The notes under the pieces: model-generated | The model's database searches: none | What the model was told of the DNA's origin: nothing | The model's input: the letters and a program-made list of their open reading frames with translations, nothing else | Assembly: GCA_038087875.1 (NCBI GenBank) | Contig: CM075987.1 | Coordinates: 16,742,001 to 16,806,000 of the forward strand | DNA from: Malacoraja senta | Lineage: Eukaryota | Length of the DNA: 64,000 nt | Reading direction: 5' to 3' | Program-made: the position numbers and the translations under genes | In this document: in pieces, positions 1-64,000 of the stretch | How the letters are laid out: each line of letters starts with the position of its first letter | How positions within the stretch are numbered: position 1 is the first letter of the stretch

Positions 1-133
1 GATGCAGAATGGGCTAAGCAGCTTCCTTCTGTGTTGTATCATTCAATTATTCTGTGAATTTCAGCCTGCAACTCTTTGAAACTCCTCGGTAGGTAAAAAG
101 CAAGGCAAAAGATGCTGTAAATTGCTGGAGATC

Positions 134-500
134 ATAGGGTCATAAGTGATAGGAGCAGAATTAGGCCATTCGGCCCATCTACACCATTCAATCATGGCAG
201 ATTTATTTCTCCCTTCTAACCCCATTCTCCTGCCTTCTCCCCATAACCCCCAACACCTGTACTAATCAAGAATCTATCTATGTCTGCTATAAAAAATATC
301 TATTGACTTGACCTGCACAACTTTAGGTGGCAAAGAATTCCATAGATTCACCACCCTCTGACTAAAGAAATTCCTCCTCATCTCCTTCCTAAAGGAACGT
401 CCTTTAATTCTGAGACTATGACCTCTAGTCCTAGGCTCTCCCACTAGTGGGAAAATCCTCTCCACATCCACTTTATCCAAGCCTTTCACTATCCGGGAAG
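134..500 (-). mobile_element. CR1 LINE 3' fragment
   Basis: ORF 274-489 has TRGHSLRIK...FFSQRVVNLWNSLP, followed by CR1 3' UTR. Confidence 0.85.
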
Positions 501-816
501 GTCATACCTCTAAATAAACATACCCTCACTTCATGATCTCCTAATGGCTGTCTCCTGCTGTGATAGTAATCTGTAGAAACAGAGGTTTGAGGATTATTTG
601 ATGGCAGCTGGTAAGGACTGGGATGGAGTCACTGTGCAGACACTGGGAGAGATCAGTTCCTTTATGATCAAGTCACACCAAGCCTACTGGGTGTGTTACT
701 TGTAAGATTGCAAAGGAAGCTCATAGGGAATTAACAGCCAATGTGAGACTATTGTAAGTCCAGTGGCCCATGGCCTAGATGTTTGAAGAACAAACAATGG
801 AATGATTTACATTCAA

Positions 817-1180
817 TAGTGAAAGGCTTGGATAGAGTGGATGTGGAGAGGGTGTTCCCACTAGTGGGAGAGTCTAGGACTAGAGATCATAGTCTTAGAA
901 TTAAAGGACATTCTTTTAGGAAGGAGATGAAATTAAATTTCTTTAGTCAGAGTGTGGTGAATCTGTGCAATTCTTTTCTGCTAGAAGGCTGTAGAGGCCA
1001 AGTCAGTGGATATTTTTAAGGCAGAGATAGATTGATTTTTGATTAGTACAGGTGTCAGAGGTTATGGGGAGAAGGCAGGAGAATGACGTTAGGAGGGAGA
1101 GATAGATCAGCCATGATTGAATGGCAGAGTAGACTTGATGGGCCGGATGGCCTAATTTTGTTCCTATCACATATAACCTT
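817..1180 (+). mobile_element. CR1 LINE 3' fragment
   Basis: GLDRVDVERVFPLVGESRTRDHSLRIKG plus 3' UTR. Confidence 0.85.
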
Positions 1181-1289
1181 ATGACCAAATTCCTAACTAA
1201 TTTTAGAATAGCAAACCAACCTCTATTCACTATCTTTGGTGGGGAGGATGGACTGTTCAAAATGTTTTGCTTGAAATGTTTTTACCCAA

Positions 1290-1940
1290 CTTCACAAGTG
1301 TTTATTTGCCATATGAAGAGAACAATAACATTCTTTGTTGCTGCAGCTTTACAGGCACGTTAGAGGCAATAATAACGATATACAATAAATTATCGATTAA
1401 TGTTAGTGCAAAAAAACAAAATACATAGAGCAACCATAGTAGTGCAAAGTGTGCTGAGGTAGGGTTGTGGTTAAGGTTGTGCAGAGTGGTTCAAGAACCT
1501 GATGGTTGATGGAAAGAAACTGTTCTTAAACCTGAAAGTTAAGGTTCTCAGGCTTCTGTACCCTCTTCCTGATGGTAGCAGCAAAATGAGAGCATGGTCA
1601 GGATGCTATGGATCTTTGATGATGTTAACTGCCTTCTTGATTCCTGTGGATCCCTTCAATGATGAGAAGGACAATGCCTGTGATGGACCGGGCAATGTCC
1701 ACCACTTTCTGCAACCCGATCATTCTTTAGCGTCTGAGTAACAGAACCAGGCCGTGATGCATACAGTCAATATGCTCTCTACTGCACACCTGTACAAGTC
1801 CAATAGGGTATTTGCCAACATGCTGAATCTCTTCAAACTTCTGAGGAAGTAGAGGCATTGTTGAGCTTCTTTGTGATTGCATCAATGTTCTGGGTGAAGA
1901 CAAATCATCAGAGATGTGTACGCCCAGGAACGAACCATAC
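1290..1940 (-). mobile_element. Decayed Rex1/Babar- or L2-like LINE 3' fragment
   Basis: FLGVHISDDLS motif in ORF 1727-1942 and degenerate downstream RT-associated sequence. Confidence 0.55.
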
Positions 1941-4900
1941 ACCTATTTAAATTGGCAGGATGGCAGACATTGGGGTTTTTTCTCTCCTGAATGTAAAAAC
2001 AAATGTCTGATCTTTCCAACTAAGTTCACAAAATTGACTTCCCACTATGTCCATTTGTTTATTAAAAATTAAATGCTTTTCCTTCTGTTGAAAAATACCT
2101 GGAGGTTCAAGGCTCGAGTTCTAAGGCTGGAGATACTGTGGCTCTTTACCTTTAAATAGGGCTCATAATGAGAGTTGAGGAGTAGAGGAAGGGTGAGCCT
2201 GAAGCACCAGTTCGGATCGAACCCTTACAGTGGGTGCTGATATGCAGGTTCATAATGAAATAGACAAACTCAAGGCTGATGTCAGGAAGACCAACTTTAC
2301 AGAGCAGAAAAGCTGACAGAATGGACTCTGGGGAACAACACCCAGGGACAGGTATCTGCTAAAATGTGCCAACAGAAGAACAGGTGTCTACTAAAATGGA
2401 CCTACAGGAGCATGTGTAGTTTTCTCATCAAAGCAGGAAGTGGCCTCCACCTCTGTGCCTACCTTGTGACTCAAGTGCTGGATTCAACTGTGCCTTTTAG
2501 ACCGAGAATTGTAACCGAGCAAAGGTTTCTCTGCTCTCACACTATTGGCTGCAATCTTGGTCACTCTTTGTCTACCAATAAATGCACAGCAATTCATGTT
2601 GCATGGTTTTTTTTTAAACAACCAACATACTATGGAGGCAAAAGTTCCAAAGTGGGAGCAGAGAAGCCAAAGTTTACTCTTCTGGTCAAGATGTTTTAAT
2701 AATCAGTAATGCTGTCTTGCAGATCTCTTTGTATACTGCATTTCATTTGCAAACATGTAGAAATGTCTGACTTGCATTGGGAGCATTTCCTTAGGATGGA
2801 TCAATGTTGTACCACAAATTGATATTTTCGTCACTGCTCTTTACACTGTTCAGCTGGTCTGAGTTTTAAAAAAAGATCGTTTTGAATTAAATATTTGTGT
2901 TTTATGTTTCTTCGCCAGCCCCTTTCCTAGATAGTGTTTCCAGGAAACAGTGTTACAGTAATTTACAGTGTTATTGTTAATTAACGCAAAAATACATGTC
3001 CCTGAGGAATGTTTCTGAGACAAGCTAAAAAATATTCAGGAATGAACACAAGGAACTGCAGATGGTGGAATCTTGAACGAAGCACAAAATGCTGGAGGAA
3101 CTCAGGCAATCAGGCGGCAACTGTGTGGGGAATGGACAGGCAACATTTCAGGTCAGGTCCCTTCATTAATCTGAGCAGCACCAGTTATACCTAAAAATTA
3201 AGTGTTAACTGGAGAAACTGGATCACAGGATTCAATGCGCAGAAAACAGCTGAAGAGCTAGAAATAGACAAGCGATCTCTCAATCAAATTCTTTGATGCT
3301 GATAAATCTAGTCCTAAATGGTGATGATCAGTGCTTTTTTTAAAGACATAAAGGTGCCAGTACGTAATCAATTAAAAATTAAGCTACATTTCCAACAATA
3401 TTTTTCCATCAATATACTCCCCCCCCCCTTTCTGTTTTGATATTGTAACCAATCAACGTCTAATTTAATAAAGTAATAACTAAAAAAAGTATTAAATCAA
3501 CACACGTTAAAATTAAACATATTGTTAAAATAATGACAGAAGATTCTAAATTTTGTCCAAGTCAAAAGCAATTTTCCAATTTTGTTCTTTGCTGTTGATG
3601 TCCCTGGAGTAACCGTTAATTAACGTCGCTTTTTGTAATGAAATTGATCATTTATAATTGAAGAGGGTAAGAATGAATAAGCTAAAAATTAGAACATTTG
3701 TTGTTTAACATTTTAGAAGTAACCGTCACAAAAATAGCATTGGTGGTGGACAAATATATACATAACAGCAGGCAGAGGTTCCAAGGACAACCCCAATCTT
3801 CAAGGATGGTTGGTCCAGAATATGAGCCTGAAAAATAAGGATGAACCTCATCGAAATTAGATTGTGAGCCAATATCTGATTTGTCCTTCAGACGAACATT
3901 GAGATTAAATCACATTGCCTGTTGCCACTACTGATTGGATGGTTTAGTGAGGTCCTTGGATTGGCCCCAATAGAGTCACCAACGGTACTGGCAGAGGGCA
4001 GAGAAGACGATCAAACTTGATTAGACGTTGAAGATGGTGAAAATGTCAGAGAATGGTGTGTTGGGTGTGGAGGCTGGTGGGGTGAAAGGTGAGGGCCAGG
4101 GCAACTCTATCCATGTTCCGTCCAGGGTTAGGGGGGACGAGAATAGAACTATGGGACACAGAGGAGATGTAGGTGAGGGATCCATCTATGATAGCAGGGG
4201 GATACTACATTTAGTAAAGAAAGAGGACATCTGGGAGAAGATGTGGCAGAGATGCAGAAATTAAAAGTAGGGGATAACATCTTTACAAGAGGCAGAATGG
4301 GAGGAGGTGTAGTCCAGATAACTGGGAGTTGGTGGGTTTATGGTAGATGTCAGTCAATAATCTGCCCTCTGTGATGGAGACAAGAGAGATCAAAAGGGGA
4401 GAGATAGTTCAAGATATCTCTCTTCCCTTACTGGATAATTAAGTCCCAGTTTATCCAACCTTTTAACATATGTCCGCAAGCCCAGAACACAAAGTGTTGG
4501 AGTATCTCAGCGGATCAGGCAACATCTCCGGCAAAAATGGATAGGTGACATTTCAGGTTGGACTAGTGAATCTCTTAAGGACATGATTCCTGTAACAGGG
4601 TGACTAGAAATTGACACCGTTGAATTTGTGTAGAGTTTGCACACACTCCAGATGCTCCGTTTTCCTCTCACATCCCAAAGACCTATTGGTTTATGGGGTG
4701 AAGAAACAATAAATTGTACATGCTGGTTTACAAAGAGGACAAAGTGCTGGAGGTTAATAGGTGCTTTATAGGTCAATTGGTCTCTGTAAATTGCCCCTAG
4801 AGTGTAGGGCGTGGACAAGAAAGTAGGATAACATAGAATTAGTGAGAACCGGTGATCAATGGTTGGTGTGGACTAGATGGGCCCAAGGGCCTGTTTCCAT

Positions 4901-5609
4901 GCTGTATCTCTAAAGGAAACCGCATAGCAGGATAACTTGCCTTTGATGGCACTGCAATTTATGTTCTCTCTGGATGAAACTATGACAAATATTTGCCTCA
5001 ACGCCCCTACCCGACATCCTCAAGAAATGTTCTTGCCTGAGGATAGGAAGAGTTCATTTTAAAATGCAAGCAGCTGGTGACATTGCATCAACATTGACAG
5101 TTCTGATCAACACTTCATGGTTCCAACCCCAGCTGCAAATGGAAGCAATGAAACCTTTCTAATCTGGGCGTGCGTGGGCACACGGTGGTGCCTGTGTCCT
5201 ACTGCAGTTGTGCAGGGCTCTGGTGAGACCGCACCTGGAGTATTGGGTGCAATTTTGGTCTCCTAATTTAAGGAAGGACTAAATTAAGGAAGGATTATTG
5301 CTATTGAGGGAGTGCAGCGTAGGTTCACCAGGTTAATTCCCGGGTAGGCGGGACTGACATTTAATGAAAGAATGGGTCGACTGGGCTTGTATTCACTGGA
5401 ATTTAGGATGAGAGGGGATCTTCCAGAAACATATACAATTCTTAAAGGATTGGATAGGCTAGATGCAGGAAAAATGTTGGGGGAATACAGAACCAGGGGT
5501 CGAACTGTGATCCCATTCTTTCATCATACGTACAATAACATTTTAAAAGACATTTTGGGTCGGGGCCCTTCTTCAGGCAATAGAAAGAAAGTAAGAATAA
5601 ATCTGCTTA

Positions 5610-6815
5610 TTTACAGGCTAACTGGTCTATAATTCCCCGTTTTCTCTCTCCCTCCTTTCTTAAAAGTGGGGTTATCTTAGTCCACAGGATCTGATCCAGG
5701 GTCGAGAGAACATTGGAAAATGATCACCAATGCATCCACGATTTCTAGGGCCAGCTCCCTGAGTACTCTGGGATGCAGACCATCAGGCCTGGGGATTTAT
5801 CTGCCTTCAGTCCCAACAGTTTATCTAACACCATTTTCTGACTAATGTGGATTCCCTTCAGTTCCTCCCTCACACTAGATCCTCGGTCCCCGAGTACTTC
5901 TGGGAGATTGTTTGTGTCTTCCTTAGTGAACACAGAACGTAAGTACTCATTTAACTGTTCCGCCATTTCCCTGTTTCCCATTAAAAATGAATCTGTCTCT
6001 GACTGTAAGGGACCTACATTCGTCTTCACTGATCTTTTCCTTTTTACATATATAGAAACTTTTACAGTCCCCTATGTCCCTGTTCCCATCCTCACTAGCA
6101 CGAGCTACTGGAAGCAACCCAGAGATAACCACCCTAGAGGTCCTGCTTTCCAGCCTCCTACCTAGTTCTCTATACTCACATTGCAGAACCCCTTCCTCTT
6201 CTTACCCACGTCATTTGTGCCCACATGCACAACTACTTCCGGCTGCTCACCTTCCCTCTCAAGGATGTTCTGAAGTCTTTCTGAGACATCTAGGACCCTG
6301 GCACCAGGGAGGAAACACACCATCCTCAAGTCTTGCCTGTCGCCATAGAATCTCCTGTCCGCACCTCAGACAATGGAGTCACCCACCATTATGGTTCTAC
6401 CTGACGTCAGTCACACCGGTCGAGTCTCAGCGCTAGGATTCAAGTCACAGACTTGTCCGCTGTTCGGACCGGAAGTGTCGTCTGCCCTGACAGCTCCCAA
6501 GAGGGTGTACCTGTTTTCAAGAGGTACTTCTACTGAGGTCTCCTGCACTCACTTTATCCCCGTCCTTTCCGTCTCTACCGGTCGCACTTCCTGCGCTCTT
6601 GGAGTGACGAACTGACTGTAGGTCCAGTCCAGGAAGGTTTTGTCATCCTGGATGGACCGCAGGTCATCCAGCTGCTGCTCCAGTTCCATAACTCGGTCCT
6701 TGAGGGGTTGCATCTGGACACAGTTCCCACAGGCATAGTGGTCAGTGACACCAGCAGTGCCCCTGACTTCCCACATCCTGAAACAAATGCACTGCAATAA
6801 CATTTCTGCCATCAC
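5610..6815 (-). mobile_element. Older, internally deleted CR1 (ORF1 and ORF2 remnants)
   Basis: ORF 6549-6815 has a Cys-rich/leucine-zipper CR1 ORF1 start; ORF 5745-6029 has ORF2 motifs (SVFTKED, KADKSPG). Confidence 0.75.
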
Positions 6816-6838
6816 AAGTTTAAATATTTAAATTAATC

Positions 6839-7675
6839 ACATAGAAAATAGGTGCAGGAGTAGGCCATTCGGCCCTTCGAGCCGGCACCGCCATTCAATA
6901 TGATCATGGCTGATCATCCAACTCAGTATCCTGTACCTGCCTTCTCTCCATACCCCCTGATCCCTTTAGCCACAAGGGCCACATCTAACTCCCTCTTAAA
7001 TATAGCCAATGAACTGGCCTCAACTACCTTCTGTGGCAGAGAATTCCACAGATTCACCACTCTCTGTGTGAAAAATGTTTTCCTCATCTCGGTCCTAAAA
7101 GATTTCCCCTTTATCCTTAAACTGTGACCCCATGTTCTGGACTTCCCCAACATCGGGAACAATCTTCCTGCATCTAGCCTGTCCAACCCCTTAAGAATTT
7201 TGTACGTTTCTATAAGATCCGCCCTCAATCTTCTAAATTCTAGCGAGTACAAGCCGAGTCTATCCAGTCTTTCTTCATATGAAAGTCCTGACATCCCAGG
7301 AATCAGTCTGGTGAACCTTCTCTGTACTCCCTCTATGGCAAGAATGTCTTTCCTCAGATTAGGAGACCAAAACTGTACGCAATACTCCAGGTGTGGTCTC
7401 ACCAAGACCCTGTACAACTGCAGTAGAACCTCCCTGCTCCTATACTCAAATCCTTTTGCTATGAATGCTAACATACCATTCGCCTTCTTCACTGCCTGCT
7501 GCACCTGCATGCCTACTTTTAATGACTGGTGTACCATGACACCCAGGTCTCGTTGCATCTCCCCTTTTCCTAATCGGCCACCATTCAGATAATAGTCTAC
7601 TTTCCTGTTTTTGCCACCAAAGTGGATAACCTCACATTTATCCACATTATACTGCATCTGCCATGCATTTGCCCA
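6839..7675 (-). mobile_element. Young 5'-truncated CR1 LINE
   Basis: Uninterrupted 251-aa ORF2 C-terminus (6923-7678) plus 3' UTR and TTTCTATG tail. Confidence 0.95.
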
Positions 7676-7810
7676 CACAACTGATTCAAGTGTAGCCTCC
7701 TTGCCTCAGCCTCCTCGCCGAAGACTCTTGAGCCAACGACTCTCACTTTACCTCACCAAGGCACTTCCCCTCAACAAGGCTGCTCCCTTAGACCTGAACT
7801 TAATTTTATC

Positions 7811-8020
7811 CGTAAATTGGAGGAAATGCACCTCATATTCCGCTTGGGCAGTCTACATCCTGGGGGCTTGAACATTGAATTCTCCCAATTCTGTTAGCCC
7901 TTGCTGTCCCCTCCCCTTCATCAGCCCTCTGGTTGTCTCCTCCCCTCCCCCAGCCCTCGGGCTCCTCCTCCGCCTTTTTCCTTTTTTCCTTTCTTCCCCC
8001 CACCCCCTATCAGTCTGAAG
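7811..8020 (+). mobile_element. Penelope-like element 3' end, left part (split by CR1)
   Basis: RKLEEMHLIFRLGSLHPGGLNIEF GIY-YIG C-terminus; near-identical to 19534-19742; continues at 10298-10424. Confidence 0.8.
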
Positions 8021-10297
8021 TTCTTCATTAGGATGGAGAGTGACATTGTTAATTCAGAAACAACGGTTCTGAACTTAAAGAAAGGTAACTTTGAGGGTAT
8101 GAGATGTGAATTGGCCAAGATTGACTGGCAATTAGTTCTAAAAGGGTTGACGGTGGATATGCAATGGAAGGCATTTAAAGACTGCATGGATGAACTACAA
8201 AAATTGTTCATCCCAGTTTGGCAAAAGAATAAATCAAGGAAGGTAGTGCATCCGTGGATAACAAGGGAAATCAGGGATAGTATCAAAGCAAAAGATGATG
8301 CGTACAAATTAGCCAGAAAAAGCAGCATACCAGAGGACTGGGAGAAATTCAGAGACCAGCAGAGGAGGACAAAGGGCTTAATTAGGAAAGGGAAAATAGA
8401 TTATGAAAGGAAACTGGCAGGGAACATAAAAACTGACTGCAAAAGTTTTTATAGATATGTGAAGAGAAAAGAGATTAGTTAAATCAAATGTAGGTCCCTT
8501 GCAGTCAGAAACAGGTGAATTGATCATGGGGAACAAGGATATGGCAGACCAATTGAATAACTACTTTGGTTCCGTCTTCACTAAGGAAGACATAAATAAT
8601 CTGCCGGAAAGAGCAGGGGGCCGCGGGTCAAAGGAGATGGAGGAACTGAGTGAAATCCAGGTTAGTCGGGAAGTGGTGTTGGGTAAATTGAATGGATTAA
8701 AGGCCGATAAATCACCAGGGCCAGATAGGCTGCATCCCAGAGTACTTAAGGAAGTAGCTCCAGAAATAGTGGATGCATTAGTGATAATTTTTCAAAACTC
8801 TTTAGATTCTGGAGTAGTTCCTGAGGATTGGAGGGTAGCAAACGTAACCCCACTTTTTAAGAAGGGAGGGAGAGAGAAAACGGGGAATTACAGACCAGTT
8901 AGTCTAACATCGGTAGTGGGGAAACTGCTAGAGTCAGTTATTAAAGATGGGATAGCAGCACATTTGGAAAGTGGTGAAATCATTGGACAAAGTCAGCATG
9001 GATTTACGAAAGGTAAATCGTGTCTGACGAATCTTATAGAATTTTTCGAGGATGTAACTAGTAGAGTGGATAGGGGAGAACCAGTGGATGTGTTGTATCT
9101 GGACTTTCAGAAGGCTTTCGACAAGGTACCACATAAGAGATTAGGATACAAACTTAAATCACACGGTATTGGGGGTTCAGTATTGATGTGGATAGAGAAC
9201 TGGCTGGCAAACAGGAAGCAAAGAGTAGGAGTAAACGGGTCCTTTTCACAATGGCAGGCAGTGACTAGTGGGGTACCGCAAGGCTCAGTGCTGGGACCCC
9301 AGCTATTTACAATTTATATTAATGATCTGGACGAGGGAATTGAAAGCAACATCTCCAAGTTTGCGGATGACACCAAGCTGGGGGGCAGTGTTAGCTGTGA
9401 GGAGGATGCTAGGAGACTGCAAGGTGACTTGGATAGGCTGGGTGAGTGGGCAAATGTTTGGCAGATGCAGTATAATGTGGATAAATGTGAGGTTATCCAC
9501 TTTGGTAGCAAAAACGGGAAGGCAGACTATTATCTAAATGGTGGCCGATTAGGAAATGGGGAGATGCAGCGAGACCTGGGTGTCATGGTACACCAGTCAT
9601 TGAAAGTAGGCATGCAGGTGCAGCAGGCAGTGAAGAAAGCGAATGGTATGTTGGCCTTCATAGCAAGAGGATTTGAGTATAGGAGCAGGGAGGTTCTACT
9701 GCAGTTGTACAGGGTCTTGGTGAGACCACACCTGGAGTATTGCGTACAGTTTTGGTCTCCAAATCTGAGGAAGGACATTATAGCCATAGAGGGAGTGCAG
9801 AGAAGGTTCACCAGACTGATTCCTGGGATGTCAGGACTTTCATATGAAGAAAGACTGGATAGACTTGGCTTATACTCGCTAGAATTTAGGAGATTGAGAG
9901 GGGATCTTATAGAAACGTACAAAATTCTTATGGGGTTGGACAGGCTAGATGCAGGAAGATTGTTCCCGATGTTGGGGAAGTCCAGGACAAGGGGTCACAG
10001 CTTAAGGATAAGGGGGAAATCCTTTAAGACCGAGATGAGGAAAAACCTTTTTCACACAGAGAGTGGTGAATCTCTGGAACTCTCTGCCACAGAGGGTAGT
10101 TGAGGCCAGTTCATTGGCTATATTTAAGAGGGAATTAGATGTGGCCCTTGTGGCTAAAGGGATCAGGGGGTATGGAGAGAAGGCAGGTACGGGATACTGA
10201 GTTGGATGATCAGCCATGATCGTATTGAATGGCGGTGCAGGCTCGAAGGGCCGAATGGCCTACTCCTGCGCCTATTTTCTATGTATCTATGTATCTA
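8021..10297 (+). mobile_element. Young CR1 LINE with near-intact RT (ORF 8499-10103)
   Basis: [30 protein letters not shown] motifs; 3' UTR and (TATCTATG) tail. Confidence 0.96.
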
Positions 10298-10424
10298 TGA
10301 AGAAGGGTTTCGGCCCGAAACGTTGCCTATTTCCTTCGCTCCATAGATGCTGCTGCACCCGCTGAGTTTCTCCAGCATTTTTGTGTACCTTGGATTTTCC
10401 AGCATCTGCAGTTCCTTCTTTAAC
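10298..10424 (+). mobile_element. Penelope-like terminal repeat, right part
   Basis: TGAAGAAGGGTTTCGGCCCGAAACGTTG...TTCCTTCTTTAACA matches 19738-19865. Confidence 0.8.
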
Positions 10425-10459
10425 AAGATACCAGAGGAGCTCCTCTAGTATCTTTGGTG

Positions 10460-10590
10460 TCCAGGGGGCGGTTGCGTGACGCGTCACGCGGGGCAGGTGA
10501 AGTCTCGCGAGGCTCCGCCCGGTGTGATGTGCGCACGCGTCAGAGACGGTCTGGTTGCTAAGGGCCGCCGGGTGTTAGCAACGGGCAGTG
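10460..10590 (+). promoter_or_regulatory. CpG-island promoter of CFAP157 with RFX X-box-like sites
   Basis: GC boxes (10464-10471, 10515-10520); palindrome GCGTGACGCGTCACGC (10474-10489); TCTCGCGAG (10503-10511); GCGCACGCG (10531-10539); GTTGCTAAGGGCC (10554-10566) and TAGCAAC (10576-10582). Lies just upstream of a ciliary gene. Confidence 0.7.
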
Positions 10591-10599
10591 GAGCAGCTG

Positions 10600-10792
10600 C
10601 AGGGACCGGCACCGGCACCGGCACCGGCAGCAACAGGACCAGCGGCACCGGTAACGGTAACGGCAGCAACAGGACCAGCGGCACCGGCAACGGCAACGGC
10701 AGCAACAGGACCAGCGGCACCGGCACCGGCACCGGTAGCGGTAGCGGCAGCAACAGCAACAGCAACACCACCACCACCACCACCAACTGCAG
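10600..10792 (+). repeat. GC-rich compound repeat in the CFAP157 5' leader
   Basis: (GGCACC)n, about three copies of a 36-bp unit GGCAGCAACAGGACCAGCGGCACCGG..., (AGCAAC)n and (ACC)n. Confidence 0.85.
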
Positions 10793-10810
10793 AGGCGACG
10801 CCAAGCCAAC

Positions 10811-10941
10811 ATGCCGCCCAAGAAGAAGGAGAGGCCCCTCACCCCGGTGTCGATCACCGACGAGAATGTGGAGCCGCTGACCGCCATGGAGCGGGAGCTG
10901 TACATCATCCAGGTCAAAGACCTGGAGGGCAGGGTGAACAG
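10811..10941 (+). CDS. CFAP157: CFAP157 coding exon 1 (MPPKKKERPLTPVSITDENVEPLTAMERELYIIQVKDLEGRVNR)
   Basis: GCCAACATG Kozak at 10811 with in-frame upstream stops. ELYIIQVKDLEGRVNR resembles the CFAP157 motif EFYHIQIRDLEDRLAR (from memory). AG|GTGAGC donor; 131 nt, ends phase 2. Confidence 0.9.
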
Positions 10942-11284
10942 GTGAGCGACCGGGGTCGGGTCGGGTCAGGTTTAGAGATTAGAGATTAGAGATTCCTTTA
11001 TTTGTCATTCAGACCTTTCGGTCTGAACGAATTTCGTCGGTTTAGGTTTATTATTATTGCCACCTGTGCCGATGCGCCGAGAAAAACTTGGTTGTGCATG
11101 TTGTGTTGTGCATGCTACACAATCAAATTAAATTATACCACACATGAATAAAACCAGCCAAACACAGATACAACGGGTAGAGTAATGAGAAATACACCAG
11201 AGATGGCAACGTTATTCAATGGTGTAGGAAGGAACTGCATTTGCTCTCTTGCAGGTGCTCACTCTTAACCAACGATGAAAAAGC

Positions 11285-12065
11285 GTCATCTTTGTTCTTA
11301 ACAACTTATTTGACTCCTCGTACTTCCTCCAAATCAAAGGCGTAGCTATGGGCACTCGCATGGGAGCTATGCCTGCCTCTTTTTAGGGTACGTTGAGCAA
11401 TCCCTGTTCCAGGTGTACACTGGCCCTATTCCCGAATTTTCTCCGTTACAATATCGACCGGATAGGGGCTACCTCCTGCACCCATGCAGAACTCGAGGAC
11501 TTCATTAACTTCACCACCAATTTCCACCCTGCACGCAAATTCACTTGGTCTATCTCCAACACCTCCCTCCCCTTTATTGATCTCATCGTCTCCATCACAG
11601 GAGATAGACTATTGACTATTTGGGCTACGCTTCTTCCCACCCAGCTTCCTGCAAAGGCTCTATCACCTACTCCCAATTGCGTCTACGCCATATATCTGCA
11701 CCCAAGATGAGGTGTTCAGTACTAGGACATCTGAGATGTCCTCATTCTTTTGGGAACGAGGGCCCCCTCTCTCATCATAGATAAGGCCATCACACGTGTC
11801 TCTTCAGTACCCTGCAGTATCCTTGCATCCCCCCCTCTCACTAGCCCTCCCCCACCCAAGTCGTAATAGCTTCAAAGTCGTATTGTTGAGTCCCATTTTC
11901 TGTATCTGGTTTTCACCTAACTCACAGCTAACACTGTCTATACCTCTCATTTCCCTTTCCCTTGACTCTCAGCCTGAAGAAAGGTCTCGATCTGAAACGT
12001 CACCTATTCCATTTCTCTAGAGATGCTGTCTGAGCCGCTGAATTACTGCAGCTTTTAGTGTCTAT
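11285..12065 (+). mobile_element. Decayed Penelope-like element (RT fragment plus terminal repeat)
   Basis: YFLQIKGVAMGTRMG, LRY.ID and LPFIDL-like PLE RT motifs; CTGAAGA...GAAACGTC at ~11974-12001. Confidence 0.75.
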
Positions 12066-12569
12066 TACTCAATAGTGCTTTTATTGTCACACGTGCAAAT
12101 GCACAGTGAAATTATTTTCTTACATACAGTCCAGTAGAGTATTCCCATACCCAAGCACACCTCAGATGGCAAGTGTACAGAAGTTCTCAGCATTACTGAA
12201 TATATTGGGTGGTGCAGCTGCTACCACAGTGTCAGTGCCTGACTTTAGTCCTGACCTTTATTTCTATCTGTGTGGAGTTTACACGTTATCCCTGTGACCA
12301 TGTGGGTTTCCTCCAAAGTTTCCACCAAAATGAAAAATATGTGTCGTATGTAGGATAAATGCCCTCTGTAAATTACCAGAGATGTGCATGGACAGGAACT
12401 TGACTCTCCATATCACTGTCCCACCAATAAAGATAGGTTCATGGACTCTCTCCTTTCCCTTCCTCAAGTTGACAATCAGCTCCTTGGTCCCACTTATGTT
12501 GCATCAAGTTTGTTGTTCTGGCACCACTCAACCAGATTATCCCTCCTGTACTTCGGGTTGTAATGGTGG

Positions 12570-12845
12570 CACTGCCTTACAGCGAATGCAGCGTCGGAGA
12601 CCCGGGTTCGATTCCGACTACGGGTGCTGTCTGTACAGTGTTTGTACGTTCTCCCCGTGACCTGCGTGGGGCTTCTCCAAGATCTCCAGTTTCCTCCCAC
12701 ATTCCAAAGACGTACAGGTTTATAGGTTAATTGGCTTGGTAAATGTAAAAATTATCCCTAGTGGATGTCGAATAGTGTTAATGTGCGGGGATCGCTGGCC
12801 AGTGGGCCGAAGGGCCTATTTCCATACTGTATTTCTAACTAAACT
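12570..12845 (+). mobile_element. V-domain (HE1-like) tRNA-derived SINE
   Basis: B-box GGTTCGATTCC, V-core TTTGTACGTTCTCCCCGTGACCTGCGTGGG...TTTCCTCCCACA, CR1-like 3' end, (CTAAA) tail. Confidence 0.75.
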
Positions 12846-13961
12846 ACTCTGACTCTGAATAACTACTGTTATTTTTCAACAGCAGTGGTATTGCTGGCGA
12901 CTTATAGATGGTGTCGGAGTTGTATCTGGTTACACAGTCATGAGACGTGATTTCAGGACATTTGAGGAATATAAGGTTAATGGCATATTTGCAGAGGATG
13001 GTAAAGATATGCAGGACAGATTGGAGTGACTTTGCATTCACACTGGGTCAAATATCAATACCTTTTTGAAACTTTGACTTGAAAGTCTGTGAAAATGGAA
13101 TCTGCTATAAATAGTTATGCTCAAAGCTACAATTTTATTTTGTTCTGTCAGAAATAGGAAGCTTACCAGAGGTTAACAAATAAAGATTGCACTCTGATGA
13201 CAAACAATGTCGAACTAGCAGGTTTTAGTTGATTGCCCTTCAGTGACCACAGCGCATTGTGATCACGGCACGTTGTGATCTGAAAAATAGTTGGATTGGT
13301 TGCTATTCTGTATAGTGTCACACCATACCTTATGCTGGAAACTGGGTGGATATTGGATGGAAAAAAGACTTGGGTGTAGCTTGCACTAACATTAAAATAT
13401 AACACCTCAGAGGCTACTAGTATGAAAGATCAGACGGTATTGATTAACACCAATATATCTGAATCCTGGAGTACATCTATACATTAGTGAAATTCAAGTA
13501 AACAAGAGCTTAAAGACAGTGTTAATGGCACCTGTATGGTAGGATAAATAGTAAATCACAAAGTGCTGGAGGAATTCAGTAAGTCAGGCAGCATTTGTGG
13601 AGGGAATGGACGTGCAATGTTTGGATTGTGATCTTTCTTGACACAGGATTGATCGCATTCAGTCTGAAGAAGCACCCTGACTCGAAACGCACCCTGACTC
13701 GAAACGAAACCCCCTCCACAAATGCTGTCTTACACCCTGAGTTCCTCCAGCAATTTATGTTTTGCTCATGATTGTGTCATCTGCAGTTTCTTGTGTCTCC
13801 ATTGTAAAATATATAGTTGTGCTGTGATTATCAAACTACTTTTGCAAACCAGAAAATTAAAAATCTTTAGTCATTTCTAAATAACACATTCTGTCAAGGT
13901 TTTATAACATATATATCTGTAATGTTTTTTAAATCAATAAACATCATGTGATACTGTTAAG

Positions 13962-14233
13962 GTACCAACGGAGACTGGATGAACTGGAAGTGACAAAGAT
14001 CGATGCTGATGAGAAACATGAACAATTTAGCAAAGACTTGCAAGATGTTATTGCCTACCTGAAGAAGGGCCTGAATCAGAGAATTGATGAGATTGCTGAT
14101 TTGAATGACAAGATGGTTGGTTTGATGCAAGCCAAGGAAACTGATAAGACGACTTATGAATCCCAGATGTCACAGTTGCGTCAAGAGTTTCATGAAACAA
14201 AGGATCAACTCACATCGGAGAATATGGTTTTAG
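13962..14233 (+). CDS. CFAP157: CFAP157 coding exon 2 (YQRRLDELEV...IAYLKKGLNQRIDEIADLN...EFHETKDQLTSENMVL)
   Basis: Coiled-coil; ETKDQLTSEN matches CFAP157 ETKDQLTTEN. Acceptor TTAAG| has a weak pyrimidine tract; donor G|GTACAG; 272 nt, phase 2 to 1. Confidence 0.92.
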
Positions 14234-15487
14234 GTACAGAAAATGAGGGGATATGTTATTTTTAATTTTTAAATATTGTGGATGTTTTCAGGAATAACAT
14301 TTTGTTGCATTAACAGTTAAGGTGCGGAAAACATCATTGTCATTACAATTATCATAATTGCAACTTGAAGCTCTTGTCCGTATTATAATTTTGTACATTA
14401 TTTTTACATTGTACGAGACCGAAGATCTCAGGTTTTTTTTATACCTGAATAAACATGAACTTGAATTGGTAGGGCAAGGAAAATTGCATTTATACCTGCA
14501 GCCCGAGGAGAGGAAAATATTCAGCTGAAGTTCCTTGTGTTCACTGACTTGCAATCTAAATATGTAGGAAGGAACTGCAGATGCTGTTTTAAACCGAAGA
14601 TAGACACAAAATGCTGGAGTAACGTAACGGGATAGGCAGCATCTCTGGAGAGAAAGAATGGGTGACGTTTCGGGTCAAGACTGAAATCTAAATAAATATG
14701 TTGGGGCCCCTGCATTAGGTCTTTGACCAGAGATCTAATTGGTAAAGAGCTACCGACAGCTTGATCCTTTTTGTGTGACACTAATAGTTGCCAAATTCTT
14801 TCTCCTCTTTCTTTATCCCTTTAACCTTTCCTATCCATGTACCTGTCCAAGTGTATTTTAAATATTGTTATAATAGTTCTGCCTTTGAAAGTTGCAGAAT
14901 ACACATGGTACAGGCTATAAGAAAGAGTTAAAGATAAATACTTGCACTTGTTCTATCTCATTGCAAACTTAGAGTATAGAAGTAGGATTAAATCTTGAAT
15001 TTGCTGTGCCATTTGGCAAGATGAAGGCTTGTTGCAGTGTCTCAATTCCTGTGTATTTTTTTTAACCACCTCTGACCCCACACATCCCATGAATCGCTTG
15101 TGTAGAAAAATCTATGAATATCATTGTTATATAGTGACTACATCCACAGACTGCTGAGGTTCAGAGCTTCAATTTTTACAACCCTCTGCATGTAAGAATT
15201 GTACAAATTGCCTCCTTGGCCATCCTAGATGGCTAACCTATAACACTTACCCTAGCTCCAACGCTCCCTGGTTTTGTACCATTCCCGATCAAACTGGTAG
15301 CAATCTGCCCCAACATTTGGACAAAGGAGTGGAAATTAGTGCCCTTTTCATAGAGAAATTGGGGGTCTTTTTTAACATAGTCAAAGATAACATTGTGCAT
15401 GGATATGTGGCAGAAATGCCACTGTCATGGTTATGATGGGATTTTATCAGGAATACTGACTTCAGTTCTTCCGTTCTTGCCTTGCAG

Positions 15488-15641
15488 CTGGAAAGCTTGA
15501 TGCGCTGGAGGAGTTTCGAGTTCAAAAGGAGGATTTGATGGCAAAGTTTGCTGCACTTGAAGAGCAGCTAAAGCAGCAGGAAGAAGAGCACAGTGACATC
15601 ATTTACAACTTGGAGAGGAGGGCAGTGGTAGATAAAGATAG
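15488..15641 (+). CDS. CFAP157: CFAP157 coding exon 3 ([52 protein letters not shown])
   Basis: TTCTTGCCTTGCAG| acceptor and AG|GTAAAA donor; 154 nt, phase 1 to 2. GKL.ALEEFR and YNLE...V.DKDR motifs of CFAP157. Confidence 0.92.
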
Positions 15642-16382
15642 GTAAAAACTTTTATACCTAGGTTTTCAGGAAACCTTTGCAAGTCTAGACAAAGTGGCAT
15701 AATGTATTTTGGCATGAACAGCAGGTTGACAGCCAATTGACTGAGATATTTTGCAGTTAGTTTGCACACAGACACTTGCCATCCAGGTCTGGGAATGAGA
15801 ACTCTTAACTAATATATTTTTTCTCAACTACTCTAATTGTTACACCACTCATCTCTTATAAATGGGAAAATAAACAGTGTGATGCCAGGGTGAAGTATGA
15901 CGTTTTTGCCTATAATTTGTTTTACTGGATCCACTCCAAGAGCAATTGATGCTGTAATTGGATGCCTGAGGCTTGGTTCCAATTTCCAGTTTGAGGCAAA
16001 TAAAATATAAAGTGTTCATGCAATTTGTGGATATTTCATTTAGCATTCCCCTTGAGTTTTCCATCCCTATATTAAAGCATTGGTCTGGATATTGAATCAC
16101 TGTCAAGTTTGGTCACAATCATGCGCTGTTCCAGTACCTTCAAAGATTGCCTGCTAACGGTCTGAAAAAATCTGCCGCATCATTTTGCAAAAACTGGAAA
16201 AAAAACTGCTCATGCTGGAAATCTAAAATAAAAACTGAATCTACTTGGAGAGGAAAAACTCAGGAAGTCATTGCAACATCTGAAGGGTCGCAGACCTGAT
16301 ACATTGACTTTTTCTTTCCACAGATGTTATCTGACCACCGTAGTTCTTCCAGGATATTCTATTTTTTAATTCAGCTGGCATA

Positions 16383-18004
16383 CAGTGGCTTGCAAAAGTA
16401 TTCATACCCCTTGAACTTTTCCACATTTTGTCACGTTACAACCACAAACGTAAATGTATTTTATTGGGATTTTATGTGATAGACCAACACAAAGTGGCGC
16501 ATAATTGTGAAGTGGAGTGGAAGGAAAATTATACTAGGTTTTCAAATTTGTTTACAAATAAAAAACTGAAAACTGTTGCGTGCAAAAGTATTCAGCCCCC
16601 TTTACTCTGATACCCCTAAATAAAATCCAGTGCAACCAATTGCCTTTAGAAGTCACCTAATTAGTAAATAGAGTCCACTTATGTGTAATCTAATCTCAGT
16701 ATGAATACAGCTGTTCTGTGAAGGCCTCAGAGGTTTGTTAGAGAACATTAGTGAACAAACAGCATCATGAAGCCCAAGGAACACACCAGACAGGTCAGGG
16801 ATAAAGTTGTGAAGAAGTTTAAAGCAGGGTTAGGTTATAAAAAAATATCCCAAGCTTTGAACATCTCACGGAGCATTGTTCAATCCAACATCCGAAAATG
16901 GAAAGAGTACGGCACAATTGCAAACCTACCAAGACATGGCCGTCCACCTAAACTGACAGGCCGGGCAAGGAGAGCATTGATCAGAGAAGCAACCAAGAGG
17001 CCCATGGTAACTCTGGAGGAGCTGCAGAGATCCACAGCTCAGGTGGGAGAATCTGTCCACAGGACAACTATTAGTCGTGCACTCCACAAATCGGGCCTTT
17101 ATGGAAGAGTGGCAAGAAGAAAGCCATTGTTGAAAAAAAGCCATAAGAAGTCCCGTTTGCAGTTTGCCACAAGCCATGTGGGGGACACAGCAAACATGTG
17201 GAGGAAGGCGCTCTGGTCAGATTAGACCAAAATTGAAGTTTTTGGCCTAAATGCAAAACGCTATGTGTGGCGGAAACCTAACACTGCACATCACCCTGAA
17301 CACACCATCCCCACTGTGAAACATGGTGGTGGCAGCATCATGCTGTGGGGATGCTTTTCTTCAGCAGGGACAGGGAAGCTGGTCAGAGTTGATGGGAAGA
17401 TGGATGGAGCCAAATACAGGGCAATCTTGGAAGAAAACCTGTTAGAGTCTGCAAAAGACTTGAGACTGGGGCGGAGGTTCACCTTCCAGCAGGACAACGA
17501 CCCTAAACATACAGCCAGAGCTACAATGGAATGGTTTAGATCAAAGCATATTCATGTGTTAGAATGGCCCAGTCAAAGTCCAGACCTATATCCAATTGAG
17601 AATCTCTGGCAAGACTTGAAAATTGCTGTTCACAGACGCTCTCCATCCAATCTGACTGAGCTTGAGCTATTTTGCAAAGAAGAATGGGCAAAAATTTCAG
17701 TCTCTAGATGTGCAAAGCTGGTAGAGACATACCCCCAAAAGACTTGCAGCTGTAATTGCAGCGAAAGGTGGTTCTACAAAGTATTGACTCAGAAGGGCTG
17801 AATACTTTTGCACGCGACACTTTTCAGTTTTTTATTTGTTAAAAATTTGAAAACCATGTATCATTTTCCTTCCACTTCACAATTATGCACCACATTGTGT
17901 TGGTCTATCACATAAAATCCCAATAAAATACATTTACGTTTGTGGTTGTAACGTGACAAAATGTGGAAAAGTTCAAGGGGTATGAAAACGTTTGCAAGCC
18001 ACTG
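16383..18004 (+). mobile_element. Full-length Tc1/mariner IR/DR transposon (Passport-like) in CFAP157 intron 3
   Basis: TA|CAGTGGCTTGCAAA...TTTGCAAGCCACTG|TA; ~220-bp TIRs; central transposase. Confidence 0.95.
16767..17787 (+). pseudogene. Tc1 DD34E transposase with one nonsense codon and one +1 frameshift
   Basis: MKPKEHTRQVRDKVV...GRPPKL...WSD*TK (TAG 17223-17225)...FQQDNDPKH...SPDLYPIEN. An extra C near 17732-17736 precedes KRLAAVIAAKGGSTKY*. Confidence 0.92.
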
Positions 18005-18656
18005 TACATAGATTCCTTTATTGCAGCTAATCACGGTCCATATTTGCCAAGGACACTTTAAACCAATGTTATGTCTCCATGTCAGAATTTTTAATGTCAA
18101 TTCTCATCTGAATGCTCATCTATAGAAGAGCCCAACTAAAGAGTTTAATTTCAGATAGACACAGGATGCTAGAATAACTCAGCACGTCAGGTAGCATCTC
18201 TGGAGAAAAGGAATAAGTGACATTTTGGGTCGAAACCCTTCATCAGACCGTTATTAGTTGAATTTCAGCATAGTGTGAACATGTAATCACTATCTGATTT
18301 TTGGAAGTACAGGTTATCATTTGCAAAACCACTGCAGTGCAAGTTAGTTTCAAGGCCATAAGCTTTGTCAATTGTTTTGTTTGCAGCAATTTTTCAAGTT
18401 TTGTGCCCAAGACCTAAATGCAAAAGATTATTTTATACTAGAGAAGGAAAAGAGGAGCAGGTAAAGCAATATGGTTAAAACTGATCCTAGTCTCATCTAA
18501 TCTTCAAGTGTGTATCAATGAGTTACTGGACAGTGAACAGACAGTTGGAAAATATGATTGTGGGTTTCACTTCCTCCTTCACTAAACTGGTACTAATCCA
18601 ATTGGATCATCAGAAAGCATGTTGACTATCTGTCACTAACTGCATTCTTCCTGTAG

Positions 18657-18923
18657 ATTAAAGAAGGAGATGATTGCAGCGGTGAATGCGGTGGCTGCTG
18701 AATTCCGTCGTATTTCAAAGAAGCAAGTGGCAGAAACAACAAAAAGAGCCATACGTGAAAATGTATCCATTAGCAGCCAGCTGGGAAGATGTCAGATAAA
18801 AGTATGAAAATAAATCAAGAGAATGACGAACTGAAAAATGAAGCCTTGAGGCAGTGGAGAAACATCAATATCTTGGAGGAAAGTCAGAAGGAGCTGATCA
18901 GGAAGAATCTCAGCAATGTAAAG
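18657..18923 (+). CDS. CFAP157: CFAP157 coding exon 4, one base missing near 18784 (LKKEMIAAVNAVAAEFRRISKKQVAETTKRAIRENVSISSQL/KMSDKSMKINQENDELK...LSNVK)
   Basis: TTCTTCCTGTAG| acceptor, AAG|GTTTGT donor, ETTKRAI.EN motif. As written the frame hits TGA at 18805-18807; adding 1 nt in CTGGGAAG restores homology and the phase 0 exit. Confidence 0.88.
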
Positions 18924-19129
18924 GTTTGTATATTTCTTTTTGGGAAGAGATAGTCCAGTGAGTGCACGAAGTGAAGGGCTTGTTTGTAGTAACACTGTCT
19001 TGTATATATTCAGCACTTTTAAACAAGACTATTTCTGTGAAGCTGAGCCAAAAAAAGATGTAAACAGTGTGAAAAGAAGCAGCTGGTTATCTTGTAGAAG
19101 GCAAATGCATAAAATCCTACAGCACAGAT

Positions 19130-19865
19130 ATCCTACCGCAAAGACCGCTCCCTCCGTAACTCCCTTGTCATTCTTCCCTTCCCTCCCATACCACCCCCTC
19201 CCCTGGTACTTTCCCTTGCAACCGCAAGAGATGCAACACTTGTCCCTTCACCTCCCCCCTCCACTCTATTCAAGGACCCAAGCAGTCGTTCCAGGTGTGA
19301 CTGAGGTTCACCTGCATCTCCTCCAACCTCATCTATTGCATTCGCTGCTCTAGATGCCAGCTGATCTACATCGGTGAGACCAAGCGGAGGCTTGGCGATC
19401 GTTTCGCCGAACACCTCCGGTCGGTCCGCAATAACCAACCTGAACTCCCGGTGGCTCAGCACTTCAACTCCCCCTCCCATTCCGTATCTGACCTCTCTGT
19501 CCGGGTCTCCTCCATGGCCACAGCGAGCAACACCGTAAATTGGAGGAAATGCACCTCATATTCCGCTTGGGCAGTCTACATCCTGGTGGCCTGAACGTTG
19601 AATTCTCCCAATTCTGCTAGCCCTGGCTGTCCCCTCCCCTTCATCAGCCATCTGGTTGTCTACTCCCCTCCCCCAGCCCTCGGGCTCCTCCCCGCCTTTT
19701 CCTTTTTTTCCTTTCTTCTTCCCACCCCCTATCAGTCTGAAGAAGGGTTTTGGCCTGAAACGTTACCTATTTCCTTCGCTCCATAGATGCTGCTGCACCC
19801 GCTGAGTTTCTCCAGCATTTTTGTGTACCTTCGATTTTCCAGCATCTGCAGTTCCTTCTTTAACA
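19130..19865 (+). mobile_element. Penelope-like element 3' portion (GIY-YIG endonuclease plus terminal repeat)
   Basis: RFTCISSNLIYCIRCSRCQLIYIGETKRRLGDRFAEH...HLIFRLG; hammerhead-like core at 19737-19765. Confidence 0.88.
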
Positions 19866-21894
19866 CAGATAGAGGCTTATTGTGCTTGTACCATGCTCAA
19901 TGGGTAAAAGCAATCTAATTAACCCACACCACACCCTGCCCTTCACAGACCCAAAATGTTCTCTTGTCCAGTTTAACAATCTTAAAAGCCACCACAGTTG
20001 GTATGGCTGCTGCAAGTTATATTACTGGTCTAGTAATCCAGAAGTTCTTGCGTGATCCAGAGAGTTGTGTTCCAATCTCATGATAGTAATTGGTAATTTG
20101 GATTATCAAATAAGGATCCACTAGATCATTGTAAAAAGGAAAGGAAAATGGTGAAGCTGTTCTGGCCTGTTGATGATTGCGCACTAATGTGATGGACTCC
20201 CAGCTGCTATGTGGCATAAATCAGTCTTGAGATGTAGTCAGTTGGTGAGGCCAATATTTAATGCACATCTCTAATGGCTCCTTTGTAAACCACCATCATT
20301 GATTTGTATATTTTTCTGTGTCAACGTAGCTAACAGCTCGGCACGAGTGGTGTAAAGCAAGGAGTTTCAGGCCTTTGACAGTGATGAACACTCATGTACT
20401 TCCATTTCAAGTTAGTGTATGCCTTGTAATGGAACTTACAATGGAATCTGCCATCTTTCTAGTTACCAATACCATATGTGAGGGAGGTATCAAATACTGG
20501 AGAATCTAAAGTAAGAATTAAATCAGACCTATCATGGCACCTGATACATTCACAGCTCTGCAACGTCCTAATTTCTAACTGTGAGAAATAAGTGCCATAA
20601 TTAGGAGAGATCTTCAACGTACGTGGCAAACAATGGCTTGACTTGATCACCTCTGTAGAAACATACCATTATGTCAATCCACTGGACTTTCCATTAGCAT
20701 CCCTTAAAAACCTATCGGGCTGGTGGTACAGCTGTATATAGTTGGCTGAAATGCGGAATGCGGACAAGTGGGAATGTTTTTACTATACAGACAGCAAGGA
20801 TGTGGTTGACCATCAGAATCCTTGGTATGGCAGCTACATGGTTGTAAAATTTATGAACCTCTCTAAATCTCTCATCTTTCTTTGTTTTGGAAGGATCTGC
20901 CTTCACTTCCATCCATCTGCCGAGTTAATAGGAATCTGAGGGGTAACCTTTTCATACAAAGGGTGGTGTGAGTATGGAACAAGCTGCCAGAGGAGGTAGT
21001 TGAGGCAGGGACTATCCCAACATTTAAGAAACAGTTAGACGGGTAGAGATGGATAGGACAGTTTTGAGGGATATGGGTCAAATGCAGGCAGGTGGGACTA
21101 GTGTAGCTGGGACATGTTGACTGATGTGGGCAAGTTGGGCCAAAAGGCCTGTTTCCACACTGTATCACTCTTTGACTTTAAGAGCCAAGAATTAGACATG
21201 AAGCTTCAACTGAGTGTGGACTAACAAATTGCAGAGTTCATATATTATGTCTTTTTATAAGATTCTGTTCATGGGTTCTAATTTTCTGTTTCTCGCACTT
21301 TTCAAATTGTACCATTTAGTTTGTGTTACTACAATTTGTCATCCACACTTCCATATGAAAGTTTTAGTTGTTGCATATCTTCACAAGTTGATTTCACCAA
21401 TTTGTATGCTCCTGAAATCTGCAACTATTCATGACACTCCTTATTGTTACTTTCAATTTCATTTCAGAAACCAACTTAGAAATTGTGCCCAGTGTGTGAT
21501 TAGTTTATTGCAGTAGTTCGGGTTGGGGGCAGAGGAAGGTGGGGGGCTGGTGTTGGTATCCCCCTCGATCATTCAACATTTGGACATTTCCTTCCAATCT
21601 ATTAAACAGGTATCATAATTGCTACTTACTGCTTTTTAAATAGTATCTGTTGCCACTATCTCTTTAGTCTCGTGGGGTTCATTTTTGCTGACATTTCTGA
21701 CGTGCTGTGTTTGCCTTTTTGACAATCAAAGCAACATGTACTTCAAACAACGCAATTGGCAAACCTCTTTCTGCCTTCATTCTTTAAGGATGGTTTATTT
21801 TCAGGAATATCCACTTCCCTGTTTTTTCCTATTGATCTTACCATGGAAAAGTATCTTCTCCATGCCTGACTGGATTCTATTGATTGAATTTCAG

Positions 21895-22026
21895 GTTGTT
21901 CAAATGCTGGCTGAGAAATGCAAAGAGCAGCAGAAGTCACTGGAAAGCTGCACGCAGAGGGAGAAGATGGTTCAAGAATTTGAGATAACAGTAAAAGACC
22001 TTGAGGGCTCAGAATGAATCTCTAAG
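21895..22026 (+). CDS. CFAP157: CFAP157 coding exon 5, one extra base at 22005-22007 (VVQMLAEKCKEQQKSLESCTQREKMVQEFEITVKDLE/AQNESLR)
   Basis: TTTCAG| acceptor, AG|GTATTT donor; ML..KC.EQQ motif. Removing one G from GAGGGCT gives 131 nt and the phase 2 that exon 6 needs. Confidence 0.85.
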
Positions 22027-22706
22027 GTATTTGCAACTCCATCCATGTGCACTACCAGATGCGGGAACTGCTTTTCTCCACTGTTACCAGACTTCAGAAT
22101 GATCCCTCCATAAGCTAGGGTACTTTACGATTCTCCTCTACCCTATGTGGACATTGGACATTGTTTCTGGAACTGTTGTGCTACAATGCCAAGAACAATA
22201 TTCTGCACTCTGATTCTTCCCTTTGCTTTACTTATTCTACTTGAATTTGTCTTGATCGTATTTATTATGATCGTATTATCTTAATTTGATTTGATTGGAT
22301 AGCATGCAAAACAAAGCTCTTCCCTGTACCTTGGTGCACGTGACAATAATAAACCTAAACCTTGTGTGGGCTTTGACAACTAAATATTAGATATTAGATT
22401 AGATAGTTTTATTTTCATTTTATTTCTTAAAAACATCACTGCCACAAGTAAGATCTTCCTTGCTTCTGAACCCCAGTAAGTCATTATCTTAAATGTGGAA
22501 ATTAATTTCTCTACACTTCAGGGAACAAACTGATCAACCTAAGGATTATTAGGGAGAGTTAAGTCTTAACACTCGAGGGAGGATTAGAATATAGTATTTT
22601 GAGATGGTTATGGTCTTACTAAATGTGGGAAGTTGGAGTTACTGAAACTTAATATTGAGTAACTTTATTTAAAGAAGGCTGTTATCTCACTATGTTTAAT
22701 GTTCAG

Positions 22707-22857
22707 GAATGAAATAACATCTGTAAAGGAGGATCTGGAGATAAAACAATTTCATCTGGAAAAACAGATGGCCAATGCGGAACAACAGGAAAGGCGCAGG
22801 AAGCAGGTGGAGAAAGTCCTCTCTGATGCTGCCTATGCTTTGAAAGATGCCCTGCTG
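22707..22857 (+). CDS. CFAP157: CFAP157 coding exon 6 (NEITSVKEDLEIKQFHLEKQMANAEQQERRRKQVEKVLSDAAYALKDALL)
   Basis: GTTCAG| acceptor, CTG|GTAAGA donor; 151 nt open coiled-coil, phase 2 to 0. Confidence 0.85.
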
Positions 22858-23214
22858 GTAAGAAAGCTTACATTTTGAGAGTAGACCTATTTGGATGACA
22901 AATGCATGACATCTTTTTGAAAGCTGATTGGTGGCTGAAAGCTGCTTTCTGTTCTTGCACCCTTATTTGGTTTTGTTCAGTTATGTTGTCCACTACAACA
23001 ATGCACCCATATTTGTCCTTCTTCTTGGTGGCATGGAGTATATAGATTAGTACAAAACGAGAACAGTCAAGGGTATTGTCACATGTCCCAGAGAGAACAA
23101 TGAAATTCTTATTTGCAGCAGCACAACAGAATATGTAAACATAGTACACTGTAAACAATATAATAAACTAAAAACAAGTTGGTGCATGTATGCATGTATG
23201 CACACACATACATT

Positions 23215-23600
23215 AAATATATATATATATATATTATATAGAGATAGAGAGATAGAGAGATAGAGAGATAGAGAGATAGAGAGATAGAGAGATAGAGAGA
23301 TAGAGAGATAGAGAGATAGAGAGATAGAGAGATAGAGAGATAGAGAGATAGAGAGATAGAGAGATAGAGAGATAGAGAGATAGAGAGATAGAGAGATAGA
23401 GAGATAGAGAGATAGAGAGATAGAGAGATAGAGAGTAGAGAGATAGAGAGATAGAGATAGAGAGATAGAGAGATAGAGAGATAGAGAGATAAGAGAGATA
23501 GAGAGATAGAGAGATAGAGAGATAGAGAGATAGAGAGATAGAGAGATAGAGAGATAGAGAGATAGAGAGATATAGAGATATAGAGATATAGAGATAGATA
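23215..23600 (+). repeat. (TA)n followed by a long (GAGATAGA)n octamer microsatellite
   Basis: About 360 bp of 8-mer repeat adjoining the CR1 3' tail; source of the spurious LSISLSLY ORFs. Confidence 0.95.
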
Positions 23601-26600
23601 CAAAATAGGTGCAGGAGTAGGCCATTCGGCCCTTCGAGCCTGCACCGCCATTCATATGATCGTGGCTGATCATCCAACTCAGTATCCCATACCTGCCTTC
23701 TCTCCATACCCCCTGATCCCTTTAGCCACAAGGGCCACATCTAACTCCCTCTTAAATATAGCCAATGAACTAGCCTCAACTACCCTCTGTGGCAGAGATT
23801 GTTCCAGAGATTCACCACTCTCTGTGTGAAAAAGTTTTTCCTCATCTCGGTCTTAAAGGATTTCCCCTTATCCTTAAGCTGTGACCCCTTGTCCTGGACT
23901 TCCCCAACATCGGGAACAATCTTCCTGCATTTAGGCCTGTCCAACCCCATAAGAATTTTGTACGTTTCTATAAGATCACCTCTCAATCTCCTAAATTCTA
24001 GCGAGTATAAGCCAAGTCTATCCAGTCTTTCTTCATATGAAAGTCCTGACATCCCAGGAATCAGTCTGGTGAACCTTCTCTGCACTCCCTCTATGGCTAT
24101 AATGTCCTTCCTCAGATTTGGAGACCAAAACTGTACGCAATACTCCAGGTGTGGTCTCACCAAGACCCTGTACAACTGCAGTAGAACCTCCCTGCTCCTA
24201 TACTCCAATCCTCTTCCTATGAAGGCCAACATACCATTCGCTTTCTTCACTGCCTGCTGCACCTGCATGCCTACTTTCAATGACTGGTGTACCATGACAC
24301 CCAGGTCTCGCTGCAATCTCCCCATTTCCTAATCGGACACCATTTAGTTAATAGTCTGCCTTCCCCGTTTTTTGCCACCAAAGTGGATAACCTCACATTT
24401 ATCCACATTATACTGCATCTGCCAACATTTGCCACTCACCCAGCCTATCCAAGTCACCTTGCAGTCTCCTAGCATCCTCCTCACAGCTAACACTGCCCCC
24501 CAGCTTAGTGTCATCCGCAAACTTGGAGATGTTGCTTTCAATTCCCTCATCCAGTTCATTAATATAAATTGTAAATAGCTGGGGTCCCAGCACTGAGCCT
24601 TGCGGTACCCCACTAGTCACTGCCTGCCATTGTGAAAAGGACCCGTTTACTCCTACTCTTTGCTTCCTGTTTGCCAGCCAGTTCTCTATCCACATCAATA
24701 CTGAATCCCCAATACCGTGTGATTTAAGTTTGTATCTAATCTCTTATGTGGTACCTTGTCGAAAGCCTTCTGAAAGTCCAGATGCAACACATCCACTGGT
24801 TCTCCCCTATCCACTCTACTAGTTACATCCTCGAAAAATTCTATAAGATTCGCACGATTTTACCTTTCGTAAATCCATGCTGACTTTGTCCAATGATTTC
24901 ACCACTTTCCAAATGTGCTGCTATCCCATCTTTAATAACTGACTAGCAGTTTCCCCACTACCGATGTTAGACTAACTGGTCTGTAATTCCCCGTTTTCTC
25001 TCTCCCTCCCTTCTTAAAAAGTGGGGTTACGTTTGCTACCTTCCAATCCTCAGGAACTACTCCAGAATCTAAAGAGTTTTGAAAAATTATCACTAATGCA
25101 TCCACTATTTCTGGAGCTACTTCCTTAAGTACTCTGGGATGCAGCCTATCTGGCCCTGGTGATTTATCGGCCTTTAATCCATTCAATTTACCCAACACCA
25201 CTTCCCGACTAACCTGGATTTCACTCAGTTCCTCCATCTCCTTTGACCCGCGGTCCCCTGCTATTTCCGGCAGATTATTTATGTTTTCCTTAGCGAAGAC
25301 GGAACCAAAGTAGTTATTCAATTGGTCCACCATATCCTTGTTCCCCATGATCAATTCACCTGTTTCTGACTGCAAGGGACCTACATTTGTTTTAACTAAT
25401 CTCTTTCTCTTCACATATCTATAAAAACTTTTGCAGTCAGTTTTTATGTTCCCTGCCAGTTTCCTTTCATAATCTATTTTCCCTTTCCTAATTAAGCCCT
25501 TTGTCCTCCTCTGCTGGTCTCTGAATTTCTCCCAGTCCTCTGGTATGCTGCTTTTTCTGGCTAATTTGTACGCATCATCTTTTGCTTTGATACTATCCCT
25601 GATTTCCCTTGTTATCCACGGATGCACTACCTTCCCTGATTTATTCTTTTGCCAAACTGGGATGAACAATTTTTGTAGTTCATCCATGCAGTCTTTAAAT
25701 GCCTTCCATTGCATATCCACCGTCAACCCTTTTAGAACTAATTGCCAGTCAATCTTGGCCAATTCACGTCTCATACCCTCAAAGTTACCTTTCTTTAATT
25801 TCAGAACCGTTGTTTCTGAATTAACAATGTCACTCTCCATCCTAATGAAGAACTCAACCATATTATGGTCACTCTTGCCCAAGGGGGCACGCACAACAAG
25901 ACTGCTAACTAACCCTTCCTCATTACTCAATACCCAGTCTAGAATAGCCTGCTCTCTCGTTGGTTCCTCTACATGTTGGTTTAGATAACTATCCCGCATA
26001 CATTCCAAGAAATCCTCTTCCTCAGCACCCCTGCCAATTTGATTCACCCAATCTATATGTGGATTGAAGTCACCCATTATAACTGTTTTGCCTTTGTTGC
26101 ACGCATTTCTTGTTGCACGCATTTCTAATTTCCTGTTTGATGCCATCCCCAACTTCACTACTACTGCTAGGTGGCCTGTACACAACACCCACCAGCGTTT
26201 CTGCCCCTTAGTGTTTCGCAGCTCTAACCATACCGATTCCACATCCTCCAAGCTAATGTCCTTCCTTTCCACTGCGTTAATCTCCTCTCTAACCAGCAAC
26301 GCTACCCCACCTCCTTTTCCTTTCTCTCTATCCCTCCTGAATATTGAATATCCCTGGATGTTCAGCTCCCAGCCTTGGTCACCCTGGAGCCATGTCTCCG
26401 TGATCCCAACTATATCATAATCATTAATTGCTATCTGCACGTTCAACTCATCCACCTTATTACGAATGCTCCTTGCATTGAGACAGAAAGCCTTCAGGCT
26501 TGTTTTTACAACGCTCTTACCCCTTATACAAATATGTTGAAAAGTGGCCCTTTTCGATTTTTGCCCTGGATTTGTCTGCCTGCCACTTTTACTTTTCACC

Positions 26601-26789
26601 TTGCTACCTATTGCTTCCGCCCGCATTTTACACCCCTCTGTTTCTCTGCTCACCCATTTAAGAACCCCACCACCTCTTATTCTCTGTTTATTATTGTTTT
26701 TTTCTTTCCCCCCTACATGTTGGGTCTGAGTGCTTTCCTTCTCTGCCTCCTGCCTCACACACTGTCTAATAGCATTCTCTATTTGAGTC
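23600..26789 (-). mobile_element. Young CR1 LINE spanning all of ORF2 (APE endonuclease plus RT), many small indels
   Basis: ORF 24932-26758 has NARSI, GITETW, MGDFN, SDH, then RT pieces at 24408-24698 and 23780-24325. Confidence 0.95.
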
Positions 26790-27832
26790 TATTAATGTGC
26801 TGGGGCATATCAGAGATGTTCAGGCCCAGGAACTTAAAGCTGTTCACTCTCTGCGCCTGAATGCCGCAGAGAAGAGGTACATGATCCCTCAACTTTCCCT
26901 TTCTGATGTCACCAGTCAGCCCTTTGGTCTTGCTGATGTTGAGAACAACACTGTTCTGGCACCACTGCCACCTTCATCAAAACTGGGAAAGAGAAAACAA
27001 GTTGCATTAAGGTACAGACATTGGTGAGGATGGACAGGTGATGCCAGGGTTACTGCAGTAATATGTTTATGAAACAATCTTGTTCATTTATTAATGAGGG
27101 CCATTGTGGAGATAGTGAATCAGCTCTCTACTCATTCTGCTGCCACCCATTGACACAAGGGATAGTTAGAGTAGTTATTGAAGCTACCAGCACGTCATGG
27201 GATGTGGAAGGAAAACCGAGCACCAGTGGGAAACCCTCATAGTCACAAGGAGAATGCGCAAACTCCCATATCATCAGTACTGAAGGCGAGGATTGAGTCT
27301 GGGTTGCTGGGTGACAATAACTGTGCCCATATAGCCTCACCCTGTCAAAGATATTCCTTGTGCCCTATCCATCCATTCGCTCTCCTCTCAGTAAGTTGAA
27401 AAATTTAAAAGCCAAACATGCTGGAAATCTGAAATAAATAAAAATTACTCAGCAGGTTATGCAGCATCTGTTGGAAGAGAAACAGAAATCAATATTTTAA
27501 GCTTAAACTCAATTTCCAATTTTGATGTGGGGTCTTGACCTGAAACATTGTTTTGCATTTCTCAGAGCTGCCTTTAGCCTCATTGGTTTGTACCATTGTT
27601 TTTTTAGTGTTAGGGATTGTGTCAAATTCCCAGTCCTTAGAGCCCCATGAATGTCTATTATTATAGACTTTTTTTAAGTGATTTCTACTGTGAAGGTCGA
27701 TCCCAAATAATTATTTAGAAACTTTGATTGTGTTGGAGGCTTAAGGGAGACCTGTTAAAAATATATAAAATAATGAGAGACATAGACTGGATAGAAAATC
27801 TGAACCTTTTTCCCAGGGTAGAAATGCTAAAG

Positions 27833-28122
27833 ACACGGTGGCGAGGTACAGTTGCTGCCTTACAGCGCCAGAGACCTGACTACGAGGTGCTATCTGTACA
27901 GAGTTAGTTTGTTCTCACCATGATTGTGTGGGTTTCCCCAGGAGCTCCGGTTTCCTCCCACATTTCAAAGACGTTCAGGATTGTAGGTTATTTGGTTTGG
28001 TTAAAAATGGTAAATTGTCCGCAATGTGCTTATGTTAGTGGTAATGTGTGGGGATCGCTTGTCGGCACAGACTCAGTGGGCCGAAGTGCCTGTTTCCGTG
28101 CTGTATCTTCAAACTAAACTAA
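27833..28122 (+). mobile_element. V-domain (HE1-like) SINE
   Basis: Homologous to 12570-12845; (CTAAA) tail. Confidence 0.7.
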
Positions 28123-28526
28123 AGGACATACCTTAAAGGTGAGAAGAGCAAAGTTTAAAAGAGATGTGCAGGGGCAAGTTTAACACAAGTGAAACTTGGG
28201 GCAAGTGAAGGCAGATACAGTAGTGGCTTTTAGATAGGCACATTTAAGAGGCTTTTAGATAGGCACTGATATACATGTGATGCATATGATCAAGTACAGA
28301 GATTAGTAAACTTGGCATCATGTGCCTGTGCCTGTCCAATTCTAGGTTCTCAATTATTTCTCTTTTTCTGATCATTAATTATCTCAAAGATGCTAATGTT
28401 TACTTCAGCTAAACATTTCTTTTGTAGATAGAGTTGAAGCTCATCCTATTTGTCTTTATATAGTTTCCTGACATTTCCCAAGACATTATCAGTCACTGTT
28501 AATGAAGGCTTCTTTTTCCTGAACAG

Positions 28527-28603
28527 AGCAACTATACTGATGAACTTGAAATCTTGGTGGAAATAGAAGAACATTATTTAACCCTGGACCTCCAAAGAAA
28601 TCA
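28527..28603 (+). CDS. ADAM metalloprotease (ADAM15-like) prodomain exon A (SNYTDELEILVEIEEHYLTLDLQRN)
   Basis: TCTTTTTCCTGAACAG| acceptor, CA|GTGAGT donor; 77 nt, phase 0 to 2. L.L.L.RN motif of the reprolysin propeptide. Confidence 0.8.
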
Positions 28604-28684
28604 GTGAGTAAAGAGATGTCTGGTCTATATCTGCAACATTTTGTGCCTGACAACAGAAATTTCGATCCTGCCTCAACTTTTAAG

Positions 28685-29615
28685 TTATAAGGTCATAAGG
28701 GATTGGAGTAGATTTAGGCCATTCGGCCCATCAAGCCTACTCTGCCATTCAATCATGGCTGATCTATCTCTCTCTCTCCTATCCCCAATTCTGCCTTCTC
28801 CCCATTACCTCTGACACGTGTACTAATCAAGAATCTATCTCTGCCTTAAAAATATCCACTGACGGTTTCCACAGCCTTCTGTGGCAATGAATTCCACAGA
28901 TTTACCACCCTGTGACTAAAGACATTTCTCCTCATCTCCGTCTTAAAAGAACGTTCTTTAATTCTGTGGCTATGACATCTAGTCCTAGACTTTCCCACTA
29001 CTGGAAACATCCTCTCCACATCCACTCTATCCAAGCCTTTCACTATTCTGTATGTTTCAATGAGGTCCCCTCCTCATTCTTCTAAACTTAGGTGAATACA
29101 ATAGACAATAGGTGCAGGAGTAGGCCAATCGGCCCTTCGAGCCAGCACCGCCATTCAATGTGATCATGGCTGATCATCCACAATCAGTAACCCGTTCCTG
29201 TCTTCTCACCATATCCCTTGACTCCGCTATCTTTAAGAGCTCTATCTAACTCTCTCTTGAAAGCATCCAGAGAATTGGCCTCCACTGCTTTCTGAGGCAG
29301 AGAATTCCACAAATTCACAATCTGTGTGAAAAAGTTTTTCCTTGTCTCAGTTCTAAATGGCCTACCCCTTATTCTTAAACTGTGGCCCCTGGTTCTGGAC
29401 TCCCCCAACATCAGGAACATGTTTCCTGCATCTAGCGTGTCCAATCCCTTAATAATTGTATATGTTTCTATAAGATAGCCTCTCATCCTTCTAAATTCCA
29501 GTGAATACAAGCCCAGTTGCTTCATTCTTTCATATGACAGTCCCGCCATCCTGGGAATTAACCTCATGAACCTACGCTGCACTTCCTCAATAGCAAGAAT
29601 GTCCTTCCTCAAATT
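28685..29615 (-). mobile_element. Two stacked CR1 3' fragments
   Basis: ORFs 28846-29043 and 29184-29642 with separate 3' UTRs and tails. Confidence 0.85.
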
Positions 29616-30539
29616 AGAGGGATATGGGCCTATTGCAGGCAAATGGAACTAATTTGAGTAGGTACCTTGGTCAACATGGGCAAGTTGGGCTGAATGTCCT
29701 GTTTCCATGCAGCATAACTCCATGACTATGGGAGGCATTGATAGATAGATTAGTCAGTCCTTTCTTCAGAGGAAATTGTTTTAAGGTGAGAGCAAAAAGG
29801 TTAAAGTAGATTTACAAGACAATTGTTTTACATGGAGAGTGGTACATGATGTCAGGAACACACTACCAGGGTATGTGGGGATATCAGATACAATAGCAAT
29901 GCTTCAGAGGCATTTAGATATACATGCAAACAGGCAGAGAATAGCAGGATATCGACCATGTATAAGCAGTTGGGATCAGGATTGGCATCATTGGCACAGA
30001 TCATGTGGGTCAAAGTGCCTATTCCTGTGTGGTTTTGTTTTATATTCTAATAGCTGACTGAAATGCATAGAGCTCGGCATGATAGGGATAGAACTGGCAT
30101 TTGTACTAGCTGCTATCTCTGGAACCAAGGCTCACAATCTCAAAAGGACAGGGATTCGGGAGGATGATGAATATTTTGAGTACTCTACCAAAGGGGCTGA
30201 AGTGACTCAGTCACTGAGTAGGTTTAAGACAGATTGATAGAATTAGAAATATTAAGGGAACCAGGAATTATTACAGGAAAGATTAGCTGTGATCTTTATT
30301 GAAAGGTGAAGCAGTTTGAGGGGCTGAGTGACGTACTCCTGCTTCTCTTTCTTAGGTTCTCATGAAACAAAAGAATACAATAGAATTTAACTTTGTGATC
30401 AGGTAATTTAATTCCACGTTGTTCTGTCTTTTAATAAAGAAGTAACTTCTTCTTATGAAACATATAAGATGCATTCAATGGGAAGCACATTGAGGAAGCA
30501 GACTAAGCTGTCTCATATTGTAAAGAAGGAAACTGGGTG

Positions 30540-31795
30540 GAGCCAGCAATGGCTGTCTCGCCAACAGTCTGTCTGTCCCTTCGTCCTTTGTTATTTAATA
30601 GTATGTGTTAAATGTATGTTTTAGTGTTCTTTAGCTTGTTTTATATGGGGGGGTCGGGGGGTGTTAGGGGAAACTTTAAAAAAAACTCTTACCTCGACGG
30701 AGATACGATTTTTTTCGGTATCGTTTCATCGTGGAGTTGGCAGCCTCTGCTGGAGACCGACTTCGGGAGCTCCAACTGCGGGAGCCTGCAAGACTTACCA
30801 TTACGGTGCTTGCGATCATTGTCGGGGACCGACCATGGAGCTCCAACCGCGGGAGCCTGTGGACTTCAACATCGTGGAGTTCGCTGTCCCTGGTTATAGA
30901 CCGACTTCGGGAGCTCCAAGCCGCAGGAGCTTCGACCGCCCCGACAGATGATTCGACTGCCCCGACCGCGGGAGAATAAAGAGAGAAGAAGATTAGACTT
31001 TATTGTCTTAATGGCATGTTGGCCTTCATAACAAGAGGAGTTGAGTATAGGAGCACAGAGGTCCTTCTACAGTTGTACAGGGCCCTAGTGAGAGCACACC
31101 TGGAGTATTGTGTGCAGTTTTGGTCTCCAAATTTGAGGAAGGACATTCTTGCTATTGAGGGAGTGCAGCGTAGGTTCACGAGGTTAATTCCCGGGATGGT
31201 GGGACTGTCATATGTTGAAGAATGGAGTGAATGGGCTTGTATACACTGGAATTTATAAGGATGAGAGGGGATCTTATTGAAACATATAAGATTATTAAGG
31301 GATTGGACATGCTAGAGGAGGAAACATGTTCCCGATGTTGGGGGAGTCCAGAACCAGGGGCCACAGTTTAAGAATAAGGGGTAAGCCATTTAGAACAGAG
31401 ATGAGGAGCAACGTTTCACCCAGAGAGTTGTGAATCTGTAGCATTCTCTGCCTCAGAAGGCAGTGGAGGCCATTATCTGGATGCTTTCAAGAGAGAGTTA
31501 GAGCTCTTAAAGATAGCGGAGTCAAGGGATATGGTGAGAAGGCAGGAACGGGGTACTGATTGTGGATGATCAGCCATGATCACATTGAATGGCGGTGCTG
31601 GCTCGAAGGGCCAAATGGCCTACTCCTGCACCTATTGTCTATTGTCTTCCATCACATTGAGAGATGTGGAATCCGCTGTGGTGGATGTTTATGTTAACTT
31701 TTATGTAGTTGTGTGTCTTGCTTTTTTTTTGTATGGCTGTATGGTAATTGGAATATTGGTACACGTGACAATAAAGACCTTTGAAACCTTTGAAT
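30540..31795 (+). mobile_element. CpG-rich non-autonomous retroposon, split by a CR1 (31010-31647)
   Basis: Homologous to 34045-34855, 38750-39570 and 39725-40475; TATTGTCTT flanks both sides of the CR1. Confidence 0.65.
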
Positions 31796-31859
31796 GGAAA
31801 TCAATGGTTAAAATGGCTGAAGGGCTTGCTTGCATAAAATCCACCTGTTTCGTTAACAG

Positions 31860-31938
31860 GTTCCTCATTCCAGAAACGTTTCAGGTATCGTACTATGATG
31901 CTAATGGAACTTTGGCAACGGAAGAAAACAGCACCTTG
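31860..31938 (+). CDS. ADAM prodomain exon B (QFLIPETFQVSYYDANGTLATEENSTL)
   Basis: GTTAACAG| acceptor, TTG|GTGAGA donor; 79 nt, phase 2 to 0. F...YY..NGT motif typical of ADAM prodomains. Confidence 0.85.
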
Positions 31939-32176
31939 GTGAGATAATACATTTAATTAAAACCAAAGTTTTAGTTGGTTTTCCCTTGTTAGACTGTGAG
32001 GAGGTTGCATATTTAATGATTATAAACAAACTTTGAAACTATTAATTGTTTTAATATTACATTTAAAAAAATCTAAATTCCAGCAAATTCAAGCAAATTG
32101 TTACCCTTGTGTGTGAACTGTTTTCATTTATTTTAAATGTTTAACTGCTACTGAAAGCAGCACTTCCTTTTATGAA

Positions 32177-32812
32177 TAGACAATAGGTGCAGGAGTAGGC
32201 CATTCGACCCTTCGAGCCAGCACCATGGCTGATCATCTCCAATCAGTACCCCGTTCCTGCCTTCTCCCATATCCCCTGACTCCACTATTTTAAGAGCCTA
32301 TCTAGCTCTCTCTTGAAAGCATCCAGAGATCCTGCCTCCACCGCCCTCTGAGGCAGAGAATTCCACAGACTCACCACTCTCTGTGAGAAAAAGTGTTTCC
32401 TCGTCTCCGTTCTAAATGGCTTACTCCTTATTCTTAAACTGTGGCCCCTGGTCTGGACTCCCCCAACATCGGGAGCATGTTTCCTGCCTCTAGCGTGTCC
32501 AAACCCTTAACAATCTTATATGTTTCAATGAGATACCCTCTCATCCTTCTAAACTCCAGAGTGTACAAGCCCAGCTGCTCCATTCTCTCAGCATATGACA
32601 GTCCCGCCATCACGGGAATTAACCTTGTAATCCTACGCTGCACTCCCTCAATAGCAAGAATGTCCTTCCTCAAATTAGGGGACCAAAACTGCACACAATA
32701 CTCCAGGTGTGGTCTCACTAGGGCTCTGTACAACTGCAGAAGGACCTCTTTGCTCTTATATTCGATTCCTCTTGTTATAAAGGCCAACATGCCATTCGCT
32801 TTTCTTCACTGC
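32177..32812 (-). mobile_element. CR1 3' fragment
   Basis: ORF 32434-32790 plus UTR and TATTGTC tail. Confidence 0.88.
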
Positions 32813-33084
32813 CTGTGAAGAATTTGTTTTTCTCGAATAGAAGGTTAGATCGCATGGGATCCAAAGTAAGATAGCTGAATCGATAGAAAATTGGCTTCAT
32901 GGAAGGAAGCAGAGGATGATGGTGGAAGGTTGTTTTTTTGACTGATGACCTATGACTAGAAGTGTGCCTCAAGGTTCGGAACTGGTCCCATTGCTGTATC
33001 ATCTACAGTATATCAATGATTTGGATGAAAACATGCAAGGCAGATGACACAAAAGTGGGTGGTATTGTAGGTAGTGAATCTGGT

Positions 33085-33502
33085 TGGTAGACACAAAATG
33101 CTGGGGTAACCCAGTAAGGCAGCATCCCTGGGGATAAGGAATGGGTGGCGTTTTGGGTTGAAGCCCTTCTTCAGACTGATGTCAGGGGAGCGGGTGGGGC
33201 AGAGATAGAATGCGGTCGGACACAGTACGACTGGTGGGAGAACTGGAAAGGGGGAGGGGATGTAGAGAGAGGGAAAGCAAGGGCTATTTGAAGTTAGTGA
33301 AGTCAATGTTCATACCGCTGGGATGTAAGCTACCCAATCCAAATTTTTGCCTCATTCTGACAATGGAGGAGGCCAAGGACAAAAAAGGTCAGATTGGGAA
33401 TGGGAGGGGGAGTTAATGTGCTGAGCAACCGGGAGATCAGGTAGGTTAAGGCGGACTGAGTGGAGGTGTTCAGCGAAACGATCGCCGAGCCTGCGCTTGG
33501 TC
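33085..33502 (-). mobile_element. Penelope-like 3' fragment
   Basis: KRRLGDRFAEH-like sequence and terminal repeat on the minus strand. Confidence 0.7.
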
Positions 33503-34044
33503 TTTTTACCAAGTGAAGATGGTTGTCAAAAATTGCAGCAGGATCTTAATTGGAGAGTCTTTGAGAGTCTTTTGCCCAGAGTAGGAGAATTGAGAACCAG
33601 TAAGACATAGGTTTAAGGTGAGGGCTGAAAGATTTAATAGTAACCTGTGGGGTAAATTTTATACACAAAGAGTGGTGGGTGTATGAATTGAGCTGCCAGT
33701 GGAGGTAGTGAAGGCAGGTACTGTCGCAACGTTTAAGTAACATTTAGATCGGCAAATGGTAGGGTAGGTTGATAGTGCAGTGACTAGTGGGGTGCGCAAG
33801 GTTCAGTGTTGGGACTCAGTTATTTACAATATATATTTACGATTTAGACAAAAGTAACAAAAGATGTAACATCTCCAAGTTTGTGGATGACACGAAGCTG
33901 GGTGGCAGTGTGAGCTGCGAGGAGCATGCTATAAGGCTGCAGGGTGACTTGGACAGGTTGGGTGAGTGGGCAGATGTATGGCAGATGCAGTAAAATGTGG
34001 ATAAATGTGAGGTTATCCACTTTGGGGGCAAGAACAAGAATCAA

Positions 34045-34855
34045 TCAAATCAATTCAAATTCAATTTTATTGTCATTGCACTTTTCAGTGCAACAAAATG
34101 GTTTAGCTGCAGTCATAACATAGAATAAATAACAAAACACACACTCAACACAGTTTAACATCCACCACAGTGAGTCCACCAGGCACCTCCTCACTGTGAT
34201 GGAAGACAAAAAGTCCCAAAGTCCTTGTCTCTTCCCTCCTTGCTCTCCCTCTGGGCTGAGGTGATCCAGGCCTCCGATGTTGTGACCCCGCCGGGTGATG
34301 GTAAGCAAGTCCCGCGGCAGAATCCGAGCTCCGCGAACGGGCCGGTTCAAACTCCGCGGCCCGGGGCGGTCGAAGCTGCCGAAGTTGCCGCCCTCCAGTC
34401 CAGCGGACAAAGCTGTTGTTGCGGGAGCTCCGGAAAACAGGTCACCAACCTGTGACCTGCGAGCTCCCGACGATGTCGTCCACTGGCCCGCGGCCGAGCC
34501 TCCGAGGCTCCGAAGTCGGGTCGGAAGTCGGTCGCAACACCACCACAGCCCCGAAGTCGGCCAGCCTCGCGTTGGTAAGTCCTGGCTCTGCCTCCGGAGC
34601 CCGAGCTCGGTCCCAGTTGGAGGCCGCCAGCTCCGCGATAGGGCCTCAGCGCAGACGGAGACGGGGGATACGGCAAGAAAGGTCACATCCCCCCGAAGGA
34701 AGAGTCAAAAAACATGTTTCTCCCCCCCCCGCCACAAATACACAACTAAAGTAAACCGAAATAAACTGTAACAACGGGACAAAAGAAAACAAAAAAAGAA
34801 TAGACAAACGGACTGCAGGCGAGCCGCAGCTGCAAGGCAGCGCCGCCACTTCCGG
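34045..34855 (-). mobile_element. CpG-rich non-autonomous retroposon
   Basis: 5' GGAAGTGGCGGCGC; 3' hairpin CCATCACAGTGAG...CACTGTGGTGG; AATAAA; (TTGAAT)-like tail. Confidence 0.65.
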
Positions 34856-36240
34856 TAGGTTATTATCTGAATGTAGACATAGAGTAGACATAAAATGCTG
34901 GAGTAACTCAGCGGGACAGGCAGCATCTCTGGAGAGAAGGAATGGGTGACGTTTCGGGTCAAGACCCTTCTTCAGACATTATCTGAATGGTTATCTGAAA
35001 GGGATTGGACAGGCTAGAAGCAGGAAATATGTGTCCGATGTTAGGGGAGTCCAGAACCAGGGATCACAGTTTAAGAATAAGTGGTTGGCCATTTAGAACT
35101 GAGATGAGGAAAAATGTTTTCATCCAGAGTGTTGTGAATCTGTGGAATTCTCTGCCACAGAGGCCAGTGGATGCCAATTCACTGGATGATTTCAAGAAAA
35201 AGTTAGATATTGCTCTTTGGGCTAACAAAATCTAGGGATATGGGGAGAAAGCAAGAACATGGTACTGATTTTGGATGATCAGCCCTGATCATATTGAATT
35301 GTGGTGCTGGCTCGAAGGTCTGAATGGCCTACTCCTGCACCTAACTTCTGTGTTTCTATATAGGGATATGGGCTAAATGGAGGCAGGTGTGACTAGTGTA
35401 GATGGGGCAGCTTGGTTGATGTGGGCAAGGTAAGCTGAAGGGCTGTTTCCACGCTGTGTGACTCAATGACTAGTGACATCCATAATACCAGAACAGAGCC
35501 AGCAAAATTGAAAATAGCAGGTGAATAAGTCGTAGACATAAGGATACAAAGTGCTGGAGTAAATCAGTGTATCTGGCAGCATCTTTGGAGAACATGAATA
35601 AGCAATGCTTTAGTTTGGGATCTTTCTTCGGGCTGATTATAGCCTGGGGAAAGAAAGCTGGAGGTGGCGTTGGAGGTTGGTTGGACAAAGGACAAAGGTT
35701 GGTTGGACAAAGGTGATGAGGGAGGTTGGTTGGACAAAGGCCAGAGATGAAAAGACAAAGATAGAGGAGAAAAGCAAAGTGAAATGTGAAGCCAAAGTAA
35801 AGGATGTAGGTGAAAGGGGATGTGGGGGGGGGGGGGGGGTGGTGAAGGGGGGGAAGAATGGTGGGAAGTGGGTGCACATCCAGGTGAGGAGGAGGGCGAG
35901 ATGGGGGATGGGAAATCAGCATATGCAGTTCCTTGTTTCTACTTGGAGCTAATACTCTTCAAATCCTGCACCATCCCATATTTCATTACCTCACACTTAG
36001 ACTAATGCAGCACGGAAACGGGCCCTTCAGCCCAACTTGTCCATGATGACCAAGATGCCCATTTTGGGCATTTGCCTACATTTAGCCCATATCCTTGCAA
36101 ATGTTTCCTATCCATGTACCTGTCCAAGTGTCTTAAATGTTGTTATTGTATCTGTCTTAATTACCTTCTCTGGCAGTTTGTTCCATACACCCACCATCCT
36201 CCTTGTGAAAACATTTCACCTCAGGTTCCTATTTAATCTT

Positions 36241-36446
36241 AGGTAGACAAAATTGCTGGAGAAATTCAGCGGGTGCGGCAGCATCTATGGAGTGAAGGAA
36301 ATAGGCAACATTTCAGTCTGAAGAAGGGTTTCGGCCCGAAACATTGCCTATTTCCTTCGCTCCATGGATGCTGCTGCACCCACTGAGTTTCTCCAGCAAT
36401 TTTGTCTACCTTCGATTCTCTAGCATTTGAAGTTCCTTCTTGAACA
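36241..36446 (+). mobile_element. 206-bp fold-back Penelope-derived element with 14-bp TSD
   Basis: TCCTATTTAATCTT at 36227-36240 and 36447-36460; inverted arms around CTGAAGAAGGGTTTCGGCCCGAAAC. Confidence 0.85.
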
Positions 36447-37158
36447 TCCTATTTAATCTTTTTCCTTATCGCCTTAAACATCTTGTACAATTGTAACATA
36501 ACATCCCAACTTCTATATTCAATTCCCTAACTGGTGAAGGCTAATGTACCAAAAGCCTTCTTTACAATCCTATCCACCAATGCCGCCAGTTTCAGGGAAT
36601 GGTACACCTGTACTCCTAGATACTTTGCAGGGCCTGCCATTCACTGAAGGTCCTGCTCTGGTTTGACTTCCCAAAATGCAAAACCTCACATTAAACTACA
36701 TTAGCCATTCTTCAGCCCACTTACGCAACTAATGAAGATCTTGCTGTAATTTTTGATAACTAGCTTTTCGACAATACCACCCACTTTAGTGTCATCTGCA
36801 AACTTACTAATCATGTCTTGTACATTCTCATCCAAATCATAGATATAAACCACTAACAACAATGGGCCCAGCACTGATCCCTGATGCACACCACTAGTCA
36901 CGGGCCTTCAGCTCACTTGATCAGATTAAACTCTTTCTGCCATTACTCCACCTACGATAACTATTCAAAATCCCATTGTATGCCTTGACAGCATTCTTCA
37001 CTGCCCGCAACTCCATGAATTTTGATGTAATTTGCACCAACTTACTTACCAACTTAATTACATATATTTCCAAGTCGTTTATATATATCACCATTAACAA
37101 GTCCCAACATAGATCCGTGGGGAACTCCACTGGTCACAGACTTCAGTCTGAATATTGT

Positions 37159-37296
37159 TTAAGAAGGAACTGCAGATGCTGGAAAATCGAAGGTAGACAA
37201 CAGTCTGAAGAAGGGTTTCGGCCCAAAACTTTGCCTATTTCCTTCGCTCCATAGATGCTGCTGCACCTGCTGAGTTTCTCCAGCACTTTTAACTAC
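37159..37296 (+). mobile_element. Short Penelope-derived element with 18-bp flanking duplication
   Basis: CTTCAGTCTGAATATTGT at 37141-37158 and 37297-37314. Confidence 0.78.
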
Positions 37297-37469
37297 CTTC
37301 AGTCTGAATATTGTCCTTCTACCACAATCCTCTGTGTTCTATCAGCAAACCAGTTTTGAATCCATACAACCAAGTCACTGTGGATCCCGTGCATCTTAAT
37401 CTTCCGGGGTAGCATACCATGGGGGACTTTATCGAATACTTTACAAAATTCATGCAGACAACATTTTCT

Positions 37470-38440
37470 GCAGGCATCTGTGCTGAGGCTGCTACTCATC
37501 ATGTTGTATATAAATGCTGTGGATGAGGGGATAGAAAACTTTGTGGCCAAGTCTGCAGATGATACAAAGATAGGCAGAGGGGCAGGTAGTGTAGAGGAAG
37601 CAGGGACTCTGCAGAAGGACTTGGACAGGTTGGAAGAGTGGGCAGAGAAGTGGCAGATTGAATATAGTGTAGCAAAGTGTGGAGTCATGCCTTTTGGTAG
37701 TAGGAATAAAGGCGTAGAATATTTTCTAAATGGGGATCCAGAAATCGGAGGTGCAAAGAGACCTGGGAGTGCTGATGCAGGATTCCCAAAAAGTTAATTT
37801 GCAAATCGAATCGTTGGTAAGGAAGGCAAATGCAATGCTAGCATTTATTTCGAGGGGACTAGAGTACAAAACCAGGGATGTACTGCCGAGGCACTTTACA
37901 GTGCTGGTCAGGCCACATGTGGAATATTGTGAGCAATTGTGGGCCCCATAACTGAGGACTGATACGCTGACACAGGAGAAGATCCAGTGAAGGTATACGT
38001 GAATGATCCCAGGAATGAATGTTAACATATGATGAACGTTTGACAGCACTGGGCCGTCACTCGCTGGAGTATAGAAGGATGAAAGGGGCCTGTTTGAAAC
38101 TTCCCTAATAGATGTGAAGAGGATGTTTCACTAGTGGGAGAATCTCAAGACCAGAGGTCATAGCCTCTGAATTAAAAGTTCCTTTAGGAAGGAGATGAGG
38201 AATTTCTATCATCAGAGGATTGTGAATCTGTGGAATTCATAGCCACACAAGGCTGGGGAGACCGTCAGTGGATATATTTAAGGCAGAGATAGATAGATTT
38301 TTTATTAATACGGGTGTCAGGGGTTATGGGGAGAAGGCAGGAGAATGGGGTTAGTAGGGAGAGATAGATCAGCCATGATTGAATGGCAGAGTAGACGATT
38401 AGGGCCGAATGGCCTAATTCTGCTCCTGTTGCATATGAAC
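37470..38440 (+). mobile_element. Older CR1 3' portion
   Basis: ADDTK, LQKDLDRL, VRPHVEYC motifs plus UTR. Confidence 0.8.
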
Positions 38441-38749
38441 ATTTACCTCATCAATCGTCCTCATCACCTCAAAAAACGTAATCAAGTTAGTTCCACGTCA
38501 TCTGTCATGGTCATGGAACAGAGAACATTACAGCACAGGAACAATGCCTGTGCCAAACCATGCCAAGACCAACTCTTATCTGCCTGCACATAAACCATAT
38601 CCCTCCATTCCCTGCATATCCATGTGCCGATCTAAAAGCCTCTTAAATGGCACCACCCTATCCTTGGCAGCACACTCCGGGCACGCACCACCTTTTGTGT
38701 CAAAAAACAACTAATTTCTACCATTTGCAGGTCAGAGTCTTTGTTCATT

Positions 38750-39570
38750 GAATGATTAAAATTTCTTTAATTTTTTGTCTCATTTAAGTGTAGTTATAGT
38801 TTTTTTAAAGTAAAAAAAAAAAAACTGGGTATGTGTGTGGGGGGTGGGGGGTGGGGAAACTTTTAAAATCTTTTCCCTGTACGGGGGACCCGACCTTTTC
38901 TCTGTCGGGTCTCCGTTGTCGTTGGGGCCTAGCACCGTGGAGCGGCCTCCAACCGGAACGACCTGGGGCTCCAGTCGCGGAGCCTGCGGACTACTCATCA
39001 TCGTGGAGCTGGCCGAGTTCGGAACGGGAGGAGCTGTGGTGGCGCGCTGCTGCGGCCCGACCCCCGAGATTCGGAGGCTCCAGCCGCCGGCCCGGTGGAC
39101 GGTAACATCGGGAGCTCGCAGGTCCCTGGTGGGAGACTGCTTTTCAGAGCTTCCGCAACGGCGACTTCTCCCGCCCAAGTTGCGGGGTTGAGGATGACCT
39201 GGAGCGGGGCCTAACATCGCCCGGCGCTGCTTTAATGGCCGTCGGACTTGCTAGCGCCCACCGGGGGCTCCAACATCAAGACCCGGAGCGTGGCCTTGCA
39301 TCGCCCGGCGCGGCTTTAATGGCCGCGGGACTTATTTACCATCGCCCGCCGGGGGCTTTGACTCTGACATCGGGAGGAGAATGGGGAGAGCATGGGAGAG
39401 ATAAGACTTTGCCTTCCATCACAGCGAGGAGGAGATTCGCTGTGATGGATGTTTGTGTAAATTGTGTTGTGTCTTGGTACTTCTACTTGTTTGTATGACT
39501 GCAGAAAACAAATTTCGTTTGAACCTCAATGAGGTTCAAATGACAACAAATAAATTGTATCATTGTATCA
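38750..39570 (+). mobile_element. CpG-rich non-autonomous retroposon
   Basis: Same family as 34045-34855; (TTGTATCA)2 tail. Confidence 0.65.
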
Positions 39571-39724
39571 TGTTCTTCACTTTGTTTATTCAATTTTTAT
39601 CTGTTCTTGCTTTGGAATTTTCTGAAACTGACACGTAGTATTGACACGAGGCTCCTGCAGTTCACTGTATATTTTTGACATTGCTGTTAGAATGCTTTGG
39701 AAAGTTGAAGTTCATGGTGCAGAT

Positions 39725-40475
39725 CACAATCACAATCACAATAATACTTTTCAGCCAAGTATGTTTTGCAACACACGAGGAATTTCATTTGCCAAGTCAG
39801 TCATACAAATAAAAATCAACGGACACACAAAACATATTTTAACATAAACATCCATCACAGAGACTCCTCCACATTCCTCACTGTGATGGAAGGCGAAAAA
39901 AAGTTCAATCTCTTCCCTTTGCTCTCCCGCGGTCGGGGGCCTTGAACCCTCCGTTGACGGGATGATCTTGACTCCCGTAGCCAGCGGCGTTTGGGCCCTC
40001 TGCGTCGAGGTGATCAGCTCATGCATCGGGGCGATTGTCAGCTCCCCCACGCCAGACGATCGAACCTCGCGTCGGGGCTGGTCGAACGTTCCGCGACGTT
40101 GGAGCTCCCGACATCCACGGCCTCTCCCGAGACTGAGAGCATCCGATGTAAAGTTGGAGCGGTTGGAGCGATATCAGGCAAGGGATCGAGTCCGATGTAA
40201 GTCCACAGCCTGCAGTGGGGCCCAAGGTCAGTCCGAGGAGGCCTCCAGCTCCATTGATGGTAGGCCACAGCGACCGGAGAATGCAATCCGAAAATTAATC
40301 GCATCCCCGGCAAGGTAAGAAACTGAAAAAAAAGTTTCCCCGACCCTTCCCCCTCCCCCCACATAAAACAAACTGGAGAACATTTACACAAACTTTAAAC
40401 ACACACTAAAATATTTTTTTTTAAAGACGAAAAAACATACAGACTGGCGGGGCTGCCAATCGTAAGGCGCCCCTG
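39725..40475 (-). mobile_element. CpG-rich non-autonomous retroposon
   Basis: Same family; (TTGTGA)n tail at ~39725. Confidence 0.62.
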
Positions 40476-40668
40476 GTTCCTCCCACAGTCCAAAGACATG
40501 CAGGTTTGTCTGCGTTAATGTCAGAAAATTCAATTTTGTAGCTAAATGCGCAGGTTTGTTCATGTTTGGCTTGAACACAATGGGCAAGATGACCACCTGC
40601 TGATTTAAATTTCTATTTTCCCCCAAACAGAACAGCTTCTTTAAAATATTTAAATGTTTTGTCTTTAG

Positions 40669-40745
40669 AATCGATGTTATTATGAGGGGACGGTGCGAGG
40701 ATATTTTGGTTCCCAAGTCGCAGCAAGTATATGTTCAGGACTCAG
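40669..40745 (+). CDS. ADAM prodomain exon C (NRCYYEGTVRGYFGSQVAASICSGL)
   Basis: TTTTGTCTTTAG| acceptor, AG|GTGAAT donor; 77 nt, phase 0 to 2. CYY.G.V.G...S....S.CSGL is the hallmark ADAM propeptide motif. Confidence 0.92.
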
Positions 40746-40924
40746 GTGAATATTGACTAATTCATGAAACTTTATTGCGTTGATGCTGCATATCAAACAC
40801 CCATTTACACTAATCCCATTTTATTCTCCCCTCATTCCAATCAACACTCCACAGATTCTACCACTCAGCTACACACTGGAACAAATTTAGAGTGCTCCAT
40901 CAACCTACCAACCCCCCTATAGTA

Positions 40925-41650
40925 CTGGTGTGGCAGGGGTAAGCATGCAAGTAAGCATGCAGGTACAGCAGGCAGAAAGTAAGCATACAGGTACAGCAGG
41001 CAGTGAAGAAAGCGAATGGCATGTTGGCCTTTATAACAAGAGGAGTTGAGTATAGGAGCAAAGAGGTCCTTCTGCAGTTGTACAGAGCCCTAGTGAGACC
41101 ACACCTGGAGTATTGTGTGCAGTTTTGGTCCCCTAATTTGAGGACGGACATTCATGCTATTGAGGGAGTGCAGCGTAGGTTTACAAGGTTAATTCCCGGG
41201 ATGGCGGGACTGTCATATGCTGAGAGAATGGAGCAGCTGGGCTTGTACACTCTGGAGTTTAGAAGGATGAGAGGATATCTCATTGAAACATATAAAATTG
41301 TTAAGGGTTTGGACACGCTAGAGGCAGGAAACCTGTTCCCGATGTTGAGGGAGTCCAGAACCAGGGGCCACAGTTTAAGAATAAGGAGTAAGCCATTTAG
41401 AACGGAGATGTGGAAACACTTTTTCTCACAGAGAGTAGTGAGTCTGTGGAGAGGGCGGTGGAGGCAGGTTCTCTGGATGCTTTCAAGAGAGAGCTTGATG
41501 GGGCTCTTAAAAATAGCAGAGGCGGGATATGGGGAGAAGGCAGGAACGGGGTACTGATTGGGGATGATCAGCCATGATCACATTGAATGGCGGTGCTGGC
41601 TTGAAGGTCCGAATGGCCTACTCCTGCACCTATTGTCTATTGTCTATTGA
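40925..41650 (+). mobile_element. CR1 3' fragment
   Basis: ORF 41003-41557; (TATTGTC)n tail. Confidence 0.88.
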
Positions 41651-42513
41651 CGCCGAAGCACTCAGATGAAATCCATGCAATCACAGGAAGAACGTGTAAA
41701 CTCCTCACAGACAGCACTGGGATTCAGTATTGAATCTGGCTCACTCGAGCTGTGAGATAGTAAGCCTACTAGCTGCGCCACGGTGCCACTCTTAAACATA
41801 AAGTACAAAACAAATGCTCAAATGTTTGGAATGGGTCAGTAGGGTTTTAAACATATTTTATTACTTGAGCCAGGGCACATCATTGAATGTTTTATCTGAA
41901 CACTTGTACTTGGTCTGCCAAGGCTTTCTGCCAGTTGCTAACCACAATTAAGGGTGGTGGGTATATGGAACGAGCTGCCGGAGGAGGTAGTTGAGGCGAA
42001 TACTATCATAATGTTTAAGAGACATTTGGACAGGTACATGGATAGGATAGATTTATTATTTAGAAAGGATCGGTTTCCCATACTGTCCTTCTGTCCTGGG
42101 CCTCTTCTATTGCTAGAGTGAGGCCAGATGCAAACTGGAGGAACAGCACCATATAGGGTCACGTGATAGGAGCAGAATTAGGCCATTCAGCCTTTCAAGT
42201 CTGCTCTGCCATTCAATCATGGCTGATCTATCTCTCCCTACTAACCCCATTCTCCTGCCTTCCCCCTATAACCCCTGTCACCCCTACTAGGCAAGAATCT
42301 ATCTATCTTTGACTTAAAAATATCTATTCACTTGGCCGTCACAGCCTTCTGTCGCAATGAATTCGACAGATTCACCACCCTCTGATTGAAGAAATTCCTC
42401 TTCATCTCCTCCCTAAAGGAAGCTCTAATGTTCCGTAGAATTGCTGGAAGGGAAGTTCAAGTTCACATTTATTGTCACATGCCCCAATTGGTACAGTGAA
42501 AATTGAGTTACCA

Positions 42514-45435
42514 TCTGTGTTCTCCGTTCTGGATGCCATAAGTTTGTTTTGGCAGATCCCACTGGACCCTGACGCGTCCATCCTCACCACGTTCGGCACC
42601 CCCTTCGGCCGCTACAAATTCCTGAGAATGCCCTTCGGCATCAACTCTGCCAAGGTGGTTTTCCAGCGCACAATGGAACAATTGTTTGCGGGGTATCCAT
42701 GCGCCATCATTGTCGATGACATTCTCTTTGCCGGACACGACATGGCTGAGCATGATGCCAATCTAAAAAGAGTACTAGACCGTGCTAAAGGCATTTATCT
42801 CAAGCTCAACCCCCTGAAATGCAGATTTCGGGTCACAGAGGTTAACTATGTCGGCCATGTTTTCACCAGTGAAGATCTCAGACCGGACCCATCCAAGACT
42901 ACTGCCATCAACGAAATGCTGGTTCGGATTGACGTTATGAGTTTACAGAGATTCCTGGGAATGGTCAACCATCTGGGAAAATTCATTCCAAACCTCAGTG
43001 ATATGTCTGCCCCCCTGCAGGAACTGACACACAAAGATTCTGCCTGGTCCTGGTATTCACAGCACCAATGAGCTTTCGACATCCTCAAGTTGCAGCTGGC
43101 CAGCCCACCCACCGTTGCCTACTTTGCTTTAAAGTTGCCAGTGACACTCACATGTAATGCGTCCCAGTATGGACTTGGCATTACTTGCCTACAAACCTCC
43201 ACCGATGGCGATCACAGGCCTGTTGCGTGCACCACCCTGACTGAAACTGAACAACGTTACGCCCAAATTGAAAAGGAATTACTTGCAATGGTTTTCGCCT
43301 GCATGAAATTCAAAGACTTTATTTTTGGAAAATCTGTGACTGTGGAAACAGATCACCAGCCGTTGGTCACAATCCTAAACAAACCCATCCACGCCGCTCC
43401 GGCTCGCCTGCAATGGATGATGATGCAGCTACAACGTTTCGATTTCACCATAGTCTACAAAAAAGGCAAAGACATGCACATAGCTGACACGCTATCAAGG
43501 GCCCCACGCAAAACCAGCGAACAACTGCCCTCTGAACAGGACCAGTTCTCGGTAATGAAGGTATCGTATGTTCCACTGAATGCCTAAGCAGCCTGGCAGA
43601 GCACACGGCTGCTGACGAGACTCTACAATTACTGTCTTCAGTCATCCGGCGTGGCTGGCCGGATAAACAACACAGTACTCCACTCGCGATTCGCCCATAC
43701 TACCTAGTTCGCGACGAACTAGTGCTACAGGACGGGATTATAGTCAAGGGCCACAAAGCAGTTATCCCAGCCGTTCTTCGGGACAAGTACTACGATGCTG
43801 TCCACAGGGGCCACCCCGGTGTGGAGGCAACCCTACAACAGTTGTGTTTCTTATTTTCTTTTGGTGCTCTTGAAATTGAATTCTGTCCTTGATTTGTGTA
43901 CTGTGGTGTTTTTATATTTAATTTATTCCGATTATGTGTTTTGTATTTTTTTTGTGATTCTATGCATTGTAAGGTGTCCTTGGGTTTTAGAAAGGCGCCA
44001 GTAAATAAAATGATTATTATTATTATTATTAGAGCATGTTTTACTGGCCTGGGATGACCAAGTATATTCGAGAAAAAGTCGAAGTCTGCACTATCTCCAA
44101 CAGCCTAGCGCCACCAACAGAAACAACCTTTGCTCTTGCACCCGGTTCCTCCTCTGCCGTGGTCCACAGTCGCCACCGACATATTCGAATGGCACGGAAG
44201 ACACTACCAGGTCCTTGTTGACTCGTATTCGGGCTGGTTCGAAATTGACCTACTGAAAACCGTCACATCTGACACAGTCATCCAGAAGTTGTCACGCCAC
44301 TTCTCCGTGCACGGTTCCCCTGCATGTCTCCTATCTGACAACGGCAGTCAATTCACCAGCCAGCACTTCAAAAACTTCGCTCAACGATGGGATTTTCGAC
44401 ATATCACCAGCACCCCCAAATTTCCACAGTCCGACGGACTTGCAGAACGGGCTGTCCGGAGAGCCAAACAATTACTGGAGTGTTCACAACTTGCCAAATC
44501 CAACGTCTACCTGGACCTGCTCAACCTAAGGAACATTACCCACTGGGATCTCCAGCCCAACGACTCATGTCTTGCCAAACCCACGCTGCCCTGCCCGTAC
44601 CCCAGCAGCTGCTGCAGCCACAGGTCCGTTCACCTCCCGTTGTCCAGAAACAACTCCAGCTGAAACGCGATGCACAGAAATGATCTTTGGACAAGTCCAG
44701 CAAACCATTTAAACCTCTCTCCAGTGGACAAGTTGTTCGCCTTCAGACCGACAAGGGCTATGGCCGTTTGGGTCACATTCACAACCCTGCCAAAGAACTG
44801 CGCTCTTACCTGGTAAGCGCGGACGGAGGCCTTTACAGATGCAACCGTCAACATCTTCCTGTGAAGGAACCACGTCCTGCGGCTCCGTATCCAGAGGTCA
44901 CACGTTTAATGCACCCTCCCACTGCCAGGCCATGCCCCCTGCGGCCTCTCCACAACGTTCGGCGCCCTACTCGCCAGCTTCGCCGCCTCCACTCTGCGGG
45001 TCTCCGGTGCCGTCCCCGGTCACTTCCCCGGTGACGCGGATTTATACCGGATGGATCTGTAAGCCACCCCTTAGATATGGAGACTTTGTGTAACCATCCA
45101 TACTTCCCTGTATGCGTTATTAGTGTTTTGGGTACCGTATTATATAGCCATCAGAGCGCGGTTATTAATGTGTTTCTGCTAATTGGCTCGCATTTTAGTT
45201 GTGCCTTCTTTCATTTCTACAAGGAAAGATGTAGATTGGTTACTTCATACTAACCAATTGTAGTGCTCTATTAATAGAAGCTCCGCCTACTACGCGGTTT
45301 ATATTATCAGAATTCAGTTCATATCGTTAGTCCGAGTAGCTGTAACGCTTGCCTTAACACTATGCTGAAGTGTACTGTGAGTAGATTTCAATAAACATGT
45401 TGTACCACGTTGTGTGAGCGACTGACCTTATTACA
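42514..45435 (+). mobile_element. Gypsy/Ty3 LTR retrotransposon remnant A (RT-RNaseH-integrase, PPT, 3' LTR 45230-45435)
   Basis: FWQIPL, RMPFGI, IVDDIL, RYAQIEKELLA, TDHQPL, LVDSYSGW, SDNGSQF motifs in Gypsy order; PPT AAGGAAAGA then TGTA...TACA with AATAAA. Confidence 0.92.
43838..44030 (+). mobile_element. LINE/SINE 3' tail inserted in the Gypsy integrase
   Basis: AT-rich insert ending AATAAAATG(ATT)n that interrupts the GHPG...MFYWPGM region. Confidence 0.6.
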
Positions 45436-48294
45436 CCGACCTCAAGTTCAACCCCCTAAAGTGCAAATTCAGAGTGAGCGAGATGAACTACGTGGGTCAT
45501 GTGTTCACCAGTGACGGCCTCAAACCCGATCCATCAAAGACTATTGCAATTAACGAGTTACCAGCACCCACAGACGTGCTCAGCCTGCAGAGATTCCTTG
45601 GCATGGTAAACTACTTGGGGAAATTCATTCCAAATTTCAGTGAACTATCGGTCGCACTGCACCAGCTAACCCACGAACACACTGTTTGGTCCTAGCATGA
45701 ACAGCAGCAGAGGGCGTTTGACACTCTTAAACAACAAATGTCTTGTGCCCCCACCCTCACCTACTTTGATGTTAAGCTACCTGACACTAACTTGTGACGC
45801 CTCACGGTACGGTTAGGAGCAGCTTGCCTCCAAAATAACGGGGACGGCAACAGGCCTGTTGCCTATGCTTCTCGCACCATGACCAACAGGGAACAATGCT
45901 ACGCTCAGATTGAAATGGAGCTGCGGTCGTTTTCGCTTGCAGGAAGTTTAATGACTTTATCTTCGGGAAAACGGTCATGATTGAGACTGACCATCAACCC
46001 CTAATCAGCATTCTGAACAAACCGATACACGCTTCTCCAGGACGCCTCCAATGTATGTTGCTACAGCTACAGAAGTATGACATTGTTCTCACCTACAAAT
46101 GTGGCAAGGACTTGCACCTGGCTGACACCCTGTCATGTGCTCCACGGAAGACCTGCGAGAAATCATCCACGGCTGATGACAGCTTCGTTGTCATGACGGT
46201 CTCCTATGTTCCTTCGTCCTGTTTGGAGGACCTGGTAGCCCAAACTGCTGCTGACGATACCTTACAATAACTCTCCTCTGTCATTAAGCGCGGGTGGCCA
46301 GACAAGCAATACAGATTACCACTCCAAATCCAGCCCTTCTTTGCCGTGAATGATGAACTAGTTCTAAGAGGACATTATCGTAAAGGGCCACAAAGCTGTA
46401 ATTCCTGCCTCCTTACACAGGAAGTATTTTGATGCCGTCCATGCGGGACACCCAGGCGCAGAGCGAAAATCATGTTTTCTGGCCTGGCATGGCTGATTAT
46501 ATTCGTGAGAAAGTAAAGTCCTGTGCAGTGTGCAACAGTTTGACAGCAGACCAAAAAAAGCAGCCACTTCTCTCACACCCGGTTCCCAACCTCCCAACCT
46601 CCCATGGTCCACATTGGCAAATTACATTTTTGAGTGGCATGGCAAACAATACCTGGTTCTAGTCGACTCATATTCCGGATGGTTTGAAATTGATCTACTC
46701 AGTAGCCCCACCTCTGCAGGGGTAGTCCAGAAACTGGCATGCCATTTCTCTGTTCACGGGTCTCCGTATCAGCTACTGTCTGACAATGGCAGTCAATTTA
46801 CCAGCCAGTACTTCAAAGACTTTGCTCCACGCTGGGGTTTTCGTCATATCACCAGCAGCCCCGAATATCCACAGTCAATCGGGCTGCCGTCAGGAGTGCC
46901 AAACAAGTGATGGAACGATCTCACAGAGCGGGATCAGACGTATACCTAGACCTGCTCAACCTGCGCAACATCTCCTGCGACCCGATATTGGGTTGACCCG
47001 CCCAACAACTGATGTCAAGGCAACCCCGAGCCACACTGCCTGTGGTGAAACAGGCACTAGTACCGCAAGTGATCCCACCATCCAAAATCCAGTCCAGGCT
47101 ACAACAAAAGTGCAATGTTCAAAAAGGATGGTATGACATGACGAGCAGCCCACTTCCACCACTAGCCAAGGGACAGGTGGTCCGTCTACAAACTGAAACG
47201 GGTCAGGACCGCCTCGGTGTAATTTCTGGAACTGCTTCCGAACGACGTTCATATTTGGTTAATGCCGATGGCGGCACCTACAGACGTAAAATTCAGCACA
47301 TCCTGCCTGTGAACGAACCAGCACCACCTCCGTATTATCCTGACTGCACAGGTACACTTCCATCCCCATCCAGCGGCATCGGCCCGACCATACCCACCAC
47401 AACCATCCGCTCCTGATCCGGTCGTTTCGCCCATGGCCACGCCATCTCGACCCCTGCCAAGGTCTCCAGTTCCATCGTCGGGGATGCTGTTTCAATCTCC
47501 TGCACCTATTCTACCACCGATCACATCTGCGGTGACGGGAGAAAATGCAGGACTGTACCGTATGCGTGCAGGTCGCATCTGCAAACCCATCCTAAAGTAC
47601 CCGGGTTACGTTTGAACTTCCCTCCAGCTTACTTACACATACTATATGTACTTTATGCAATCATTAGTACCTACATTTTGCATGCAATTATCATATCTAT
47701 TTTATTAGAAACATAGAAAATAGGTGCAGGAGGAGGCCATTTGGCCCTTCGAGCCAGCACCGCCATTCATTGTGATCATGGCTGATTGTCCCCAATCAAT
47801 AACCCGTGCCTGCCTTCTCTCCATATCCCTTAATTCCACCAGCCCCTAGAGCTCTATCTAAATCTCTCTTAAATCCATCCAGTGATTTGGCCTCCAATGC
47901 CCACGATGGCAGGGAATTCCACAAATTCACAACTCTCTGGGTGAAAAAAAAAATTCTCACCTCGGTCTTAAATGTCCTCCCCTTTATTCTAACGCTGTGG
48001 CCCCTGGTTCTGGACTCGCCCAACATTGGGAAAAATTTTCCCGCATCTAGCTTGTCCAGTCCTTTTAAGGAGCGGATTAGGAGTTAATTCTTTAAGAGGA
48101 AGGATGTAGATTAGTATATCTTTACTATTTATATATCACCACACAGATTATGCATGCTACACATTCCTTATGTTGTCCAGTCCAGATCTTCATCCCTATT
48201 CTGGGCACATCGGTCCTGTAGCTGATGCGTCACTCTCTCTTTGCACCAATTAAAAGTGAATAGGTCTACACACTTCAGGCTAACCATTGCTACA
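45436..48294 (+). mobile_element. Gypsy/Ty3 remnant B (RT C-terminus to integrase, PPT, 3' LTR from 48105), with a CR1 at 47706-48068
   Basis: YVGHVF, LQRFLGMVNY, TDHQPL, LVDSYSGW; PPT AAGAGGAAGGA then TGTAGA. LTR end uncertain (48270 or 48294). Confidence 0.88.
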
Positions 48295-49282
48295 TACTGA
48301 ACAGCAGGAGGTCTTCTGCATTTATTTTTTGTTATATAACCAGACCCAAGCTTTATATACCACATAGTACAAACAGTGGTTAAGTCCCTCAGTACTGTGC
48401 GTGCCAAATCAAGCTGACGTTAGAGGTTCATACCTACTTCTGCACACAGCTCTTGCTTTAAAACAAACTACTTACATTTGTGGGCAAACTACAGGCAAAG
48501 GATTAACATTCATTCTTGTTTGCAATTGTGGACAGTTCAATGAATGCAGCAAAAAAATTATTCTGACCCTCAATGTAACATCAATTTGACATAAAATGAA
48601 TGGAACCATTAGTTTTGCACGACGAGCATAAAAATGTGAAGTTTACAATGAAAGCAAATTTAGAAGTAAACCACAGGCTAGGAGCTGAGCAAAACAGTGG
48701 AGCAGTTGAGGATAAGAGATTGTTAGAATAATAAACCATTTTGAATTTTTCAACGTCCAGTTGTTGAACTGCAGGTAACTAGGTCTTGCGTTTTACCCGA
48801 GAATTTGTTTTTTTTTAATCCAATTAGTTTTCAAAAGCACAATGTATACTCCCACCATTAGCTAAAACAATTTAATATGTCCTTTTCTCATTTGCAATTT
48901 ATAGAATTTTGCAATGCATAAACTATTTTCCCCCCACAAATGCAACCTTGATTCCTGAATATCTTTCAGAATTTCCACGTTTCTTCCAAACTTTATTCCA
49001 AAGTATTTTAATACCAACTGGAGATTTTTATATTCTGAGATTGTTAGAGGTTTATTACAATTTCAAGATATTTCTATCTTACGGGAATGAAAGCATGTCG
49101 TGTTCCCTCCGCTTGTACTGCAATAAAGACTATGAGTTCTAACCTCGATGTGTGGGTCTGGTCATTCAACAGTTGGTGAGACCGCATTCAGAATATTGTG
49201 TTCAGTTTTAGGAAAGATATTGTCAAGCTTGAAAGGGTTCAGAAAAGATTTACGAGGATGTTGTCAGGACTAGAGGGTGTGA

Positions 49283-51020
49283 GGGAAGGTAGTGCATCCG
49301 CGGATAACAAGGGAAATCAGGGATAGTATCAAAACTAAAGATGAAGCATACAAATTAGCCAGAAAAAGCAGCCTACCAGAGGACTGGAGAAGTTCAGAGT
49401 CCAGCAGAGGAGGACAAAGGGCTTAATTAGGAAAGGGAAAATAGATTATGAAAGAAAACTGGCAGGGAACATAAAAACTGACTGCAAAAGTTTTTATAGA
49501 TATGTGAAGAGAAAAAGATGAGTTAAAACAAATGTAGGTCCCTTGCAGTCAGAAACAGGTGAATTGATCATGGGGAACAAGGACATGGCAGACCAATTGA
49601 ATAACTACTTTGGTTCTGTCTTCACTAAGAAAGACATAAATAATCTGCCGGAAATAGCAGGGGACCGCGGGTCAAATGAGATGGAGGAACTGAGTGAAAT
49701 CCAGGTTAGCCGGGAAGTGGTGTTAGGTAAATTGAATGGATTAAAGGCCGATAAACCCCCAGGGCCAGATAGGCTGCATCCCAGAGTACTTAAGGAAGTA
49801 GCCCCAGAAATAGTGGATGCATTAGTGATAATTTTTCAAAACTCTTTAGATTCTGGAGTAGTTCCTGAGGATTGGAGGGTAGCTAATGTAACCCCACTTT
49901 TTAAAAAGGGATGGAGTGAGAAAACGGGGAATTACAGACCAGTTAGTTTAACATCGGTAGTGGGGAAACTGCTAGAGTCATTTATTAAAGATGGGTTAGC
50001 AGCACATTTGGAAAGTGGTGAAATGATTGGACAAAGTCAGCATGGATTTACGAAAGGTAAATCATGTCTGACGAATCTTATAGAATTTTTCGAGGATGTA
50101 ACTAGTAGAGTGGATAAGGGAGAACCAGTGGATGTGTTATATCTGGGCTTTTAGAAGGCTTTCGACAAGGTCCCACATAAGAGATTAGTATACAAACTTA
50201 AAGCACACGTTATTGGGGGTTCATTATTGATGTGGATAGAGAACTGGCTGGCAGACAGGAAGCAAAGAGTAGGAGTAAAGAGGTCCTTTTCAGAATGGCA
50301 GGCAGTGACTAGTGGGGTACTGCAAGGCTCAGTGCTGGGACCCCAGCTATTTACAATATATATTAATGATTTGGACGAGGGAATTGAATGCAACATCTCC
50401 AAGTTTGAGGATGACACGAATCTGGGGGGCAGTGTTAGCTGTGAGGAGGAAGCTAGGAGGCTGCAAGGGTACTTGGATAGGCTGGGTGAGTGGGCAAATG
50501 CATGGCAGATGCAGTATAATGTGGATAAATGTGAGGTTATCCACTTTGGTGGCAAAAACAGGAAAATAGACTATTATCTGAATGGTGGCCGATTAGGAAA
50601 AGGGGAGATGCAACGAGACCTGGGTGTCATGGTACACCAGTCATTGAAAGTAGGCATGCAGGTGCAGTAGGCAGTGAAGAAAGCGAATGGTATGTTAGCA
50701 TTCATAGCAAAAGGATTTGAGTATAGGAGCAGGCAGGTTCTACTGCAGTTGTACAGGGTCTTGGTGAGACCACACCAGGAGTATTGTGTACAGTGTTTGT
50801 CTCCTAATCTGAGGAAAGACATTCTTGCCATAGAGGTACAGAGAAGGTTCACCAGACTGATTCCTGGGATGTCAGGACTTTCATATGAAGAAAGACTGGA
50901 TAGACTTGGCTTGTACTCACTAGAATTTAGAAGATTGAGGGGGGATCTTATAGAAACTTTCAAAATTCTTAAGGGGTTGGACAGGCTAGATGCAGGAAGA
51001 TTGTTCCCGATGTTGGGGAA
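49283..51020 (+). mobile_element. CR1 ORF2 RT region, mutated
   Basis: ORFs 49543-50154, 50227-50670 and 50674-51066. Confidence 0.92.
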
Positions 51021-51460
51021 GTGTTTTTTTCATCTCGGTCCTCAAAGATTTCCCCTTTATCCTTAAACTGTGACCCCTTGTCCTGTACTGTACGCAATAC
51101 TCCAGGTGTGGTCTCACCAAGACCCTGTACAACTGCAGTAGAACCTCCCTGCTCCTATACTCAAATCCTTTTGCTATGAATGCTAACATACCATTCGCTT
51201 TCTTCACTGCTCGCTGCACCTGCATGCCTACTTTCAATGACTGGTGTACCATGACACCCAGGTCTCGTTGCATCTCCCCTTTTCCTAATCGGCCACCATT
51301 CAGATAATAGTCTACTTTCCTGTTTTTGCCACCAAAGTGGATAATCTCACATTTATCCACATTATACTGCATCTGCCATGCATTTCCCCACTCACCCAGC
51401 CTATCCAAGTCACCTTGCAGCCTCCTAGCATCCTCCTCACAGCTAACACTGCCCCCCAGC
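51021..51460 (-). mobile_element. CR1 fragment inverted against the preceding copy
   Basis: ORF 50986-51408 with an internal deletion. Confidence 0.85.
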
Positions 51461-51499
51461 TTCGTGTCAATGTTCGCTCTGAAGACATTTCCAGCACAA

Positions 51500-52290
51500 T
51501 AGGGTCAGGGAAGGGGGTGTGTGTGAATCAGTGCGGGGTGGATAGATGGCGGGGGTGGGGTGGGGGGTGAGAAGGCAGTCAGTGCAGAATGGATGGATTG
51601 AGGCAGGTGAATTAGTACGTGTTGGTTGGAGTAGGTAAAATTGTGAGGGGAGGGCACCGGGGATGTCAGTGGTGTTGAATGGGGGGGTTCAGTACGGGAT
51701 GGATGGGGTAGACAAAAGTGCTGGAGAAACTCAGCGGGTGAGGCAGCATCTATGGAGCGAAGGAAATAGGCAACGTTTCGGATCGAGACCCTTCTTCAGA
51801 CTGTTCCCCCCATTCTTCTTGAATGGGATGATCAGTATAGGATGGATGCGGGGGGGGGGGGGAGATCAGCGCAAGATGAATGGGGGGGGATCAGTACAGT
51901 GTGGATCGGAGGGTCTGTGCAGGATGAATTAAGGATCACTACAGGATGAATGAGGGGAAGGTGCAGGGTAAATGGAGGGTGGGTCAGTACGGGATGAATG
52001 CGTGGATTAGTACAGGATGGATGGAGGAGAAGGGCAGGATGGATGGGAAAGGGGTAAGTACAGGGTAAATTGGGGAACCAGTGTAGGATGGATGGGGGGG
52101 GGGTGGCAGGAGAATCAATGCGAGGTGGATAGGGTGATCAGTGCAGGATGAATAGATGGGGGGGGGGTAGATTGGGAGGGGAGCACAGGGGATGTCAGTG
52201 ACGACTGAATAGAGGCGGGAATGGGGATCAGTGCGGGATGGAGTGGAGGGGTCTCAGGATAAGAGGGGTGGAGGGGGCGTACAAGAGAGA
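51500..52290 (+). repeat. Degenerate G-rich minisatellite (ATCAGTACAGGATGAATGGGGG-like)
   Basis: Recurrent CAGTRCAGGATGRATG units with G runs; Penelope repeat inserted at ~51705-51803. Confidence 0.65.
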
Positions 52291-52466
52291 GAGAGAGATA
52301 GAGAGGTGGGGAGGAAGGAAGGTCAGCGCTCCTCGGACATCGCCCCGCTGCCTTGGCCGTTGGGGAACTCCTCGCCACCTCCTCCGCCAGCCAACAGCAA
52401 GGTGCGGGGCCGGGCGGTGCAGCTCAGAGATCCTATAGCTATAAGATCTTTGATGCAGCTGCTTCA

Positions 52467-52798
52467 GAAGGGTCGGAGCGAATGACGGGCCCCGAACAGC
52501 GGCAGCGATAGCGGCTCCATCTCCTCTTCCTCCCGCCCCCAGCCCGCCCTGATAAGGGCCTCTGCTTGCAAACCCGCTAACGGGCTTTCAAAACAAACCC
52601 TCCCACACTCCGAGGCCTCCCCCTCCCTCCTTCCTCCCGGCCTCGGAGTGCGGGAGGGTTTGTTTTGAAAGCGGTTAATGCGGTTTAGCGGGTTTACAAG
52701 CAGCGGCCCTTATCAGGGCGGGAGGAGGAGGAGATGGAGCCGCTGTTCGGAGCCCATCTTCGCTCCGACCCTTCCTCACCCCGCACCTAGTATCTTTG
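52467..52798. mobile_element. CpG-rich fold-back element (MITE-like)
   Basis: Arms 52467-52617 and 52639-52774 are reverse complements; right terminus CTAGTATCTTTG. Confidence 0.7.
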
Positions 52799-53034
52799 CC
52801 TCGCACGACAGCTGGCGCCGACACAAAACATCGCGTTCCTTTTCTCTATAGATGCTGCCCAAAGATACTTTGATGCTGCCTGACCCGCGGAGTTTCTCCA
52901 GTTTTTTGTGTCTATCTTCGGTACAACCCAGTATCTGGTTGCCAAGCCGGGCAAAATGACTCGCCGTTTATGTTGCCCGGCTGCGCTTTGAGTGGTCAGG
53001 GGCACCCGGGCAACCTCTAATTTCGAGCCCTGCA

Positions 53035-54715
53035 TATCTATAAAAACTTTTGCAGTCAGTTTTTATGTTCCCTGCCAGTTTTCTTTCCTGCCATCTATTT
53101 TCCCTTTCCTAATTAAGCCCTTTGTCCTCCTCTGCTGGACTCTGAATTTCTCCCAGTCCTCTGGTAGGCTGCTTTTTCTGGCTAATTTGTACGCTTCATC
53201 TTTTGTTTTGATACTATCCCTGATTTCACTTGTTATCCACGGATGCACTACATTCCCTGATTTATTCTTTTGCCAAACTGGGATAAACAATTGTTGTAGT
53301 TCATCCATGCAGTCTTTACATGCCTTCCATTGCATATCCACCGTCAACCCTTTAATAATCAATTGCCAGTCAATCTTGGCCAATTCACGTCTCATACCCT
53401 CAAAGTTACCTTTCTTTAAGTTCAGAACCCTTGTTTCTGAATTAACAATGTCACTCTCCATCCTAATGAAGAACTCAACCATATTATGGTCACTCTTGCC
53501 CAAGGGGCCACGCACAATAAGACTGCTAACTAACCCTTCCTCATTACTCAATACCCAGTCCAGAATAGCCTGCTCTTTCGTTGGTTTCTCTACATGTTGG
53601 TTTAGAAAACTATCCCGCATACATTCCAAGAAATCCTCTTGCTCAGCACCCCTGCCAATTTGATTCACCCAATGTATATGTAGATTGAAGTCACCCATTA
53701 TAACTGTTTTACCTTTGTTGCACGCATTTCTAATTTCCTGTTTGATGCCATCCCCAACACCACTACTACTGTTAGGTGGCCTGTACACAACACCCACTAG
53801 CGTTTTCTGCCCCTTAGTGTTTCGCAGCTCTACCCATATCGATTCCACATCCTCCAAGCTAATGCCCTTCTTTTCTATTGCGTTAATCTCCTCTCTAACC
53901 AGCAACGCTACCCCACCTCCTTTTCCTTTCTGTCTATCCCTCCTGAATATTGAATATCCCTGGATGTTCAACTTCCAGCCTTGGTCACCCTGGAGCAATG
54001 TCTCCGTGATCCCAACTATATCATAATCATTAATAGCTATCTGCACATTCAACTCATCCACCTTATTACGAATGCTATTGCATTGAGACACAAAGCCTTC
54101 AGGCTTGTTTTTACAACGCTCTTACCCCTTATACAATTATGTTGAAAAGTGGCCCTTTTTGATTTTTGCCCTGGATTTGTCTGCCTGCCACTTTTACTTT
54201 TCACCTTGCTACCTATTGCTTCTACCCTCATTTTACTTTTCACCTTGCTACCTATTCCTTCTACCCTCATTTTACACCCCTCTGTCTCTCTGCTCACACA
54301 TTTAAGAAACCCACCACCTCTTATTCGCTGTTTATTATTTTTTTCTTCTTTTATCCCTACATGTTGGGTCTGAGTGCTTCCCTTCTCTGCCTCCTGCCAC
54401 ACACACTGTCTACTAGCTTTCTCTATTTGAGTCCCTCCCCCCAACCGTTGTAGTCTCCCCAGTAGCCTTTGCAAATCTCCCCGCCAGGATATTGGTCCCC
54501 CTCGGGTTCAAGTGCAACCCATCCTTTTTGTACCCTTACACAAAAGAGGTCCCAATGATCCAGAAACTTTAATCCCTGCCCTCTGCACCAGTCCTTCAGC
54601 CACGCATTTATCCTCCACCTCGTTCCATTCCTACTCTCACTGTCGTGTGGCACAGGCAGTGATTCTGAGATTGTTACCTTTGCGGTCCTTCTCCTTAACT
54701 CTCCTCCTAACTCTC
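53035..54715 (-). mobile_element. CR1 ORF1 end plus ORF2 endonuclease
   Basis: ORF 53063-54091 is an APE domain; 54423-54653 is an esterase-like ORF1 remnant; 39-bp tandem duplication at ~54190-54270. Confidence 0.9.
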
Positions 54716-55210
54716 TCGGTCCTAAAAGACTTCCCCCTTATCCTTAAACTGTGACCCCTTGTTCTGGACTTCCCAACATCGGGAACAATCTTCCTGCATC
54801 TAGCCTGTCCAACCCCTTAAGAATTTTGTAAGTTTCTATAAGATCCCCCCTCAATCCTCTAAATTCTAGTGAATACAAGCCGAGTCTATCCAGTCTTTCT
54901 TCATATGAAAGTCCTGCCATCCCAGGAATCAGTCTGGTGAACCTTCTCTGTACTCCCTCTATGGCAAGACTGTCTTTCCTCAGATTAGGAGACCAAAACT
55001 GTACGCAATACTCCAGGTGTGATCTCACCAAGACCCTGTACAACTTCAGTAGAACCTCCCTGCTCCTATCCTCAAATCCTTTTGCTATGAATGCTAACAT
55101 ACCATTCGCTTTCTTCACTGCCTGCTGCACCTGCATGCCTACTTTCAATGACTGGTGTACCATGACACTCAGGTCTCGTTGCATCTCCCCTTTTCCTAAT
55201 CGGCCACCAT
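54716..55210 (-). mobile_element. CR1 ORF2 C-terminal fragment
   Basis: ORF 54744-55241. Confidence 0.88.
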
Positions 55211-56151
55211 CTAAACCTTTCCTATCCACGTACCTGTCCAAGTATTTTTTTTAATGTTATAGTTTCGGCTTCAACTACCTCCTCCAGCAGCCTATTTCAA
55301 GTATCCACCACCCTTTGTGTGGAGAAAGGTTGACCCTCAGATTGTCCACTGATTCTTGATTCCCCTACTCTGGGTAAAAGGCACTTGTGCATTTACCCTG
55401 TCTATTCCCCTCAAGATCTTATACAAGATCACGATCACCTCTCCTCCAACGCTCCAAGGAATACAGTCCTAACCTGCCCAACCTCTCGCAATGGTTCGGG
55501 CCCTCTAGTCCTGGCAACATCTTCGTAAATCTTCTCTGCACTAATTGACCAAAATTGAACACAATACTCCAAATGTGGCCTCATCTACATCTTGTACAAC
55601 TGTAACTTAACATCCCAATTTCTATACTCACTGCCCCATGATGAAGGTCTATGATTCAAAAGCCTTCTTGACCTATCTACCTGTAATGCCACTTTCAAGG
55701 AACTATGTACCTGCACTCATCGATCCCTCTGCTAACACCACTCCCCAAAGTCCTTCAATTCACTGTCATTGGAATAAATTCCTACCCTGCCAACCTTTCC
55801 CAAAAGCTCAGTTCAGGCCCTCAAGTTTTGGCAACATCCTCGTAAATCTTCTCTGTGTTCTTTCTAGGTTAACAACATCTTTCCTGTGGGAGGATGCCCA
55901 AAACTGAACACAATACTCCAACTGTGGCCTCACCAGTGCCTTGTGCAACTGTAACCTCTCCCTGTAGCCCAGACCCTCTAGCCCTGGGAACATCCTGAGC
56001 TACAGGGAGAGGTTGGGCAGGGTAGGACTGTATTCTTTGGAGTGCATGAGGATGAGGGATGATCTAATGCAGGTATATAAAACATGAGGGGAATAGTTAG
56101 GTTAGATGCACAGTCTTTTACCTAGAGGAGGGGAATCAAAAACTAGAGGAC

Positions 56152-56560
56152 ATAGAAACATAGAAAATAGGTGCAGGAGTAGGCCATTCGGCCCTTCGAG
56201 CCTGCACCGCCATTCAATATGATCATGGCTGATCATCCAACTCAGTATCCTGTACCTGCCTTCTCTCCATACCCCCTGATCCCTTTAGCCACAAGGGCCA
56301 CATCTAACTCCCTCTTAAATATAGCCAATGAACTGGCCTCAACTACCTTCTGTGGCAGAGAGTTCCAGAGATTCACCACTCTCTGTGTGAAAAATGTTTT
56401 TCTCATCTCGTTCCTAAAGGATTTCCCCTTAATCCTTAAACTGTGCCCCCTTGTCCTGGACTTCCCCAACATCGGGAACAATCTTCCTGCATCTAGCCTG
56501 TCCAACCCCTTAAGAATTTTGTAAGTTTCTATAAGATCCCCCCTCAATTTTCTAAATTCC
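56152..56560 (-). mobile_element. Young CR1 3' fragment
   Basis: ORF 56242-56571; (TTTCTATG)2 tail. Confidence 0.9.
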
Positions 56561-57542
56561 TGCGAGGACATAGGTTTAAGGTGAGAGGGGCAAGATTCAG
56601 TAGTAATCTGAGGGGCAACCTTTTCACAGAGGTTTGCGGTGTATTGATCGAGCTGCCAGAGGAAATTGTTGAGGCAGGCACCTCAACAATGTTTAAAAGA
56701 CATTGAGACAGGTACATGGATAGGAAAGGATTAGGGGGATATGGGCCAAGATGGGAATGGCTTAGATTAACTTTAGTGCTGTTCATTGCTCCCCTATCCT
56801 GTCACATCTTAAATCTAACGTACATTCTCTGTTTCCCAGTACTGCAAGGAGTATTTGGTGTGAAATATGAACTTTAATTTAGAAGGCTTCCAAGATGGCG
56901 CTCAACCCAGTTGACTACGTGCTAGCCACAGAAGCAGATCGACAATCACATATTGAATTCGCTCCACACTCTTAAATCTCTGCACTGTAAATGGCTTGAT
57001 TGTAATCATGTATTGTCTTTCTGCTGACCGGATAGAACACAACAAAGCTTTTCACTGTACCTCGGTACACATGACAATTAACTAAACTGAATTTCTTTCC
57101 ACAGATACTTCCTGACGCTACGTGTTTCTAGTATTTTCTGTTTTAATTTCAAATTGTGAGAGTGGTCTGTCTAGATTTTCAAGTACCTGCGCATGTTGTT
57201 GTGCACTCTTATCAAGAAACATCAGTTCCGTACATTTATTACTTAACTGCCACATTGTCTTTTATTACCTTAAACCACCTGAACACAAGACCAGGGAGAA
57301 ATAACGTACAATATTTATTTATTGACATTTGCATCAAGAGTGGTTGACATTTTTGTTTTTAAAGATCATTTGAGGATGGAGGTGGCGACAATGGTGATGT
57401 TTGAACCGTCAAAATAGCTGTGTTTGCAGTAAGTGAGAGTCCTTGGTGGGACTGCAAGTTCATAAATGTCCTCTGTGGCATTATTCCAGTCAGTGTCCAA
57501 CAGAGAGCTAATCCTCATCTTTTTCTCTTTTGTTGGAGTCAG

Positions 57543-57705
57543 TGCTCTAATTATTCTTACGAATGAGAGTTATGTTATTGAGCATCTTGAGGGAGTTGGA
57601 CATGGTTACCACCTGGCAATTAAATCTGAGCATGTGAAGTTAAAGGAGAAGAAGTGCAGCAGCAGCAGGCGCCTAACTGCTGAACGTCCTCAACGGCCAA
57701 TTCGG
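57543..57705 (+). CDS. ADAM prodomain exon D (SALIILTNESYVIEHLEGVGHGYHLAIKSEHVKLKEKKCSSSRRLTAERPQRPIR)
   Basis: Pyrimidine tract ending TCAG|, CGG|GTAAGC donor; 163 nt, phase 2 to 0. SY.IE.L and H.... motifs, a cysteine-switch-position Cys and a basic end approaching the furin site. The gene presumably continues beyond the window. Confidence 0.85.
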
Positions 57706-57879
57706 GTAAGCATTGTACCTTGTGTTTTTATCCTGTAGCTAGGTTTGTACAGGTGACTTGCAGATTAGTAGTGGACCTATTGATGGACATATTGTAGAAA
57801 TCTACCTTTCCTCTAAAGGACCTGACTTTGTATACTCTTTAGGTTGTTTATTATTTCATATATTTAATTTAAACTATTG

Positions 57880-60140
57880 CAGGGAGACAGAGGGCCGTAA
57901 AATGAGCGCAGAAGCAAAAGGTGGAAGGGAGAAAAGAAAAACAAACCTGAAAGCTTTGTTCTTTAATGCGAGGAGCATTCGTAATAAGGTGGATGAATTG
58001 AATACGCAGTTAGTTAATGGATATATATATATATAATGGATATATAGTTGGGATTTCAAAGACATGAATCCAGGGTGTCCAAGGCTGGGAGCTAAACATG
58101 CAGGGGTATTCAATATTCAGGAAGGATAGGCAGAGGAGGTGGGGTGGCATTGCTGGTTAAAGATGAGATTAATGCAATAGTAAGGAAAGACATTAGCTTG
58201 GATGCTGTAGAATCGGTATGGGTAGAACTGGATGCTGTAGAATCGGTATGGGTAGAACTGCGAAATAGCCAAGGGCAGAAGCGCTTGTTGGATTTGTATA
58301 CAGACCACCAAACAGCAGTAGGATTGGGGATAGCACCAAACAGGAAATTAGGGATGTGTGTAGCAAAGGTACAGCAGTTATCATGGGTGACTTTAATCTA
58401 CATATAGATTGGGACAACCAAATTGGTAACAGCACTGAGGAAGAGGATTTCCTGGAGTGTATACGGGATGGGGTTTTTTACGCCAGTATGTAGAGGAACC
58501 AACTAGACGGTAGGCCATACTAGACTGGGTATTGTGTAATGAGGAAGGATTAGTTAGCAATCTTGTTGTGCAAAGCCCCTTGGGCAACAGTGACCATAAT
58601 ATGGTGGAATTCTGCATTAGGATGGAGAGTGACACGGTTAATTCAGAGACGAGGATCCTGAACTTAAAGACAGGAGACTTTGATGGTATGAGACGGGAAT
58701 TGGCTAAGATAGACTGGCAAATTATACTTACAGGGTTGATGGTGGAGATGCAATGGCAAAGATTTAAAGGTCGCGTGGATGAACTACAACAATTGATCAT
58801 CGCTGTTTGGCGTAAAAATAAAACCGGGAAAGCGGCTCAACTGTGGCGAACGAGGGAAATTGGGGATAATGTTAAATCCAAGGAAGAGGCATATAAATTG
58901 GCCAAAGGAAGCAGCAAACTGGAGGACTGGGAGAAATTTAGAATTCAATTAAGAGGGGGAAAATAGAGCATGAAAGAAAGCTTGCGGGGAATATAAAAAC
59001 TGACTGTAAAAGCTTATTTAGATAAGTGAAGAGGAAAAAAATGATTGAAGATATATGTAGGTCCCTTATGGGCCTGTCCCACTTAGGCGACTTTTTAGCG
59101 ACTGCAGGAGACTATGCGTTGCCACATGTTCGCCACATGTTCGCGGGTGTTTGCTGGGTAGTTGCCTTCATGGTCGTGAGGAGTTCCCGCATTCTGGCCT
59201 CATTATGGTCACAGCGATTTTTTGAACATGTTGAAAAATTAGAGGCGACCAGAATGAAGCCGCCATGGAGAGTAGCGAGAATTCTCGTGCCGTAGGTGCA
59301 GTGGTAGTGGGTTGCCAGGAGGTCGAAGGTTGTCGTAGGTTCTCGTAGGTTGTAGCCGGTGCTGACCGGTGAAATTAATTGGCTAATTGGGGAAAAAAAA
59401 CGTAAGCAGTAGTTTTCAGAACCAAGGATAACCGACCGGTAATGTTAAATGTCCGCTGAGCTTCACAGCCGTGTAGCTTCTTAAAAGTTGTATCCACTCC
59501 TTCTCCCCCTCTCCCCCACCCACTCCCCACACTCCCCCCTCCCCCCTCTCCCCCCCTCTTCTAAAGGACGTACGTGACCCTTCCCGTACACTGTGCTTTC
59601 ACCATCTTAATTACAGCGCCAACCTTCCTGTTCATTGCGGTGTGTGTCTATATCACATTGGCATTGCACCGTATGAATTTCACTCAGACAGCACTCCCCC
59701 CGCTTGCCCTGTCCCGCGCCTGCATAACTGGCTGGTGAAGGAAGTGATGTGTGTGTGTGTTCCACTCTGACAGTCTCCGTTCCAGTCGCCGTTTTTTCAA
59801 GCGACTTAATAGTCGCCGGCAGTCGCCTGAAAAATCGCCTAAGTGGGACAGGCCCATTACAGTCAGAAACAGGTGAATTTATAATGGGAAACAAGGAAAT
59901 GGCAGAGAAGTACTTTGGTTCAGTCTTCACTAAATAAGACACAAACACCCAGAAATAATAGGGGACCGAGGATCTAGTGGGAGGGAGGAACTGAAGGGAA
60001 TCCACATTAGTCATGAAATGGTGTTGGGTAAACTGTCGGGACTGAAGGCAGATAAATCCCCAGGGCGTGACGGTCTGCAACCTAGAAATCTAGAAGGCCC
60101 TAGAAATCGTGGATGCATTGGTGATCATTTTCCAATGTAA
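57880..60140 (+). mobile_element. Older CR1 ORF2 (endonuclease and linker) interrupted by a MITE
   Basis: NARSIRNK, SDHNMVEF; 30-bp tandem duplication at ~58200-58260. Confidence 0.85.
59069..59856. mobile_element. PIF/Harbinger-type MITE
   Basis: TTA|TGGGCCTGTCCCACTTAGGCGA...TCGCCTAAGTGGGACAGGCCCA|TTA; removing it restores CR1 GGTCCCTTACAGTCAG. Confidence 0.9.
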
Positions 60141-60664
60141 ACAAGGAAATGCTGGTGCACCTTGTGAGCTGGGAATGGCATCAGAGGCCATGGCTGGAAG
60201 CGGTTGGGGAGGATGGTGGCGAGAGCAAGTCAGTCCAACATAAACAAAATCTGTTAGAAAGGAGTCCGTTCAAATGACGTTTTACAGTTCATTTGTTCCT
60301 GATGACGTCTGAGTATTCTCTACTCAAAATGTAAATGTTATTTTTCAGTTGAAAAGGTCCCTTGGGTCAGAAATGAAGTACTTGGAGTTGGTCCTTGTAG
60401 CAGACAGAGTAGAGGTGAGTAGAAAGAAGGAACTGCTGATGCTGGTTTACAAAACAAGACACAAAGTGCTGGAGTAACTCCGCGGCTCAAGCAGGATCTC
60501 CAGTCAACATGGATGGGGATCGGGTCGGAACCTTCTTCAGACTGATTGTGTGGGGGGAAGAAAGCTGTAAGAAAGGAGGGTCAGGACAAAGCTTGGCAGG
60601 TGATAAGTGAATAGGCAGATGGTTGGACAAACGCTATAGATGTAAAGTCAGAAGGTGTGAGGCA

Positions 60665-62865
60665 AAAGGTCATGTGATAAGGTCATGTATCAAGTTTACC
60701 GCCATTCAATTATGGCTGATCTATCTCTCCCTCCCAAGCCCATTCTCCTGCCTTCCCCCCATAACCTCTGACACCCGTACTAATCAAGAATCCTTCTATA
60801 TCTGCCTTTAAAATATCCATTGCCCTGACCTCCACAGCCATCTGTGGCAAACATAGAAAAATAGGTGCAGGAGTAGATCATTCAGCCCTTCGAGCCATCA
60901 CAGCCATTCAATATGATCATGGCTGATCATCTAAAATCAGTACCCGTCCCTGCTTTTTCCCCATATCCCTTGACTCCTTTAGCCCTAAGATCTAACTCTA
61001 ACTTGAAAACATCCAGTGAATTGGCCTCCACTGCCTTCTGTGGCAGAGAATTCCACAGATTCACAATCTGGGTGAATAATGTTTACATCATAGAAACATA
61101 GAAAATAGGTGCAGGAGGAGGCCATTCGGCCCTTCGAGCCAGCACCGCCATTCATTGTGATCATGGCTGATCATCCCCTATCAATCATCTCAGTCCTAAA
61201 TGGCCTACCCCTTATTCTTAAACTGTGACCCCTGGTTCTGGACTCCCCTAACATCGGGAACATTTTTCCTGCATCTAGCCTGTCCAATCCTTTAAGAATT
61301 TTATATGTTTCCATAATATTCCCTCTCATCCTTCTAAATTCAAGTGAATACAAGCCCAGTCGACCCATTCTTTCATCATATGTCAGTCTCGCCATCCCAG
61401 GAATTAACCTGGTGAACTTACGCTGCTCTCTCAATAACAATAATGTCCTTCCTCAAATTAGGAGACCAAAACTGCACACAATACTCCAGGTGTGGTCTCA
61501 CCAGGGCCCTGTACAACTGCAGTAGGACCTCTTTGCTCCTAAGCTCAAATCCTCTTGCAATAAAGGCCAACATGCCATTAGCTTTCTTCACTGCCTGCTG
61601 TACCTGCATGCTTACTTTCAGTGACTGACATACAAGGACACCCACGTCTCGTTGCACCTCCCCTTTTCCTAATCTGACACCATTCAGATAATAATCTGCC
61701 TTGTTCTTGCCACCAAAGTGGATAACCTCACATTTATCCACATTATACTACATCTGCCATGCATCTGCCCACTACCCCAACGTACCCAAGTCACCCTGCA
61801 GCCTCATAACATGCTCATGGCAGCTCACACTTTCACCCAGTTTTGTGTCATCAGCAAACTTAGAAATGTCATATTTAATTCCCTCGTCTAAATCGTTAAT
61901 ATATATAAATAACTCGGGTCCCAGCACCGAGCCTTGCGGCACCCCACTAGTCACTACCTGCCATTCTGAATAGGACCCGTTAATTCCTACTCTTTGCTTC
62001 CTGTCTGCCAACCAGTTCTCTTTCCATGTCAATACCCTACCCTCAATACCATGTGCTCCAATTTTGTACACTAATCTCTTGTGTGGGACCTTGTCAAAGA
62101 CTTATTGAAAGCCCAGATACACCACATCCACTGGCTCTCCCTTATCCATTCTACTTGTTACATCCTCAAAAACACAGAAGATTAGGCAAGCATGATTTCC
62201 CCATCATAAATCCATGCTAACTTTGACTGATCCTGTCACTGCTTTCCAAATGCGCTGCTATAACATCTTTAACAATCGACTCAAGCATCATCCCCACTAC
62301 CGATGTAAGGCTAACTGGTCTATAATTCCCCATTTTCTCTCTCCCTCCTTTTTTAAAGAGTGGGGTTACATTTTTTACCCTCCAGTCCACAGGAACTGAT
62401 TCATATTTTAGAGAACATTGGAAAATGATCACCAAAACATCCATGATTTCCAGGGCAGCCTCCTTGAGTACTCTGGGATGCTGACCATCAGGCCCTGGGG
62501 ATTTATCTGCCTTCAGTCCCAACAGTTTACCTAACATCATTTCCTGACTAATGTGGATTCCCTTCACTTCCTTCCTCCCACTAGATCCTCGGTCCCCTAG
62601 TATTTCTGGGAGATGGTTTGTGTCTTCCTTAGTGAAGACAGAACCAAAATATTCGTTTAACTGTTCTGCCATTTTCTGGTTTCCCATTATAAATTCACCT
62701 GTCTCTGATTGTAAAGGACCTACATTTGTCTTCACTAATCATTTCCTTTTCACATATCTAAAGAAGCTTTTAGAGTCCGTTTTTATATTCCCCGCAAGCT
62801 TTCTATTGTGCTCTTTCCCCCCTGTTAATTAACCCCTTTGTCCTCCTCTGTTGAGTACTAAAGAT
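60665..62865 (-). mobile_element. Cluster of nested CR1 copies
   Basis: ORFs 61171-61440, 61418-61741, 61772-62071, 62217-62735 and several stacked 3' UTRs. Confidence 0.88.
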
Positions 62866-63369
62866 TCCACAGATTCACCACCCTCTGACAAAAGAGATTT
62901 TTCCTCATCTCTTTCCAAAAAGAACATCCTTTAATTATGAGGCTATGAACTCTATACGTGACAATAATGAACTAAACTAAACGACACCTGTCCATATATT
63001 TCAGAGATGCTGCTTAACCCACTGAGTTGCTCAAGAATTTTGTGTCTATCTTTGGTATAAACCAACATCTGCAGTTCCATTTTATTAGGTTATTAAGGCT
63101 TAGTCGTTGAGTAGATTCAAGACAGAAATACAGATTTTTGGATTTTCAAGTATTATTAAGGGATATGGAATTACTGTGGAAAGTGGTGATGATGTGCTTG
63201 CATTGAAGGGTGGAGGATGCACAAGGGGCTTCAAGCTTATTCTTGCTTATCTTTATTATGACATAGATTGGAGGCCCTCTTTGTGAGAATATTCAAAACA
63301 TTCACACCCATATGCTTGCTATGTTCTACTCCCTCCACGTTAAACCATTTGTCCTTATTTCTAAATAGG

Positions 63370-64000
63370 GTCATAGAGTGATACAGCATCGAAACAGGCA
63401 CTTCGGCCCAACTTGCCCACACTGGCCAACATGTCCCAGTTACATAATCCCACCTGCCCGAATGTTCCTCCAAACCTGTCCTATCCATGTACCTGTCTAA
63501 CTGTTTCTTAAACGTCGGGATAGTCCCAGCCTCAATTACCTCCATTGCAAGCTTGTTCCATACACCCACCACCCTTTGTGTGAAAAAGTTACCCCTCAGA
63601 CTCCTGTTAAATCTTTTTCCCTTCACCTTAAACCTATGTCCTCTTGTCCTCGATTCGCCTACTCTGGGCAAGAGTCATGGAAACATAGAAAAGGTGCAGG
63701 AGTAGGCCATTCGGCCCTTCGAGCCATATCATCTAAAATAAGTACCCCGTTCCTGCTTTTTTTCCCTATCCCTTGATTCCTTTAGCCCAAAGAGCTATCT
63801 AACTCTCTCTTGAAAACATCCAGCGAATTGGCCTCCACTGACTTTTGCGGTAGAGAATTCCACAGATGCACCACATCCACTGGCTCTCCCTTATCCAGTC
63901 TACTTGTTACATCCTCAAAAAATTCCAGAAGATCAGTCAAGCATGATTTCCCCTTCATAAATCCATGCTGACTTTGACCGATCCTGTCACTGCTTCCCAA
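63370..64000 (-). mobile_element. CR1 fragments
   Basis: ORFs 63237-63671 and 63782-64000. Confidence 0.8.

Follow-up and report, generated by a model that had tools for sequence, protein, structure and literature searches.

An apparent fusion of CFAP157 with an ADAM gene in the skate Malacoraja senta: probable misjoin of the assembly at a young LINE

On scaffold C11 of the Malacoraja senta assembly, the 5′ half of CFAP157 appears to run into an ADAM gene that lacks its beginning. In the window, by which we mean the whole analysed stretch of 64,000 nucleotides, exons 1–6 of CFAP157 (10811–22857, plus strand) are followed 5.7 kb further on by exons 3–7 of the ADAM gene (28527–60414, plus strand). 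The question is whether this arrangement represents a fusion gene, a partial CFAP157 copy inside an ADAM intron, or a false join. An earlier note, made from the sequence of the window, proposed these three options and leaned towards the latter two; of these, the false join fits the evidence presented here, and the fusion and the intronic copy are not supported. The same-strand arrangement that the note described was confirmed by tblastn and by reading of the splice sites. CFAP157 exon 6 does end in phase 0 at 22857 (CTG/gtaaga), and the ADAM exon at 28527 is a real exon that starts in phase 0 (acceptor cag/AGCAACTAT). We consider it likely that the pairing is a repeat-mediated misjoin or mis-orientation and is neither a chimeric gene nor a nested partial copy. 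The features of the window are collected in Table 1.

Table 1. Exons and junction repeats in the window (positions are those of the window).
Feature	Position	Strand	Observations
CFAP157 exon 1	10811–10941	+	from ATG; end AG/gt splits an Arg codon; 97.7% to A. radiata P0002 aa 1–44
CFAP157 exon 2	13962–14233	+	94.6% to P0001/P0002; 96% in database search; splice context
CFAP157 exon 3	15488–15641	+	96% to P0001 aa 123–174; splice context
CFAP157 exon 4	18657–18923	+	two tblastn pieces in different frames; 1-base deficit
CFAP157 exon 5	21895–22026	+	tblastn frame change; one extra G
CFAP157 exon 6	22707–22857	+	92–94% to P0001/P0002; phase 0 end, donor gtaaga
CFAP157 intron 6 start, single-copy (216 bases)	22858–23073		self-match only in whole assembly
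SINE-like high-copy repeat R1	23074–23235		whole-assembly matches and fetched copies
Microsatellite (ATAGAGAG)n, 45.6 copies, 363 bp	23236–23598		TRF
5′-truncated 3.2-kb LINE, endonuclease and broken RT ORFs	about 23607–26790	-	ORFs, Pfam
ADAM intron 2, distal part	26791–28526		mostly single-copy; old SINE-like repeat 27834–28123
ADAM exon 3	28527–28603	+	prodomain; NYT; acceptor cag, phase 0 start; P0031 aa 80–105
ADAM exon 4	31860–31938	+	prodomain; NGT, NST; tblastn 87.5% to P0031 aa 104–135
ADAM exon 5	40669–40745	+	prodomain; tblastn 93% to P0032 aa 37–66
ADAM exon 6	57543–57705	+	prodomain end; NES; single Cys; 88% to P0031 aa 155–212
ADAM exon 7	60349–60414	+	metalloprotease domain start; 95.7% to P0031 aa 211–233

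The CFAP157 part of the window was identified using four skate and ray CFAP157 proteins as tblastn queries, and the exon borders were set according to the splice sites. Residues 1–357/369 were found in six plus-strand exons that align over the conserved N-terminal coiled-coil part of annotated CFAP157, with 92.6–92.9% identity to CFAP157 of two other skates over 353 aligned residues. A database search returned 30 proteins at E ≤ 0.001, and the best of these, with 96% identity for exon 2, are named CFAP157. The 3′ exons are absent from the window, as the earlier note had stated; the last ~160 residues were unmatched by tblastn at E better than 1. Unlike CFAP157 of its relatives, this 5′ piece bears two 1-base homopolymer frameshifts: the run GGGAA at 18783–18787 in exon 4 is one base short, and the run GGG at 22005–22007 in exon 5 has one G too many.

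The ADAM exons in the window align to residues 80–233 of P0031, an “ADAM15-like” protein of Leucoraja erinacea, and the 79 N-terminal residues of P0031 are unmatched there, in agreement with the claim that the N-terminal exons are missing. Exons of this gene are 85–100% identical to P0031 and to P0032, an “ADAM19-like” protein of A. radiata. These are the nearest proteins. The ADAM identity proposed earlier is borne out, and the name ADAM15 is only an annotation label. The chain of exons described in the note was likewise recovered, with a count of five in the window instead of four; the fifth, exon 7, sits past the end coordinate given in the note, and the Reprolysin domain of P0031 begins at residue 221. 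All four N-glycosylation sequons named in the note (NYT, NGT, NST and NES) are present in the exon translations. The short window exons gave no Pfam match by themselves, and the orthologs P0031 and P0032 carry propeptide, Reprolysin, Disintegrin, ADAM_CR and EGF domains (PF01562, PF01421 at E = 1.6e-52, PF00200 and PF08516 among the matches). The gene continues beyond the window, at least to C11:16841214 (tblastn), and at least 13 of its exons are open. The zinc motif of active M12B proteases has the consensus HExxHxxGxxH. A motif scan found no HExGH in the plus-strand open reading frames of the window, and the catalytic exon lies beyond it (C11:~16817211–16817354), where the motif reads AHGIGHNLGIEHD, as it does in P0031 and P0032. 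In all three skates, HGIGH thus replaces HExxH, a change of Glu to Gly as in non-proteolytic ADAMs, and judged by this motif the protein is probably non-proteolytic.

Both missing halves were found elsewhere on the same 28.5-Mb scaffold. All 10 matches of CFAP157 P0001 in a whole-assembly search lie on C11; seven are the plus-strand exons of the window, and the other three represent residues 358–528 (exons 7–9) on the minus strand at C11:16201737–16208695. Together, exons 1–6 and these three exons at C11:16.20 Mb cover 524 of the 528 residues of P0001. CFAP157 is thus not a single collinear unit here. Unlike the gene in A. radiata and other cartilaginous fishes, it lies in two pieces on opposite strands, with exons 7–9 placed 544 kb to the left of exon 1, and we read this as a fault of the assembly rather than a property of the gene. 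The search with P0031 placed residues 1–45 at C11:17300442–17300573 and residues 44–81 at C11:17295956–17296069, both on the minus strand. ADAM exons 1–2 are therefore positioned 525 kb to the right of exon 3 and on the other strand, and no signal peptide is encoded upstream of the window exons on their own strand; we read the hydrophobic N-terminus encoded by exon 1 as a putative signal peptide. Exon 2 ends in phase 0 (CAG/gtaaag). The genome-wide tblastn check suggested in the earlier note thus recovered the CFAP157 C-terminus and the ADAM N-terminus once each, on C11 and on the opposite strand.

Each of these displaced pieces lies close to a scaffold gap. A gap of 200 N is located 4.1 kb from CFAP157 exon 7 (C11:16212795–16212994), and another is located 173 bp from ADAM exon 2 (C11:17295584–17295783). 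At the right-hand gap, the preceding contig breaks off inside a repeat, within its 3′ end; this repeat is 92.7% identical to the window's other copies of the tail of the junction LINE and is oriented like the junction LINE. At the left-hand gap, both contig ends consist of single-copy sequence to the final base. When the gap-flanking contig ends were searched for overlapping contigs, their unique parts gave self-matches only. The features of these gap ends are the pattern of an unresolved collapsed repeat. Against a misjoin, the single-copy ends at the left-hand gap could represent a real contig that was cut by the scaffolder, and gaps arranged in this way would also be left by a real rearrangement in the heterozygous state.

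The two frameshifts can be compared with reads from the same species. In the best-matching run, X1 (0.76 of words; depth ~28), which may derive from the animal that was assembled or from a different one, the contigs differ from the window at 0–1 positions over 11003–16404. Over the exon 4 region (18219–19021), the X1 contig has 804 letters and the window has 803, and the two differ by 1 gap and, in addition, at 5 letters. Within exon 4, three of these letter changes, GC>CG at 18679–80 (Ala>Arg) and A>T at 18814 (Asn>Ile), restore residues of relatives. Further along, the differences are gaps without substitutions: four gaps over 19983–20951 and five over 21152–22146, which includes exon 5. Judged by the length of the X1 contig and by the context, the two frameshifts look like homopolymer-length errors of the consensus. 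All nine CFAP157 exons are otherwise open, and decay was not seen in them.

These comparisons bear on a modified form of the second option, according to which exons 1–6 are a decaying partial copy in or beside the ADAM gene and the assembly lacks the true 5′ half. The two frameshifts would suit such a copy, and the region does hold partial duplicates, for example, diverged ADAM exons 1–2 on the unplaced sequences C4355 and C4465. However, exons 1–6 occur once in 1.94 Gb, and every other part of CFAP157 is single-copy as well. Exons 1–6 have diverged from other skates to the same extent as exons 7–9; compared with the outgroup Pristis, exons 1–6 are 81.9% identical (84.1% and 83.9% in two other skates) and exons 7–9 are 74.3% identical (versus 71.3%). 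Where reads of the species depart from the window, they do so toward the intact form, and a normal single-copy depth over the window exons (about 28 in X1) with no second variant speaks against such a copy. Moreover, an intronic CFAP157 copy had been supposed to imply ADAM first exons upstream of the window, and these exons are found instead on the minus strand, 525 kb downstream. We therefore regard a partial copy as very improbable. We also asked whether C4465 and C4355 are alternative haplotigs in which the true ADAM intron 2 could be seen, and rejected this, as they are diverged paralogous copies (90–93% and 77–83% identity). They differ mostly by substitutions, the exon 1 copy carries a stop, and the extension of C4465 consists of high-copy transposons and is uninformative about this intron.

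A fault in the join itself would lie between the two genes. The earlier description of the 5.7-kb interval as repeat-rich was borne out by TRF, Pfam and a whole-assembly DNA search, which identified a microsatellite, a LINE and a SINE-like unit. To the left of the junction, only 216 single-copy bases of CFAP157 intron 6 are followed by ~3.7 kb of high-copy repeats; these bases are covered by contigs of X1 and of two further sets, X2 and X3, and the short-read contigs of X1 and X2 stop at about 23100. On the other side, the sequence 26791–28526 has a self-match only, outside query positions 1132–1428. The junction LINE has minus-strand open reading frames at 23780–24328, 24408–24743 and 24932–26788, with an endonuclease match (Exo_endo_phos, E = 3e-10); a sister copy at 8463–10103 matches RVT_1 (E = 2.5e-32). 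The family is young and very abundant. The microsatellite abuts the 3′ end of the minus-strand LINE and is probably its tail of 8-bp units. A more ancient repeat interrupted by the LINE was also sought, as it would be proof that the two flanks had once been contiguous. R1 is instead a complete unit of ~165 bp: all 40 scored non-self matches begin at query 205–234 (window 23062–23091), all seven fetched copies align from window 23074, and in all seven R1 ends before the microsatellite. R1 therefore provides no test of flank contiguity. A false join would most likely lie in the LINE.

Unlike misjoins shown directly by spanning reads, this one is a probable misjoin, and its crossover would lie somewhere within 23074–26790. 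The case nevertheless resembles the repeat-mediated chimeric contigs and mis-oriented scaffold pieces of long-read assemblies, in that its junction lies within a young high-copy LINE, its junction repeats are longer than the unique anchors, and the true partners are found at contig ends. It is also like known misjoins in its orphan partners at scaffold gaps, its local consensus errors, and the disagreement of a related chromosome-level genome on linkage. The join may have arisen through mispairing of LINE copies. In the true genome, CFAP157, with nine exons, and the ADAM gene would be separate and intact. A noisy long-read contig would have been joined wrongly through the LINE and its microsatellite tail (about 23074–26790), which would bring CFAP157 exons 1–6 up to the ADAM gene from exon 3 on. 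CFAP157 exons 7–9 and ADAM exons 1–2, the proper continuations, would then become orphan contig ends, and the scaffolder would place these in reversed orientation beyond 200-N gaps, ~0.5 Mb away on each side. The frameshifts would be errors of the consensus in homopolymer length. This reconstruction corresponds to the third option of the earlier note, a misjoin inside the LINE (there called “CR1”), and it gains support from missing halves that are single-copy, ~0.5 Mb away, on the opposite strand and at scaffold gaps.

Other skates provide a further comparison. The synteny check proposed earlier showed that CFAP157 and ADAM are on different chromosomes in Amblyraja radiata: a 31.2-Mb contig carries CFAP157, and a 193.2-Mb contig carries the ADAM ortholog as well as a paralog of the neighbouring ADAM cluster. 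A change of linkage, real or artificial, has therefore occurred on C11. Within each gene, ADAM exons 1, 2 and 3 are continuous in the Leucoraja model P0031, as are CFAP157 exons 6 and 7 in P0001 and P0002. The A. radiata ADAM model lacks exons 1–3 and is thus silent on the linkage of head and body in that species.

The location of the ADAM cluster in A. radiata is also consistent with a real rearrangement in the species or individual, in which CFAP157 was cut in intron 6 and ADAM in intron 2 and both genes are truly broken. This could have taken the form of two adjacent inversions sharing a breakpoint, or of an ADAM-cluster block inserted from another chromosome, perhaps in the heterozygous state. 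In its favour, and against a misjoin, the junction sits in gap-free contig sequence (no N occurs anywhere in the window or in the 114 kb surrounding it, C11:16732001–16846000), so the assembler found some read path across it. Moreover, both frameshifts fall in the 5′ half of CFAP157, and contigs can end at heterozygous breakpoints. However, three new adjacencies are needed, of which two fall at scaffold gaps and the third lies within 3.7 kb of repeats, and decay is limited to two homopolymer indels, which lie in a stretch over which the same-species reads contradict the assembly. We consider a real rearrangement unlikely. Its boldest form is far less probable still: a LINE-associated event would have moved the ADAM-cluster block into CFAP157 intron 6 and created a real in-frame CFAP157(1–369)::ADAM(80–end) under a ciliary or testis promoter, with a reciprocal pairing of ADAM head and CFAP157 tail.

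A functional chimera, in which CFAP157 residues 1–369 are spliced in frame to ADAM residues 80 to the end under the CFAP157 promoter, would be compatible with the common strand, the phase 0 to phase 0 transition and the consensus donor and acceptor. However, it would yield an ADAM ectodomain with glycosylation sequons and without a signal peptide, and what is left of each parental gene lies intact at another site. In relatives each gene is joined in the normal way, the frameshifts resemble errors of the consensus, and all of the evidence for a misjoin counts against the chimera too. We find such a gene, the first option of the earlier note, scarcely credible.

For users of the assembly, the misjoin matters in that a gene predictor could output a false CFAP157–ADAM fusion and call CFAP157 a pseudogene. 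Around 16.2–17.3 Mb, ~1 Mb or more of C11 is probably in the wrong order or orientation, and uncorrected indel errors are seen in this region. The biological implication is minor: the sperm-flagellum gene CFAP157 and the membrane ADAM gene are most likely both ordinary and only seemingly fused. If the junction were real, it would represent a rare fresh case in which a single rearrangement broke two conserved genes and recombined them in frame, and the LINE-associated form would be a very recent natural disruption of two genes, or exon shuffle, caught before decay.

Searching the window by tblastn with four CFAP157 proteins, namely P0001 (528 aa, transcript-derived), P0002 (A. radiata), P0003 (Rhinoraja) and P0005 (Pristis), recovered CFAP157 amino acids 1–357/369 in six plus-strand exons, the boundaries of which were set by splice-site reading. 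Exon 6 ends in phase 0 (CTG/gtaaga at 22857), as the earlier note had claimed, and the C-terminal ~160 residues have no tblastn match in the 64-kb window (best E above 1). The ADAM exon chain described from 28527 onwards is real, but it comprises five exons in the window and not four, and the gene extends past the window to at least C11:16841214. The first 79 residues of P0031, a Leucoraja ADAM protein, which represent exons 1–2, are likewise unmatched by tblastn in the window. The observation of a CFAP157 gene without 3′ exons followed by a headless ADAM gene is thus confirmed. In CFAP157 intron 3, a pair of transposase ORFs (16755–17801, plus strand; DDE_3, E = 4e-11) is flanked by near-identical, ORF-bearing inverted arms (~16344–16610 and 17861–18103) and represents a DNA transposon insertion. 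CFAP157 itself reportedly has a role in flagellum formation in the mouse (Weidemann et al. 2016, cited in PMC8233316).

Features at the CFAP157–ADAM junction (window positions unless a contig is named)
Feature	Position	Strand	Basis or remark
CFAP157 exon 1	10811–10941	+	tblastn, splice sites
CFAP157 exon 2	13962–14233	+	tblastn, splice sites
CFAP157 exon 3	15488–15641	+	tblastn, splice sites
CFAP157 exon 4	18657–18923	+	tblastn, splice sites
CFAP157 exon 5	21895–22026	+	tblastn, splice sites
CFAP157 exon 6	22707–22857	+	tblastn, splice sites
SINE-like unit, ~165 bp	23074–23235		7/7 fetched copies align from 23074
Microsatellite (ATAGAGAG)x45.6	23236–23598		
5′-truncated LINE	to ~26790	−	Exo_endo_phos, E = 3e-10
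ADAM exon 3	28527–28603	+	tblastn/splice reading
ADAM exon 4	31860–31938	+	tblastn/splice reading
ADAM exon 5	40669–40745	+	tblastn/splice reading
ADAM exon 6	57543–57705	+	tblastn/splice reading
ADAM exon 7	60349–60414	+	tblastn/splice reading
ADAM 5′ end partial duplicates	C4465:18525–20483; C4355:15955–16086		exon 2 at 94% aa; exon 1 with in-frame stop

When the whole assembly (1.94 Gb, 6182 sequences) was searched, as the earlier note had advised, both missing parts were found on the minus strand of C11, the scaffold on which the window occupies positions 16742001–16806000 (plus strand). All 10 matches of P0001 lie on C11, and each CFAP157 part is single in the assembly; seven matches are the window exons, and the remaining three, covering amino acids 358–528, are located 544 kb leftward (C11:16208695–16201737). 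P0031 places ADAM amino acids 1–45 at C11:17300442–17300573 and 44–81 at C11:17295956–17296069, and the latter segment, exon 2, ends CAG/gtaaag in phase 0. C11 therefore reads CFAP157 exons 9–7 (minus), CFAP157 1–6 (plus), ADAM 3 onward (plus) and, 525 kb rightward of ADAM exon 3, ADAM 2–1 (minus). So arranged, neither gene is transcribable, and both are whole only if the CFAP157 1–6 piece and the ADAM body are split at the junction and each is turned. The proposal of a partial CFAP157 duplicate nested in a long ADAM intron is contradicted, since exons 1–6 are single-copy and the ADAM head lies right of the window on the minus strand. Moreover, the two CFAP157 halves are equally diverged: identity to the Pristis outgroup over exons 1–6 is 81.9% for the window and reaches 84.1% and 83.9% in two other skates; the window's deficit partly reflects intron read-through in the patchwork sequence and consensus errors. 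Over exons 7–9 the values are 74.3% vs. 71.3%.

Two unplaced contigs, C4355 (80%, with a stop) and C4465, carry extra diverged copies of ADAM exons 1–2; we rejected these contigs as haplotigs because their DNA identities of 90–93% and 77–83%, with mainly substitutions, indicate paralogous fragments. A further cluster of ADAM paralogs, with exons 32–56% identical, lies on both strands of C11:17512705–17771968, 0.7–1.0 Mb right of the window.

Both orphan parts adjoin runs of 200 Ns: the left run (C11:16212795–16212994) lies 4.1 kb past CFAP157 exon 7, and the right run (C11:17295584–17295783) stops 173 bp short of ADAM exon 2. Therefore, these two odd adjacencies are decisions of the scaffolder and not sequence. 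The flanking ends of the left gap are single-copy as far as the gap. The contig preceding the right gap includes ~150 bp of the 3′ end of the LINE-tail repeat before it breaks off, and this repeat has the same orientation as the junction LINE. The following contig begins within another high-copy element. As a separate observation, scaffold C1 measures 396 Mb, approximately twice the largest recorded contigs (193–203 Mb) of two other batoids, which may hint at more large-scale scaffolding problems.

The window junction itself consists of repeats. Only 216 single-copy bases follow CFAP157 exon 6 in the assembly search, and the sequence from the end of the LINE to ADAM exon 3 is mostly single-copy. 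The LINE family is very dense locally, with several further copies in the window, including a sister copy at 8463–10103 that carries RVT_1. With the missing halves beside gaps and the junction in repeats, we consider a misjoin or mis-orientation of the assembly through the LINE, one of the readings offered in the earlier note, to be the likely explanation. Intron 6 of CFAP157 and intron 2 of the ADAM gene would hold similar LINE copies, as perhaps would the outer ends of both ~0.5-Mb pieces; the assembly graph would have collapsed these copies, and a single wrong path would then have been followed through them. This one account fits all four orphan ends. The join sits in gap-free sequence, with no N run in the window or in the surrounding 114 kb (C11:16732001–16846000), which speaks for a real rearrangement, possibly heterozygous; we regard such an event as unlikely.

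Among relatives, P0001 and P0002 link CFAP157 exons 6 and 7, and P0031 links ADAM exons 1-2-3. CFAP157 is located on a 31,195,906-bp contig in A. radiata and a 30,087,308-bp contig in Rhinoraja, and C11 measures 28,494,315 bp. The A. radiata ADAM ortholog is on a 193,168,304-bp contig, as is an 'ADAM12-like' relative of the C11:17.51–17.77 Mb paralog cluster, and a stingray relative is on a 203-Mb contig. The two genes are therefore unlinked in A. radiata, in the synteny comparison that had been suggested. A break in conserved linkage falls at the window junction. The A. radiata ADAM model P0032 begins in exon 4, and its amino acids 62–89 are translated intron upstream of exon 6 (window 57481–57542); this incomplete model is useless for judging the linkage of ADAM head and body.

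The genes are not decaying: apart from two frameshifts, the reading frame is open in all nine exons of CFAP157 and in at least 13 exons of the ADAM gene. Both frameshifts are one-base changes within homopolymer runs: GGGAA at 18783–18787 is one base short, and GGG at 22005–22007 has one G too many. Only the same-species read run X1 matches 18650–28640 well (0.76 of sampled words); the other runs reach 0.13–0.42, which may be largely repeats, and the contigs of X2 and X3 are ~5% diverged and belong to relatives. X1 contigs (depth ~28) show 0–1 differences from the window over 11003–16404. Over exon 4 (18219–19021), the X1 contig has 804 letters vs. 803, with one gap and five other letters, among them GC>CG at 18679–80, which gives Arg in place of Ala, and A>T at 18814, which gives Ile in place of Asn; the other skates have Arg and Ile there, and X2 and X3 agree with X1. 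The X1 contigs over 19983–20951 and 21152–22146 (exon 5 included) show four and five gaps, respectively, and no substitutions. The differences are concentrated in these three stretches, with 4–5 indels per kb across 19983–22146, and the region looks like a locally unpolished patch adjoining the suspect junction. Because indel-only differences are the product of uncorrected long-read consensus, the two frameshifts are probably consensus errors, the X1 gaps being known as counts and not as exact sites. The X1 and X2 contigs stop at ~23100, short of the microsatellite.

The proteins closest to the window ADAM are annotated 'ADAM15-like' in Leucoraja (P0031) and 'ADAM19-like' in A. radiata (P0032), and Pfam assigns them propeptide, Reprolysin, Disintegrin, ADAM_CR and EGF domains. 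A working CFAP157–ADAM fusion gene, also envisaged earlier, draws its sole support from compatible exon phases, but its product would have no signal peptide and yet retain the four N-glycosylation sequons that are indeed present in the ADAM exons. ADAM intron 5 contains two adjoining retroelement pol copies (42439–44663 and 45426–47416, plus strand), split into several ORFs with RVT_1 (E = 1e-17) and integrase core rve (E = 6e-10) domains. The zinc-binding motif, AHGIGHNLGIEHD, is encoded 11 kb beyond the window end (C11:16817211–16817354; P0031 amino acids 342–389). Since the catalytic Glu of HExxH is replaced by Gly in M. senta, Leucoraja and A. radiata, the gene probably encodes a conserved skate member of the ADAM family that lacks proteolytic activity.
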